Shown here: piece after piece, positions 1 through 64,000 of the stretch | How positions within the stretch are numbered: position 1 is the stretch's first letter | Layout of the letters: every line of letters starts with the position of its first letter | Assembly: GCF_963921235.1 (NCBI RefSeq) | Contig: NC_086108.1 | Coordinates: forward strand, 28,894,001-28,958,000 | DNA length: 64,000 nt | Reading direction: 5' to 3' | Origin: Mobula hypostoma | Taxonomy: Eukaryota | Program-made: the position numbers and the translations under genes | The notes under the pieces: generated by a model | Told to the model about the DNA's origin: nothing | Database searches by the model: none | Seen by the model: only the letters and a program-made list of their open reading frames with translations

Positions 1-36
1 TGAGCACTCTGGTCATTACAAATTAGAGGGAATATT

Positions 37-248
37 GTAAGGAGTATGTCCTCCTTGTGGAATGTGTGGGTTTTCCCTGCACACTCTGGTTTCCTCACAG
101 AGTCCAAAGACACACCAGATAGATTAATTGGTCATTGTAAACTGTCCTGTGATTAGGCTGGGGTTATTTCAGGGTTGCTTGGGTGTGCAGCTTGAAAAGC
201 CAAAGGATGTATTCTGCACTGTAATACTAAATAAATAATTTAAATAAA
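37..248 (+). mobile_element. V-SINE (HE1-like) copy, 5' truncated
   Basis: V-domain-like gtgggttttccc...ctctggtttcctcacagagtccaaagac and an (aaat)n tail. Similar copies at 31130, 48905 and 63019. Confidence 0.75.
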
Positions 249-262
249 CTTCCTTTGGTTCC

Positions 263-730
263 TCAGACATTGCCAAGATGGTCATTAAGGGGATTGATTC
301 TCTCACTGGTAACCCTTCTGATATACCTGCAGAATCTTTTGGAATTTTGCTTCATTTTGCCTGCCAAATCCTTCTCATATGCTCTTCCTACTTGAATTTG
401 TCTCTTAAATGCACTCCTACAGTTCTTGTAGCCATTAAGAGATTCACTAGTTCCCAACTGCTTATGTGCAGCATGAGCCTCCCTCTTTTTCTTAACCAGA
501 GCCTCATTATCATCCGCCAGGTTTCCCGAAACCTGCCAGCCTTGACCTTCACCCAAACAGGAAGATACAGGCCGACTTTTAAAGGCCTCCCAACTTGACA
601 GACACTCCTTTCTCTGCAAGATCCCACCTAATGGCTCCAAAATTAGCTCTGCCACTGTTCAGAAACTGAACCTGTGAACCAACCATATTTTTCTCCATAG
701 CTAATTTGAAACGAAGAGATTATGATCAAT
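263..730 (-). mobile_element. Degenerate CR1 LINE ORF2 fragment (EN-RT linker)
   Basis: ORF 263..655 contains YEKDLAGKMKQNSKRFCRY, similar to YERKLAENIKTDCKSFYRY in the young CR1 at 53-56 kb. Confidence 0.75.
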
Positions 731-1249
731 GCACACAAAGTATTCACCAACAGACACTATCACCATTTGCCAAGAGGAGGTGCAGTGTTGTACCTCTTTT
801 GTTGGCCCTTCTTGCTATTGATAAATGAATCTTTGTTGGATACATTTCACAAAGTCCACTCAGTCCAAGCCTTTCACATGAAGGTTAACTCAATTAACAT
901 TAAGCAAGTTAAAATCTTCCACTAATAAGGTGGTGCTGGTGGTATACGGCAACGTTTTGCAGGCAGCTCACAAAACGACGAGGTACTTTAATCAATATAC
1001 ATCTGAACTACAATCACTGCAATCCACAGCCTGTAATTTCCCTTTAAGAAATATATCATTGAACCATCCAAATGAACTAGTGATTTTACGATTGCCTTAA
1101 GAATTCAGTGAACTTGACTCTCGAGAATGCAGATACGGCCATTGCGACGGTTTTGGGGGTGGGGGGGGGTGGGCACTGTGTCGAGACCTGGAAGTGGAAA
1201 ACAAATTGGTGATCAGCAATACCTGCCTGTGTTTAACCCATCTCCCTTA

Positions 1250-1600
1250 GTGTTCCCTACTACCATCAGGGAGGAGATACAGAAGTGTTGTGTTCCACGG
1301 CGTCAGGTTCAAGAACAGTTGTTGCCCTGCAGCCATGAGGCTCCTGGACCGGCTTCACTTGCCTCAGCACTGAACTGACTCTATAGCAGCGGACTCACAT
1401 CCTTGGACTCTACAGCTCATGTTTCTGCATTATTTGTTTACTTTTTTTTTACTAATTGTATGACTTGCCCTTTATTGACATTTGGAGGTTTGTCAGTTTT
1501 TATTGTGGGGTTCTGATTCTTTGTTTTGTGGCTGCCTGCAAGATGAATGTCAAAGTTGTATATGGTACACCTACTTTGATAATAAATGTGATCTTTGAAC
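1250..1600 (+). mobile_element. Rex1/Babar-type LINE 3' end
   Basis: ctaccatcagggagg (LPSGR) motif and the 3' tail tgtggctgcctgcaag...actttgataataaa shared with other copies in the window. Confidence 0.6.
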
Positions 1601-1609
1601 TATTATGTT

Positions 1610-2600
1610 TACAACTAGCTGCACTTTCTCTACATATCTGCTCCTCCAATCCCCGCTGACTATTGGGGTCCTATAATAATCCCTGAGTGACCACCCCTTT
1701 ATATTTCTACCCATATGGCCTTACTGAATGATCCCCTAAGAACATCATCTCCAAGGACCATTGTTAAGTTCACTTTCATCACGGCAACTCTTACCCGCAT
1801 CTCTGTAAAGCCTGTAGCATCTGTAACCTGGAACAGAGTTGCCAGTCCTGCCCTTCCCTCAGCCACATTTCTGTAATGGCTATGATGCCCCAGTCCCCAG
1901 AGCCAATTAATGTCCCGAGTTCATCCACCTTACCTGTCAAGCTCTTGCCCTGAAATTAATGCAGTTTATACCAATTGTGTTTCCTCTCCATATTGCTCCT
2001 GATGAATACATTTATTCTCAATGGCTGCAGCATTATCTCCCAATTTCTCATCAACCACTCAACTGCTCAGATCCAACACCCCTGATATTCTAGGTTAAAC
2101 AGTCCTGAGTATACTAGTAAATCTCCCAGCCAGGATATTGATACCCATCTAGTCCAAGTACACATGACCCCTACCCCCAAAGGGATCCCAATGATCCCAA
2201 AACTTGAATCTCTACTCCACATTCATCTATGCCAGGGGTTCCCAAGCTGGGGTTCATGTACTACTCGGTTAATGGTAGAGGTCCATGGCATAAAAGGTTG
2301 GGAACCACCGATCAAGGCCATCTTTCAATTTCTACCCTCTCCAGCATGTGTCACAGGGATTAACACAGAGATTAGTATACTCAATGTCATTTACTCCTTC
2401 TTCTACTAATACCATGGGTACCAACGTGCACTATGAACACTGACATTTCACCCATTGAAACATTTAATGATGTTCCACTGCTACTCCAAGACATCTCTGA
2501 CCTTAGCACCCAGGAGGCAATAGACCACTCTGGCTTTTCTTTTGCAGTTACAGAATCTCCTGTCTGTCCCTCTAACTATTGTGGCCCCTATCACTATTTA
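1610..2600 (-). mobile_element. Old CR1 fragment (ORF1 esterase and EN remnants) with a nested MITE
   Basis: Segments such as ctcccagccaggatattg and gcacccaggaggcaa align by eye to the young CR1 at 56140-56540. Confidence 0.6.
2233..2310 (+). mobile_element. About 80-bp hAT/Charlie-type MITE
   Basis: TIRs CAGGGGTTCCCAA / TTGGGAACCACCG; 8-bp TSD atctatgc/atcaaggc. Sister copies at 22032, 32749 and about 63788. Confidence 0.75.
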
Positions 2601-4241
2601 TTTATCCATCTTCATCTAGTATGGCTCCTAGTAATCGGTTTCTGCTTCTGCAACTAAATACAAACAAACTAATTGACAGGTGAACAGTCTGACCTTAGTA
2701 TGAATATTGAGAAAGATAGATCAATTTTAATCTGTCTACTTTACAGTCAGTGTAAAAAAAAATTTCTCGGTCGTCAGAGGGCAGATGATCTCATTATGCT
2801 TGTTTCCCCATTGGGCAAGCTGATTTACCGTGGACTCTAATACATTTAAGATCATTTACAGCTTGACCGCCTCTGATCAGCTCTCTTGCAAAATATTCTT
2901 AAAATGTCATGCCGTAGTCTAACTTGCCTTTTGATGATCAAATTGGCCAAAGTTCTGGCTTGCAGTTTATCTGTATCCGACCATTCTGCGTGTTAGAAAT
3001 GGGAAGAACATTCATTCAACTCTCAGGAATTCATAAATGTTATACTAATTAAGTTATTGTACCAAGTGCAGAATCCTTGAGAATTCATTTAGTATAAAGC
3101 TTATTTTCTAAATGTTAATTGTGCTATTTCATAATGGCTGAAGATTTTGCCTGTTTTGAGTGAGTTGATTAATTCAGCGTCTGCTGTCAGTGGAGCTGGT
3201 AGGTTTCCCAATGTCTGCATATCAGATCAAATTTTGCCTTTCAAAAACAAAGCATAATCAATGTTTCAAAAGAACTGTAATAATTATTTCCACAGCTAGC
3301 ATCTGAGGTGTGACAGATGGTATGCATGAAAGCATTAATTTTAATCTACAAGAGAGCTCCCATTCTGTAGTTCTTTGTCAGGGAACAGAACACAGGAAAC
3401 AACTGCAGCTCTGATTTTTGCAATACTCAATGAATCACTGTTGTTTCACTATGATAATGCCAAATTTTAGGATATTACCAGTACTTTGAAAATCGAGATT
3501 TTAAATGAAAAATGTTAATCCGTGCCATTAACTATTAATTACTATTTCACTTTATAATTGCTAACTCTCGTCCAGCCTATGACTAACTTGAGAGATGAGG
3601 GTTTGGATTTGAGTAGGTACTTGATGACTATCAGAAGCAGACACGGACATCAATTGGTCTGTTAGTTCAACTCCTAAACCAAATAAATCATAACTAATCT
3701 CATTTATTTTTCCTTAAAATACAGACAACACTTAACTTTGCAGCTTTTTATTTAAAAACTGACCCTTGCATGCGTTTGTAACAAGTTGAGAGGGCTTGCC
3801 GTGCAAACCCCATGAACTATCCAGGACTCCCAACATAAAGAGTACAAGGTGCTCACTGAGTAACAAGTCACTTTAATAGACTGCTTATTGTTTGCAGCAG
3901 TAGGAATACAATAACTTTGCCAATTAGTAGTGCGTTCCATCTGAAAAGCAATTCCAATCATTCAAGTGACTCAACATGAGAGCTGCAAACATTTTATTCC
4001 CTTTTCCATCAAAGCATTACTTGGATGAAATTTTACCACTCAAGTCAGGAAGCAGGAAGCCTTCTTGGTCTGCCTGAGAACATTGTGCTAAAGAAACAAA
4101 CCCACAAATACTTAAGATTGTGAATAAGCAAATATTCTCAGTTAACAAATCCTCATGTTCAAAATACCATTATTTACTGGCAACACACACAAAATGCTGG
4201 TGGAACGCAGCAGGCCAGGCAGCATCTATAGCAAGAGATAC

Positions 4242-4281
4242 AGTCGACAGATGTTTCTGGCCGAGACCCTTCGTCAGGACT
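4242..4281 (-). ncRNA. Hammerhead motif variant with a 4-nt insertion in helix III
   Basis: Reverse complement is AGTCCTGACGAAGGGTCTCGGCCAGAAACATCTGTCGACT. Confidence 0.65.
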
Positions 4282-5912
4282 AACTGAAAGAAGAGATAGC
4301 AAGAGATTTGAAAGTGGGAGGGGGAGAGGGAGATCTGAAATGATAGGAGAAGACAGGAGGGGGAGGGATGGAGCTAAGAGCTGGGAAGTTGATTGGCAAA
4401 AGGGATACAAGGTTGGAAAAGGGAGAGGATCATGGGACAGGAGGCCCAAGGAGGGGAAAAAAAAGGGGGTAAGGGAGCCCAGAGGAAGATGGAGAGCAGG
4501 CAAGGAGTTATAGTGAGAGGGATAGAGGGAGAGAAGAGAGAGAGAGGAAAAAAGGGAAAAAATAAAGAATAGTAAATAAATAAATAACGGATGGGGTACG
4601 AGGGGGAGGAGGGGCATTAACATAAGTTAGAGAAGTCAATTTTCATGCCATCAGGTTGTTGGCTACCCAGACGGAATACAAGGTATTGTTCCTCCAACCT
4701 GAGTGTGGCTTCATCTTGACTACAGTAGAGGAGGCCGTGGATAGACATATCAGAATGGGAATGGGACGTGGAATTAAAATGTGTGGCCACTGGGAGATCC
4801 TGCTTTCTCTGGCGGACAGAGCGTAGGTGTTCAGCGAAATGGTCTCCCAGCCTGCATTGGGTCTCGCCAATATATACAAGTTAAATTGTGTGGCCACTGG
4901 GAGATCCTGCTTTCTCTGACTGACACAGCATAGGGCTCTCACCCGATCTTCCTGCCACCCCACTAGGGATAGGGTTCCCCTTGTCCTCACCCACCACCCC
5001 ACCAGCCTCCGGGTCCAAAATATAATACTCCGTAACTTCCGCCACCTCCAACGGGATCCTACCACCAAGCACATCTTTCCCTTCTCCCTTCTTTCTGCTT
5101 TCCGCAGGGATCACTCCCTACGCGCCTCCCTTGTCCATTCATCCCCCCTATCCCTTCCCACTGATCTCCCTCCTGGCACTTATCCTTGTAAACGGAACAA
5201 GGGCTACACCTGCCCTTACACTTCCTCCCTCACCACCATTCAGGGCCCCTGACAGTCCTTCCAGGTAAGGCGACACTTCTCCTGTGAGTTGGCTGGGGTG
5301 ATATACTGGGTCCGGTGCTCCTGGTGCGGCCTTCTATACATTGGCGAGACCCAACACAGACTGGGAGATCGTTTCGGTGAACACCTATGCTCTGTCCGCC
5401 AGAGAAAGCAGGATATCCCAATGGCCACACATTTTAATTCCACGTCCCATTCCCATTCCCATTCTGATATGTCTATCCACGGCCTCCTCTACTGTCAAGA
5501 TGAAGCCACACTCAGGTTGGAGGAACAACACCTTATATGCCGTCTGGGCAGCCTCCAACCTGATGGCATGAACATTGACTTCTCTAACTTCCGTTAATGC
5601 CCCTCCTCCCCTTCATACCCCATCCCTTTATTTATTTATTTATTTACTATTTCCCCCCCCCTTTTTTCCCCCCTCTCCCTCTGTCCCTCTCACTGTAACT
5701 CCTTGCCTGCTTTCCATCTTCCTCTGGGCTCCCCTCCCCCTTTCTTTCTCCCTGGGCCTCCTGTCCCATGATCCTCTCCCTTCCCCAGCCTCGTATCCCT
5801 TTTGCCAATCAACTTTCCAGCTCTTAGCTCCATCCCTCCCCCTCCTGTCTTCTCCTATCATTTCCAATCTTCCCCTCCCCTATCAAATCTCTTACTTTCT
5901 CTTCTTTCAGTT

Positions 5913-5948
5913 AGTCCTGACGAAGGGTCTCGGCCCGAAACGTCGACC
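5913..5948 (+). ncRNA. Minimal type-I hammerhead ribozyme motif in the Penelope pLTR
   Basis: AGTC-CTGACGA-A-GGGT(CTCG)GCCC-GAAA-C-GTC-GACC: hammerhead core CUGANGA and GAAA, a GUC triplet, helix II, a short helix I and a loopless palindromic (ACGU) helix III. Confidence 0.8.
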
Positions 5949-6319
5949 GTACCTCTTTCAATACGTGCTGCCTGGCCTGCGTTCACCAACAATTTGCGTG
6001 TGTTGCTTGGGTTTCCGGCATCTGCAGATTTCCTCATGTTTGCACCATTATTTACTAACTAGCTTAATGTCATGCTGCTCTGCCACTGTAAACAAATGTT
6101 TTTCCTAAATAAATTTTTATTCATATCACTCTTTAAATTTGATAATGTAAACATTACTGCTATGATATGGGGAAGAACAAGCAAATAAAGAGTCATGAAA
6201 TTTTTATCACTTAGTCATAAAGCTTGAACATTCATTTGCAAAGACCTTGGTTCAATTATATCAGACACACGATACAACTCATTACAAGAATATCTATTTC
6301 ATGCTTTATGACATTAACT

Positions 6320-8260
6320 GGAATATCTTTTGTGATGGGGATGACTGAGTTCATGGAAAGGGTCATGAGCTTCATCCGGAAGTGCATCAAGGACATTGTC
6401 CCCCCAAAATCAGTCAGGGTCTATACAAACCAGAAAACTCTGGATTAATAGTCCCGTGCATGTTGCACTTACCATGTGAGACAGAGCTTTCGCCGCTGGT
6501 AACCAACAGGAACTCAAGAAAAGCAGCTATGTTCTACGCAAAGAAATCTAGGCAGTGAGATGACAATACAGAGACAAGATTCAGACACAACTCTCCACCA
6601 GCAACACACACAGCTTATGCCAAGGTCTGCACACCATCACAGACTTCAAAGCTAAACACAGTAGTGCTGGCAACATCGCTGCCTCTCTCCCAGATGAGTC
6701 AAATCTTTTTTATGCTCGATTCGATGCTGCCAATGCTACCTGCACCTTGGTCATCTCAGAGGCTGAAGTACGCAGGTGTTTCCAATGAGTGAACAGCCAC
6801 AATGCTGTGGGACCGGACGACAACCCAGAGCGGGTACTCAGAGTGTGTGCAGCACAACTGGTGTGTTTGCAGACATCTCTAATCTCTCCCTCTCTCAATG
6901 TAGAGTGTCCTCCTGCTTCAAACATCCACCACTGTCCCTGTACCTAAAAAGACCACGGCAACATGCCTGAACGACTGGTGTCCTGTCACATTCACCTCAA
7001 TAATAAGCAAATGATTTGAGAGGCTGGTCAAGGACTACAACTGCAGCTTGCTATCATCCACACTGGACCCCCTACAACTCACCTACTGACACAACCGATG
7101 GCGCAATAGCCACAACTCTACACACCGTCCTTATACACCTGGAGAAGAAGGATGCTTCTGTGAGAATGCTGTTCTTGGACTACAGTTCAACATCCAACAC
7201 CACAATTCTCTCCAGGCTCGACAAGAAGCTCAGAGACCTGGGCCTTCACCCTGCCTTGTGCAGCTGGATCCTGGACTTCCTGTCAGATCACCGGCATGTG
7301 GCAAGAGTGGGCTCCCTCACCTCTTCCCCTCTGACCCTCAACACAGGAGACCCCCAGGGCCTCAAGCCTCCTCCTTTACTCTTTGTACTCCCATGACTGT
7401 GTCACCACCCACAGCTCCAATCTGCTTTAAATTTGCAGATGATACTACAGTGATTGGCCTTATCTCAAATAATAACGAGGCAGCCTACAGAGAAGAAGTC
7501 ATCACTTTGCCACAGTGGCGTCAAGAAAACAACCTCTCCCTCAATGTCACAAAAACAAAGGAGCTGGTTGTGGACTACAGGAGGAATGGAAACATCAAGA
7601 GATGTGGGGTTGAGAGGGTGAACAGCTTTAAGTTCCTTAGTATGCACATCACCGAGTATCTCACTTGATCTGTACATATCGGCTATGTGGTGAAAAAAGC
7701 ACATCACCCCTTTCACCTCAGATGGTTGAAGAAGTTTGGCATGAATCCCCAAATCCTAAGGACTTTCTACAGGGGCGCATTTGAGAGCATCCTGACTGGT
7801 TGTATCACTGCCTGGTATGGGAACTCTACTTCTCTCAATCGCAGGACTCTGCAGTGAGTGGTGCAGATAGACCAGCGCATCTGTGGATGTGAACTTCCCA
7901 CCAATCAAGAGATTTACAGTGACAGGTGCATAAAAACTGCACGAAAGATCATTGGGGACCCAAGTCACCCCAACCACAAACTGTTCCAGCTGCTACCATC
8001 CGGGAAACGGTACTGCAGCATTAAAGCCAGGACCAATAGGTTCCAGGACAGCTTCTTCCACCAGGCCATCAGACTGATTAATTCAGGCTAACACATGTAT
8101 TTCTCAGCTATATTGACTGTTCTGTTGTATATTTTACTATACATACTATTATTAAAAATTACTAAAATTTGCACATTGCACATTCAGATGGAGACATAAT
8201 GTAAAGACTTCACTCCTCACGTATGTAAGGATGTAAGAAATAAAGTCAATTCAAATTCAG
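6320..8260 (+). mobile_element. Rex1/Babar-type LINE, degenerate RT and 3' end
   Basis: VRMLFLDYSS, CSWILDFLSD, FADDTTVIGLISNNNEAAYREEV and LLPSGKRYCSIKARTNRFQDSFF occur in several frames; tail aataaagtcaattcaaattca. Confidence 0.85.
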
Positions 8261-8479
8261 TAGACCCTGAAGCAGAAAGAATTTCAGCAAATAACAGTCC
8301 CCTTAAACATGCTTGAAACCTAGTTGCTGACGCACTAACTATTCAGCTCTTCACGACAATCTTCCATCCATTTTTCTAAATGGATTATATCATTAGCACA
8401 TTAATGTCTGAGCAGTTTTCCTGCTTTACAATTGTGTTTTGTAAAATCTCCAGCAAGCATTAAAAAACCATCATGGACT

Positions 8480-10232
8480 TCCATCTGTATTTAATCTGAG
8501 TTCTCATAAGCTCTTCAAAACTTTTGCCTGTCCAGCCCTTGATGTAATAATGACTTTTTCTTTCATTAGATTTTCCTGTAACTGCAAATTGTTCAAACTA
8601 CTCTTCCCTCAGTACATGTCCCAAAAATTCCAATTGCCGTTTTGCTGATTGATATCAGCTCTCTTCTTATTCCAGTTTTTGCAACACTTTCTTATTTGTT
8701 AACTCTGTCCTACCACAATATTTTCACCATTCTTCTCAAAACCACTTTACTGCAACTTCGTCTTCCCTCATATTGCTTTGATATTGTCCAACATTCAAAT
8801 CCATATGTTAGCGTGGAATGAACGTAGCGCTACACCACTGAGTTTCATACCCAGAAATTACATTATTCTTTAGCATCTCGCTCAAATGCTTGGACATGCA
8901 TTTAGCAATCCCAATCCTCCTCCTAATTTCAACATCAGCTCTATCATCAGATGTTGTCATGCTCCCTAAGTATTTGAAATTCCACGTTGGTTTAATTGTT
9001 TTGTTGTCCACTTTCAGTTCCGATTTCTGTATTTCTTCTTTGTGACAATTCGGTCTTCTTGCAGTTGATGTTCAACCCTCTCTTTGCACTTTCTCTGAAG
9101 ACTTTATCTAGTATTTCTTAGAAGTAGCTGTCAGCACTGTGTTGTTTGTGTAACTTAGATTGTTCAAATTGTATCCACCAGTGATTATTCATGGCATACT
9201 GCTAATTTCTCTTAGAATCATCTCACCATAAAGGTTGAATAGGTCAGGCAAGAGAACACAACCCCGTCTGACTCCCCTCTTAATCTGTACAAAATCAGTA
9301 GTCACATTTTCAATTCTTATTCCTGCTCTTTGTTCCCAATAAAAAATTTCTGATAATTCTGATATCTTTCCCAACAATGTCCAAGTGCTGAAGGATTCCC
9401 ATCAGCTCTTTATGTATTACGTTATCCAAAGCTTGGATGTAATCGATGAAACATAGGTATGATCTTTCTGCACCTCTATGGCACACTCACAAATCATTTG
9501 AAGGATGAAGATTGCATTTCGCATTCCATTATTTTTAATGAAACCACACTGCTCTTGCGCAATCACTTGCTTCATGCCTTTTCTCGCTCTCATTATGATG
9601 GTTCGTAGCAGGACTTTCACAACATGACTCAAACTAATTATTCGGTGTGACTTGCATTAAGTTCTTCTGGGGTTCTTTTTGGCCGTGCAATAACTACTGA
9701 CTTGCCCATTTCCTCAGGTTATTTCCCCATTACCATAAACTTCATTCAGCATATCTGTCAACTTTTCACTCCTGAAATCTTCCAGCACTTGAATAATTTC
9801 CACCGCAATGCCATCCGGCCGTAATGACATATCCTTCTTCATTTTCCCCATTGCTGCTTTAACTTCTGATTTCATAATTGGTGGGCCATCCACATTCATG
9901 AGTATCGATCCTTCAAACACCCACCAGAATTAGTACCCATGAGCGTCCTCACCTTTTTGTGCATACAGCCAGAACTTTTTCAGTTTCCCTACCCAGCGAT
10001 AACCGATACTCTTCAGAGATTGTCTGCCTGCTGTCAGTGGTTGCATAACCAGGAGGTGATATGCACCAGCTGCTCATACCTGTCCATCACCTGTTCCTAT
10101 GGCTTCATGTGACCCTGATCGGGGGGCTAAGCAGTTGCTACACCTTGCCCAAAGGTGACCTGCAGGCTAGTGGAGGGTAGGAGTGACCTACACCTCTTTT
10201 GATAGAGACACATCTCCACCCCCACCACCAAA
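8480..10232 (-). mobile_element. RTE-clade (BovB-like) LINE: degenerate RT (8500-9920) plus 5' head (10020-10232)
   Basis: SHVVKVLLRTIIMR, EQCGF, IKRGVRRGCVLLPDLFNLYGE, FKYLGS and EIRRRIGIAK motifs. The head sequence is shared with 25680-25897. Confidence 0.8.
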
Positions 10233-10581
10233 AACACTTGTCATTAATTTATTATGTCCAAGATCTTGCAACATATAATCTAATGCTTCAGTGGCTGCTT
10301 TGTGAGCTTTTGTGCTTTCATTCTTAACAATAAGCTTTCAATTGTTCATAATATTTTGCTTTGTAGTTCCTTGACTGACATTACAGGTTAAAGTCTCCAC
10401 ATTTGTCAATGTTAAGTGGAGATTTCTCCTGTCAAAATTGTCCAAGTAATGTCTGATGTTGCTATGGCCAAGGCTATCATACTTTATGCCTTCGTATTTT
10501 AGTTAGAAGTAGATTAATAAAGAAAGATATTGCATTCCAGCAAAAAAGATTACTTCATCACTGTAAGCAGCCTCAGTAATA

Positions 10582-12220
10582 CAGGTTTCCCCCGCCATCC
10601 GAAGGTAGAGCGTTCCTATGAAATGGTTCGTAAGCCGGAATGTCGTAAAGTGGAGAAGCAATTACCATTTATTAATATGGGAAAAATTTATGAGCGTTCA
10701 CAGACCCAAAAATAACCTACCAAATGATGCCAAATAACACACAAAACCTAAAATAACAGTAACATATAGTAAAAGCAGGAATGATATGATAAATACACAG
10801 CCAATACAAAGTAGAAATACTTTTCTACAATCATTGTCTGACTGTTCTCCATAGCGAAAATTTCACGCAAGCGCTCTTGGCAAAAACACGACGCAAGCGC
10901 TCTCAGCAAAAACACTCTCTCCAGTAACCTTTAAGCTATGAAGCTGCCAAATCATACCAAATAACATATAAAAATACACAGCCTATATAAAGTAGAAATG
11001 ATGTATATACAGTGTAGTATCACTTATGGGAATCGGGATCTCCAGGCAGCGAACCGATACTGATCCGCCAAGCATGCAGGGGTACAGCGGTCGCCGGGAC
11101 GCACCCAGCACATCTTTAAGAAAAAAGCCGAAACAAACAAGCTAATTAATTAGGTGCCGCCTGGCACGTAAATGTCAACCCAGATCAGAGGCAACGCAAT
11201 CGGCAATTGCCTCCAATCTGAGCCGACATTTACATGCCGGGCAGCACCCAATTAATTAGCTTGTTTATTTAGGCTTTTTTCTTAAAGACGTGCTGGGTGC
11301 CTCCCGGCTACCGCTGCATTCTCCACGAATCAGTATCTGTCCATGGCCCGGGGGTTGGGACCACTGGGGTGGTGGGACACGGGGGGTGTCATCTCATCGT
11401 CGATCAGGGCAGGCAGGTCATCTTCTTCTATGTCTGCCTGCCTCAATGGCGAAGGTCGAGGTTCGTCGTCTGCTGTGGCTGATGTGGAAGGCTTGAAAAA
11501 CGACAGTATGCTTGACTGCTTAGCCTTGCATATTTTTCTATCATACAGTTCTTTGTAAACCATCTTGCAAATATGCCCTAAACCGACGTACCTTTTCAAA
11601 ATTAAAGTCGTACTTTATCATTGCAGTGAAAATCTCACGCAGTTGCTTCACGCTCACTTCCTGGACGACTTCACTTTCGGTCCGTTCCCTACCGCCTTCG
11701 GTTTCGATTGTTATCCTTTCCTCTTCCAATTGCATCAGCTCTTCATCTATCAGTTCTTGGTCATGAGATGCCAAAACCTCTTCAACATCATCTTCATCAA
11801 CTTCCACAAGCCAAACTCACCTTGTCCTTACTTCGTTCACCACGATCAAAACGCTTAATTATGTCTAGTTTTACACTAAGTGTAACACCCTTACAAGCTC
11901 TTTTAGGCTTTTCTGATACCTTAGAACTCATCCTGCAAACGGATGCTCAAAATAAATCGACATAAAGCACAGATGCTCACAGGTACGTGTTTAAGCAATG
12001 TCGGCTAGAATGCAGTTCCGAGTCCGGGGGAGAACAGCTGCTCAGGGCGCGCGTTGTTTCTTTTCGCACGTTGCCTTTTATCGCGCGCTGCTTTCTTCGC
12101 ACGTTGCCTTTTTTCGTAACAGTGCAAACACCTTCTGTTAGCAAAAACAGGTAACTAATGTAGGTCTTTCATAACAGTGAGGTTTCGTAAAGCGAACATT
12201 CAAAAAGCGGGGGACACCTA
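10582..12220 (-). mobile_element. Tigger/pogo-type DNA transposon, internally deleted, with a transposase C-terminal remnant
   Basis: TIRs CAGGTTTCCCCCGC / GCGGGGGACACCTA flanked by TA. Remnants EVDEDDVEEVLASHDQELIDEELMQLEEE and KQSSILSFFK at 11330-11807. Confidence 0.85.
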
Positions 12221-14152
12221 TAGTATCCAAGGCATTTCTTTGATATCTCACTAAGCTTGTTTCATTCTTGTTTTGTCTAACTGGTTTACATCACAGCTGA
12301 TCTCCAGCAGATACAGTGTACAATGTTTATTTTGATTTTACTTTTGTGGTTCAGGTAGATCAGAAGTACTTAAGTCAGGTCCATCCAAATATTTAGTCCC
12401 TCAAAATAAAAGGCACCTTGAAAAAAAATCTCGAATTTCAAAGCAGGAAGTTCAATTTAGGCATTTTTGGACTAAGGTTGGTCTCTTAAGGGGCTTTTAG
12501 AAAAACTGAAGAATGCAATGCACATCTTTATCCGAAACTTAGATACCAAATTTGCAGTACCTGATTTTATATGTGGGACTCACAGACTTTCTATTTTATT
12601 GTACATCTTCAGATTAGACAACAGTGCAAACAACGCAATATCTCTTTCAAGAAAAGTCATATGATCCAAATATGGTAAATGCAAGAACCTGATTTATCAA
12701 CATTGCTGCCGCTCATAAATTTGAACACTTGGAAGTCTTGTCAAGGTTCCTAAATGTACTTCATATAAACTTCACTGCACCAAGCAATAACAAACAGGAA
12801 ACGGACCACCTACAATACACTACGTGAAGATGAAAACTGCATGTGAGAAAATAAAAGGTACCCTCTGTCATCAAATTAATCTCAATGTTTTCTGAGCTCG
12901 TACAATTTTATATTACCCAGTTCACATCCAAATTATTCTGTTCCACAAGGGATAATGTACACAGGACATTTAAATATATTTTCTTGCTTTGCAATCAAGT
13001 TTTAGAATGATTCAAATATTACTTCCAAAGCATATGAAACAGCAGTAGGTATCTGCTTCAGTATGATCAAAAGTTAATGAGAATTAAATCTGGAAAATGT
13101 TTAAGAACTCATACAGAGCAAGGAAGATTTTATGTTTTCAATTATTAGAATCACTTCTGATTGGCTTTCATGAATTCAACAACTTCCAAATTCCCAAACC
13201 ACCCCCTCATGTGAAGATGAATTTTAAGATCACAATATTTTCAGCAGCACAATGCAAATACTGAAGGTTAATCAGATTTATCCCAATATAGTTATCACAT
13301 TGGTTCATAAGAGAAGCTAGAGTGTTACATATAATATTCTTTTTTAACAAATAATGCTTAATACCATCAACAAACCCTCAAAATTATATATACATTTCTT
13401 TCACGTTCCATATAAATACACTACATGTACTCAGTAGGTAACCACTGATTTTCAGTTTGATTGTGAGTACTTTGCAAGCCACTGACAGCAAATGCACATC
13501 AGGTTTAGGGAAAGACACTCCCATTCAGTGCACAGTAGTGAAGACTGCACTATCAGTGCTCATTCTCCAGGTTTACTCTCACTGTCTCAAATTGATCAGA
13601 TTTCAGAGGGAATTGCACAACTTCAGCAATAAAATCAAATGCAGCCTCCCAATAAACTATTAAAATGAGCAATGGATAACTCCCAGCAACAGAAAAGGAT
13701 ACAATAATTCTATTTTGCTATAATATCTCTTTAGAAAGTGGTTAAATCTCCATCTCAAATATTACACAGCAGCCCTCACGGTTACAGGTGACAATTAGCT
13801 GCTCTCTTTTACCAGAGGAGCCACATAAAACCATGTCTTTAAAAATATATTTTGCATGTGTTGTTAAAACAGATCATTTAAAGATTTGCAAACCATAGAA
13901 ATCAATTCTAACCTGTTTTACAGTGACACTAAGGGCATGGAAAACATTTCAAATATGGATTAGAGCAATTATATATCAGCAAAATGCATCATCTCCAGCA
14001 CGACAATTTTGCATTAAATTGCCCACAGGTATTTTAGCTCTTATTTTAATTCTGCTCTTGTTGTAAACAGTTCTAATTATGCCTTAAGCTGTCAATGGTT
14101 AACACATTCAAGGTAACTGTTAAATATCCCTCAAGTCATCCTCAGTACATAC

Positions 14153-14246
14153 CCCCAATGACATCGCCATTTTGGTAGTTCTTTCCCTTCTGCGCTTCCT
14201 CCTCGTTTTGAACAGTAGAGACATGCTTGGCTGAGGCACAGCCCAT
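14153..14246 (-). CDS. C1orf21: First coding exon (94 nt) of a C1orf21 orthologue; remaining exons were not found and probably lie beyond window position 1
   Basis: Minus strand translates to MGCASAKHVSTVQNEEEAQKGKNYQNGDVIG+G, nearly identical to the human C1orf21 N-terminus as I recall it (MGCASAKHVATVQNEEEAQKGKNYQNGDVFGD). It ends at a phase-1 donor GGG|GTATGT (intron starts at 14152). Too short for the ORF track. Confidence 0.95.
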
Positions 14247-14332
14247 AGTTCTACGCAAATGGCTTCAATGTGCACTGCCCACAGATCATCTCTAAGATGA
14301 AATCTCCTCCCTCCCCGTAAGATGGTTGCAAC
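14247..14332 (-). other. C1orf21: 5'UTR part of the C1orf21 start-codon exon, containing a 12-codon uORF (14289->14251)
   Basis: Acceptor tttaattcatttatccacag|GTTGC at 14333/14332. uORF is ATG ATC TGT ... GCG TAG, followed by AACT and the main ATG. Confidence 0.75.
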
Positions 14333-16171
14333 CTGTGGATAAATGAATTAAACAGTCTTAAAATCTCCATGTTAAACATGTTCACTCTTTTCCCCCCACT
14401 GGAAAAGAATGTGGACATCACCGTCACTGCTCCCCATTGCCTTGGGCACTGTAAATGAAAATGCCACCTCAGAAGGCACAAAGTTCACCTGAAACAAAGA
14501 GAAGGCAAATAAGAAATGCTGACTCCCATGACCCAATGTCCAAGCCCAAGTCATTGGCAGCTAGTAATTATGAGCAGTGTGTTCCACCAAGATGCAACTC
14601 TCCAAATACAATGCAGAGATACAAGGCCATAAATGAAAGGAAAAACAATTGTGGAACAAGATAATAATTAAAGATAAGCATAAAAATTACAGATCATGAA
14701 TCCAGATACTTGATATTTACCTATGCACTGAGATGCAAATAGTCAAGAACTTTAGGGCATTTTATGAGAAACAACCAGCAAATGACAAGTAGAATTTGCT
14801 TTTGTGCCTAACCAACAAGGTAGTACAAGTAGCTTAGTGCTAACCAGCTCCTAACCATTAGGCAGATTTACTGGTAAATACAAGAATAAACGATATTATT
14901 ACTTTTATCCACTCCCAGTGCACTAGTGAGACAAATCCAGGCATCATGAATGGCGATTGCATATTTTCAACATTACACGCAAACCACACTGATATCAGTA
15001 ACATAATAGTAGAATAATAATAAAATTGCCAAGATTTATTTGAAAAACTGATTCAGATTATCTCCTATACAATTTCTCTAGGTTTTATTTCACAGTCAGC
15101 GTACAGAATGCTGGAGGGGTTGGGGTTAGGGTGTGGTGGATGGGAGGAAGGGAAGGAAGACTGGCAGACAGGAGGGAGCGGTGAAGAGGGGAATTGCACA
15201 CTGGTACTAATCCTAATCTCTCAACATTCCCAAACTCAATCTTGCTAACTGCAAGAGCTCATTTCCACTTAAGAGCTGAAAAATAATGAACATAATTAGT
15301 AACCAATTCACTTTCAATCCCAAGTGCAAGCCCAACTAACCGAGCACTAACCAGGACAATGTCCCCCTACCCCATGCAAACATCTCAGTACTTTACTTTC
15401 GTCAAATGGTAGAAATGGGATTATATCCACTCTTCATCTGACAATGTCATGATTTCTAAAAGTTTCAAAACAGCAGTTGAGATCTTACTAATGAGAAATG
15501 CAATCTCCCTCAAAATGTGAAATAGAAATGGAAAATGAAAAATTTGTTTTGAATATTTTTCCCAGTCATTATTTCTTTGGGAGTTTTTGGTACAACATCA
15601 TGGACTCTATTGGTCTATTTAAAGATCATCTCCAACAAGACAGCCAAATACAGTGGACATTGAAGCAGGTAAGACACTGGCTCCCCTTTCACAACTGTCT
15701 CACCACCTTTTATTATCTTGAGGAGACAAATCAGTTTAATATTCTCCACAACTAGATCTGTGCAACCCCTACAGTACTTGGCCACCAGCTGGAACCAGAA
15801 AACCTCAGTTTCTAGGTACTGAATCCACTACCCTAAACATGCATTCCTTCCACCATGATGAACAATGAAATCATCTTCTAAACGTATTGTTGTTCTTTAC
15901 ATCCCAGCTTCACCAACTGCATCTTCCCAACCATAATCACGGACAAGGGTTTTAAACTCATCTAAACTCCCCTCCAATGCCTAGATCCCAAGTAAAGGAA
16001 TAAACGATTTACCAAAATAACAACTTCAGAGGGAAACTCATGATGCAGCCGAGAGTTGGATATTTCACAGTGCAAAGTGTGTGTGGAAAGTAGCATTAAG
16101 ATACGAGACAACCATTTAGATGGGGAACAGTTATTATCAGAGAGCTGTATGTTTTTTTGAATCCCTTAATC

Positions 16172-16917
16172 CAGGGGTCCCCAATCTTTTTTGCACCGTA
16201 GACCAGTTTAATGTTGTCAATATTCTTGCGGACTGGCCGACCCGGGGGGGGGGGGGGAAGGCGGGGGGTATTCAAGTAGGGTTAAACTCCCCACGACATG
16301 TCTTTTACAGTTAGGGTTGCCAACTTTCTCACTCCCAAATAAGGGACAACAGTAGCAGTCAAATCCCGGGGACACTTTACCCCAGGAAAGACTACCATGG
16401 CCATGAAGCCTTGAGTGTGCATGTGATGTAAGCAGGCACATATGTGCTGATTTTTTTCCTCACCAATCGGTTTTGCCTTCATTTTCCCAACTACACTGTA
16501 CAGACATTATTTCTACTTTATATAGGCTGTGTATTTATCATATCATTCCTGCTTTTACTATATGTTAGTGTTATTTATTTTCAGTTTGTGTTATTTGGTA
16601 TGATTTGTTAGTTTATTTTTTTGGGTCACAGAACGCTCAAAAATTTTTCCCATATAAATTAATGGTAATTGCTTCTTTGCTTCACGCCATTTCGGCACAT
16701 AAGGTTTCGTATGAACGCTCTACCTTAGCGGGGAAAATACGGGACAAACCAATTTAGCCCAATATACGGGATGTCCCAGCAAATATGGGACAGTTGGCAA
16801 CCCTATGTTCAAGTTCAACAGTGCGTGACAGGGAATGAGGAAAAGTGCAGCTGAGTCATATCGTTTCCTCACGGCCCGGTAGCACATGCTTTGCGGTCTG
16901 GTGGTTGGGGACCGCTG
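16172..16917. mobile_element. Composite non-autonomous hAT element (Charlie-type TIRs) containing a TAGGG-TIR hAT element and a Tigger fragment
   Basis: Outer TIRs CAGGGGTCCCCAA / TTGGGGACCGCTG with TSD ccttaatc/ccttaatt. Inner element 16277-16805 TAGGGTT...AACCCTA with TSD tattcaag/tgttcaag. Confidence 0.85.
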
Positions 16918-18085
16918 CCTTAATTGAGAGACATGTGATGCAAGACATTAGGTATATTTCGGGTGGGAAAGGAAATATTTTTGGACTGGACAAAAATCAA
17001 AGCAGGAAAATGACCTTGAGGACAAAGACCACAGAGTCAGAGTCATCGAGCACAGAAACAGGCCCCTGATCCTAACTGGTCCAAGCCCATCCAAGCTAGT
17101 CCCATTTGACCACGGTTGGCCAATAACATTAAAAACTTCCCCCTTCCATGTATCTGTGATTTAAAAAGTTGTACTTGTAATCCACCAAGTGTGACCAGGT
17201 CAACAGTGATCTTACTGAATGGCAGAACAAACTTGTAAGAGCTTTCCTGTTCCTATTTCTCAGGTTAGAGAGACAGTGAGTCTCTTAAGCTGCGTAAAAG
17301 AGCTACTTTCCCAAAGCTCTTTTATCCCTCCATACCAAAAACAGTCAGCAAGAGTGTCCCCAATCAAAAAAAGAGATCTCAGTTACAGGCAATTCCCTTC
17401 CCCATACAGAGCTATGAGGTCACTGCAAAACATTTTCTTGACTTCTTTAAATAGCTATTGACAATTATTACTGAACTTCAATTGAAGCCTTCAGAAAGCC
17501 CAAGTAAATAACAACTTATACGCTAGACGCATTACACTCTTACAGATTCTGGTCAGTTAAAACATTTACTGAATTTATGGCTTTCCATGTTCATAAGATC
17601 TTTTCAAATTCACTCTCAAGTTTGTCTACAGTTTTTCTAGTTTGCACAATCCAAAGTGGCTGATTATGCTGCATGTGAACAGACCAAAATATTGAAAAGA
17701 AAGCATAGTTCAGGAAGACCTTGACATACATGGATAAATTGTCGCCAATATCCCTGCATAAATAGATGTTTGTCAAAGTATTCGGATGTGATTAATTATT
17801 GAGAATGTTCAACACAAATCATCGTAACCCTTTGGAAATTTGACTCTTCATTTATTTTTATCGATTTTAATTCAGTATGAAAATAAAGTTCTCTTATGAA
17901 TCACTGCCATAGTCGGCATCACACTGCTATAAAACAGATCTTCAACCCAATAATTCCACACCAGCCATAAAACTATTTTTTAAAGCTAATTCTGCACTAA
18001 TCCTATTTTGTTCTACCCACATTCAACACTCCCAGATCACTCACTCATACTAGGTGTTGTGTATGCAATATTTAAGAACGTGTGT

Positions 18086-18874
18086 TCAATTTGTGCTAGC
18101 CATTCATTGATTCAATTTAAAATTGCACATCGTTATCATTTGACGAAGGAGAGAGTTTCTAAAATCTTTTCTAATGTTGATGGTCATTGTGATAGATGTA
18201 AAACTGAGATAGCTACACTGACACATATGTTTTGGTCTTGTTCTATATTGGAATAGTTCTGTAAGTCGGTTTTTTCAACAATTTCTAAAGCACTTAAAAT
18301 TAATCTACAACCTAATAAATTATCTGTGTTTTTTGGAATAATTCCTCAAAATATTCATGGTATTTCTGTGTCTGACCAACATATTATCGCTTTTGTTACA
18401 CTGACAGCCAGGAGGGCCATTTTGTTGAAGTGGAAGGATACATCAGCTCCCACTTTGTCACAATAGTTCTCTCAAGTGATGCTATGTCTTAGTTTGGAGA
18501 AAATTAGAAGTCGAACCTTTGAACCTTTATTTGATTTTGAGAAAAGAAGGGGCTCATTTGCTCGTTATTATCATTTGAGCTAATTGATATAACTCTTCCA
18601 GATCTAATTGTAAATTTTTTAGTATATTTTCCTTTCTTGCTGGCGGTTTGATGTTTATTTTTAGAAGCTTTTTGTATGACGCATGACTCCGGGGTTGTAC
18701 ACCTAATGGGTTCCTTTTTTTTTCTCTCATTTTTCTGCTTAGTAGGGTTTTTTTGCTATCACAAAATTTTTGTTCAATCTTTAAGATAATGTCTTCTTTG
18801 AGACATTGTAAGTGTTGTTACTTCAATGTACTCATGTTACTTTTTCTGTATAACAATAAAAAGATTTGAAAAGA
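18086..18874 (+). mobile_element. L1-clade LINE 3' fragment (ORF2 C-terminal CCHC zinc-finger region and 3'UTR)
   Basis: LIQFKIAHRYHLTKERVSKIF...CDRCKTEIATLTHMFWSC; aataaa plus an A-rich tail; TSD aagaacgtgtgt (18074-85) / aagaacgcgcgt (18875-86) at a TTT|AAGAA site. Confidence 0.8.
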
Positions 18875-18880
18875 AAGAAC

Positions 18881-18908
18881 GCGCGTGTGTGTGTGTGCGT
18901 GTGTGTGT
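18881..18908. repeat. (GT)n microsatellite
   Basis: gcgcgtgtgtgtgtgtgcgtgtgtgtgt. Confidence 0.9.
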
Positions 18909-20856
18909 ATAGATTAAGTATCAATATGAAGTTACAAAACATAACACTAGAGACAATTTACAGTAGCCAATTAACCTACCAACTTTGGCACCCAGAGGAA
19001 AGCCTATATAGCCACAGGGAGAATATGCAAACTTCACACAGCGAAGGTAATAATTGAGCCTCGGCTGCATGAGATACGAGGTTGTAGCTACACAAGTTGA
19101 ACCAATAGGCCATCTTTATAATAAAACAGAGAATATTTTAATTTATTAAGATAGCCTCAAAGACAGTCTGAACTTTATCTCTCTATTGATGCAACAACCA
19201 TTGACAATCAGACACCATCCAGCAAAGGAAAGCAGTGAATCACCATCCACTATTTACTGGGCCCAGCAATGCACGATTCCACTGAGAAACAAGCTAGGAC
19301 TCTGAATCAAGGATGAATTATATATTGGGGGGGGGGGGGAGAGTAAGAATCTTTTATTGTTGTTCTTCCCCAGGCCATACTAAGGTTCCCACACAGTCTG
19401 CAAACCAGAAATGCAGCCATGTATCAAGCTTCCTCATGGAAGAAGATGGCAGTAAAATCATACCACCAGCCTTCCAAAAGTGTGTTCGCATATATGTGAT
19501 GTACGCAAGCTAGCTGTTCAGAAGTTGGGAAGTACGTGTATGTTGATATTCACTATACTGGAAAAGTGAAGGGCTTGATCTGTGTTCTGATAGTTACTTC
19601 TCCCACCTAAACTGGTGTGATGTGAATCCCCTGCATTAGAATCAGAGTTCCCCCGGCTTTATCTTGCTGGTGCCCTCGACCATGGTACTCTCAAGTGTGG
19701 TAGGTGAGAAGCACATTAGCTTGAGAAGCTCATATTAGAGGGGAGAAATAAGAGAGGTCTTCTTGAGGAAAACCCCCCCCTGATGTCCCAGAGACACATT
19801 AGTTCCGGATCATAAAATAATGTACTTGCATGCATGTTCTTGGTCAACCTCAGTTACTAACACATGATAACCACTTGAGCATTATTGTGTGATGACTAGC
19901 AAAGTCTGTATCATATAATTTTAGCAAAAATCTTCACTGAAGCACATTTATTGTAGTCATAATAATTTGGATTTCCCAGTCTTAATACTAGATATCAGGA
20001 TCACTAAGGGAAAATAGGCTTTAAGAGTAGCCTCCAAATATTATTATATTACATTGATGGTAAATTATAAATAAGTGAATCTTTCTTTCAAAGATATTAC
20101 TAATGAAAATGCACGGGAAAACTGAGGCAAGTAAGGCGATATGTATGTAACCACTGCACAAGGATGCTGCTACAGTGCTTCAAATCTACCAGAATACATG
20201 TAGAGACTTTGCTTTTGCCCATTCAGGGGATGGATTTTGTACCAAACTGAAACAGAGATTCACTTGTATTTCTTCCAATCTAGTGTACTGCAATCTGTGT
20301 TCGCAATGTAGTCTCGTCTACACTGGAGAATCCAAACACAGATAGTGTGAATACTTAACAGAACTTGAACTCAGAATTCCCAGTTGCTCCCACTTCAATA
20401 TCCCATCTCACTCTGACGTATCAGTCCATCACTGCAATAACGAGGCCCCAGTGTAAGCTTCGGAAAGAGCGCCTCATCTTCTGTCTTGGGCAGCTTCTAT
20501 ACTCATGACTGAATTGTACAACTTTGGGTAGTTTGCTCTCACTGTTTGTGTCAGAACTGTCTATTTTTGATACAAGTCATCCACCTGTGGTATTTGCTCA
20601 GCTTCTCCCCTCTCCATCACCTCAGCCAGACTTGTTGGGCATGTTCCATAACCATGCATTTAGTCATTTTTAAACATCTTTCCATGTATTCTCATTTGCT
20701 GCTCTCTTCTCATAGCTGCTGCTTGATGTTCTCTCTCTAACTGCATCCACTGAACAAGTGGATGACCTCACAAGTTAATCCCCACTGCAGTCCTGTATCA
20801 ACCTATCAGATATACTCCTTGTCCAATCTGTGTCTTCTCCATCTCATCTATAATCA

Positions 20857-21044
20857 AGCAACACACATTAAGGTTGCTGGTGAACGCAGCAGGCCAGGCA
20901 GCATCTCTAGGAAGAGGTACAGTTGATGTTTTGGACCGAGACCCTTCCTCTTCCTAGAGATGCTGCCTGGCCTGCTGCGTTCACCAGCAACATTGATGTG
21001 CTTTGCTTGAATTCCCAGCATCTGCAGAATTCCTCGTGTTTACG
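20857..21044 (+). mobile_element. Penelope-derived 188-bp fold-back element
   Basis: Inverted arms of the pLTR 3' end; perfect 13-bp TSD tcatctataatca at 20844-56 and 21045-57. Confidence 0.85.
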
Positions 21045-21714
21045 TCATCTATAATCAGTTTGGTTCTTTCCCGGCTAAATCTTCAGTCTGAAATGATGAA
21101 GGTTCCTCACCACAGCCACCTACTCAACGATTGTAGCATTTTCAGGTTTTAATTCAGATCTGCAGCCTCTGCAGCTTTTTAAAAAGATTCATACGAAGTG
21201 CTGGCAGTGCGGATCACTTTCATGTTGGAGCACGGAATGAGAATCAAGCAATCCATACCTGCTCAGAACTGGTTAAGCTCCTAGGCCTTCACAGGTGACA
21301 CAGAGCAGATACTTGTTCCATCAGACTAGACAGGATCCACACTCAGGCCCTGGAAGGTAAAGGGACAATCTATTAACACTCATGATGGCATCCAATCCCC
21401 GTGCTGTCCAGCAACTTGATGTAACTCCTATTAAACATAAACATTCAATAACATGCAACCTGTGCCAACTGTCTGGATTTCCTTTGAACAAGCAACAATG
21501 CTAAAACAGCTTCCTGTATACTTTGTAATTAAGAGGAAACAAGGATTCCCCAAGCAGCCTTAGGAGTTATTCAGCAGTTTAGACCTAACCACATACTCGG
21601 ACGTTAGACACAATCACGTGAGTACTGTAAACATCTATCATTGTACCATGAAAATCATCATAGGAGGGTCAAAACTCTTTGGCAATGGGCAGGAGCATAT
21701 TCCAAATGGTCTGA

Positions 21715-23790
21715 CAGAACAAAACACAGAACAGTACAACAGAGGAACAAGCCATTCAGCTCCTAATAGCAATCCTGACCACAATGTCAAATTACACCAA
21801 ATCTCTTCTCCCTACACATGATTCATATCCCTCCGATCCCTGCATCGTGATGTGACTTTGTAAATACCTCTTAACTATCACGTTGTATCTGGTTCTACCA
21901 CTATACTTGGCAGAATCTTCCAAACACCAATCAATCTCTGTGTAAAACACTACCACCACCACCCCCCATGACCTTAAATGAAGGTCAATTTACATCTGAT
22001 ATTTCTATCCTGGCAAAAAGACTGCCTAGGCCAAGTGCTCTCAACCCAGGGCCCACAGATCCCTTGGTTAATGGTAGGGGTCCACGGCATAAAGAAGGGT
22101 GGAAATGCCTGGCCTAGTCTATCTGTACCTCTCATTGCTTTATAAATTCTCAGGTCTCCCTTCAGCCTCTGACATACCGCAGAGAACAACTCAAGTTTTT
22201 CCAAACCTCTCTGTTTAAACTTCTATCCTCTAATCTAAGCAGTATCTTTGCAAATCTCTCCTGTACCTTCCAATGCTTCTAGACCTTTATTTCAATGGGG
22301 CGACCAGAATTGTACACAATACTCCAAGTGAAGCCTCACCAAAGTTTTGCATACCTACAGCATGACTTCCTTATTCAAATACCCAGTATCCTAACCTACA
22401 AAGTCAAGCATGCCTTCTCTACCACCTGATCTACTTCTGTGGCCGCTTTCAGGGAGGTTTGGATTTGGAGTCCAAGATACATTAATGCTGTTCAAGGTCC
22501 TGCCAGCAACTGTGTAGTTTCCTCGTACATTTGACCTCCCAAAGAGCAACACCTCACACTTGCCCAGATTAAATGGCATCTACTATTTCTCCGCCCATAT
22601 CTTTAACTAATCTGAATCCTGTTGTATCCTCTGACAATCTTCATGGCACACAACTTTATCAATCTTTGTGTTGTCTGCAAACATACTAACCCACCTGCCC
22701 CATTTTCATCCAAGTCATTCATATATATTACAGAGGCTCCAGGTCCCAGCACCAATCCCCAAGGAACACCTATAGGCACAGACCTCTAGCCAGAATAACA
22801 CCTTTCAACCACTATGTGCTGTCTTTCATAGGCAAGCCAATTCTGAATACAACCTACTAAGTCACTAACAATCCCATGCAGCTTGATCTTCCAGATCAGC
22901 CTACCATGAGGGGCCTTGGCAAATGTTTTACTAAAGCCTAGGCAGACAATAATCACTACTCTACCCTTAATCACCTTCATCTCCTCCTCAAAAATGAATT
23001 CAATTTTGTAAGACATGATCTGCCCCACACAAAGCCATGCTGACTATATCTGAGAAAGCGACATCCTCCCGAATACACATAATCACTATCCCTAAAGATC
23101 CTCTCCAATATCTTCCTGACCATTTAAGTGAGGCTTATCAACTACCATTTCCCTTCTTGAAGAAAAAACAATGGCTGCATTTCTGTCCTCCAGGGCCTCA
23201 TCTGTTGCTAGTTATGACACAAAGATCTTTATCAAGGCCCCAACAATCCCCTCTCCTGTCTCTCTCAGTAACCTGGGATACATACCATCATGGCCTGGGG
23301 ACTTATCCACATTCAAGAGACAAAGCACCACCATCTTTTTAATTTCAAAATGCCTTGGCGTATCAGTATACCTTACACTGCCCTCAGTAATCTCCATATC
23401 ATTCTTGTCTGTGAATACCGACAAATTAGTCATTAAGTACCTGATTCCAAGTACAAGGTCCCTGATTTATACGCAATTGACCCCACCCTCTCCCCGGACA
23501 TCCTCTTGGCTTCAATACAAGTACAAAATGCATTGGGATTCTCTTTAATCCTACATGCAAAGGCCCCTTATGATAGACCCTTATATTCTTTCCTGGTCTC
23601 TTCATGTTACTCAAGGGCCCAGGCTGATTTTAGCTTCCCAAACCTTACATACGCTTACTTTTTCTTAACTAAATTCACAACCTCTATCATCATCCAAGAT
23701 TCCCATATCTTGTCATCCCTTGTCCTTCCTCCTGACTGGAATATACTAGCTTTGAACTCTGATCGGCTGATCTTTAACCAGCTCCCACCA
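21715..23790 (-). mobile_element. Degenerate CR1 LINE (RT to 3' end)
   Basis: DKSPGHDGMYPRLLRE, CLGFSKTFAKAPHGRL, FNLGKCEVLLFGRSN and RLKGDL motifs across frames. Confidence 0.85.
22032..22111 (+). mobile_element. About 80-bp hAT MITE nested in CR1
   Basis: Similar to 2233-2310; 8-bp TSD gcctaggc/gcctagtc. Confidence 0.75.
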
Positions 23791-23831
23791 GATTTTAAAA
23801 CCAGATTATAGAAGATTTTAACCAGATTTTA

Positions 23832-24118
23832 AAAGTTAAAGTCTGTCCCGAGCCTTATCAGGCCAGTGCTTATGCAGATTTCTGTGGTGTGAAGCGACCA
23901 AAAGTATGAGACTTCCCCGGCTGCCCCCCCCGATCGGACGCCATTCTATCGCGAGGTTAACCCGCAGTATTTGCCAGTACCCATTTTCAGCTGGGTGGAC
24001 TGGAACAATGTATGCTTAAGTGCCTTGCTCAAAGACACAACACGCTTCCTTGGCCGAGACTCGAAACCATGACCTTCAGATCGTGAGCCCAACGCCCTAA
24101 CCACTTGGCCACGCACCA
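23832..24118 (-). mobile_element. tRNA-derived SINE
   Basis: Minus strand has A-box-like GTGGCCAAGTGG and B-box-like GGTTTCGAGTC, then ctttgagcaaggcacttaa and gtccacccagctgaaaatgggtac; short tandem tail. Confidence 0.75.
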
Positions 24119-25579
24119 CATGATTATTCAGGGCAAAAAAAAAGGTTATGGAGAGAAGACAGGACCATGGGGATGAGAGGGTTAATTAATCAGCAGAGCA
24201 GACTCAATAGACTGACTGGCCTAATTCTACTCCCGTGGTCTTCTCATATGGCCCCTCCTCTACTGTTTCAAGAAACCCTCTTAGATGCACCTAACAAATT
24301 CTATCCAATTTAAGCCTCTAGAGCCTCTGGGACTAAGGAAGTCCCAGTCAATATTGGAGAAGTTAAACTCACCCATTTCAACAATCCTGCTGTTTTTCAC
24401 TTCTTTCCATAATCAATCTACATGTGGACAAGAGATTTGTCTCATATCTGCAGTTCGAACGAGCAACATTTTCCCCAGATCTGCCTCAAACCTGTAAATG
24501 TTACTTGAGTCTAAAAAAATTCAAGCACTAACATTCTTGAGCAAACTCATTTCTGATACACAACCCTGATTTGGACCGAAGAGCGCTATATGAGGTCATT
24601 CTTACCCTCGGCCATTAGGCTCTATAATAAATCAACCCATAGCAGGGGAAGTGACAACACCTCCTGATTGAGGTAACATTTTTTTTTAAACTTTCTTTAT
24701 CCCCTTCTAATATTTGTATATCTGTGCACTTGTAATGCTACTGTGACACTAATTTCCTTTGGGATCAATGAAGTATCTATCTTAATTATCTGATTTAATT
24801 TTACACAGACTCCAGCCGTAAGATCAAATATGGATACTCTGAATCAAATTAGCATGTTGTTGTAAAATCTCATCTAACTCAATTTGGAAAAAACACATTC
24901 ACTGCCTCTATTCTATTGGAACTACTAGGTGATTCCATACGCACTGTTAATTGTTATCTGAAATGATTTAGCAAATTATTCAGTTAATTGGGTTATAGAT
25001 GCAGGCTTTTTGTTTAAATAATACTGAATGGATTCAAAATGAAAACGTTTGAAAAGGAGTCAGTGAGCAGCTACTGTGGAGCACAATGATCCTCTGCGTC
25101 CTCAGTGCACAATTTTGTACTCCCAATTTTTAAAAAATTAATCTGAGTCTATTAAATGTTCAATCGACTTCACTGCTGACACTTACCATAATTGCAACTA
25201 TTCTGCTTAAATCTGCTAAAACAAACCAGGAGATTACGATGTTAAGACATCACATATACGTATGGAGACTGCGCAGCACAGAAACAGGTACTTCAGTCAC
25301 CAAGTCATTGGTGACTTTCTTGCCTGTCTATACTAATCCAGTTGCCCACATTAAGTTTGCAACCTTATATGCCTTGCCTGTTTGAGTGCCTCCTCAACAA
25401 AGCGATTGTATCTGATTCCATCTCAGTCTCTGGTAATCAGTTCCAGGTATTAACCACCATGGGAGGAAAAAAAAACAACTTTCCACCTTTAATACTCCTT
25501 CCTCTCAGCTTAAATCTTATGCCCTTTCTTTTTGATAGCCCTATTATGGTTTAAAAAAATTCTGACCATCTCATAACTA

Positions 25580-25897
25580 CGTATCGTTTCATATGACATG
25601 GGTGATCATAGTCTTTGACCATGATTGTTCTTGGCAAACTTATCTACAGATGTAGTTTGCCATTGCCTTCTTCCAGGCATGAGTGGTTGCATAACCAGGA
25701 CTTGTGATACGAACCAACTGCTCATACGACTATCCACCAGTCTTCCATGGCTTTATATGATCCAGATTTTTTTTTTGGGGGGGGAGGATCGGGTTAAGCA
25801 GGTGATAAACCTTGCCCAAGGGTGACCTTCAGGGTAGCGGAGGGATGGAGCACCGTACACCTCCTTTGGGAAATATGCATCTCCACCCCATCACCAA
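25580..25897 (-). mobile_element. RTE-related short non-autonomous element (SINE-like)
   Basis: Shares its head with 10020-10232. Contains gaagaaggcaatggcaaac, a motif typical of RTE/BovB-related SINEs. Confidence 0.6.
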
Positions 25898-26284
25898 TCT
25901 GACCATCCACTGCTGCTGATAACTTTATACTTCTATCAGGTCACTCTGCAGCCACCTTCACTCCAGGAAAAGCAAAACCAGGCTACCTAATGTATCCCCA
26001 GAACTAAAGAGACTGCCAATGCACTTACAATGCACTTAATGCTGTATTAAGTGCATTGGTGAGACCAAATTTGGGAGCAGTTCTTGCCACCTATCTACAG
26101 GAAAGGTATCAATAAGATTGAAAAAAATACAGAGAAAATTAACATGGATTTTGCTGGGACTTCAGAACCTGAGTTACAGGGAAGGTTAACAACAGGAATT
26201 CTGCAGATGCTGGAAATTCAAGCAACACACATCAATGTTGCTGGTGAACGCAGCAGGCCAGGCAGCATCTCTAGGAAGAGGTAC

Positions 26285-26320
26285 AGTCGACATTTCAGGC
26301 CTAGACCCTTCGTCAGGACT
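26285..26320 (-). ncRNA. Hammerhead motif with C->T in helix III
   Basis: Reverse complement is AGTCCTGACGAAGGGTCTAGGCCTGAAATGTCGACT. Confidence 0.65.
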
Positions 26321-26434
26321 AACTGAAGGGTCTCAGCCTGAAACGTCGACTGTACCTCTTCCGAGAGATACTGCCTGGCCTGCTTGGATCTCCCCCTCCC
26401 ACTTTCAAATCTCTTACTAACTCTTCCTTCAGTT

Positions 26435-26470
26435 AGTCCTGACGAAGGGTCTCGGCCTGAAACGTCGACT
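26435..26470 (+). ncRNA. Minimal type-I hammerhead ribozyme motif, intact core
   Basis: AGTC-CTGACGA-A-GGGT(CTCG)GCCT-GAAA-C-GTC-GACT; helix I is AGTC/GACT. Confidence 0.8.
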
Positions 26471-26716
26471 GTACCTCTTCCTAGAGATGCTGCCTGGCCT
26501 GCTGTGTTCACCAGCAACTTTGATGTGTGTTGCTTATAGGGAAGGTTGAATAGGCTAGGATTTCCTTCTCTGGAGCATAGGAAAATGAGTGGACATTTGA
26601 TAGAGATACGCAAAATTCTGAGTGATATAGATAGGGCAAATGCAAACAGGATTTTTCCATTAAGGTTTGGTAAAACTAGAGCAAGAGGCCTTAGGTTAAG
26701 TGTGAAAGCTGAAAAA

Positions 26717-27397
26717 GGAGGAGAAGATGGCGGCGTAACGGCAGTGCGTGTGGCCTTTCCGGTGATGACTATCTGTTATCTGTCGACTGTGCACAATTCT
26801 GATTTGATGGAGACGGACGTGAGAGTACGGAGGAACATCTGGAAAACTACAGAAATGCCCGTTTCACTGCCGCTGCTACTGTGTGGTAACCGGAATCTCT
26901 GGAGCAGAAGGCCCCGAAATCCTCGGCTTTGCTTGCTTCAGCGGCCGGGGCGAGGTCAAAGGCGCTCGGCAGAGGATGGCGCTCGGGAGGCTGTATCAGA
27001 AGGGTTGGTCGGCGGCTCGAAGTTTTCGGACGGATGGACTCAAAGTGTCGGCTGTGGTCGGCTGCTTCCAAGGCATCGGCAAGTTGACGGTGCCTGGAGG
27101 TTTATGACAGGGAGTTTCCCCCTTTCTGCCGCCTGCAATCGGGGACTCAGGAGTCGATCGACTCAGGGACTTTTAAGACTTTTATTTTTACCATGCCCAT
27201 GGTTTGTTCTTCATCAAATTATGGTATTGTCTTGCACTGCTGTAACTATATGTTATAATTATGTGGTTCTGTCAGTGTTAGTCTTTGGTTTGTCCTGTTT
27301 TCTGTGATATCACTCCGGAGAAACATTGTATCATTTCTTAATGCATGTATGCATTTCTAAATGACAATAAAAGAGGACTGAGTGTTTTCATAATCTA
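26717..27397 (+). mobile_element. Non-autonomous LINE-derived element (CpG-rich head starting AAGATGGCGGC, LINE-like 3' tail)
   Basis: Cleanly interrupts the CR1 fragment; tail tgcatttctaaatgacaataaa. Confidence 0.6.
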
Positions 27398-27939
27398 AAA
27401 TATTTAAGGGGAACCAGAGGGGGATCTTCACTCAGAGCGTGGTGAGAGTGTGGAATAATCTGCCAGAGAAAGTAGTGGATGTGGGTTCGATATCAACTTA
27501 TAAGAAATTTTTAGGTAAGTGTATGCACAGGAGGAGTATGGAGGGCTATGGTCCAGGTGTGGGCTGATGAGTAGGCAAAGTAACTGTACAGCGTGGCATG
27601 AAAGTCCTGAAGGGCCTCATTCTGTGCTGTGTTGCTTGGTTACTTTAAAATCTCTTCCATGCTGTCGTCAGCACAACCACAACCTTTTAGTGGTTAAAAT
27701 GGTTATAATTTAGCCATGCTTGTTGAATTGTGCTTTTAGATAGAAGAGAAGGGCTTAGGTTATACACTCAGTGAACAGAGCTAGTCATTCAATACACCTC
27801 TGCCTGGTCACGGGTCTGCTACCATTTTTATTTTGCACTGGAATATAAAGTTAACAAACATACTGAACTTGAGTGCTACCTTTATCGGGGTAACTAGGAA
27901 TCAGAATGGTCGGACACAGGCTGAACAGGCGGAGCAGAG

Positions 27940-29250
27940 TGATGATGGCGCTAAATGGCAACTCCTTTGCTTACATTTTCGGAAACAGCTCTATTTCCAT
28001 CTTTAATATCTCAATTCTTTTCCTTTCAGGGTTCTTTTGAAGACCCTGACCTGGAGTTACATGCTGACTACGGTTCTTTGCGGGAATGGGACCCGCTCTC
28101 GGGGTTTCATAACTGGCCGTTGTTCGGCACGCCAAGGGCTCAGCCTAAGAGTCTGGCTTGGCTTTGGAGGCCTAGGATCTTGGGACTCTGGAGATGAGCA
28201 GATCAAAGGTCGGTGTCGTGGCAGCAGATCCGTCTGTCATTGGGGAGCCGGAATATCTATGGCTGTGTGCCCAGACTCGAGATCTTTGGGCACAGAGCTT
28301 GAAAAAGTGACGAAACGGACTTTTAATATCATAAACCAACAAGTTGTTTGTTATGTCTCCGCGCTCGTTGTGAAATGGAGATACCGCTTTCTCCCTTAAT
28401 GGCGGAGGGGAGGAAGAGGAGGGGGGAGAGAGCGGGAGAGATACTGACTGTGGTATGTTGAATGCTGGGTGAACATTGCAGTCTTTGGGGTAACTGCAAG
28501 TCTGTGTCTTTACTGTTGTTTTGCTCATGCTTGAGTGCTTGGTGGCGGGTGCCGATGCTTTTATGGTGGGGGGGGAGGGGGGATTGTTGCTTGCTGCCAC
28601 TTACACTTGGGAGAGGGGAACCGGGGGGGACTTTGGGGTTCTAACATTTATCTGTCATTCATTCTTTGGGGCACTCCTCTGTTTTTATGGATGGTCACGA
28701 AGAAAAAGCATCAGGATGTATATTGTATACATTTCTCTGACATTAAATGTACCTTTGAAACGAATGGTGGGGTGCAGGCTCATGAGCACATCGAAGTGAC
28801 TGAACCCGATGTTTGGACAATGATTTAAGCACTGAGCTGAATCAGAAAAGTTGGGTACAGGCTGAACAGAGGCAGCAGGATCCAGGCCCCAGAACGTATC
28901 AGTGACTGAACCCGATGTTTGGACGAGGATTTAGGCACCAGGCCAGATTGAAAAGGTCAGGCTGCTGGGGCCCAAGGTGGAGGACGGGCCAGTTCAGCTC
29001 GCTGCTTGGGTCTGAGCTGAACTTTGGTCTGTCGACAGTCTCTCACTGTGGCTTCAGCTCAGAACACTGATTGCTTATGTTTATTGTTTGCATGATTTGT
29101 TGTTTTTATTCTCTCTGCACATTGGGTGTTTGACAGTCTTTTTTCAAAATGGGTTCTTGTTTTGTGGCTGCCTGTTAAGAGACGATTCTCCCAGTTGTAT
29201 AGTTATACATACTTCGATAATAAGTGTAGGTTCAACTTTTGAAGTTTGAG
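27940..29250 (+). mobile_element. Two nested or adjacent non-autonomous LINE-derived elements with Rex-like 3' tails
   Basis: GATGGCG head; tails ...ctgacattaaatgtacctttgaaac (28760) and ...tacttcgataataag (29225); internal repeat of about 105 bp at 28796 and 28902. Confidence 0.55.
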
Positions 29251-29669
29251 TCAGTTTTCTAAACCACAGTGGAGAGACTGAAAGATGAGTGTCACTTGGA
29301 CTAGGGATGTGTCAGGAATTATTTAAAGTTTATAACTATAACTCAAATGCAGAGGAAAGAGACTCCACACTTGTAAGTTTAATTTTGAGTGCCAAGTTTG
29401 TTTGGCTGTAATTAAAGACGTACATGGCATTAAAAATTTCAATTACAAGCTTGCAAGTACATATCACTCAAGTATAGACATTTTACACCCTTCCATCTGT
29501 TTTGATGCATGACATTCAGTGAAATACAGTTATAACGAAGGAAAAACAGATGAACTTGGATAACAGGTTTTCAATTACTCCACGTAACTATTCGCTTAGA
29601 GACATTGGAATCTCTTCCATTTTTGACCTCAAGTAGGAAAAGCAAGTCCATTCAATTAAATGAGAGAGA

Positions 29670-31065
29670 CAAATAAACTCTTCTCGGGCTTCCAGCTGGG
29701 CACAGGTATCAATTTTAACCGATGTTTCATTGATCAATACTTGCCATCTTCATCAGGAATGATGCCTGGGCATGTCTAGTCCAGTGGTATACATCTACCC
29801 CCGTCATCTGTCCCTGATTGGTTAGTCCTCATACAATCAGGTTTCCACTGTCCCACCTTGTTGATAATTGAATTCCAGTACTTTCTTAGAGTGAGACAAG
29901 TGCCTTTGTTAAAAGTCTTATCGTCTAGTTTTATTTCAATGGCTTCCTTCACCAGGCAGTCCCAAAAGCCATTGGTTCAGCACAGTAGTTTGGTGCCAAA
30001 GGTCAGTCCTATGGCCATTGTGAATACAATGTTCTGCTAGACAACTTCTCCTGGAAACCCAAACAGATACACATCCTGTGCTCCGTGATGCAGGTTTCCA
30101 CCACGTGCCCTGTCTGGCCAATATAGACTGCTCTGCATTCACAGAGAATCCTGTAAACGCCAGCTACCCTGAGTCGCAGGTCATCTTTGACCCGCATAAG
30201 CTGCAATTTGAGCTTTCTTATGGGTTTGTGGATGGTATTAATCCAGTACCTCTTCAGGATCCTGGTGATTCTCCCAGAAACCATGGAAATATAGGGAAGA
30301 CGGGCAGTAGCAACGGGTTCCTCCTCATTGTTAGGTTTCCTGGTTTTTCCGCTGGTCCTTGTAAGGGCCCCAATTGATTTCGTTCACCTTGTAGCCACTC
30401 TGTAGGAACGTTGTGCATAATCGTCTCATTTCTTCGTGGAGACCATCCAACTACTGAAATAATTTTGCACAGTTAATCAAAGTAGAAAGAACCACTCTAC
30501 CTGGGGAGGTGAGATGGTGATTGTCATTGCTAAGGAACAAGTCCATGTGAGTGGGCTTCCAATAGACGCCATGGCCGAGGCTGCCATCCGATTTCCATCA
30601 GACTACAATGACAAGGAATGGGAGGCAACCATTCTTCTCCATCTCCATTGTAATTGAATGTTTGCATGTATGCTGTTCAGGTGGTTGTGGAACAGCTAGG
30701 AGTGTCTGAAGGCTGAAGAAGCATTTGAGACGTAACAGTGATGAACTCAGTTCAGTGCCCTCTCCTCAAAGTCCTCCATGTAGAAATTAGCAATAGCCGG
30801 TGACAAGAATTTTAACAAAGTCGAAGGTTTCACTATAAGTACTGGAATTCAATTATAAACAAGATGGGACAGCAGAATCCTGATTAGATGAGGACTAACA
30901 AATCAGGAGGGATGGACAACGGGGGTAGATATAGATATGCCTAGGTATCGTCTCTAGGCAGAGTTAGTCATCGAAACTTCGGTTAAAATTGGTATCTGTA
31001 CCTGGCTGGAAACCCAAGAAGAGTTTATTTGTCACGTATGCCAGAGAAGCTCAAGATCCTTTTAC
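29670..31065 (-). mobile_element. Penelope-like element, second family (Poseidon-like GIY-YIG plus RT C-terminus) with an inverted pLTR arm
   Basis: GVYRILCECRAVYIGQTG in ORF 30009..30284. 29668-29900 is inverted relative to 30815-31033. Degenerate TSD aaatgagagaga/aaattagggaga. Decayed hammerhead CTGATGA...GAAACATC at 29719-29757 (-). Confidence 0.85.
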
Positions 31066-31129
31066 AAATTAGGGAGATCTGGCTACGTGGGAAAGCAGTA
31101 GAATTTTAAATTTTGCCATAAAATTGAAT

Positions 31130-31410
31130 TAATTTATTTATTGAGACACAATGCAGAGGAGGCCCTTCCAGTCCTTTGAGCCGCGCTGCCCAGCAACCCC
31201 CGGTTTAACCCTAGCCTAATTATAGGACAATTTACAATGACCAATCAACCTACCAACCGGTACATCATTGGACTGTGGGAGGAAACCGGAACACCTGGAG
31301 GAAGATACATGGGGTCACAGTGAGAACGTACAGACTCCTTACAGACGGCGGTGGGAATTGAACCTGGATTGCTGATACTGTAAAGCGTTGTGCTAACCAC
31401 TACGCTAACG
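31130..31410 (-). mobile_element. V-SINE, near full length
   Basis: tRNA-like head (tagcgtagtggttagcac, ggttcaattcc), V-domain and (aaat)n tail. Confidence 0.85.
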
Positions 31411-31999
31411 TTTCGCAGTGAGAAACACTTTCCCATGGCAGAGGGTGTAGGTGTAAGGCAACAAAGGGAAGATTTAGAGGGGGCTGAGAGAGAATAATTT
31501 TGTAGCTTCCTTCATTATTTTTAAATGTTATTACATTTAACTTTGTGCTTTGAGCATTTCATTTTGAATCTTTTATTTAAGACAGTCAATGAACTGAGTA
31601 TTTACTCAATAGTTTTTGAATGTTTCGAACAGTTTCAGCAGCTGGCTAAGCAAGTAGTGCAGCTTACCCTGCTGTCACAATTCTTTTGCTCACCTATTAT
31701 TTTGAGTGAGATTGGTATTAGTAGCTGAAATAATACCCATGTCAGAATGGCTTCATGGAATTCTTAGTCTTCAAACAAAGAATGAATTCACAACGGAGGA
31801 TCCACAAAACATAAATTCATACTTTTCATATCTGTGATAAGAATGGGCAGTTAACGGCTAGCCCAATGGAGCCTCTGGCCTTGTCCGCTGATTCAGCAGG
31901 GAGCAGCTGGCGGAAGCATTTGCAGACAACTTTCACCTCTCACTATTCAAATCGGAGATTCTCATTTGCTTTAAGATGACCAGTATCATCTGGTGGCAA

Positions 32000-33300
32000 A
32001 GAAAAAAAATGTCTCATTGACTATGAGCTGATGTCTCTGACAACCAGCATTTTGGAGTGCTTCAGCAGTAGGTCATGGCACACATTATCTGCAGCCTCCC
32101 AGACATCATCAACCCATTGCAATTTGCCTACCACTGAAACAGGTCCACAGCAGACACAGTCTTCCTGACCTATACCAATTTCCAGAACATCTGGATAACA
32201 GAGATACTCATGTCAGACTCCTTTTTATTGGCTACAGCTCTGCCTTTAATATTATAATTCTAAACAAACTCTCCTCCAAGCTTCCCCCTAGAACTCTGCA
32301 TCTCTCTCTCTCTCTCTCTGAGTTGTCCTTGACTTCCTGATGAAAAGACCACAATCAGTAAGTACAGGCAGCTCCAGCACAATTATCCTCAATACTGTCA
32401 CCTTACAAAGCTGCGTCCTAGGCCCTTTACAGTGCTCCCTATAAGTTTAGGGCTGTGTGGCTGGAGTTCACTCTAACTCCATTTACAAGATTGCAGATGG
32501 CAGCACTCTACTTGGCTATAGGTTCTTCAGTTTCCTGGGTTTAAATATCACCAATAAATAGTCCTGTTTCAACCACGTAGACACTGTTCCAACCATATAG
32601 ACACAAGGGTCAAGAAAGCACACTAGCATATCTGCTTCCTCAGAAGGCTATGGAAATTCATGGGTCCTCAATGAACCTCACCATTTTTTTCTAAAGCAGA
32701 TGCAATATAGAATGCACAGTAGGAAGCATCTATCCATATACTTTAGAGCATGGGTTCCCAACCTGGAGTCCATCGACCCCTCGGTTAATGGTAGGGATCC
32801 ATGGCATAAAAAGGTTGGGAACACCGGCATTAAAACTTGGTATAGAAATTCTCTGCCTAAGATTGCAAGAGATTGCAGACAGTTGTAAACGCAGCCCAGT
32901 TCATCATGAAAATTAACCACCTCTCCACTTACTCTGCCTTGGAAAGCAGCCAACCTCGTCACTGACTCCTCGAACACCCCTCCCTCCAGTCATTCTCCCT
33001 TCCATCAGGCAAAGGACATGTAAGTCTGTATATACATATCACCAGACTCAAGGACAACTTCTATACCACCGTTGTATGATGAAGACAAACTCGATCTCTC
33101 AGTCTCCTTCATCGTAATCCTGTCACTTTACTTATCCAGCTGCACTGCACTTCCTCTGAAAGTGTAACACCATATCATGCATTGTTTGCTTCCTGTACAT
33201 CTTTGATCTACTTATCTATGGGACGGTCTGTCTGGAAGGCATGCAGGCAAAAGCTTTCCACTGCATCTCAGTACATGTGACTATAATAAACTAATTGGCA
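32000..33300 (+). mobile_element. Highly degenerate Rex1/Babar-type LINE with a nested MITE (32749-32827)
   Basis: Remnants parallel 6960-8100 (ccattgcaatttgcctac, ctacagctctgcctttaat, ttgcagatg, cttccatcaggc). Confidence 0.6.
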
Positions 33301-34744
33301 TTCTTTCTGACATGTTCACTTTAAAAGCTACTGCAGCAGCTGTAATACTGTCCTGGGTAGCAAGAGGGTTAATTGTAAAACTATCTTGATGTTTTTTTAA
33401 TGTATGTGATAAATAACTGGCAATATAATATCCCAATATGGTTATATCTATAATTAAACCATAACCAGTGGTGCTACATCCTTCTGGAAAGTTAGTTATA
33501 AAATAGAACTACCAACTGACCTCTACAGATTCATGAAAAAAGGCAGGATATGTTGACTCATGTACCTAGAAACAAGTTCATAAGGCTGAGTCAGACACAC
33601 AGCTTATGCAGAAGCAAGTCTCTACAAACATTCAGACATACACAGTCAGGCAGCTCCCATTTCGTTCAAATTTGAATCAGCCAGGCGGATGCTGGCACCG
33701 TTATCTCTTTTTTTATGATTTTCCACTTTTCTTTTATATCTTCCACAACTTTTAAGAATCTTCCAAAAGAACTTCTTTCAATGACTAATGGATTTCTTCT
33801 TGGAATGGAATTACAAAAAAAAGGCAAAACCAATACTTGGTCCAACAGGAAGAGCTCTATCATTGCCTACTACTAAACCTGTCACTGTTGAATAACTCAA
33901 TTGTTACAGGGTGAATCACTAACTGCTTTGTTTTTGAAAAGAATGATATATAATTCAAGATACAGAAAGCCTCATGCGCAACACCACTTACCAAACCCAT
34001 ATACGTATTGGGGTCAACAGATTCTAAAAGATCCAGCCTCCCCAGCATTCAGGATGTCTTCAAGGAGTGATCCATCGTTATGAACCCCCATCACCGAGAA
34101 CATGCTCTCTTCTCATTGCTACCATCAGGAAGAGGTACAGGAGACTGAAGGCACACACTCAGCAATTCAGAAATAGCCTTCTCTCCTCTGCCACTGGATT
34201 TATGAATGGGTGCTCATTACTTTTTTCTCTTTTTGCACTATTTATTTAATTTAACTTTTTAAATACATATTCTTTATGTAATTTAGTTCTTATTAGGTAT
34301 TGCAATGTACCACAGCACAACAACAAATTTGCAAGCGATATTAAATCTGATTCCGATGTCTCCCCACTCCATCCCAATTTTAACTAATGTAGCCATCTAT
34401 CTAAAAGATGTTTTTCATAAGTATATTAACAGCTTAGTTGGCTGAGTGAAAACTTCGAACTAAAAACTTATGCAGACACGGACTGAGATCTTATATTTCC
34501 TATATTTAGAAAACATATACCTACCTCAAAGTTAAGCTGTTAGGAGTACTTAAAGAGAAGCAAAACTTTTCAGGCTTTCAAAGTGTTCATACCCTTACTG
34601 CAGAGAGAAAAGAGTTTTTCATGGACTCTTATTTTAATTCAATTGCTTTTATCAAACTAAACCAATTTTTTTAAATATACACAACAAAAAGAAAATCGCC
34701 ACATTAGAAAAATCAATTCCTACTACTGCAGGATGTAAGACTGT

Positions 34745-37700
34745 AAAACCATAAGACATAGGAGCAGAATTAGGCCATTTGGCCCATCGAATCTGCTCTG
34801 TCATTCAATCATGGCTGATTCTCCTTTTCCCTCCTCGACCTTCTCCAGATAATTTTTGATGCCTTGTCCAATCAAGAAGCTTTCAAGCTCTGCCTTAAAT
34901 ACACCCAACAACCTGGCCTCCACAGCTGCCAGTATAATAAATTCCACAAACTCCTATCCTCTGGCTAAAGAAATTTCTCCGCATCTCTATTTTAAATGGC
35001 CGCTCCTCTATCCTGAGGCTGTGCCTTCTTGTCCTAGACCACCCCACCATGGGAAATGTCCTTTTCATATCTACACTGTCTAGGCCTTTCAACATTCAAA
35101 AAGTTTCAATGAGATTCCCCCCTTCATCCTTCTAAATTCCAGTGAGTACAGACCCAGAGCCATCAAATGTTCCTCGCATGATAACTCTTTCATTCCCAGA
35201 ATCATCCTTGTAAACCTCCTCTGAACCCTCTCCAGTGCTAGCGCACCTTTTCTTAGATGAAGAGTCTAAAATTGTTCACAATACTCAAGGCGAGGCCTCA
35301 CCAGTGCCTTATAAAGCCTCAGCATCATATCCCTGCTCTTGCGTTCTAGACCTCTTGAAATGAATGCTAACATTGCATTTGCCTTCCTCACCACAGATTC
35401 TACCTGCAAGTTAAACTTTAGGGCATTCTGCACAAGGACTCCCTTTGCATCTTAGATTTTTGGACATTGTATTTCATTTGCCACTCTCTTGCCCATTCTC
35501 CTAATCTGTCCAAGTCCTCTGCAGCCTACCCGTTTCCTCAGCACTACCTGCCCCTCCATCAATCTTCATATCATCTGCAAACTTTGGCAAAAAGTTTCTA
35601 TTCCATCGTCTAAGTCATTGATATACAGCATAAAAAGCAGTCCCAACTCCAACCGCTGTAGAACATCACTTGTCATTGGCAGCCAACCAGAAAAGGATCC
35701 TTTTATTCCTACCCGCTGCCTCTTAAACAGCCCATGCTCTAAACATGCCTGTAACTTTCCTCTAATATCATGGGCTCTCAGCTTGGTAAGCAGCCTCATC
35801 TGTGACACCTTGTCAAAGGCCTTCTGAAAGTCCAAATGGACAACATCCACTGCATCCCCTTTATCTATCCTACTTGTAATTTCCTCAAATTCCAAAAGGT
35901 TCATCAGGCAAGATTTTCCCTGGAGGAAACCATGCTGACTTTGTCCTATCTTGTCCTGTGTCACCAAGTACTCCATCACCTCATTCTTAAAAATTCACTC
36001 CAACATCTTCCCAACCACTGAGGTCAGGCAAACTGGTCTACAATTTCCTTTCTGCTGGCTTCCTCCTTTCTAAAAGAGTGGAGTGACATTTGCAATTTTC
36101 CAGTCCGCTGGCACCATTCCAGAGTTCAATGAATTTTGAAAGATCATTACTAATGCCTCCACAATCTCCACCATTACCTCTTTCAGAAACTAAGGGCGCA
36201 GTTCATCTGGTCTTGGTGACTTATGTACTCTTAGGTCTTTCAGCTTTTTGAATACCTTCTCCCTTGTAACTGCACTCACTCCGCTTCCCTCACACCCTTC
36301 AACATCTGGCACACTGCCAGTGTCTTCCATAGCGAAAACTGATGCAAAATACTCATTTACTTCATCTGCTATCTCCTTGTCCCTCATTATAATTTCTCCA
36401 TTTTGCCAAGTGGTCTTATATCCACACTCATTTTATTTTTTACATACTTGAAAAAACTTTTACTATCCACTTTGATATTATTTGTTAGCTTGCTTTTGCA
36501 TTTCACCTTTTCCCTTATGATTCTTCTGGTTGCTCTCTGTAAGGTTTTAAAAGCTTCCCAATCCTGTCTTCCCATTAATTCTTACTTTGCTATATGCCCT
36601 CTCTTTTGCTTTTACATTAGCTTTGACTTTTCTTGTCAACCATGGCTCTACTATTTTGCCATTTGAGTTTTTTTTTTGTTTTGGAATATATCTATCCTGC
36701 ATCTTTCTCATTTTCCCAGAAACTCACACCATTGCTGCTCTTCTGTCATCCCTGCCAACATCTCATTCCAATTTATTTGGCCAACTCCTCTCTCATACCA
36801 CTGTAATTTCCTTTACACTATTGAAATACCGCCTCATCAGACTTTACTTCCTCCCTATCAAATTTCAAGTTGAACTCAATCTTATTGTGATCACTGCCTC
36901 CTAAGGGTTATTTTACCTTAAGTTTCCTAATCACCTCCGGTTCATTACATAACACCTAATCCAGTATAGCTGATCCCCTAGTAGGCTCAACAACCAACTT
37001 CTAAAAAGCCATCTCGCAGGCATTCAACAAACTCACTCTTGAGATCCATTTCCAATTTGATTTTCACAATCGACCTGCGTGTTGAAATCTCCCATGACAG
37101 TCATAACATTGCCCTTTTGACACGTCTTTTCTATTTCCAGTGTAATCTGTGGTCCACATCCCAGCTACGGTTGGGAGGCCTGTATATAACTACCATCAGG
37201 GTTCTTTTACCTGTGCACTTCCTACACTCAACCCACAAGGATTCAACATCTTCCGATCCTATGTCACATCTTTCTACTGATTTGATGCCATTCTTTATCA
37301 GCAGAGCCATACCAACCCCCCTCTACCTATCTTCCTATCCCTCCGATACGTGCAACCTTAGACATTTAGCTCCCAACTACAACCATCCTTCAGCCACAAT
37401 TCAGTGATGGTCACAACATCATACCTGACAATCCGTAATATTGCAACAAGATCATCCACCTTATTTCTTATATTGCGAGCATTAAGATATAGCACTTTGA
37501 GTGCTGTATTTGCTACCCTTCTTGATTCTGCACCCCTAATAGAAACATAGAAAATAGGTGCAGGAGTAGGCCATTCGGCCCTTCGAGACTGCACCGCCAT
37601 TCAGTATGATCATGGCTGATCATCCAACTCAGAACCCTGTACCTGCCTTCTCTCCATACCCCCTTGCACCGATGCTCAGCCTGCTGGCTGCACTTATGTC

Positions 37701-38372
37701 CTATCACCTACCTTTGCCCTTCCTGACAGTTTGACTGCACACTATCTTTGCTTTTTCACCTTCCATCCTATTCTGAGTCCCTTCACTCTAGTTCCTACAA
37801 CCCTGCCAAATTATTTTAATCCACCCACTCCCAACAGCTCTGACCTATCTGCCAGCGAGAACACTGGTTCCCCTTGGGTTCAGGTGCAATCTGTCACTTT
37901 TGAACAGGTCATACCTCCCCCAGAAGAGATCCCAATGATCCAAGAACTATTGAGTCCCCTAACACTACCGCTCCCCTCTTCTCCCTCCTGCACCACAGAC
38001 CCATGCTCAGTGCCAGTAACCTGGTCTTTGCGGCATTCCCCTGGGAGGTCAACCCCCACAACAATATCCAAAACGGTATACTTATTATTGAGGGAAATGG
38101 CCACAGGGGTGCTCTGCTCTAACATATACATTTACATTTCTCCTGACAGTTCACACAGCTACTCGCCTCCTGCAACTTCGGGGTGACTACTTCCCTGCAA
38201 CTCCAATTGATGATCTCCTCACTCTCCCGTTCAAGCCAAAGGACATCCAGTTGCTACTCCAGATCCCTAATATGGTCTTCAAGAAGCGGCAGGCAGATGC
38301 ACTTCGCACAGATGTAGCTCCACGGGAAGAGACTGGGTCTCCCAGAACTCTACCATCCGGCATGAAGAACAC
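34745..38372 (-). mobile_element. Near full-length but degenerate CR1 LINE (ORF1 and ORF2 remnants)
   Basis: LNARNIRNKVDDL, QHGFLQGKSCLMNLLEFE, LDFQKAFDKV and ORF1 VAISLNNKYTVL motifs; short-repeat 3' tail at about 34745. Confidence 0.9.
37539..37665 (-). mobile_element. Short 3' end of the young CR1 subfamily inserted into the older CR1
   Basis: Near-identical to 52980-53105 (catagaaaataggtgcaggagtaggcc...). Confidence 0.75.
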
Positions 38373-38616
38373 ACAACAGCCATTTACTGCACAGGTACAG
38401 TAAGAGAAACAGACATGTACTCAAGTTCAAACCAAAAAATTTAAACCTAAAACAGAGTCAGAGAGATATATACAACATTGAGACTACATTGACCAGCAGG
38501 CTATATTTTGTTGTCCTCTGTACGCTTGGGCATACATTGATTCTGTTATGGTTATTATTCTGTAGATTTATTATGTCCACAAGAAAATAAATCTCAGAAT
38601 TGTATATAGTGACATA

Positions 38617-40134
38617 CAGTTGCAATAAAGAGTTTGTGAACCTTTTGCAATTACCTGGTTTTCTGCATTAATTATTCATAAAATGTGGTCTGATCTTCAT
38701 CTAAGTTACAATCGACAAGCACAATCTGCCTGAACTAGTAACACACAAACAATTCTACTTTTCATGTCTTTATTGAACACATTGTTTAATCATTCACAGT
38801 ACAGACGGGAAATCTTGCATTTAACAATTGGCAGAACCTCCTTTAGCAGCAATAACCTCCACCAAACATTTTCTCTAGCTGCTGATCGGACTTGTATAAT
38901 GGCGAGGATAAATTTTAGACTATTTCAGACTCCATACAAAACCATTCCAGTTAATCAATATTTCTGGGATACTTTGCAGGAACGGCCATCTTCAGGTCAT
39001 GCCACAGCATCTCAATTGGGTTAAGTTCTGGACTCTGACTTGGCAACTCCAAAGCACGAATTTTCTTCCTTCTAAAACCATTCTGTTGTTGATTCATTCA
39101 GGTGTTTCAGAACACTGTCATGTTGCATCATCCAACTTTTATCAAGCTTCAGGTGACAGACCACTGCCCTGACATTCTCCTTTAAAATGTCTTGATAGAA
39201 TTTTTAATTCATTGTTCCCTCAGCGATTGCAAGCTGATCTGGCCCTGAAGCACCAAACCATGATGCTCCTTCCACCATGCTTCACAACTGTGATGAGGTG
39301 TTAGTGTGCAGTGCCCTTTTTCCTCCAAACACAGTGGTGTGCATTTCTGCCAAAAAGTTCAACTCTTGTTTCATCTGTCCATAGAACATTGACCATTGAA
39401 CATTGTATTGTGAAACATCCAGGTGGCCTTTTGCAAACTCGGGACATGCACCGTTCTACAGTGGACACATGAACAGAGACTTTAGCAAGTTCTAGAGGTT
39501 TCTGCAGGTCTTCTGCTGTTACCCTTGTGTTCTTTTTCACCTCCTTCAGCATTGCATGTTGTACTCTTGGTGTGATCTTCGCAGGATGTCCTCTCCTAAG
39601 GAGAGTAACAACAGTACTGAATTTCCTCCATTTGTAGACTATTTCTCTTATAGTGGACTAATGAACATTTAGGTCTTTAGAAATGCTTTTGTCACATTTC
39701 CAGCTTCATGCATCTCTACAATTCTTCTTCTAAGGTCCTCTGAAAGCTGTTTTGATCAAGGTATGGTGCACATAAACAGATCTTTCTTGAGAAGAGCAGG
39801 CTCCATCAGTAACCTGACTTTGTGATTTTTTAATATAGGGCAGGTCACCTCTACAACCCACAAATCCAATGTCATCTCATTGATTGGTACACCTGGCTCC
39901 AAATAGCCTTTGTGTAGAAGGCATTACTTCAGAGGTTCACATACTTTTGAACCTAGACTGTGATTATTTAAATAGTGTACTCAGTAATGACGAGAAGTAC
40001 AGTTCTTTGTCTGTTATTAATTTAGGCAGATTGTGTGTGTCTATTATTGTGACTTAGATGATCAGACATTTTATGAGTAATTACTTCAGAAAACCAGGTA
40101 ATCGCAAAGGGTTCACAAACCCTTCTTGAAACTG
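38617..40134 (-). mobile_element. Tc1-family DNA transposon with long TIRs (about 190 bp) and a decayed transposase
   Basis: TA|CAGTTGCAA...TTGAAACTG|TA; VLWTDETRVELFG...VWRKKG in 39301..39552. Confidence 0.9.
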
Positions 40135-41386
40135 TATATGTACTTTGATAATGAAATTTACTTTGAATTTTCATCACAGGGATAACTGGTGAACTTCACA
40201 AAGCACACAGACTGAATGGTCTATGGCACTGTGAGGCAGTGGCTCGACTGGCTGCACCATTTTGTACTGAATCACTTATACATTCAGAGTAACACAAAGA
40301 GGAGCTGGAAGAGCTCAGCAAGTCAGGCAGTATCTATGGAAGGAAATGGACAGCCGCTGTTTTGCACTAAAATCCTCCATCAGGGCTGGATAGAAAGAGG
40401 GGAACTCCCTCTTGTGAGTATAAAAAGTTGGTGGGTGATAGGTGGATACAGGGTGGGGGGGTGGAATGATATGCAGATGAAGGAGGGGGAAGAATGGGAA
40501 TGAAGAAGTTAGGATATAGGTGCAGGAGGGAGGGGGGAGACAAGAGTGGGATAATAACTGATATCCTGTGTGTTGTTTCAGATTTCCTGCATCTGCAATC
40601 TCTTATGTCTCCAATTATTTCACTTCCGCAACTGTGACCCTGTGATCTCGTCCCTCTCTGACCCCCAACGTTTGTGATATGTCGGCCATTCTTTTAGCTA
40701 GGCAGCTAAATGCTAGGTTTTGGTCAATAAAGTCCATGTGAATTGCTTTTAGAGGATTTTGCCATATTAATTGTGCAACGTTGATGCAGACTATAAATGG
40801 ACTAAACTCATGAACTACTCACCACTCAGTGATCGTAAAAAACTGGAGCTCGGCAACTCAGATCATCAAACAGAAGATGATGATTCCAAACGGAACTATA
40901 ACGCAGTAACTAGACAGAAGAATGAGCAACTGAAAACAAAACCCATAAAGAAATAATTCATCTGGCTCAAAAACTCGGCTGACTACTCTCGAGCCTAAAT
41001 CTCGTGCCATAAGTGGTTACAACAGTTAAGGGTTCTTAAAACGTTTTCAACTACCCAATGTCTTCATTTGGCAACTTGACTCTAACTTACACATTAAATT
41101 ATTTCAAACCAATTCACTGATCCTGGCCATGTGACTGTTCAAAATGTAAAAGACACAACAGCTTTACGGTTCAGTAAATGATTTATTCAGATCTACTACA
41201 AAATCATATTTGTTATCATACATGTTTGTTAAAATATTTTAGGTCTGAAATGTACTGAAGGTTTTAACCATTCTGTACCACAATCATACATTTAAGAAGA
41301 AACTGAATTTTCAATATTTTTTTAAGATTTTAAAAAAAGCCAACTTCAAAACAGTTGGTTGCAGTGGCAAAAGATATAATTCTTTA

Positions 41387-41490
41387 ATTTAGTCCTGACG
41401 AAGGGTCTCAGCCTGAAACGTCGACTGCACCTCTTCCTAGAGATGCTGCCTGGCCTGCTGCGTTCACCAGCAACTTTTATGTGTGTTGCT
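41387..41490 (+). mobile_element. Solo Penelope pLTR arm of about 100 bp beginning at an intact hammerhead motif (41391-41426)
   Basis: AGTCCTGACGAAGGGTCTCAGCCTGAAACGTCGACT; possible TSD taattcttta/taaatcttta. Confidence 0.8.
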
Positions 41491-42577
41491 TAAATCTTTA
41501 GCCTCTACTATTTGAGAAGTCTGCTTCTTCAACCTGATACGTGATGTGGTATTGACGGGTTAAATCCCTCAGCAATTTTAAGGATTTAATAGGGCATGGT
41601 AACAAGCATGATTCTATAGTTCTTTCATCAGTGCACAGCTGAAGTTTTGAAAATATTCTGATTTTATATTTGAAAAGCCCCTATTCAGGCTGTAAATAGC
41701 AAAAGAAACCAAGTACTATCTTGTGATTTTAATCATGGTATTTTGAAGGGGGATGCACATTCTTAGTGTTATGAAGCTTGATGCCTTCAAGATTATTTAA
41801 CACTTGCCTTATCAAGGAACGAAAAGGATTTCAGGACAACTATCCAGCACTGGAGTATTCATCCAAGAGTAATCATACTCCAGCAGGGAGGCACTGCATA
41901 GACACAAGAATTAATACTTCCTCATGAATAGATGCTTCTATACCAAATTGTTACAGATTGAAAATAGACTGAGCTTTTTAACCTGGTCACTACTTAATGA
42001 AAGTAAAGTCTGAGGACAGTGAAGCAAAATAGAGATTTGGGAAAGATTTACATCGTGGTTTGGTCAAGGTCAGAGAGGGTGGGTGAAACAGTGGCTGTTT
42101 CGCTGTTGTTGCTTGGACTGTTCTGTTTCGTTGTGCTCTGCGCTGTTCTACCAAGCATTGTATGCTTTGTTGGCTCCAGAATGTGTGGTGACACTTGCCG
42201 GCTGCTCCCAACACACCCCTAGCAGTGCATTCTAGGCACCCACCACGGTTTAAAAAAACCTTCCTCTCTCACCTTAAATGCATGCTCTCTGGTATTAGAC
42301 ATTTCACCTCTGGGAAAAAGATACCACCCATCTACTCTATGTCTCAAAATTTTATCAGTTCATGATTCAGGGATCGATGGATATGGGTTTAAAATTTTGG
42401 GTAAATGAAGATAAACTTTCTGCGGAAAACAGCAGTTGATCTGGAACTTATTATCTGCAGGAATGATGGAAATAGAATCAATTTGCCCAAAGAAGAAACA
42501 GGGACCTGAGGGAGAATAACTTGTGGAGCCATTGGGGGTGGGGGGGGGGAGGAAGAGATGGACGAATATTCTTATAA

Positions 42578-43030
42578 TTCAAAGTTCAAAGAGAATTTAT
42601 TATCAAAGCACATACATGTATATGTAACCATAAACAACCCTGACATTAGCTTCCCTGTGACCATGCTCAGCAAACCTACAGAAAAGTAACTATAACAGGA
42701 TCAATGAAATGTCAACTAGAGTGCAGAAAACAACAAACTGTGCAAATGTAAATATAAATAAATAGCAATAAATAACGAGAACATGAAATAGCAAGATAGA
42801 GTCCTCAAAGTGAGATCACTGGTTGTGGGAACATCTCAATGGATGGTAGATGAGTGTAGTTATCCCCTTTGTTCAAGAACCTGATGGTTGTGGGGTTGCA
42901 ACTATTCCTGAACCGGGTGGTGCAAGTCCTGAGGCTCTTGGACCTTCTACCTGATGGCAGCAACAAGAAATGAGCATAGCCTGACTGGTGAAGAACTCTG
43001 ATGATGGATGCTGCTTTGCTACGATAGTAT
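42578..43030 (-). mobile_element. Rex1/Babar-type LINE 3' end
   Basis: LLLPSGRRSKSLRTCTTRFRNS in ORF 42805..43161; tail tttgataataaattctctttgaactttga. Confidence 0.75.
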
Positions 43031-43605
43031 TTAATACAAGCCAGCACAGACTTGACCTCATCTCCTCCTGAATCAAAAAGAAGCAAGGCTTTTGCTCTTT
43101 TTTTTTTATCCTCCCTCTTCCTCATGTGCAAGAGCACAGCTCCTTCACCCGACTTAATCACTATTTCTTAATGTTTGAGTCCTAGTGGGAGATATTGTGA
43201 GACTTTCTGATCTTGCACATACAATGCAACCCCAAACCAATCCTGAAAGCACTATCGAGAACATGAGTTGTAGAGTTCATAACTCTGAAACTGTTGTGGA
43301 ACAGTTATTACCCCTCACCAACAGGCTTCTTGAAGCAGAGGGGATAACTTCACTCAACTTCGCTCACCCCGACACTTAACTGTTCCACAACAGTTTCAGA
43401 GTTATGGACTCTACAACTCATGTTCTCGATAGTTATTGCTTATTTGTTCATTATTATTCATTTATTCTTTTAGTATTTGTACAATTTGTTGTATTTTGCA
43501 CACAGGTTGTTGTCCACCTTTATACTATGAAATTTTTCGTTGATTCCATTGTCGTTTTATTGTATTTATTTTGAATGCAAAGAAATGAATCACAGGTTGT
43601 AGATG

Positions 43606-44979
43606 GCCTGTGAGTTTGACGTCAGTGGTGGGTAAATTGATGGAAAGTATTCTTAGAGATGGTATATATAATTATCTGGATAGACAGGGTCTGATTAGGA
43701 ACAGTCAACATGGATTTGTGCGTGGAAGGTCATGTTTGACAAATCTTATCGAATTTTTTGAAGAGGTTACTAGGAAAGTTGCGAGTGTAAAGCGGTGGAT
43801 GTTGTCTGCATGGACTTCAGTAAGGCCTTTGACAAGGTTCCACATGGAAGGTTAATTAGGAAGGTTCAATTGTTAGGTATTAATATTGAAGTAGTAAAAT
43901 GGATTCAGCAGTGGCTGGATGGGAGACGCCAGAGAGCAGTGGTGGATAACTGTTTGTCAGATTGGAGGCCAGTGACTAGTGGTGTGCCTCAGGGATCTGT
44001 ACTGGGTCCAATGTTGTTTGTCAAATACATTAATGATCTGGATGATGGGGTGGTAAATTGGATTTATAGGTATGCAGATGATACTAAGATAGGTGGCGTT
44101 GTGGATAATGATGTGGGTTTTCAAAGCTCGCAGAAGTTTAGGCCAGTTAGAAGAGTGGGCTGAAAGATGGCAGATGGAGTTTAATGCTGATAAATGTGAG
44201 GTGCTACGTTTTGGTAGGACTAATCAAAATAGGACATGCATGGTAAATGGTAGGGCATTGAAGAATGCAGTAGAACAGAGGGATCTAGGAATAATGGTGC
44301 ATAGTTCCCTGAAGGTGGAATCTCATGTGGATAGGGTGGTGAAGAAAGCTTTTGGTATGCTGGCCTTTATTAATCAGAGCATTGAGTATTGGAGTTGGGA
44401 TGTAATGTTAAAATTGTACAAGGCATTGGCAAGGCCAAATCTGGAGTATTGTGTACAGTTCTGGTCACCGAATTATAGGAAAGATGTCAACAAAATAGAG
44501 AGATTACAGAGAAGATTTACTAGAATGTTACCTGGATTTCATCACCTAAGTTACAGAGAAAGGTTGAACAAGTTGGGTCTTTATTCTATGGAGCGTAGAA
44601 GGTTGAGGGGGGACTTGATAGAGGGATTTAAAATTATGAGCGGGATACATAGAGTTGACGTGGATAGGGTTTTTCCATTGAGAGTAGGGGAGATTCAAAC
44701 AAGAGGACATGAGTTGAGAGATAGGGGGCAAAAGTTTAGGGGTAATATGAGGGGGAACTTCTTTACTCAGAGAGTGGTAGCTGTGTGGAACGAGCTTCCA
44801 GCAGAAGTGGTAGAGGCAGGTTCGATATTGTCATTTAAAGTAAAGTTGGATAGCTATATGGACAGGAAAGGAATGAAGGGTTATGGGCTGAGTGCAGGTC
44901 GGTGGGACTAGGTGAGAGTAAGCGTTCGGCATGGACTAAAAGGGCCGAGATGTTCTGTTTCTGTTATATGGTTATATGG
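43606..44979 (+). mobile_element. Young 5'-truncated CR1 LINE (RT to 3' end), one frameshift near 44130
   Basis: ORFs 43610..43855, 43795..44163 and 44093..44911 contain QHGF, DFSKAFDKVPH, GVPQGSVLGP, YADDTK and LEYCVQFWSP; (ttatatgg)n tail. A second frame change lies near 43790. Confidence 0.92.
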
Positions 44980-47868
44980 GTACTTTGATAATAAATTTTC
45001 TTTGAACTTTGAAACTTGAGATTCATCTTCTCGCAGGAAACCACAAAACAAAGAAATGCAATAGAATCCATGAAAAACCACACACAAAAACCAACAAACA
45101 TTGTATGTGCAAAAGAAGACAAATCACACAACAGAAAAAGGTAAACAAATAACACATTGAACATGAGCTGGAGCGTCCCTGAAAGTGAGTCACAGCTACA
45201 GTAGTCAGTTCGGCACTGAAGCACAAGGCCCAATGGCTGCAGGGCAACAACTGGCGACACAGGACCCATGATTCCTACACTCCCCCACGCGCCCCCCCCA
45301 ATGGTAGTATGGTCGTAGCAGTAAGAGCGGGAAATGGGTCAAACGCAGGCAGACACCACTGAACAATGGTTCGTTTTCTGCTTTCAGGCCCTTTAATCTG
45401 GTGTGAAGTCCACCCCAGCAATGACCACTCCTCATCTTCAAGGTGCTGCACCTAAATTCCCGAAGTCAAGCCAAATCCTTCAGATTATAAAATCGCTGGT
45501 TCGTTAGACAGTTCAGAAGAATATTTAGTAGGTCATCTAGTAGTTGTGTGAACTGCCCACAAAACGCTGTACTGTATATCACGAGCGACATCTTGCATGC
45601 CACAGGACTGCTCCATGCAAATTGTATCATTTAGGCACACAAATTCATGGCCTTTAATTGTCCCAGCTCAGCAGGATGCATTTGCTTAAAATCATCAGCC
45701 AACATCAATAAATGTCCATTTCGTCCACAGATCAATGAAAAAAATTTCACTGTTGATAATCAGAATTCATATTAACAAACTGACCATCACCCAAATCTTT
45801 TAAAATAGAGCCTGAGGTCATATTTATGCTTTTCAATTACTGCTTACAAATGTGGCACAAATGGGATCAACAATTTAAAGGAGGTGAAACGATACTTACC
45901 TATTTTTCCAATAGGTGACTATGTAAAGTCTACTTTTCTGATACTGCCTGTCCCATATTCTAAGCATTGTGTAAGCTGAAAATTCGCAATGGTAAATGTT
46001 AAAATACCAAAAGTAAACATCCATGTTTGTGTCAATATTGTTAAAAATACTCAAAACTGCATGTAGTCTAAACACTTTTTCCCTCCAAGGACAATATTGG
46101 ATAATATATTTATCTCATGTAATCATGAAACACAGAAAGGCTATTCAACCCACTGAGCCACACCAGCGCTAATTAGTCCAACTAAGAATTTTCCTTCCAA
46201 GTATCCACATTTTTTCCCCTGAAAGTAGTTACTGACGTCACTCCTACAGCCTGCTACTGCAATTAAAAACCAACTTGTTTCCTCACTGGTAATTATGCTG
46301 ATTATATTATAATTCCAAAGACAACTGTTCTACTGCTGAGAACAGTTTCACCTTACTTCTTGAAAAAACTTTGAACACATCTGTTAAATACATTTGCTCT
46401 CCTTTCTCTACTCTCTCCACATAAAAGTAGTTTCTCACTCAAGATAGTTCCAGTGAGTAAGCCTTCCAAATCCTCAACATCCCTCCAAAAATATGATGAG
46501 GTCAGCACCAACACTCCCTCTAATTTTTTTTTACAGCTGTGCAGACTAACTATTGCTCTGAGCAGGAATATTTTTTTTTAAAAACATGGCCTGAAAACTG
46601 CACGGCACATTATATAAAAGAAAATTCTAGCTGTGCGGCAACAAAGGCTATGTGCGCGGGTGCATTTCAGTTACAGTGCGGCCACACACCCACGCAGCTT
46701 AGAGTGAACAGTAGTCAGCACCCAAACCTAACCAGTGATTTACAGATTGATTAATACAGCTTTCTGCTTTTGTACTCTACCAGTTTATTAAGCCAAGTCA
46801 GTAAGATGTATTTTGTTTAGGAAAAAAAGCACTTTACAGACTTGTATTAATACTTAAAAATATCTGTTATCTATTCACCAGGTTTCACTATTGCACTGAA
46901 TTTAAGTTGTGACATGCATGCATTTCCTTCTGGGAATAAAGGATAGTGATAATAAGGGAAAGTGGAATAAGTAAACTTGTGCAATTGTATTTAGCTCTAA
47001 CCACCCTGAAATCCCTGATGGAGGACACGTCTTTTCAAGTACAACTCTGATCCCAGTCTTGACAACCTGAAGTTTTGGAAAGGGGAACTAAAACCGCAAC
47101 AAGCCCCAACTGGAATATCCTGATAACAAGTTGAGTGCAGTAAAAGAAATGCTTAAATAAAACACTGATCTATATTTTTGATCTAAGCACTATGATACTA
47201 TCTTCCACACCTTATAGCCTATGTTAACATCCTCTGTAAGTCAATAACACTCAATAACAAGGGTTCAAACACAATGGCCTACTGGTGCAGGTAGGGTGTG
47301 CAGCCACATTCCAGAAAGGAGGTAAGGTTGTTAAAGGACTCACAGGCATTAAAAACCTGCACCCTGAGTGAGCTTTTCAACCTTCCTGGCCTGCTCTTCA
47401 CCCAAATCTATTATAGGAATGGGAAAAGTAAACACTCACTTACACAGCAGTGTTCATTATCTCAAAATGCCCTTAAGCCCTTCAACAATCAATGAGTTGT
47501 TTTTACTTTGCAGTCACTGTTGTGATATAGGGATCATTACAATTCACTTTTCCACCATTTCAAAGGTCTCAACTCGAGGGCCAATGAAGCAACTTATAGT
47601 GTTCCCTCAACATTAGAAGGTAATTCAGCACCTTAAACCTCGTCCAACATTTAAACAATAATAGTTGATATGGCTCTCAACTCTGCACCCTTGCCTATGT
47701 TCACAGGCTACCACAAAACACCTCAAAGACGTTTCCTCTCTTTCAAGAGCAATTATGGGAAACTCTGTTGGGAACGACAGAGGCTTTGGGAAGCTTGCAT
47801 TAGAGTTTCATTAGAATAGTTCCAGGGATGTTGTGAGACTGCAGAAATTGGAACGTCTCTTTGAAAAG

Positions 47869-48027
47869 CAACACACATCAGAGTTGCTGGTGAAGGACTG
47901 ACGAAGGGTCTTGGCCTGAAACGTCGACTGTACCTCTTCCTAGAGATGCTGCCTGGCCTGCTGCATTCACCAGCAACTTTGATGTGTGTTGCTTGAATTT
48001 CCAGCATCTGCAGAATTCCTGCCGTTT
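47869..48027 (+). mobile_element. Penelope-derived fold-back element; hammerhead core at 47898-47929 lacks its helix I 5' strand
   Basis: Perfect 14-bp TSD gtctctttgaaaag at 47855-68 and 48028-41. Confidence 0.85.
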
Positions 48028-48904
48028 GTCTCTTTGAAAAGGTGGTTTAAAAAAGTATTTAGAGGCGTGCAAATTATGAACTGGTTTGAGTAAATACAGA
48101 GAAACTGCTCCAAGTAGAGTTGCAACATACGTAGTTGGGGCAAAAGAAACAGTTTGAATGGAAACATTCAAAAGGAAATTGGACAAATACATGACAGGTA
48201 AACATTTACTGGGCTTTGGAGAAAGAGTCGGGGTATTGATTGGCCCCAAAACAGGCAAAACAGGCTGAATGCCTCCATTTGTGCTGTAACAGTCAACAAA
48301 TCCAAGCCTTAATCCAATTCCCTTTTAAAAGACGCTATTGAACCAACTTCCATCACCTACTCTATAGGCTGCATTTTAAATTTTTTAGAAGTACGAATAC
48401 CTTCCCCTTCTCCCCACAAGATACTGCAGGAAGCAATATACTTTACAAAATAAACCACTGGACAAATTCACCCAAAAACCTTTCTAGATGTCCGACATGC
48501 TTTGATTTCAATAATTCAATCATATTGCAATTAACTTATCCTTGCAGTCTACACACATTCAGTTGGTGTATTTTTGTGCAGTAAGAAAGAGATCAAACAA
48601 GTAATTTCAGTTTAAATAAAAGCAAGGGCCTAGACATAACATTATTTGTCCATTTAGCAAATTGCCAAAAGAACAAAACGGTAAACATGCAGACATAACC
48701 TTCATGGCTTTTGCTCCAGTATGAACTTGAGTAATTAGGGAAAAAAACTAACACATTAACAGCTGCTGGATAAGATAGACATGTACAAGACTACCAATTC
48801 TGTAAACAGGCAAATTGTAAGTAAACCGTGACTGACAATACCCAGAGTATTGAAACTGCCAATGCTAACTTGCTCCTACAATAATTACTTGAGAAGGAAC
48901 CAAC

Positions 48905-49186
48905 ATGGTAGCACAATATTTAGCACGCTTTACAGTATCAGTGACCCAGGTTCAACTGAGTGTCTGTCTGTAAGGAGTTTGCCCGTGACAGCATGGCTTT
49001 CTTCCAGGTGCTCCAGTTTCCACTGCCCCTCCACCACCACAGCCCATAGACGTACCGGTTGGTAGGGTAATTGGTCATCGTAAACTGTCCCATGATTAGG
49101 CTAGGATTAGATCAGGGGATTGCTGGGCAGCATGGCTCGAAGGGCTGAAAGGGCCTTTTTCCACACTATCTCAATAAACTAATAAA
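48905..49186 (+). mobile_element. V-SINE
   Basis: Matches 31130-31410 in reverse orientation. Confidence 0.8.
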
Positions 49187-50890
49187 TATATCATAAAGGG
49201 AAAAATAGACATGGAAGATGAGGCGTGGTCCAAATGTGCTGACAGCTGGAAGAGATGTTAATACGGGCATCACCATTCACAATTTGTAACTTTAATTTGG
49301 GCATCATTTCAATATGAAGGAAACTCAACTGCTTCAAATGCAATGTGGTGAAGGAGAAATGGATGAGTATTTCCAACATAACAACACACTCAGAGACTTC
49401 GGGCCATAAAGAACCACTGGAGAAGCATCAAAGGAAGAGCACTTTGAACAAGTAGCTGATATACAGTATATAGTTGTGAAAGAAAATGGTATACCTGTGA
49501 GGGAAGCATATATACTGTTGGCTTAGTAGTACAAAGGACTGATCTAATATGGCATCAATAACAAGCATTTATACAGAATCTTTACTGCAATGAAACAGCT
49601 CAAGGCACTTAACATAAACACTATTACACAAAGCCAACTTACTGAAGAAACTGGGCTAATTGGGACTAGGCACACAGCCCTCTCTGTCCCAATATCCTCC
49701 AACTTACCCAGGAGTCAAGTAACAAGATCGAAACAGCAGCTTGACTATAGGTGATGCAATGCAGAGGCAAATCTTGAGAGCAGGGCTCTGCATTCTGTCA
49801 AAGTTATCAACAAATTTTAAAACTTTTTTAAAAACTTAGACATTTGTTGATGATGAAGAGTGACAACATTAAAGGAGCTATCACAACACTGGATTGTACT
49901 ATAAAATCTTTAAACAATCCATGTGAGAATCCTAGAAAACAAGAAGGCAGTTATAGTTGAAGACTTCATTTGTCCTAATATTAACTAGGATCCAGCGAGT
50001 TTAAACAGCGTAGAGATTGCAGAATTCCTAAACTGCAGGCATTATGCCCATAAAGAGGAGGATATGGGCAGTTCTGGATTTACTTCAGAATAAAGCTGGG
50101 GAGGGAGAAGGATAGTCTCTTTTTTTTGTGGCAGTTAAAAATTATTAAATTTTTGCACTTTATATTGCGTCTGTGTGTGTAAGCAGTGATATTAACCCAA
50201 TTTTGAAAATTCAGTTCCATTTAATATGGTTGTGGAAAAAGACTCTAGATGAAGGTGTAATGGTACAAACATAAGGCAAAGGCAATTTTACTTCAGTAAT
50301 GTGATTTAGCTAAAATAGCAAGAGCCAAGAAAGTATTGCTGATGCTGGAAATATGAAATAAATTTAAAAAAATACTGGAAATATTGAGGGTGTCAGGAAG
50401 AGAAATATTTAACATTTTAGATTTGAAGAACCATTGTCAAAAATGCAACAAGTACTTCAAAGCAAATGCGTCCACCAGCAATGGGAGGTACTGAATGAGG
50501 AGTTTCAGAGTGGGACCGCAAAATCCATAACCAACCCTATGATGACAAGCACACAGCACATAATCTTCTGTTTTGCCTTGCATCAGATACCATGAGCTTA
50601 ATACAGTGGAAAGCAGGAATGGAATGAAAAGGGAGATGTTGAAAAGCAAGTAAAGGATATACAAAACAACAATGACATGCAAAAATCTAAGAAAATCAAA
50701 AGACGTTTGACAGTTACATAAGGATAATAGGAAAACTAAGGAAGAAGAAAGGCTAACAAAATGCAAATGATTTGAGTCATACTTTTCCCAGGCCTTCATT
50801 GAAGAATGGTGCAACGCTTGATGTTCCTGTTAAAGGGAAGAAGCTATTGATGAGACAAACAAAGTGTAAGGTATGGAGAGGTTCATCATC

Positions 50891-51538
50891 TTGTGCCTAT
50901 AAAAAGTATTCACTCCCCCCAGGCATTTTCATGCTCTATTCTTTTACAACATTGAATCACAGTGGATTTTAATTACAGATAGAAAATACAAAATAATTGA
51001 TTGCATAAGTATTCACCCCCTTTAATATGACACACCAAATCATCACTGGTGCAGCCAATTGGACTCATGAGGAAGAGCACCAACAGACCTATGACAACTC
51101 TGGAGAAGTTACAAGCTTCAGTGGCTGAGATGGGAGAGACTGCGCATACAACAACTTTTGCCCAGAATTGGAGGCTGGACTTGAAAAGGACTGTTCACTC
51201 ATAATCCCCATGTAATCTAGGAGTTTGAGCAGCTTTGTAAAGAAGAATGGGAAAAATTGCAGGGTCCAGATGTACAAAGCTGATAAAGACCTATCCACAG
51301 ACTTGTCTGTAATTGCTGCCAAAGGTGCATCCACTAATTACTGACCAAGGGATACCTATGTAATCAAATATTTGTAATTAATTTAGATCACTTTTTAGAG
51401 ATCCGTTTTCACTTTGACACAAAAAACTCTTTCTGTTGACAGTGTCAGAAAAGCCAAATTAAATCCATTGCAATTCAATGTTGTAAAACAATAAAATATG
51501 AAACTTCCAAGGGGTGTGAATACTTTTTTTAGGCACTG
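50891..51538 (+). mobile_element. Non-autonomous Tc1-type element
   Basis: TIRs gtgcctataaaaagtattcac...acaacattgaat / attcaatgttgt...gtgaatactttttttaggcactg; transposase scraps inside. Confidence 0.75.
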
Positions 51539-51879
51539 TCACTATGGTAAGTGAAGTTGGACTGAGGTGAAGACAGGAGAAAAGAAGAAATAAAGCAAGT
51601 AACTTATAAGATTAATAGTGGGAGCTTTCAAATGAGCAAAATCCATTAACTTTCATATTGGTAGGGTAGAAAAAAATATGACCAATCAGCTTGTTTGCTG
51701 AAGTCAAAATAAACTAAAAGAGAGAATTATGAAATCACTCAGCAGGTCAGGTAGCATCTGTGGAAAGAAAAATCAATTAATGTTTTAAAAGAAAGAAGCA
51801 AGAAGATATGTTTGCTCCGTTCGCAGTTGCTATCTGGCCTACTGAATGTTTACAATATTTTCCATTTACAGTTTAACAC

Positions 51880-52680
51880 ATGTGTAAACTGGATCAACAA
51901 ATTTGCAGATGACACCAAGATGGGGGTATAGTGGACACCAAGGAAGACGTGCAGCGGGATCTGGACCAGCTGTAAAAATGGGCTGAAAAATATCAAATGG
52001 AATTAATGCAGACAAGTGCGAGGTGTTGCACTTTGACAGGACTACCCAGGATAGGTCTTACATGGCAAGAGGCAGGGCACTGAGAAGAGTGGTAGAACAG
52101 AGGGATCTGGGAATATAGATCCATAGTTCCTTGAAAGTGGTGTCACAGGTAGATGGGGTCGTAAAGAAAGCTTTTAACACATTGGTTTTTATAAAATCAA
52201 TGTACAGGAGTTGAAATTGTATCAGACCTAATTTGAAATATTGCGTGGAGTTTTGGTCTCCTACCTAAGAAAGATATAAATTAGACTAAAAGAGTGCAAA
52301 GAAAATATACAAATTTGTTGCAGGGACTGAAGGAGGACTTGAGTTGTAGCGGGTTCAATAGGTCCCTGGAATGTAGAAAAATGAGGGGAGATAGAGGTAC
52401 AGTATACAAAATTATGAGGAGTATAGATAGGATAAAGGCAAGGTTTTTTCTACTGAGGTTGGATTGGACTACAACTCAGAGGCTGGTCCGAGTGTGGAAT
52501 GAGCTGCCAGTGGAAGTGTTGGATGTGGGTTTGATTCCAACAAGAGAGAAATTTGGATAGGTACATGGATGGGAGGGGCATGGAGGTCTATGGTCCAGGT
52601 GTAGGTCAATGAAACTTGGCATGGACTAGATTGGCAGAAGGGTCTGCTCTGTTCTGTCATGTTCTATGACTTTATAACTA
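51880..52680 (+). mobile_element. Degenerate CR1 3' part
   Basis: tttgcagatgacaccaagat (FADDTK), aatgcagacaagtgcgaggtg and gtgtggaatgagctgcca; ttctatg tail. Confidence 0.8.
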
Positions 52681-52978
52681 TGTGCTACTTTTTAAATTAT
52701 TGTCAGGACTAACCAGCTCAATTGACTTATTTTTAAACAGTTATCAAGAAGTAACTATTGAGGGCAGTGGATTTCATCCCTTCATGTAGATTTAAAGAAA
52801 AGAAAAATTCCGTTGTCCCACCTTAGTCTGGCTGAAACAAAAGCCCATGGAAAGAGTGGCAAATTGAATCATTAATAACTGAAAAGTTATTATCTATGGG
52901 GTTCCTCACACTCAGTACTCAGAGTACTCAGTCTCTAGCTGTTAGCTGTTTCCTGTAGTGCGTATTAATGACTTAGAC

Positions 52979-55900
52979 AACATAGAAACATAGAAAATAG
53001 GTGCAGGAGTAGGCCGTTCGGCCCTTCGAGCCTGCACCGCCATTTATTATGATCATGGCTGATCATCCAACTCAGAGCCCCGCCCCAGCCTTCCCTCCAT
53101 ACCCCCTGACCCCTGTAGCCACAAGGGCCATATCTAACTCCCTCTTAAACATAGCCAATGAACTGGCCTCAACAGTTTGCTGTGGCAGAGAATTCCACAG
53201 ATTCACCACTCTCTGTGTGAAGAAGTTTTTCCTAATCTCGGTCCTAAAAGGCTTCCCCTCTATCCACAAACTGTGACCCCTCGTTCTGGACTTCCCCAAC
53301 ATCGGGAACAATCTTCCTGCATCTAGCCTGTCCAATCCCTTTAGGATCTTATACGTTTCAATCAGATCCCCCCTCAATCTTCTAAATTCCAACGAGTACA
53401 AGCCCAGATCATCCAGTCTTTCTTCATATGAAAGTCCTGCCATCCCAGGAATCAATCCAGTGAACCTTCTTGTACTCCCTCTATGGCAAAGATGTCTTTC
53501 CTCAGATTAGGGGACCAAAACTGCACACAATACTCCAGGTGTGGTCTCATCAAGGCCTTGTACAACTGCAGTAGTACCTCCCTGCTCCTGTACTCGAATC
53601 CTCTCGCTATAAATGCCAGCATACCATTCGCCTTTTTCACCGCCTGCTGTACCCGCATGCCCACTTTCAATGACTGGTGTATAATGACACCCAGGTCTCG
53701 TTGCACCTCCCCTTTTCCTAATCGGCCACCATTCAGATAATAATCTGTTTTCCTATTTTTGCCACCAAAGTGGATAACTTCACATTTATCCACATTAAAT
53801 TGCATCTGCCATGAGTTTGCCCACTCACCCAACCTATCCAAGTCACCCTGCATCCTCTTAGCATCCTCCTCACTGCTAACACTGCCGCCAAGCTTCGTGT
53901 CATCCGCAAACTTGGAGATGCTGCATTTAATTCCCTCATCCAAGTCATCAATATATATTGTAAACAACTGGGGTCCCAGCACTGAGCCTTGCGGTACCCC
54001 ACTAGTCACCGCCTGCCATTCTGAAAAGGTCCCGTTTATTCCCACTCTTTGCTTCCTGTCTGCTAACCAATTCTCCACCCACACCAATACCTTACCCCCA
54101 ATACCGTGTGCTTTAAGTTTGCACACTAATCTCCTATGTGGGACCTTGTCAAAAGCCTTTTGAAAATCCAAATATACCACATCCACTGGTTCTCCCCTAT
54201 CCACTCTACTAGTTACATCCTCAAAAAATTCTATGAGATTCGTCAGACATGATTTTCCTTTCACAAATCCATGCTGACTTTGTCCGATCATTTCTCCGCT
54301 TTCCAAATGTGCTGTTATCACATCCTTGATAACTGACTCCAGCAGTTTCCCCACCACTGACGTTAGGCTAACCGGTCTATAATTCCCCGGTTTCTCTCTC
54401 CCTCCTTTTTTAAAAATTGGGGTTACATTAGCCACCCTCCAATCCTCAGGAACTAGTCCAGAATCTAACGAGTTTTGAAAAATTATCACTAATGCATCCA
54501 CTATTTCTTGGGCTACCTCCTTAAGCACTCTAGGATGCCGACCATCTGGCCCTGGGGATTTATCTGCCTTCAATCCCTTCAATTTACCTAACACCACTTC
54601 CCTACTAACATGTATTTCACTCAGTTCCTCCATCTCACTGGACCCTCTGTCCCTTACTATTTCTGGAAGATTATTTATGTCCTCCTTAGTGAAGACAGAA
54701 CCAAAGTAATTATTCAATTGGTCTGCCATGTCCTTGCTCCCCATAATCAATTCACCTGTTTCTGTCTGCAGGGGACCTACATTTGTCTTTACCAGTCTTT
54801 TCCTTTTTACATATCTATAAAAGCTTTTACAGTCCGTTTTTATGTTCTCTGCCAGTTTTCTCTCATAATCTTTTTTCCCCTTCCTAATTAAGCCCTTTGT
54901 CCTCCTCTGCTGAACTCTGAATTCCTCCCAGTCCTCAGGTGAGCCACTTTCTCTGGCTAATTTGTATGCTACTTCTTTGGAATTGATACTATCCCTAATT
55001 TCTCTTGTCAGCCACGGGTGCACTACCTTCCTTGATTTATTCTTTTGCCAAACTGGGATGAACAATTGTTGTAGTTCATCCATGCAACCTATAAATGCTT
55101 GCCATTGCATATCCACCGTCAATCCTTTAAGTGTCATTTGCCAGTCTATCTTAGCTAATTCACGTCTCATACCTCCAAAGTTCCCCTTCTTTAAGTTCAG
55201 AACCTTTGTTTCTGAATTAACTATGTCACTCTCCATCTTAATGAAGAAGTCGACCATATTATGGTCACTCTTACCCAAGGGGCCTCTCACGACAAGATCG
55301 CTAATTAACCCTTCCTCATTGCTCAAAACCCAGTCCAGAATAGCCTGCTCTCTAGTTGGTTCCTCGACATGTTGGTTCAAAAAACCATCCCGCATACATT
55401 CCAAGAAATCCTCTTCCTCAGCACCTTTACCAATTTGGTTCACCCAGTCTACATGTAGATTGAAGTCACCCATTATAACTGCTGTTCCTTTATTGCACAC
55501 ATTTCTAATTTCCTGTTTAATACCATCTCCGACCTCACTACTACTGTTAGGTGGCCTGTACACAACTCCCACCAGCGTCTTCTGCCCCTTAGTGTTACGC
55601 AGCTCTACCCATATCGATTCCACATCTTCCCGGCTTATGTCCTTCCTTTCTATTGCGTTAATCTCTTCTTTAACCAACAACGCCACCCCACCTCCCCTTC
55701 CTTCATGTCTATCCCTCCTGAATATTGAATATCCCTGAACGTTGAGCTCCCATCCCTGGTCACCCTGGAGCCATGTCTCTGTGATCCCAACTATATCATA
55801 ATCATTAATAACAATCTGCACTTTCAATTCATCCACCTTATTACGAATGCTCCTTGCATTGACACATAAAGCCTTCAGGCGCTCTTTTACAACTCTCTTA

Positions 55901-56944
55901 GCCCTTGTACAATTATGTTGAAAAGCGGCCCTTTTTAATGCTTGCCCTGGATTTGTCGGCCTGCCACTTTTACTTTTCTCCTTTGTACTTTTTGCTTCTA
56001 CGCTCACTTTACACCCCTCTGTCTCTCTGCACTGGTTCCCATCCCTCTGTTGTGAACTAACCTCCTCACGGCTAGCCTCTTTAATTTGATTCCCACCCCC
56101 CAACCATTCTAGTTTAAAGTCACCTCAGTAGCCCCTGCTAATCTCCCCGCCAGGATATTGGTCCCCCTAGGATTCAAGTGTAACCCGTCCTTTTTGTACA
56201 GGTCACGCCTGCGCCAAAAGAGGTCCCAATGATCCAAAAACTTGAATCCCTGCCCCCTGCTCCAATCCCTCAGCCACGCATTTATCCTCCACCTCATCGC
56301 ATTCCTACTCTCACTGTTGCGTGGCACAGGCAGTAATCCCGAGATTACTACCTTTGCGGTCCTTTTTCTCAACTCCCTTCCTAGCTCCCTATATTCTCCT
56401 TTCAGGACCTCATCCCTTTTCCTACCTATGTCATTGGTACCTATATGTACCACGACCTCTGGCTCCTCACCCTCCCACTTCAGGATATCTTGGACATGAT
56501 CAGAAATATCCCGGACCCTGGCACCAGGGAGGCAAACTACCATCCGGGTCTCTGGACTGCGTCTACAGAATCGCCTATCTGACCCCCTTACTATCGAGTC
56601 CCCTATCACAACTGCCTTCCTCTTCCTTGCCCTACCCTTCTGAGCTACAGGGCCAGACTCTGTGCCAGAGGCACGGCCACTGTCGCTTCCCCCCGGGTAA
56701 GCTGTCCCCCCAACAGTACTCAAACAGGAGTACCTGTTGTTAAGGGGCACAGCCACCGGGGTACTCTCCATCACCTGACTTTTCCCCTTCCCCCTCCTAA
56801 CCGTGACCCACTTGTCTGCCTCCCGTGGCCCCGGCGTGACCACCTGCCTTCCACTCCTCTCTATCACCTCCTCGCTCTCCCTGACCAGACGAAGGTCATC
56901 GAGCTGCAGCTCCAGTTCCGTAACACGGTCCCTTAGGAGCTGCA
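52979..56944 (-). mobile_element. Young CR1 LINE of about 4 kb, truncated within ORF1
   Basis: Contiguous ORF1 and ORF2; (TTTCTATG)n 3' tail at 52979-52996; inserted into an older plus-strand CR1 RT remnant. Confidence 0.95.
53072..56103 (-). pseudogene. CR1 ORF2p (APE endonuclease plus reverse transcriptase) with a single 1-bp frameshift near 53470
   Basis: 883-aa ORF with NARS, ITETW, GDFN, SDH, QHGF, LDFQKAFD, GVPQGSVLGP and FADD, continuing in 53072..53455 (IPGMAGLSYEERL...). Confidence 0.92.
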
Positions 56945-56945
56945 T
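56109..56945 (-). CDS. CR1 ORF1p (coiled coil plus SGNH/GDSL esterase), 5' incomplete
   Basis: LRDRVTELELQLDDLR coiled coil; VIGDSIVR, CLPGAR, HIGTND and DGLH blocks of the SGNH fold. Confidence 0.9.
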   Translation of the reverse strand: MQLLRDRVTELELQLDDLRLVRESEEVIERSGRQVVTPGPREADKWVTVRRGKGKSQVMESTPVAVPLNNRYSCLSTVGGTAYPGGSDSGRASGTESGPVAQKGRARKRKAVVIGDSIVRGSDRRFCRRSPETRMVVCLPGARVRDISDHVQDILKWEGEEPEVVVHIGTNDIGRKRDEVLKGEYRELGRELRKRTAKVVISGLLPVPRNSESRNAMRWRINAWLRDWSRGQGFKFLDHWDLFWRRRDLYKKDGLHLNPRGTNILAGRLAGATEVTLN

Positions 56946-57814
56946 CAGTGAATGTCAACCATAAAAGACTTTTGCAAGTGATACTGAAATTGGCCATGTG
57001 GAGACAGTGAGGAGGAAAGCTTTACTGAAAAGTATTAAATGGATCTCAATTCAAAGAAGCAACGTACAAAATGCTGGAGGAACATCCATGCAGGGAAACC
57101 TTTCGGGTTGAGACCTGAAATCAGTTAAGTGTCTCATCCCAAAATGTTGACTGCCCATTTCCCTCACAAATGCTGCCTGACCCACTGAGTTCCTGCAGTA
57201 TTTCATGTGATGCGCCAGATTTCCAGCACCTGCAGACTCCTTGTGTCTTAAGGCGGAGGAGTAGGTGGGAATGCTTCTGGAGAGGTTCAAAGGTTCATTT
57301 ATTATCAAAGAGTACAACTCTGAAGTTCTTCAATTCTCTGGGTAGCCATGAAACCAAAAAGGAAAAGAAAGGCAGCACAATTATCAACCCCCAGATCCCA
57401 CCTTCCTGCAAAAAAAAACACGAATAAAAACGGAACAGGCACATCAACGCCCAAATTCCTCTCCCCACACAAAAAGAGAAATCAGACAAAAATCACAGAA
57501 TATAAAAACTGTAAGAATGAAAAATAAGAGCCTATAGTCCAAAGTCCATATCAAAATCGCAGAAAAAATCAGGACAATACTCTCCGGTATGTGGAACAAG
57601 GCTAGGGAATTCACATTAAGTGGGAGGATGTTAAGTTGTGTGGAAGGCAGGGGACTTTTAAATTTACATCAACAGATGCTTAGAGGAATAGTCAATAAGG
57701 TGGTAACAAAAGCAGACGAGATGGTTTCCTTTATAAGCCAAGGGAATGAATACATGAGTAGAAAGGTTAATATGCTACAACCGTATATAACACTGGTTTG
57801 CCCAAGGATCAAGT

Positions 57815-58108
57815 ACTTCTTCTTTTTCCTTAGACAGAACCTTGGGATTGAGAGGATTTGTTTCCACTCAGGTTTTGTAGGTTCCAAGGTCACAAGAAAG
57901 CCACTGTAGGAACAACAGTCTGTTCTACAGATGGAGGTGGGAGGTGCCCAACAAGGAGAGCAGGTGCGCAGCTTGTGAGACGGCTCACTCCTTCCACAAT
58001 GTATGCAGGGCACCTGTGTGCTTCTGATGCATGGCCTTGTATTTTTCAATTCCATCTCCAAAGCCTCTTCACCACTTTGTCTGGGGATCAATGGAGATGT
58101 TTTTTACT

Positions 58109-58146
<38 letters not shown>

Positions 58147-58800
58147 CGTCCCATACGATGATGATGGTTCCTTTCAGTAGGAAGGAACAGCGTGTGCGTG
58201 AATGGATTTTTAGGTGAGTAGGGGGTTGCACAGGTCCAGACCCACCCTCTCAACATTCCCTCCTGCATCCATGGTGGGGTCCCAGGGGAAGTTCTGTTGC
58301 AGTGAATGGCCAGACCAAGCTTCAATGCAAGGGATGCCCTTTCCACGCTTCACGGCACGTGTTTGCTAGATGGCCATTGACCCTACGAGAGGGTTCATCT
58401 AGCCTTTGACGGGTCTTGTTTTTCTTCTTGCAGGGTGTCTAGCCACTCTCCTCATCAGGCAAGCCTGGTGGGGGAGCCGGCTTAGTCACCGACCACTCGA
58501 CCATGCGACAGGTAGTACTGGGTTACATGGTACCAGTAGCACTCAGACCAGTGACCTGACAGAAGCTTTGAATACATCCTTGAATCTTTTCCTCCTTCTG
58601 CATGGCAATGTCTTTCCATGTCAGAGATCATGGAGTATCTATTTCCAGAGTACTGTGTGCAATGTCAAAACAATGTGGCCTACCCAATGTAGTCTGCAGA
58701 ATATAACGAGGGCCTCAATATAGGGGAATTATTGGCCACTGCCATGGATATGCTTTTCATTCCAGTGAAGTTAGAGAGTTTAACAGATAGTGTTGGTGGG
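57815..58800 (-). mobile_element. Probable RTE-related fragments and a (TC)n-tailed non-autonomous element
   Basis: Minus-strand WVGHIV and KRFKDVFKAS-like scraps near 58560-58690; (tc)n at 58113-58140. Confidence 0.4.
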
Positions 58801-58984
58801 TGTATAAGCACGAGTACATTTATCGTCACCATGTTACAATTTGACTGAGTTAAAGGGTACAGAGGAGTTTACTCAGACATTGCCAAAAGAATGGCTGGAT
58901 AAGTTGGGGCTACCTTCTTTGGAGCAGAGGGGACATAACTAAGATGAAGATAATTTAAAAATTAGCACCTCGAGCTCTGACTGC

Positions 58985-59290
58985 CACAAAGGGACGGATC
59001 TCCTGGTGGCTACCCGTTTCAATTCAACTTCCCATTCTGACTTGTCTGTCCATGGCCATCTCTAATGCCACAATCAGACTAAGCTCAGGTTGGAGAAGAA
59101 ACACCTCATATTCTGACTGTGTAGCCTCCAATCTGATGGCACAAGCATTGACTTCTCTTAACTTCTGGTAATCACTCCCCCCCCCCCCTTCTTTTTCCAT
59201 TCCCCATTCTGGTTGCCTCCTCACCCTTTCTCTTCTCTTTACCTGCCCATCACTTCCCTCTGGTGCCACTCCTCCAGTGGCCCCCTACTC
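58985..59290 (+). mobile_element. Older Penelope (family 1) GIY-YIG C-terminal fragment
   Basis: ctcaggttggagaagaaacacctcatattc...gcctccaatctgatggc parallels 5511-5570. Confidence 0.7.
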
Positions 59291-61428
59291 TCTCCTGTAC
59301 TGGAGATATTACGGTAGCAACTCTGAAGAGATTCCCAATCATTGTCCATCATCAATTAGTCAAATTTCATCCCGTCAGTACATCAGTGTAATTACCAACA
59401 CCCTGGCAAAGCTGGATGCAATCTCAGGTGCGCGTAGATGGTCCTCCTGTCAAGGAGGGTGAGGGAGGGGAGGTGTGCTGTTGTTGATTCCACAGTGGAG
59501 TTCAGTCAGGTAAGCTCTTTAGCCGAACAGGCCAAGAACTTGGAAAAGAGAGATACGGAAGAACTTTGGCAAGAGAGATTGACAGGGCATCTTTAAAATC
59601 CTAAAACGTTTTCAAAATGATCAAAATGAAATGCTCCCTACAAGAAGAATAATTTGATCACAGAGCTTTCAATCTGTCTTTTTAATTTTCTTTTTAACCA
59701 GCAGTGATTCTCAAAATATGAACTGGGATCTTTAAAAGATTTTACAGGTGATCAGTATAGCTACAAGGGCTGAGAGGTGTCTCTGAACTCACTGCCTTGG
59801 TGCCTTGGCCATGTCAATGAAAGAAAGCTAGACAAATGGTTCTTCACACAGTGTGGATCATTTTGGCAGGACTTTCTTCCGAGTTACATTTTTCAGTAAA
59901 AGACATTTCCCTCTAGCAAAAAACAAAATGCTACAGGAACTCAGTGGTTCAAGCAGATTGATCCAGGTGTAGGGCCTCCACCCAGAACTTTGAATGTCCA
60001 CTTCCTTCCACAGATGCTGCCTGACCTGTTGAGCTCCTCCAGCATTTTGCTTTCAGCTCCAGATTCTAGCATCTGCAGTCACTTGTCTCCAGTGGTTTTG
60101 CCACATACATTTAAAAAGGAAACCTCTTTCTACAAATAACATACAATAAGAATTGCTAAAGAAAAGAGTAGGAATATGTGGTAATACTTTGTACTTGCTT
60201 CGTTATTTCATAATTTATTGACTATACTTTACCTCAAATATGCTTTTCCACCACATTCCTCCATCTGTGTCTCACCCAACCCAAAGATTCCATTGTTATG
60301 CTTGACTGTACACATTTACTGCTCATCCACAACTCTCTGGATACATTTTCAAAGCGTACAGCACACTGAGTGAAGACAATTCTAATCTTCCCCAAATAGC
60401 TAACCGCTACCTGTGAAGCACTCTGGTCAATGACTCCCCCTGTTAAGGCATGCCACAGGGACATTTATGATTAATTATTGCAGAGAAAATATCCTTCAAA
60501 AGATACTTGCCTTGCAATTATCAGGAAACACCCAATTTCTTTGTTTAAGCCACTCGTGTCATGCCACCATATCACAGAGTCGGGAATGGAACTATCGGCA
60601 TCCAGAGCTCCATTTATCGCCATTCTTCTTTCCTGTCTCAATGAGGACAGCCCATGTCCTTGGTCTACATAAGCATAGCGATTTGCAGTGCATAAACATG
60701 TTATATAACAGATGCATTTCAGAGCAGATTAAAGAACACCCACATCCAGCTTCCAGTCAGTTACAGCTCAGCTGATGGCACTCTCACCTGTTTCAAATGG
60801 TCGATGGCTCAAACCTCACTGGGGAATCTGGAGTAGAAAGCAGAGGCTCATAGCTCTGTGCAATAATGAAGGCTAAAAGCTGCCTCTTCTAGACACAACA
60901 TTAATCCTTTGGCTTCTTAAATAGGCGGACTGTGCACCAATGTACTAGCAAGCAGCAGGTATCTCCCAATGCACAGAAATACTAGAAGTACGGCAGATCA
61001 GGCAGCATCTCTGGAGGGAAATGAGCACTCGACATTTTGGGCAAGCTTTTTTCCTCCCTTTCCCAGTTTTGATGAAAAGTGCAGACCCAAGATGTTATGT
61101 GCCTTTTCCCCCCATAGATGCTGCCAGACATACTGGATATTTCCAGTAATTTGTTATTTATAACTATGCATCTTAACCAAAATTAAGAAAGCTGATTACC
61201 TGGTTATAAACACAAGGTTGGTGCAACTCTGGTGAATGCAGTGGACGCGTTTTAACACTGTTAGCAACTCGATCACTATAAAGTGCTTTGAAATGTTCCA
61301 AAAGGGGCAAAAATACACTTTTCTCCCTACATTAAGGCATCATCCACTTCCTCATGATTCTACCAAACTATACTTCAGCAAAAATTAGATCAGTGTTTCA
61401 ACCGAGAAATAGTACGCTAAACAAGTTC

Positions 61429-61650
61429 AAACAAGAGAAAATCTGCAGATGCTGGAAACCCAAGCAACACACACAAAATGCTGGAGGAACTCAGCAGGCC
61501 AGGCAGCATCTATAGAAAAAAAGAGTACAGTCAACGTTTCGGGCCGAGATCCACCTGCTGAAGGGTCTCGGCCCAAAATATCGACTGTACTCTTTTCCAT
61601 TGACGCTGCCTGGCCTGCTGAGTTCCTCCAGCATTTTGTGAGTGTGTTAT
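61429..61650 (-). mobile_element. Penelope-derived fold-back element with mutated hammerhead halves
   Basis: Near-palindromic; TSD aaacaagttc at 61419-28 and 61654-63. Confidence 0.8.
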
Positions 61651-61926
61651 ACAAAACAAGTTCCCTCAGTTATAACTTGATCACCAGTCAATTATCAGAA
61701 CATTCAAGGATATACATACCCAACTCTAACATTAAGCAAAATTCTTTGTCAAAGCATTTCTCTTTTTCACTCATAGGTAAACATTTGAAAAAACTATTTT
61801 CCTTTAAGGTGCAATGGCAGGAGAAAGTATTTCAGCATTTGGTTTAAGTTTGCACTTTGATTGTTTCAGTTCAGGGAGAAGCTTCCTGGCTATTGTAGCA
61901 GCTAGGAGTCCACTTTCAGTAAGAGT

Positions 61927-62384
61927 CCACTCCAGCATCTTACATAACTCCCAAAGGAAGCTCAGTAACAATGGATGGAAAATAGGTTTATTGTTACAGT
62001 TAAGGAATTTAATTTACAGCACTACTTAGTTCTCCATCTTTCTGCAACTGGACTCATGGTCTGTTACTCATGTTTCATCCACGTTGGTGTGCTAGAACTG
62101 ATATACAGGCCTGAGGGTTAGGAGAGGAAAAAGAAAACTATTCAGGATCAGCTTTGGCAACTGTTACATATTAAAACTCTTGGCAGGAACAGTCTAATAT
62201 CTTGCTGGGTGTTGAGGGAAATGCATCAATGTCAAACTGGCAAACAAATGGTGACCAATTCCATTGGTCTAGACCAGCCACTCCACCATATTAAATAACT
62301 CCCAAAGGAAGCACACTAAAAACTGATGGAAAATAGGCAATTTGCAGCCCTACTTAGCTTTCCCCTCAAAGCAGTGATGGTCTG
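61927..62384. repeat. Diverged local duplication (61927-62062 and 62278-62384), family unassigned
   Basis: Shared exact blocks ataactcccaaaggaagc, gatggaaaatagg, ctacttag and atggtctg; offset about 351 bp. Confidence 0.8.
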
Positions 62385-62554
62385 CAAGACAACAATAATT
62401 GCCCTCCAATAAATACATTCTTAAATGAACTGTGAACAAAGGACACATGAAATTCTTCCACGCTTGCAAAAGATGCAATGAAGTGGCTTTGCGAGGACTT
62501 AAAAGTAGTTTTGTGCGAGACAGCAAGGGAGCAAATCCCCGATGACATGCGTCA

Positions 62555-63342
62555 CGAGTAAAGCCCTCCCCATCACTGAGCACAACGATCTCAAACGCTG
62601 TCGCAGGAAAGCAGCATCGATCGTCAGGGACTCCCATCACCCAGGACATGCTCCCTTCTTGCTGCTATCATCAGGAACATGGTACAGGAAACTCAGGACT
62701 CACACCACCAGGTTCAGGGTCGGTTCCTACCCTTTAACCATCAGGCTCTTGAAGCAAAGGGGATAACTTCACTTGCCCCATCAGTGAAATGTTCTCACAA
62801 CATATGGACTCACTTTCAAGGACTCAATATATGCTCTCAATATTTATTGTTTATTTATTATTACTTTATTTTCCTACTTGCAGTTTGTTGTCTTTTGCAC
62901 ACTAGCTGATTGCCCAAGTTGGTGCAGTCCTTCGTTTGTTCTGCTATGGTTATTATTCTAAGGATTTATTGAGTATGCCTGCAAGACAATGAACCTCAGG
63001 GTTGTACATGGTGACATTTTTTAACTTTATGTATTTACTATATAGCATGAAATAGGTCCTTCTAGCCCTTCAAGCCACACAGCCTAGCAATATCCCAATT
63101 TAACCCTCGCCTAATCACGGGACAATTGACAATGTCCAACTAACCTACCAACCGGTACGTCTTTGGACTGGGGGAGGAAACCCGAGCACCTGAAGGAAAC
63201 CACACAGTCACGGGGAGAGTGTACAAACTCCTTACAAGCAGCAGCACGAGTTAAACTCAGGTCATCCACACTGTAAAGCTTTGTGCTAACCATATGCTAC
63301 CGTGCCACCCATATAAGTAACTTGGTATAAACTTACTTTGAA
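62555..63342 (+). mobile_element. Rex1/Babar-type 3' end with a V-SINE (about 63019-63309, minus) inserted in its tail
   Basis: LLSSGTWYRKLRTHTTRFRVGSYPLTIRLL; tail split as ggtgacat | SINE | catataagtaacttggtataaacttactttgaa. Confidence 0.75.
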
Positions 63343-64000
63343 TGCCTAACTGTTAGGTTTTTAGATGCAAAGTAGTCACCAGGGACAATACCATAGTAGT
63401 CTCCTGTCACGTTGAGAACTCCTGGCTGGTGTGCCCAAGGGCAGCAGTGAGGTAATGGAAGGTGGCACACAAGGCTATCAGAGGAGTCTGCAGTGGAGAC
63501 GAAGGACTTCAAGTCACTTGTAAACATCGTAGAGCTCATCTCCTTACAGGCAAGCTTTGTTTGAAGCTCGCATCCTTCCTTAAATACATGAATATTTCCT
63601 CTCGAACACTGAAGCCATGACATCACAGGTATTGTACACTGACTGGCGCCCTGTGCATGAAAACACACACAACTCAACTTGCCAAATTTGCTCAGACATT
63701 AGGTTAGGCAACTTGCATAAAGTAAATGCAACTTTTAATGCTACACAAATGACAATATTAACCCTAAACATCAGCCACCTCATCAACCAGAGAGGAACTC
63801 ACCACCTGGGGTCCACAGCCCCTTGCTTTACGGTATTGGTCCTTGGCTTAAAAAAGGTTGAGAACCCGTATTAAGAAATGGGAAGTAACCGTGTTGTGAA
63901 GATGCGGGAATCTATTGGTATTGATTTAGTATTGTCAAGTGCACTGAAATACAGTGAAAAGCTTGTCTTGCAGAGTGTTCATACAGAACAAATTATTACA

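Follow-up and report, generated by a model that had tools for sequence, protein, structure and literature searches.

Hammerhead motifs in the window

The window, the whole stretch of 64,000 nucleotides that we analysed, contains seven hammerhead motif stretches reported in the initial annotation, all of which read as given there, together with partial copies absent from it.

5913–5948 (+): minimal type-I hammerhead, complete core; G10.1-C11.1; predicted cut after 5944
26435–26470 (+): minimal hammerhead, complete core; 4-bp helix I; G-U at 10.1-11.1; predicted cut after 26466
41391–41426 (+): minimal hammerhead, complete core; one loop II change; predicted cut after 41422
4242–4281 (−): hammerhead variant; A at 11.1; 4-nt insert in helix III
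26285–26320 (−): hammerhead variant; U15.2 through CpG decay of the helix III palindrome
47898–47929 (+): hammerhead core lacking the helix I 5′ strand, removed by an inversion junction
29719–29757 (−): decayed hammerhead motif of a second (Poseidon-like) family
20921–20947 (−): partial copy
26324–26352 (+): partial copy
61554–61586 (+): partial copy
61529–61552 (−): partial copy

The core pattern, CTGANGANGN{4,20}YGAAANNTH, was composed after the motif had been seen, and its elements (CUGANGA and GAAA boxes, and a UH cleavage site) are found in six of the seven copies, that at 4242 being the exception. The pattern matches 6 times in the window, compared with a mean of 0.04 and a largest count of 1 in 100 shuffles; the six matches are not independent, because they are copies of two repeat families. 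C17 is located at 5944, 26466, 41422 and 47925. Helix I comprises 3–4 bp (3 bp and a terminal A-C mismatch in the 5913 copy), helix II comprises 4 bp, and one extra base precedes the 10.1-11.1 closing pair. Of the 8 aligned copies, 2 have G-C at this pair and 5, among them those at 26435 and 41391, have G-U, so the young subfamily departs from G10.1-C11.1. Positions 15.2-16.2 form a palindrome without loop III, which reads ACGU in the copies at 5913, 26435, 41391 and 47898. The helix III insert of the 4242 copy is likely a tandem duplication with CpG decay.

The 36-base motif corresponds to the minimal hammerhead that has already been described at the ends of Penelope-like elements (PLEs). Two Penelope-like families carry these motifs in their terminal repeats, and the description of the motifs as minimal type-I hammerheads whose helix III is a loopless palindrome (ACGU) holds. 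The Rfam search that had been proposed as a check did not return a hammerhead family at E ≤ 10, either among the 15 matches in the window or in the 161-base stretch 26380–26540, where the 1 match is to another family. A 51-bit Rfam match to mir-627 at 20874–20989 was rejected, as it corresponds to the hairpin of insertion B (below) and the family cut-off is 86.

Elements that carry the motifs

Six of the motifs sit in the terminal repeat of a Neptune-type PLE, and the seventh lies in an insertion of a second family.

4935–5597 (+): C-terminal coding fragment of the Neptune-type PLE; linker Zn-finger-like motif, then GIY-YIG with an internal CxxC
29668–31062: second, Poseidon-like family; two arms in opposite orientation

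The Neptune-type coding fragment is interrupted by a stop at 5250–5252 and is present on both arms of insertion A in a tblastn search; a hammerhead motif follows about 320 bases downstream of the GIY-YIG stop codon. Pfam recognizes GIY-YIG with an E value of 0.00024, just under the curated cut-off, and 10 of 61 candidates are homologues, the best two, named as ray proteins, having 85% and 82% identity. A CX2-5CxxC linker before the endonuclease is a clade criterion common to Neptune and Nematis, as described in PMC8557442. P0001–P0006 have the linker intact, while the window copy carries a mutation at its second cysteine (CKRNKGYTC, vs CKRNKCYTC in P0001). No RT core of this family is found within the 64-kb window, and the Neptune label rests on the linker and endonuclease. 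The family is very large in the source genome: in one DNA run, 152,235 contigs align to the 1.1-kb element end, a figure that counts contigs and not copies.

In the second family, the arm 29668–30800 (−) carries a decayed coding sequence that extends from RT to GIY-YIG without a linker Zn finger, while the arm 30802–31062 (+) has about 30 extra bases at its end. The decayed frames show the expected order, RT then GIY-YIG, with motifs that we take to be those of Penelope/Poseidon type; Pfam and homologue searches of these frames gave no match, and no target duplication is detectable around the insertion. These motifs, together with the missing linker (a criterion of PMC8557442), would place the seventh hammerhead motif (29719) in a Poseidon-like family.

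The initial annotation had also assigned the cluster to a host gene locus, but no host exon was identified by splice-site scan, Pfam or homologue searches. Among 15 and 131 frames submitted to Pfam (the 131 being nearly all plus-strand and about 48 aa or longer, with a minority of the minus-strand frames among the 243 listed), only transposon domains are credible. The best exon candidate, 15566–15668, was rejected: its two hits are repetitive proteins, and the one compared gave no alignment. A homologue search with a second candidate, 50793–50870, found nothing. Beyond the window, the motif has 0 matches in metagenome contigs, a protein search of public contigs returned 29 distant loci, 1 of them with a hammerhead-like motif, and viral contigs yielded no further copies.

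Anatomy of the insertions

The motif copies belong to short insertions, listed here with arm ends numbered from the predicted cut.

4179–6043: insertion A, head-to-head pair; short-ended arm 4179–4934 (−), long-tailed arm 4935–6043 (+); 13-bp target duplication 4166–4178 and 6044–6056
20857–21044: insertion B; short arm (−) from −22, long arm (+) from about +9; 13-bp target duplication 20844–20856 and 21045–21057
26188–26537: insertion C; long arm 26188–26327 (−), then (+) a piece −23 to +37 and a short-ended piece −81 to +69; exact 10-bp target duplication 26178–26187 and 26538–26547
41387–41491 (+): insertion D, single short-ended copy; start at −33; possible 10-bp duplication with one mismatch
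47869–48027: insertion E; 26–29-nt short arm (−) from +41, long arm (+) from −27; 14-bp target duplication 47855–47868 and 48028–48041
61429–61653: insertion F, outside the span of the initial annotation; long arm (−) from −19, short arm (+) from −28; exact 10-bp target duplication 61419–61428 and 61654–61663
57057–57250: older relic G; apparent short arm (−) and long arm (+)
59915–60085: older relic H; apparent short arm (−) and long arm (+); weak alignments

The two relics are likewise absent from the initial annotation, and no target duplication is detectable around either. The five young pairs (A, B, C, E and F) are flanked by exact duplications of 13, 13, 10, 14 and 10 bp, respectively; among random flank pairs, 2 of 4986 have a duplication reaching 10. 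The copies fall into two 3′ end classes, at about +69 (short) or about +103 (long), and every young pair (5/5) combines one short and one long 3′ end inside one target duplication. Each of the five also combines an inverted 5′-truncated partner and a one-sided 30–40-bp tail with its target duplication.

Unlike the 3′ ends, which are fixed, the 5′ ends range from −81 to +41. Specifically, 7 of 10 truncation points lie in −40 to −19, at the 5′ edge of the ribozyme (post hoc p 4e-6, the interval having been picked after seeing the points, which were placed by hand and, like the five pairs, come from one window). None of the ten is at the predicted cut and eight are upstream of it. These truncation points fit uncut or re-ligated templates, not templates starting at the cut; they do not bear out the earlier proposal that the copied RNAs had been processed by the ribozymes.

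Each arm carries bases missing from its partner in four cases, B, C, F and the second family, so one arm is no plain copy of the other there. Private changes per arm number 7:5, 2:2, 3:1, 0:1 and 1:9 in the five pairs, and only F is skewed (9 vs 1, p 0.02), a significance that is lost after five tests. In addition, one variant is common to B+ and C1, against C3. The private changes and the shared variant are no more than suggestive of two templates.

These observations bear on the formation of head-to-head pairs by fold-back (self-priming) of one cDNA, with the tail marking endonuclease resolution of the hairpin, which we consider quite unlikely. Fold-back is proposed in PMC3846280, which argues for self-priming on an antisense template, and in PMC8557442, whose account attributes the tail to endonuclease resolution; the near-palindromic junction of C favours it, and A and E are compatible with fold-back of the long arm. 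The private bases in both arms of B, C, F and the second family argue against it, as does the uneven distribution of private changes in F, one of five tests.

Short copies as probable integration products

The initial annotation had further suggested that short elements consisting of little more than ribozyme and tail may behave as retrozyme-type units, a suggestion that the absence of arrays, the varying 5′ ends, the two fixed 3′ ends and the duplications around head-to-head pairs do not support. A retrozyme-type non-autonomous element, whose cleaved unit RNA circularises and is inserted by the PLE enzyme, would account for the many copies that hold little beyond ribozyme and tail, and a circular template would likewise be read across the cut; moreover, animal retrozymes are kin to PLE terminal repeats and are reported in the one chondrichthyan sampled (preprint 10.64898/2026.07.22.740005). 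Published retrozymes, as presented in PMC7229834, are tandem arrays with canonical ribozymes, whereas none of the 17 tandem-repeat rows in the window contains the motif, and no head-to-tail array with two complete ribozymes occurs there. In the sole head-to-tail pair (in C, at a spacing of 114 nt), the core of the first copy is broken, and the longest young arm runs on into ordinary element 3′ region (94% identity to arm A− over 143 nt). Together with the variable 5′ ends of the short copies, these features make a retrozyme origin very improbable. The short copies are likely ordinary leftovers of integration, not a separate ribozyme-driven element.

Folding and decay of the ribozyme

Predicted folding holds the ribozyme core in an inactive hairpin. 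The best fold of the 40-mer has an energy of −11.3 to −11.7 kcal/mol and pairs core GACG with CGUC at a probability of 0.98, while a hammerhead-compatible fold reaches −6.8 to −7.3 kcal/mol. For the three complete copies, the double-hammerhead dimer is predicted at −11.1 to −13.5 kcal/mol, and the inactive cofold, at −26.6 to −31.5 kcal/mol, lies far below it. We do not accept this gap as proof of inactivity; nearest-neighbour folding omits the tertiary contacts of the core and undervalues any hammerhead. When 45 nt upstream and 40 nt downstream are included, A+ and C3 fold the upstream tract onto the core.

Copy-to-copy differences are mostly CpG decay, and the copies, few and closely similar, show no covariation. 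Among the young arms, 8 of 10 within-motif changes are at CpG sites, and 0 of 8 helix pairs are changed on both sides in 8 close copies, in an alignment where A− is misaligned at its insert. The copies in the genome are probably inert and in decay.

A proposed two-nick, two-start model of integration

Taken together, we hold it probable that the motifs are PLE terminal-repeat hammerheads, and that the short copies are 5′-truncated, mostly head-to-head insertions produced by two-nick, two-start copying of likely uncut RNA. In this model, the element enzyme would cut both DNA strands about 10–14 bases apart, and the uncut element RNA would be copied from two internal start sites, one per cut. 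By analogy with an Anolis element studied in vitro, the +69 and +103 ends may represent the two sites where reverse transcription begins, and the 34-base interval that separates them the ‘tail’. The bases private to each arm in B, C and F suggest that both arms were copied from RNA. Copying ran past the cut site, and at seven of the ten truncation points it had stopped between −19 and −38. The ribozyme is predicted to rest in the inactive fold and to cut slowly, as a dimer or with the help of protein.

The stops could mark run-off at the 5′ end of the transcript, after which the two cDNA ends would anneal, a reading to which we give close to an even chance. A pyrimidine tract with a CAG lies at this boundary.

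5888–5917 (+): pyrimidine tract and CAG directly preceding the ribozyme; putative splice-acceptor-like sequence

The tract overlaps an initiator-like YYANWYY, the A of which is the first base of helix I; the match is weak, because YYANWYY occurs 1.1 times per 100 bases in the window. The same tract is found at about 26415–26439 (+), in copy C3.

Copying stalled by RNA structure or bound protein, followed by annealing of self-complementary cDNA, with the transcript starting elsewhere, is a credible if not a probable explanation of the 5′ pile-up. The B and C junctions join core GAAGG to complementary pyrimidine runs, the predicted folding of the upstream tract onto the core in A+ and C3 would provide a structure, and a protein assists the ribozyme in the Anolis element, as described in PMC11167929. 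The predicted hairpin is short, though, and the 5′ ends of D, E and F lack clear microhomology.

It appears unlikely that the 5′ context of the ribozyme is instead set by splicing, with the CAG as a functional 3′ splice site for an intron in the terminal repeat, of the kind found in Drosophila virilis Penelope. By a crude splice-site score, the AG site at 5911 ranks 8th of 8673 in the window and those of the other two full copies rank 43rd and 180th, but the tract belongs to an extended pyrimidine-rich stretch, where a high score is expected. A branch-point-like TACTAAC motif upstream in C3, the start of copy D at the first base after the AG, and the intron end of D. virilis Penelope, which maps to helix I in the account of PMC4209133, agree with splicing. 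Against it, no donor above the score threshold is found in 5324–5910, and copies starting near the AG have no upstream exon in common. In contigs of 4 of 24 runs (region 4940–6080), which show no RNA ends, 0 of the 15 joints listed, out of a set with 579 others, land on 5911; this speaks neither for splicing nor against it. A GT..AG skip, 5187–5500, was observed in one contig of one run.

A more specific form of the two-nick, two-start model, which we regard as speculative, would have an enzyme dimer hold two RNAs, possibly paired through helix III, and prime the near and far starts at the two nicks, with run-off at the first base of the ribozyme. If such a two-ended machine operates, the hammerhead would be an RNA pairing and boundary device more than a cutter, and the numerous minute pairs in ray genomes would directly record the reaction.

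Comparison with known systems

The element is of a known kind in a new host. The ribozyme finding itself is ordinary, as the motif class and its PLE location were published in 2014. What is useful is the record of insertions, since a family this large allows the two-start, two-nick model and the question of two templates to be addressed by counting.

Like the metazoan PLE minimal hammerheads described by Cervera and De la Pena in 2014 (PMC4209133), the present motifs have a type-I layout, a helix I of 4 bp, one additional base separating A9 from 10.1, a G at position 10.1, a palindromic loopless helix III and a terminal-repeat location, and they are mostly single motifs on truncated copies, as is also described for fish Neptune and Poseidon, whose minimal hammerheads are weak even as dimers (PMC4209133). 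They differ in the G-U at 10.1-11.1 of the youngest subfamily, in a helix II of 4 bp compared with 7–8 bp in Schistosoma, and in the host, which is a ray-like cartilaginous fish; the text consulted of that paper does not mention this group.

Animal non-LTR retrozymes (PMC7229834; preprint 10.64898/2026.07.22.740005) are, in their published descriptions, also short and non-coding, with a type-I hammerhead and kinship to PLE terminal repeats. They form tandem arrays, in which successive units carry complete ribozymes, and make circular RNA, features that are not seen here.

The origin of inverted copies with a one-ended tail is called unresolved in PMC8557442, and a tail at one of two inverted repeats is described there and in PMC3846280. 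Accounts of Pen2a_Av of Adineta vaga and D. virilis Penelope (PMC3846280, PMC8557442, PMC2377424) share with our insertions an inverted 5′-truncated copy, a one-ended 30–40-bp tail, a target duplication of about 10 bp and a terminal-repeat promoter, which in our insertions is putative. Unlike in those elements, most insertions here are 100–350 bp long, the duplications are 10–14 bp, and the 5′ ends cluster at the 5′ edge of the ribozyme.

A mechanistic parallel is with Poseidon PAc of Anolis carolinensis, for which Frangieh et al. 2024 (PMC11167929) describe two internal starts, cutting and extension of both strands, a protein-assisted ribozyme and uncut RNA as the main substrate. In PAc, as in the reading that we favour, the tail is delimited by two internal RT starts, both strands are cut, insertion does not require the ribozyme, and there are no read ends at the cut. 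PAc is a Poseidon element, whereas our main family is of Neptune type, and head-to-head pairs with one start site per arm, the arrangement suggested by all five young pairs of the window, are not discussed in the excerpted PAc text (PMC11167929).

Penelope-like elements carrying the hammerhead motifs

All seven minimal hammerhead motifs claimed by the initial annotation can be read in the window, at 5913-5948(+), 26435-26470(+), 41391-41426(+), 4242-4281(-), 26285-26320(-), 47898-47929(+) and 29719-29757(-), of which the first three are complete copies. Their assignment to Penelope-like elements (PLEs) is correct, as insertion A (4179-6043) contains a GIY-YIG domain with homologues. Specifically, the Pfam match has an E-value of 0.00024 and scores 21.8 bits where the cut-off is 22.6, and 10 of 61 candidates are homologues, the best being named Mobula and Hypanus proteins of 85% and 82% identity, which makes a ray the likely host. 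The ribozyme is located about 320 bases downstream of the GIY-YIG stop codon. The linker of the coding fragment contains a cysteine motif, which PMC8557442 gives as a criterion for Neptune or Nematis type; by this motif we class the element as one of these two. In one DNA run, 152,235 of 29.7 million contigs align at 80% to 4940-6080, and the family is very large in this genome.

A second family (family 2, 29668-31062), which we take to be Poseidon-like from its motifs, has decayed RT-to-GIY-YIG frames without the linker cysteine motif, and neither Pfam nor a homologue search gave a match for it. Older Neptune-type GIY-YIG fragments lie at 20244-20501(+) and 58974-59300(+), with 36% and 55-60% identity to ray proteins, respectively. 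LINE and DNA-transposon fragments are abundant in the remainder of the window, and no host exon was identified in it.

Other features of the window
53452-56954, minus strand: long LINE copy, presumably CR1/L2-like, in which Pfam finds a GDSL/SGNH esterase-like piece of ORF1 and an endonuclease-RT frame of 890 aa
34744-38200, 43700-44900 and elsewhere: fragments related to the long LINE
10602-11316 and 16490-16726: inverted-repeat elements, the first of them containing a 232-base hairpin (11085-11316)
11800-11946, minus strand: CENP-B-type transposase fragment adjoining the inverted-repeat elements
39304-39657, minus strand, and 51031-51201, plus strand: Tc1-type transposase fragments
15566-15668, 47566-47619 and 50792-50870, plus strand: exon-like stretches lying outside repeats, with splice sites that score well; homologue searches for the first and third found none, and a Pfam scan of the second gave no match

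Layout and predicted activity of the ribozymes

The 5′ half of the motif comprises AGUC (the 5′ strand of helix I), the CUGACGA core, a single extra A and a 4-bp helix II with a 4-nt loop, while the 3′ half comprises GAAA, the palindrome ACGU, C17 and GACU (the 3′ strand of helix I). We number from C17, the base preceding the predicted cut (5944, 26466, 41422 and 47925). The core pattern, written after the motif had been seen and matching repeat copies, occurs six times in the window versus 0.04 expected from 100 shuffles. A hammerhead family of Rfam is absent from the 15 matches at E ≤ 10 across the window, and from the single match on a 161-base stretch. At 5948, the only motif position among the 40 rows listed, most aligned DNA contigs carry the letter that regains the fourth helix I pair.

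As 40-mers, the three complete copies have a best fold of −11.3 to −11.7 kcal/mol, in which core G5-G8 pairs with C15.2-C17 (probability 0.98); the hammerhead-compatible fold has −6.8 to −7.3. When the fold takes in 45 nt of upstream and 40 nt of downstream sequence, helices I and II have probabilities of 0.09 or less in A+ (the plus arm of insertion A, 4935-6043) and C3 (the short-ended plus piece of insertion C carrying motif 26435-26470), and the predicted energy of a double-hammerhead dimer is far above that of the inactive cofold. The predicted activity is poor, not zero, because folding models omit tertiary contacts. Among in-motif changes in young arms, 8 of 10 fall at CpG sites (two junction bases dropped), and no helix pair is altered on both sides in 8 copies. 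By sequence, the motif differences look like neutral decay following insertion.

A metagenome contig (L013) encodes a related RT and, on the other strand at about 1590-1620(-), has a minimal hammerhead whose helix II is 7 bp long and whose helix III is the palindrome ATAT.

Short copies and retrozymes

Short copies had been proposed to behave as retrozyme-type units. Retrozymes are described, in PMC7229834 and preprint 10.64898/2026.07.22.740005, as tandem arrays in which successive units each carry a complete ribozyme, and the latter reports them in the single chondrichthyan sampled. None of the 17 tandem-repeat rows of the window contains a motif, which speaks against the proposal here; in the sole head-to-tail motif pair, the first core is broken. 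Other parts of the genome may still contain arrays.

Anatomy of the insertions

The young insertions A, B, C, E and F are head-to-head pairs flanked by exact target duplications.

Insertions and target duplications
4179-6043: A, pair, 13 bp
20857-21044: B, pair, 13 bp
26188-26537: C, pair, 10 bp
41387-41491, plus strand: D, single short-ended copy, at best 10 bp with one mismatch
47869-48027: E, pair, 14 bp
61429-61653: F, pair, 10 bp
57057-57250 and 59915-60085: relics G and H, long-short layout apparent, as in family 2, no duplication detectable in the three

Duplications of at least 10 bp occur in 2 of 4986 random flank pairs. In all five young pairs, the 3′ end of one arm lies at about +65 to +69 (short) and that of its partner at about +101 to +105 (long). 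Self-priming or endonuclease resolution have been offered to explain head-to-head pairs with one-sided tails (PMC3846280 and PMC8557442). Each arm of B, C, F and family 2 holds private bases with no counterpart in its partner, so plain fold-back of one cDNA is insufficient for these four; A and E do not discriminate. As a gauge of whether the two arms of a pair derive from one RNA or two, private changes are lopsided only in F (1 versus 9, p 0.02, one of five tests).

Two of the 12 young arm pieces extend past −250. The other 10 stop at −19 to −38 (7 pieces) or at +9, +41 and −81; none stops at the cut, as would be the case with uncut or re-ligated templates; that the ribozymes processed the copied template RNAs stays a suggestion. 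The clustering has p 4e-6, with ends placed by hand, the interval picked post hoc and two of the 10 pieces belonging to the same arm of C.

At the centre of A, a 54-base piece (4881-4934) repeats 4774-4827, and therefore synthesis of one arm jumped back; the junction of the two plus pieces in C is a jump of the same kind. A GC-rich repeat-like block (26700-27390) interrupts the LINE fragment that received C. A contig in runs X9 and X21 reaches the short 3′ end of the element (5980) and resumes at 5535, a head-to-tail junction away from the ribozyme cut.

A proposed model for integration

The Anolis Poseidon enzyme is described in PMC11167929 as cutting both strands and extending each; reverse transcription has two internal starts that bound the tail, and the template is mainly uncut RNA, the ribozyme cutting only with protein. 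By analogy, two nicks 10-14 bases apart would each prime one cDNA, one starting from +69 and the other from +103. The cDNAs would halt, their 3′ ends would join, and repair would yield a head-to-head pair with the tail at one end. We found no statement of this one-start-per-arm model in the literature searched, in which most subscription papers are missing.

For the stop at the ribozyme 5′ edge, run-off at the transcript start is our first, tentative choice. The terminal repeat is where PLEs have their promoters (PMC2377424, PMC6765202), and the A of an initiator-like YYANWYY is the first base of helix I, though this pattern recurs 1.1 times per 100 bases of the window. Stalling followed by annealing of self-complementary stretches is a close second and quite possible. 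Third and unlikely is a functional splice acceptor at this position; the candidate AG at 5911 ranks 8 of 8673 by a crude score built from base frequencies. In all four runs, contigs have loose ends at 5913, where other pyrimidine-rich sequence joins the first base of helix I in many contigs, suggesting other subfamilies in which helix I's own AG comes after the tract, with low agreement among contigs (0.37-0.46).

Comparison with known elements

A literature search by title for Neptune elements in cartilaginous fish gave nothing relevant; published shark or ray motifs may exist. What the window still offers is a set of insertions that can be counted to study how PLEs integrate, a mechanism not yet solved. 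Fish Neptune and Poseidon elements carry minimal hammerheads; most of these are lone motifs in truncated copies, and even their dimers are poorly active (PMC4209133). The insertions described here are like the PLEs in PMC3846280 and PMC8557442, where an inverted partner, a tail at one end and a target duplication have already been described.
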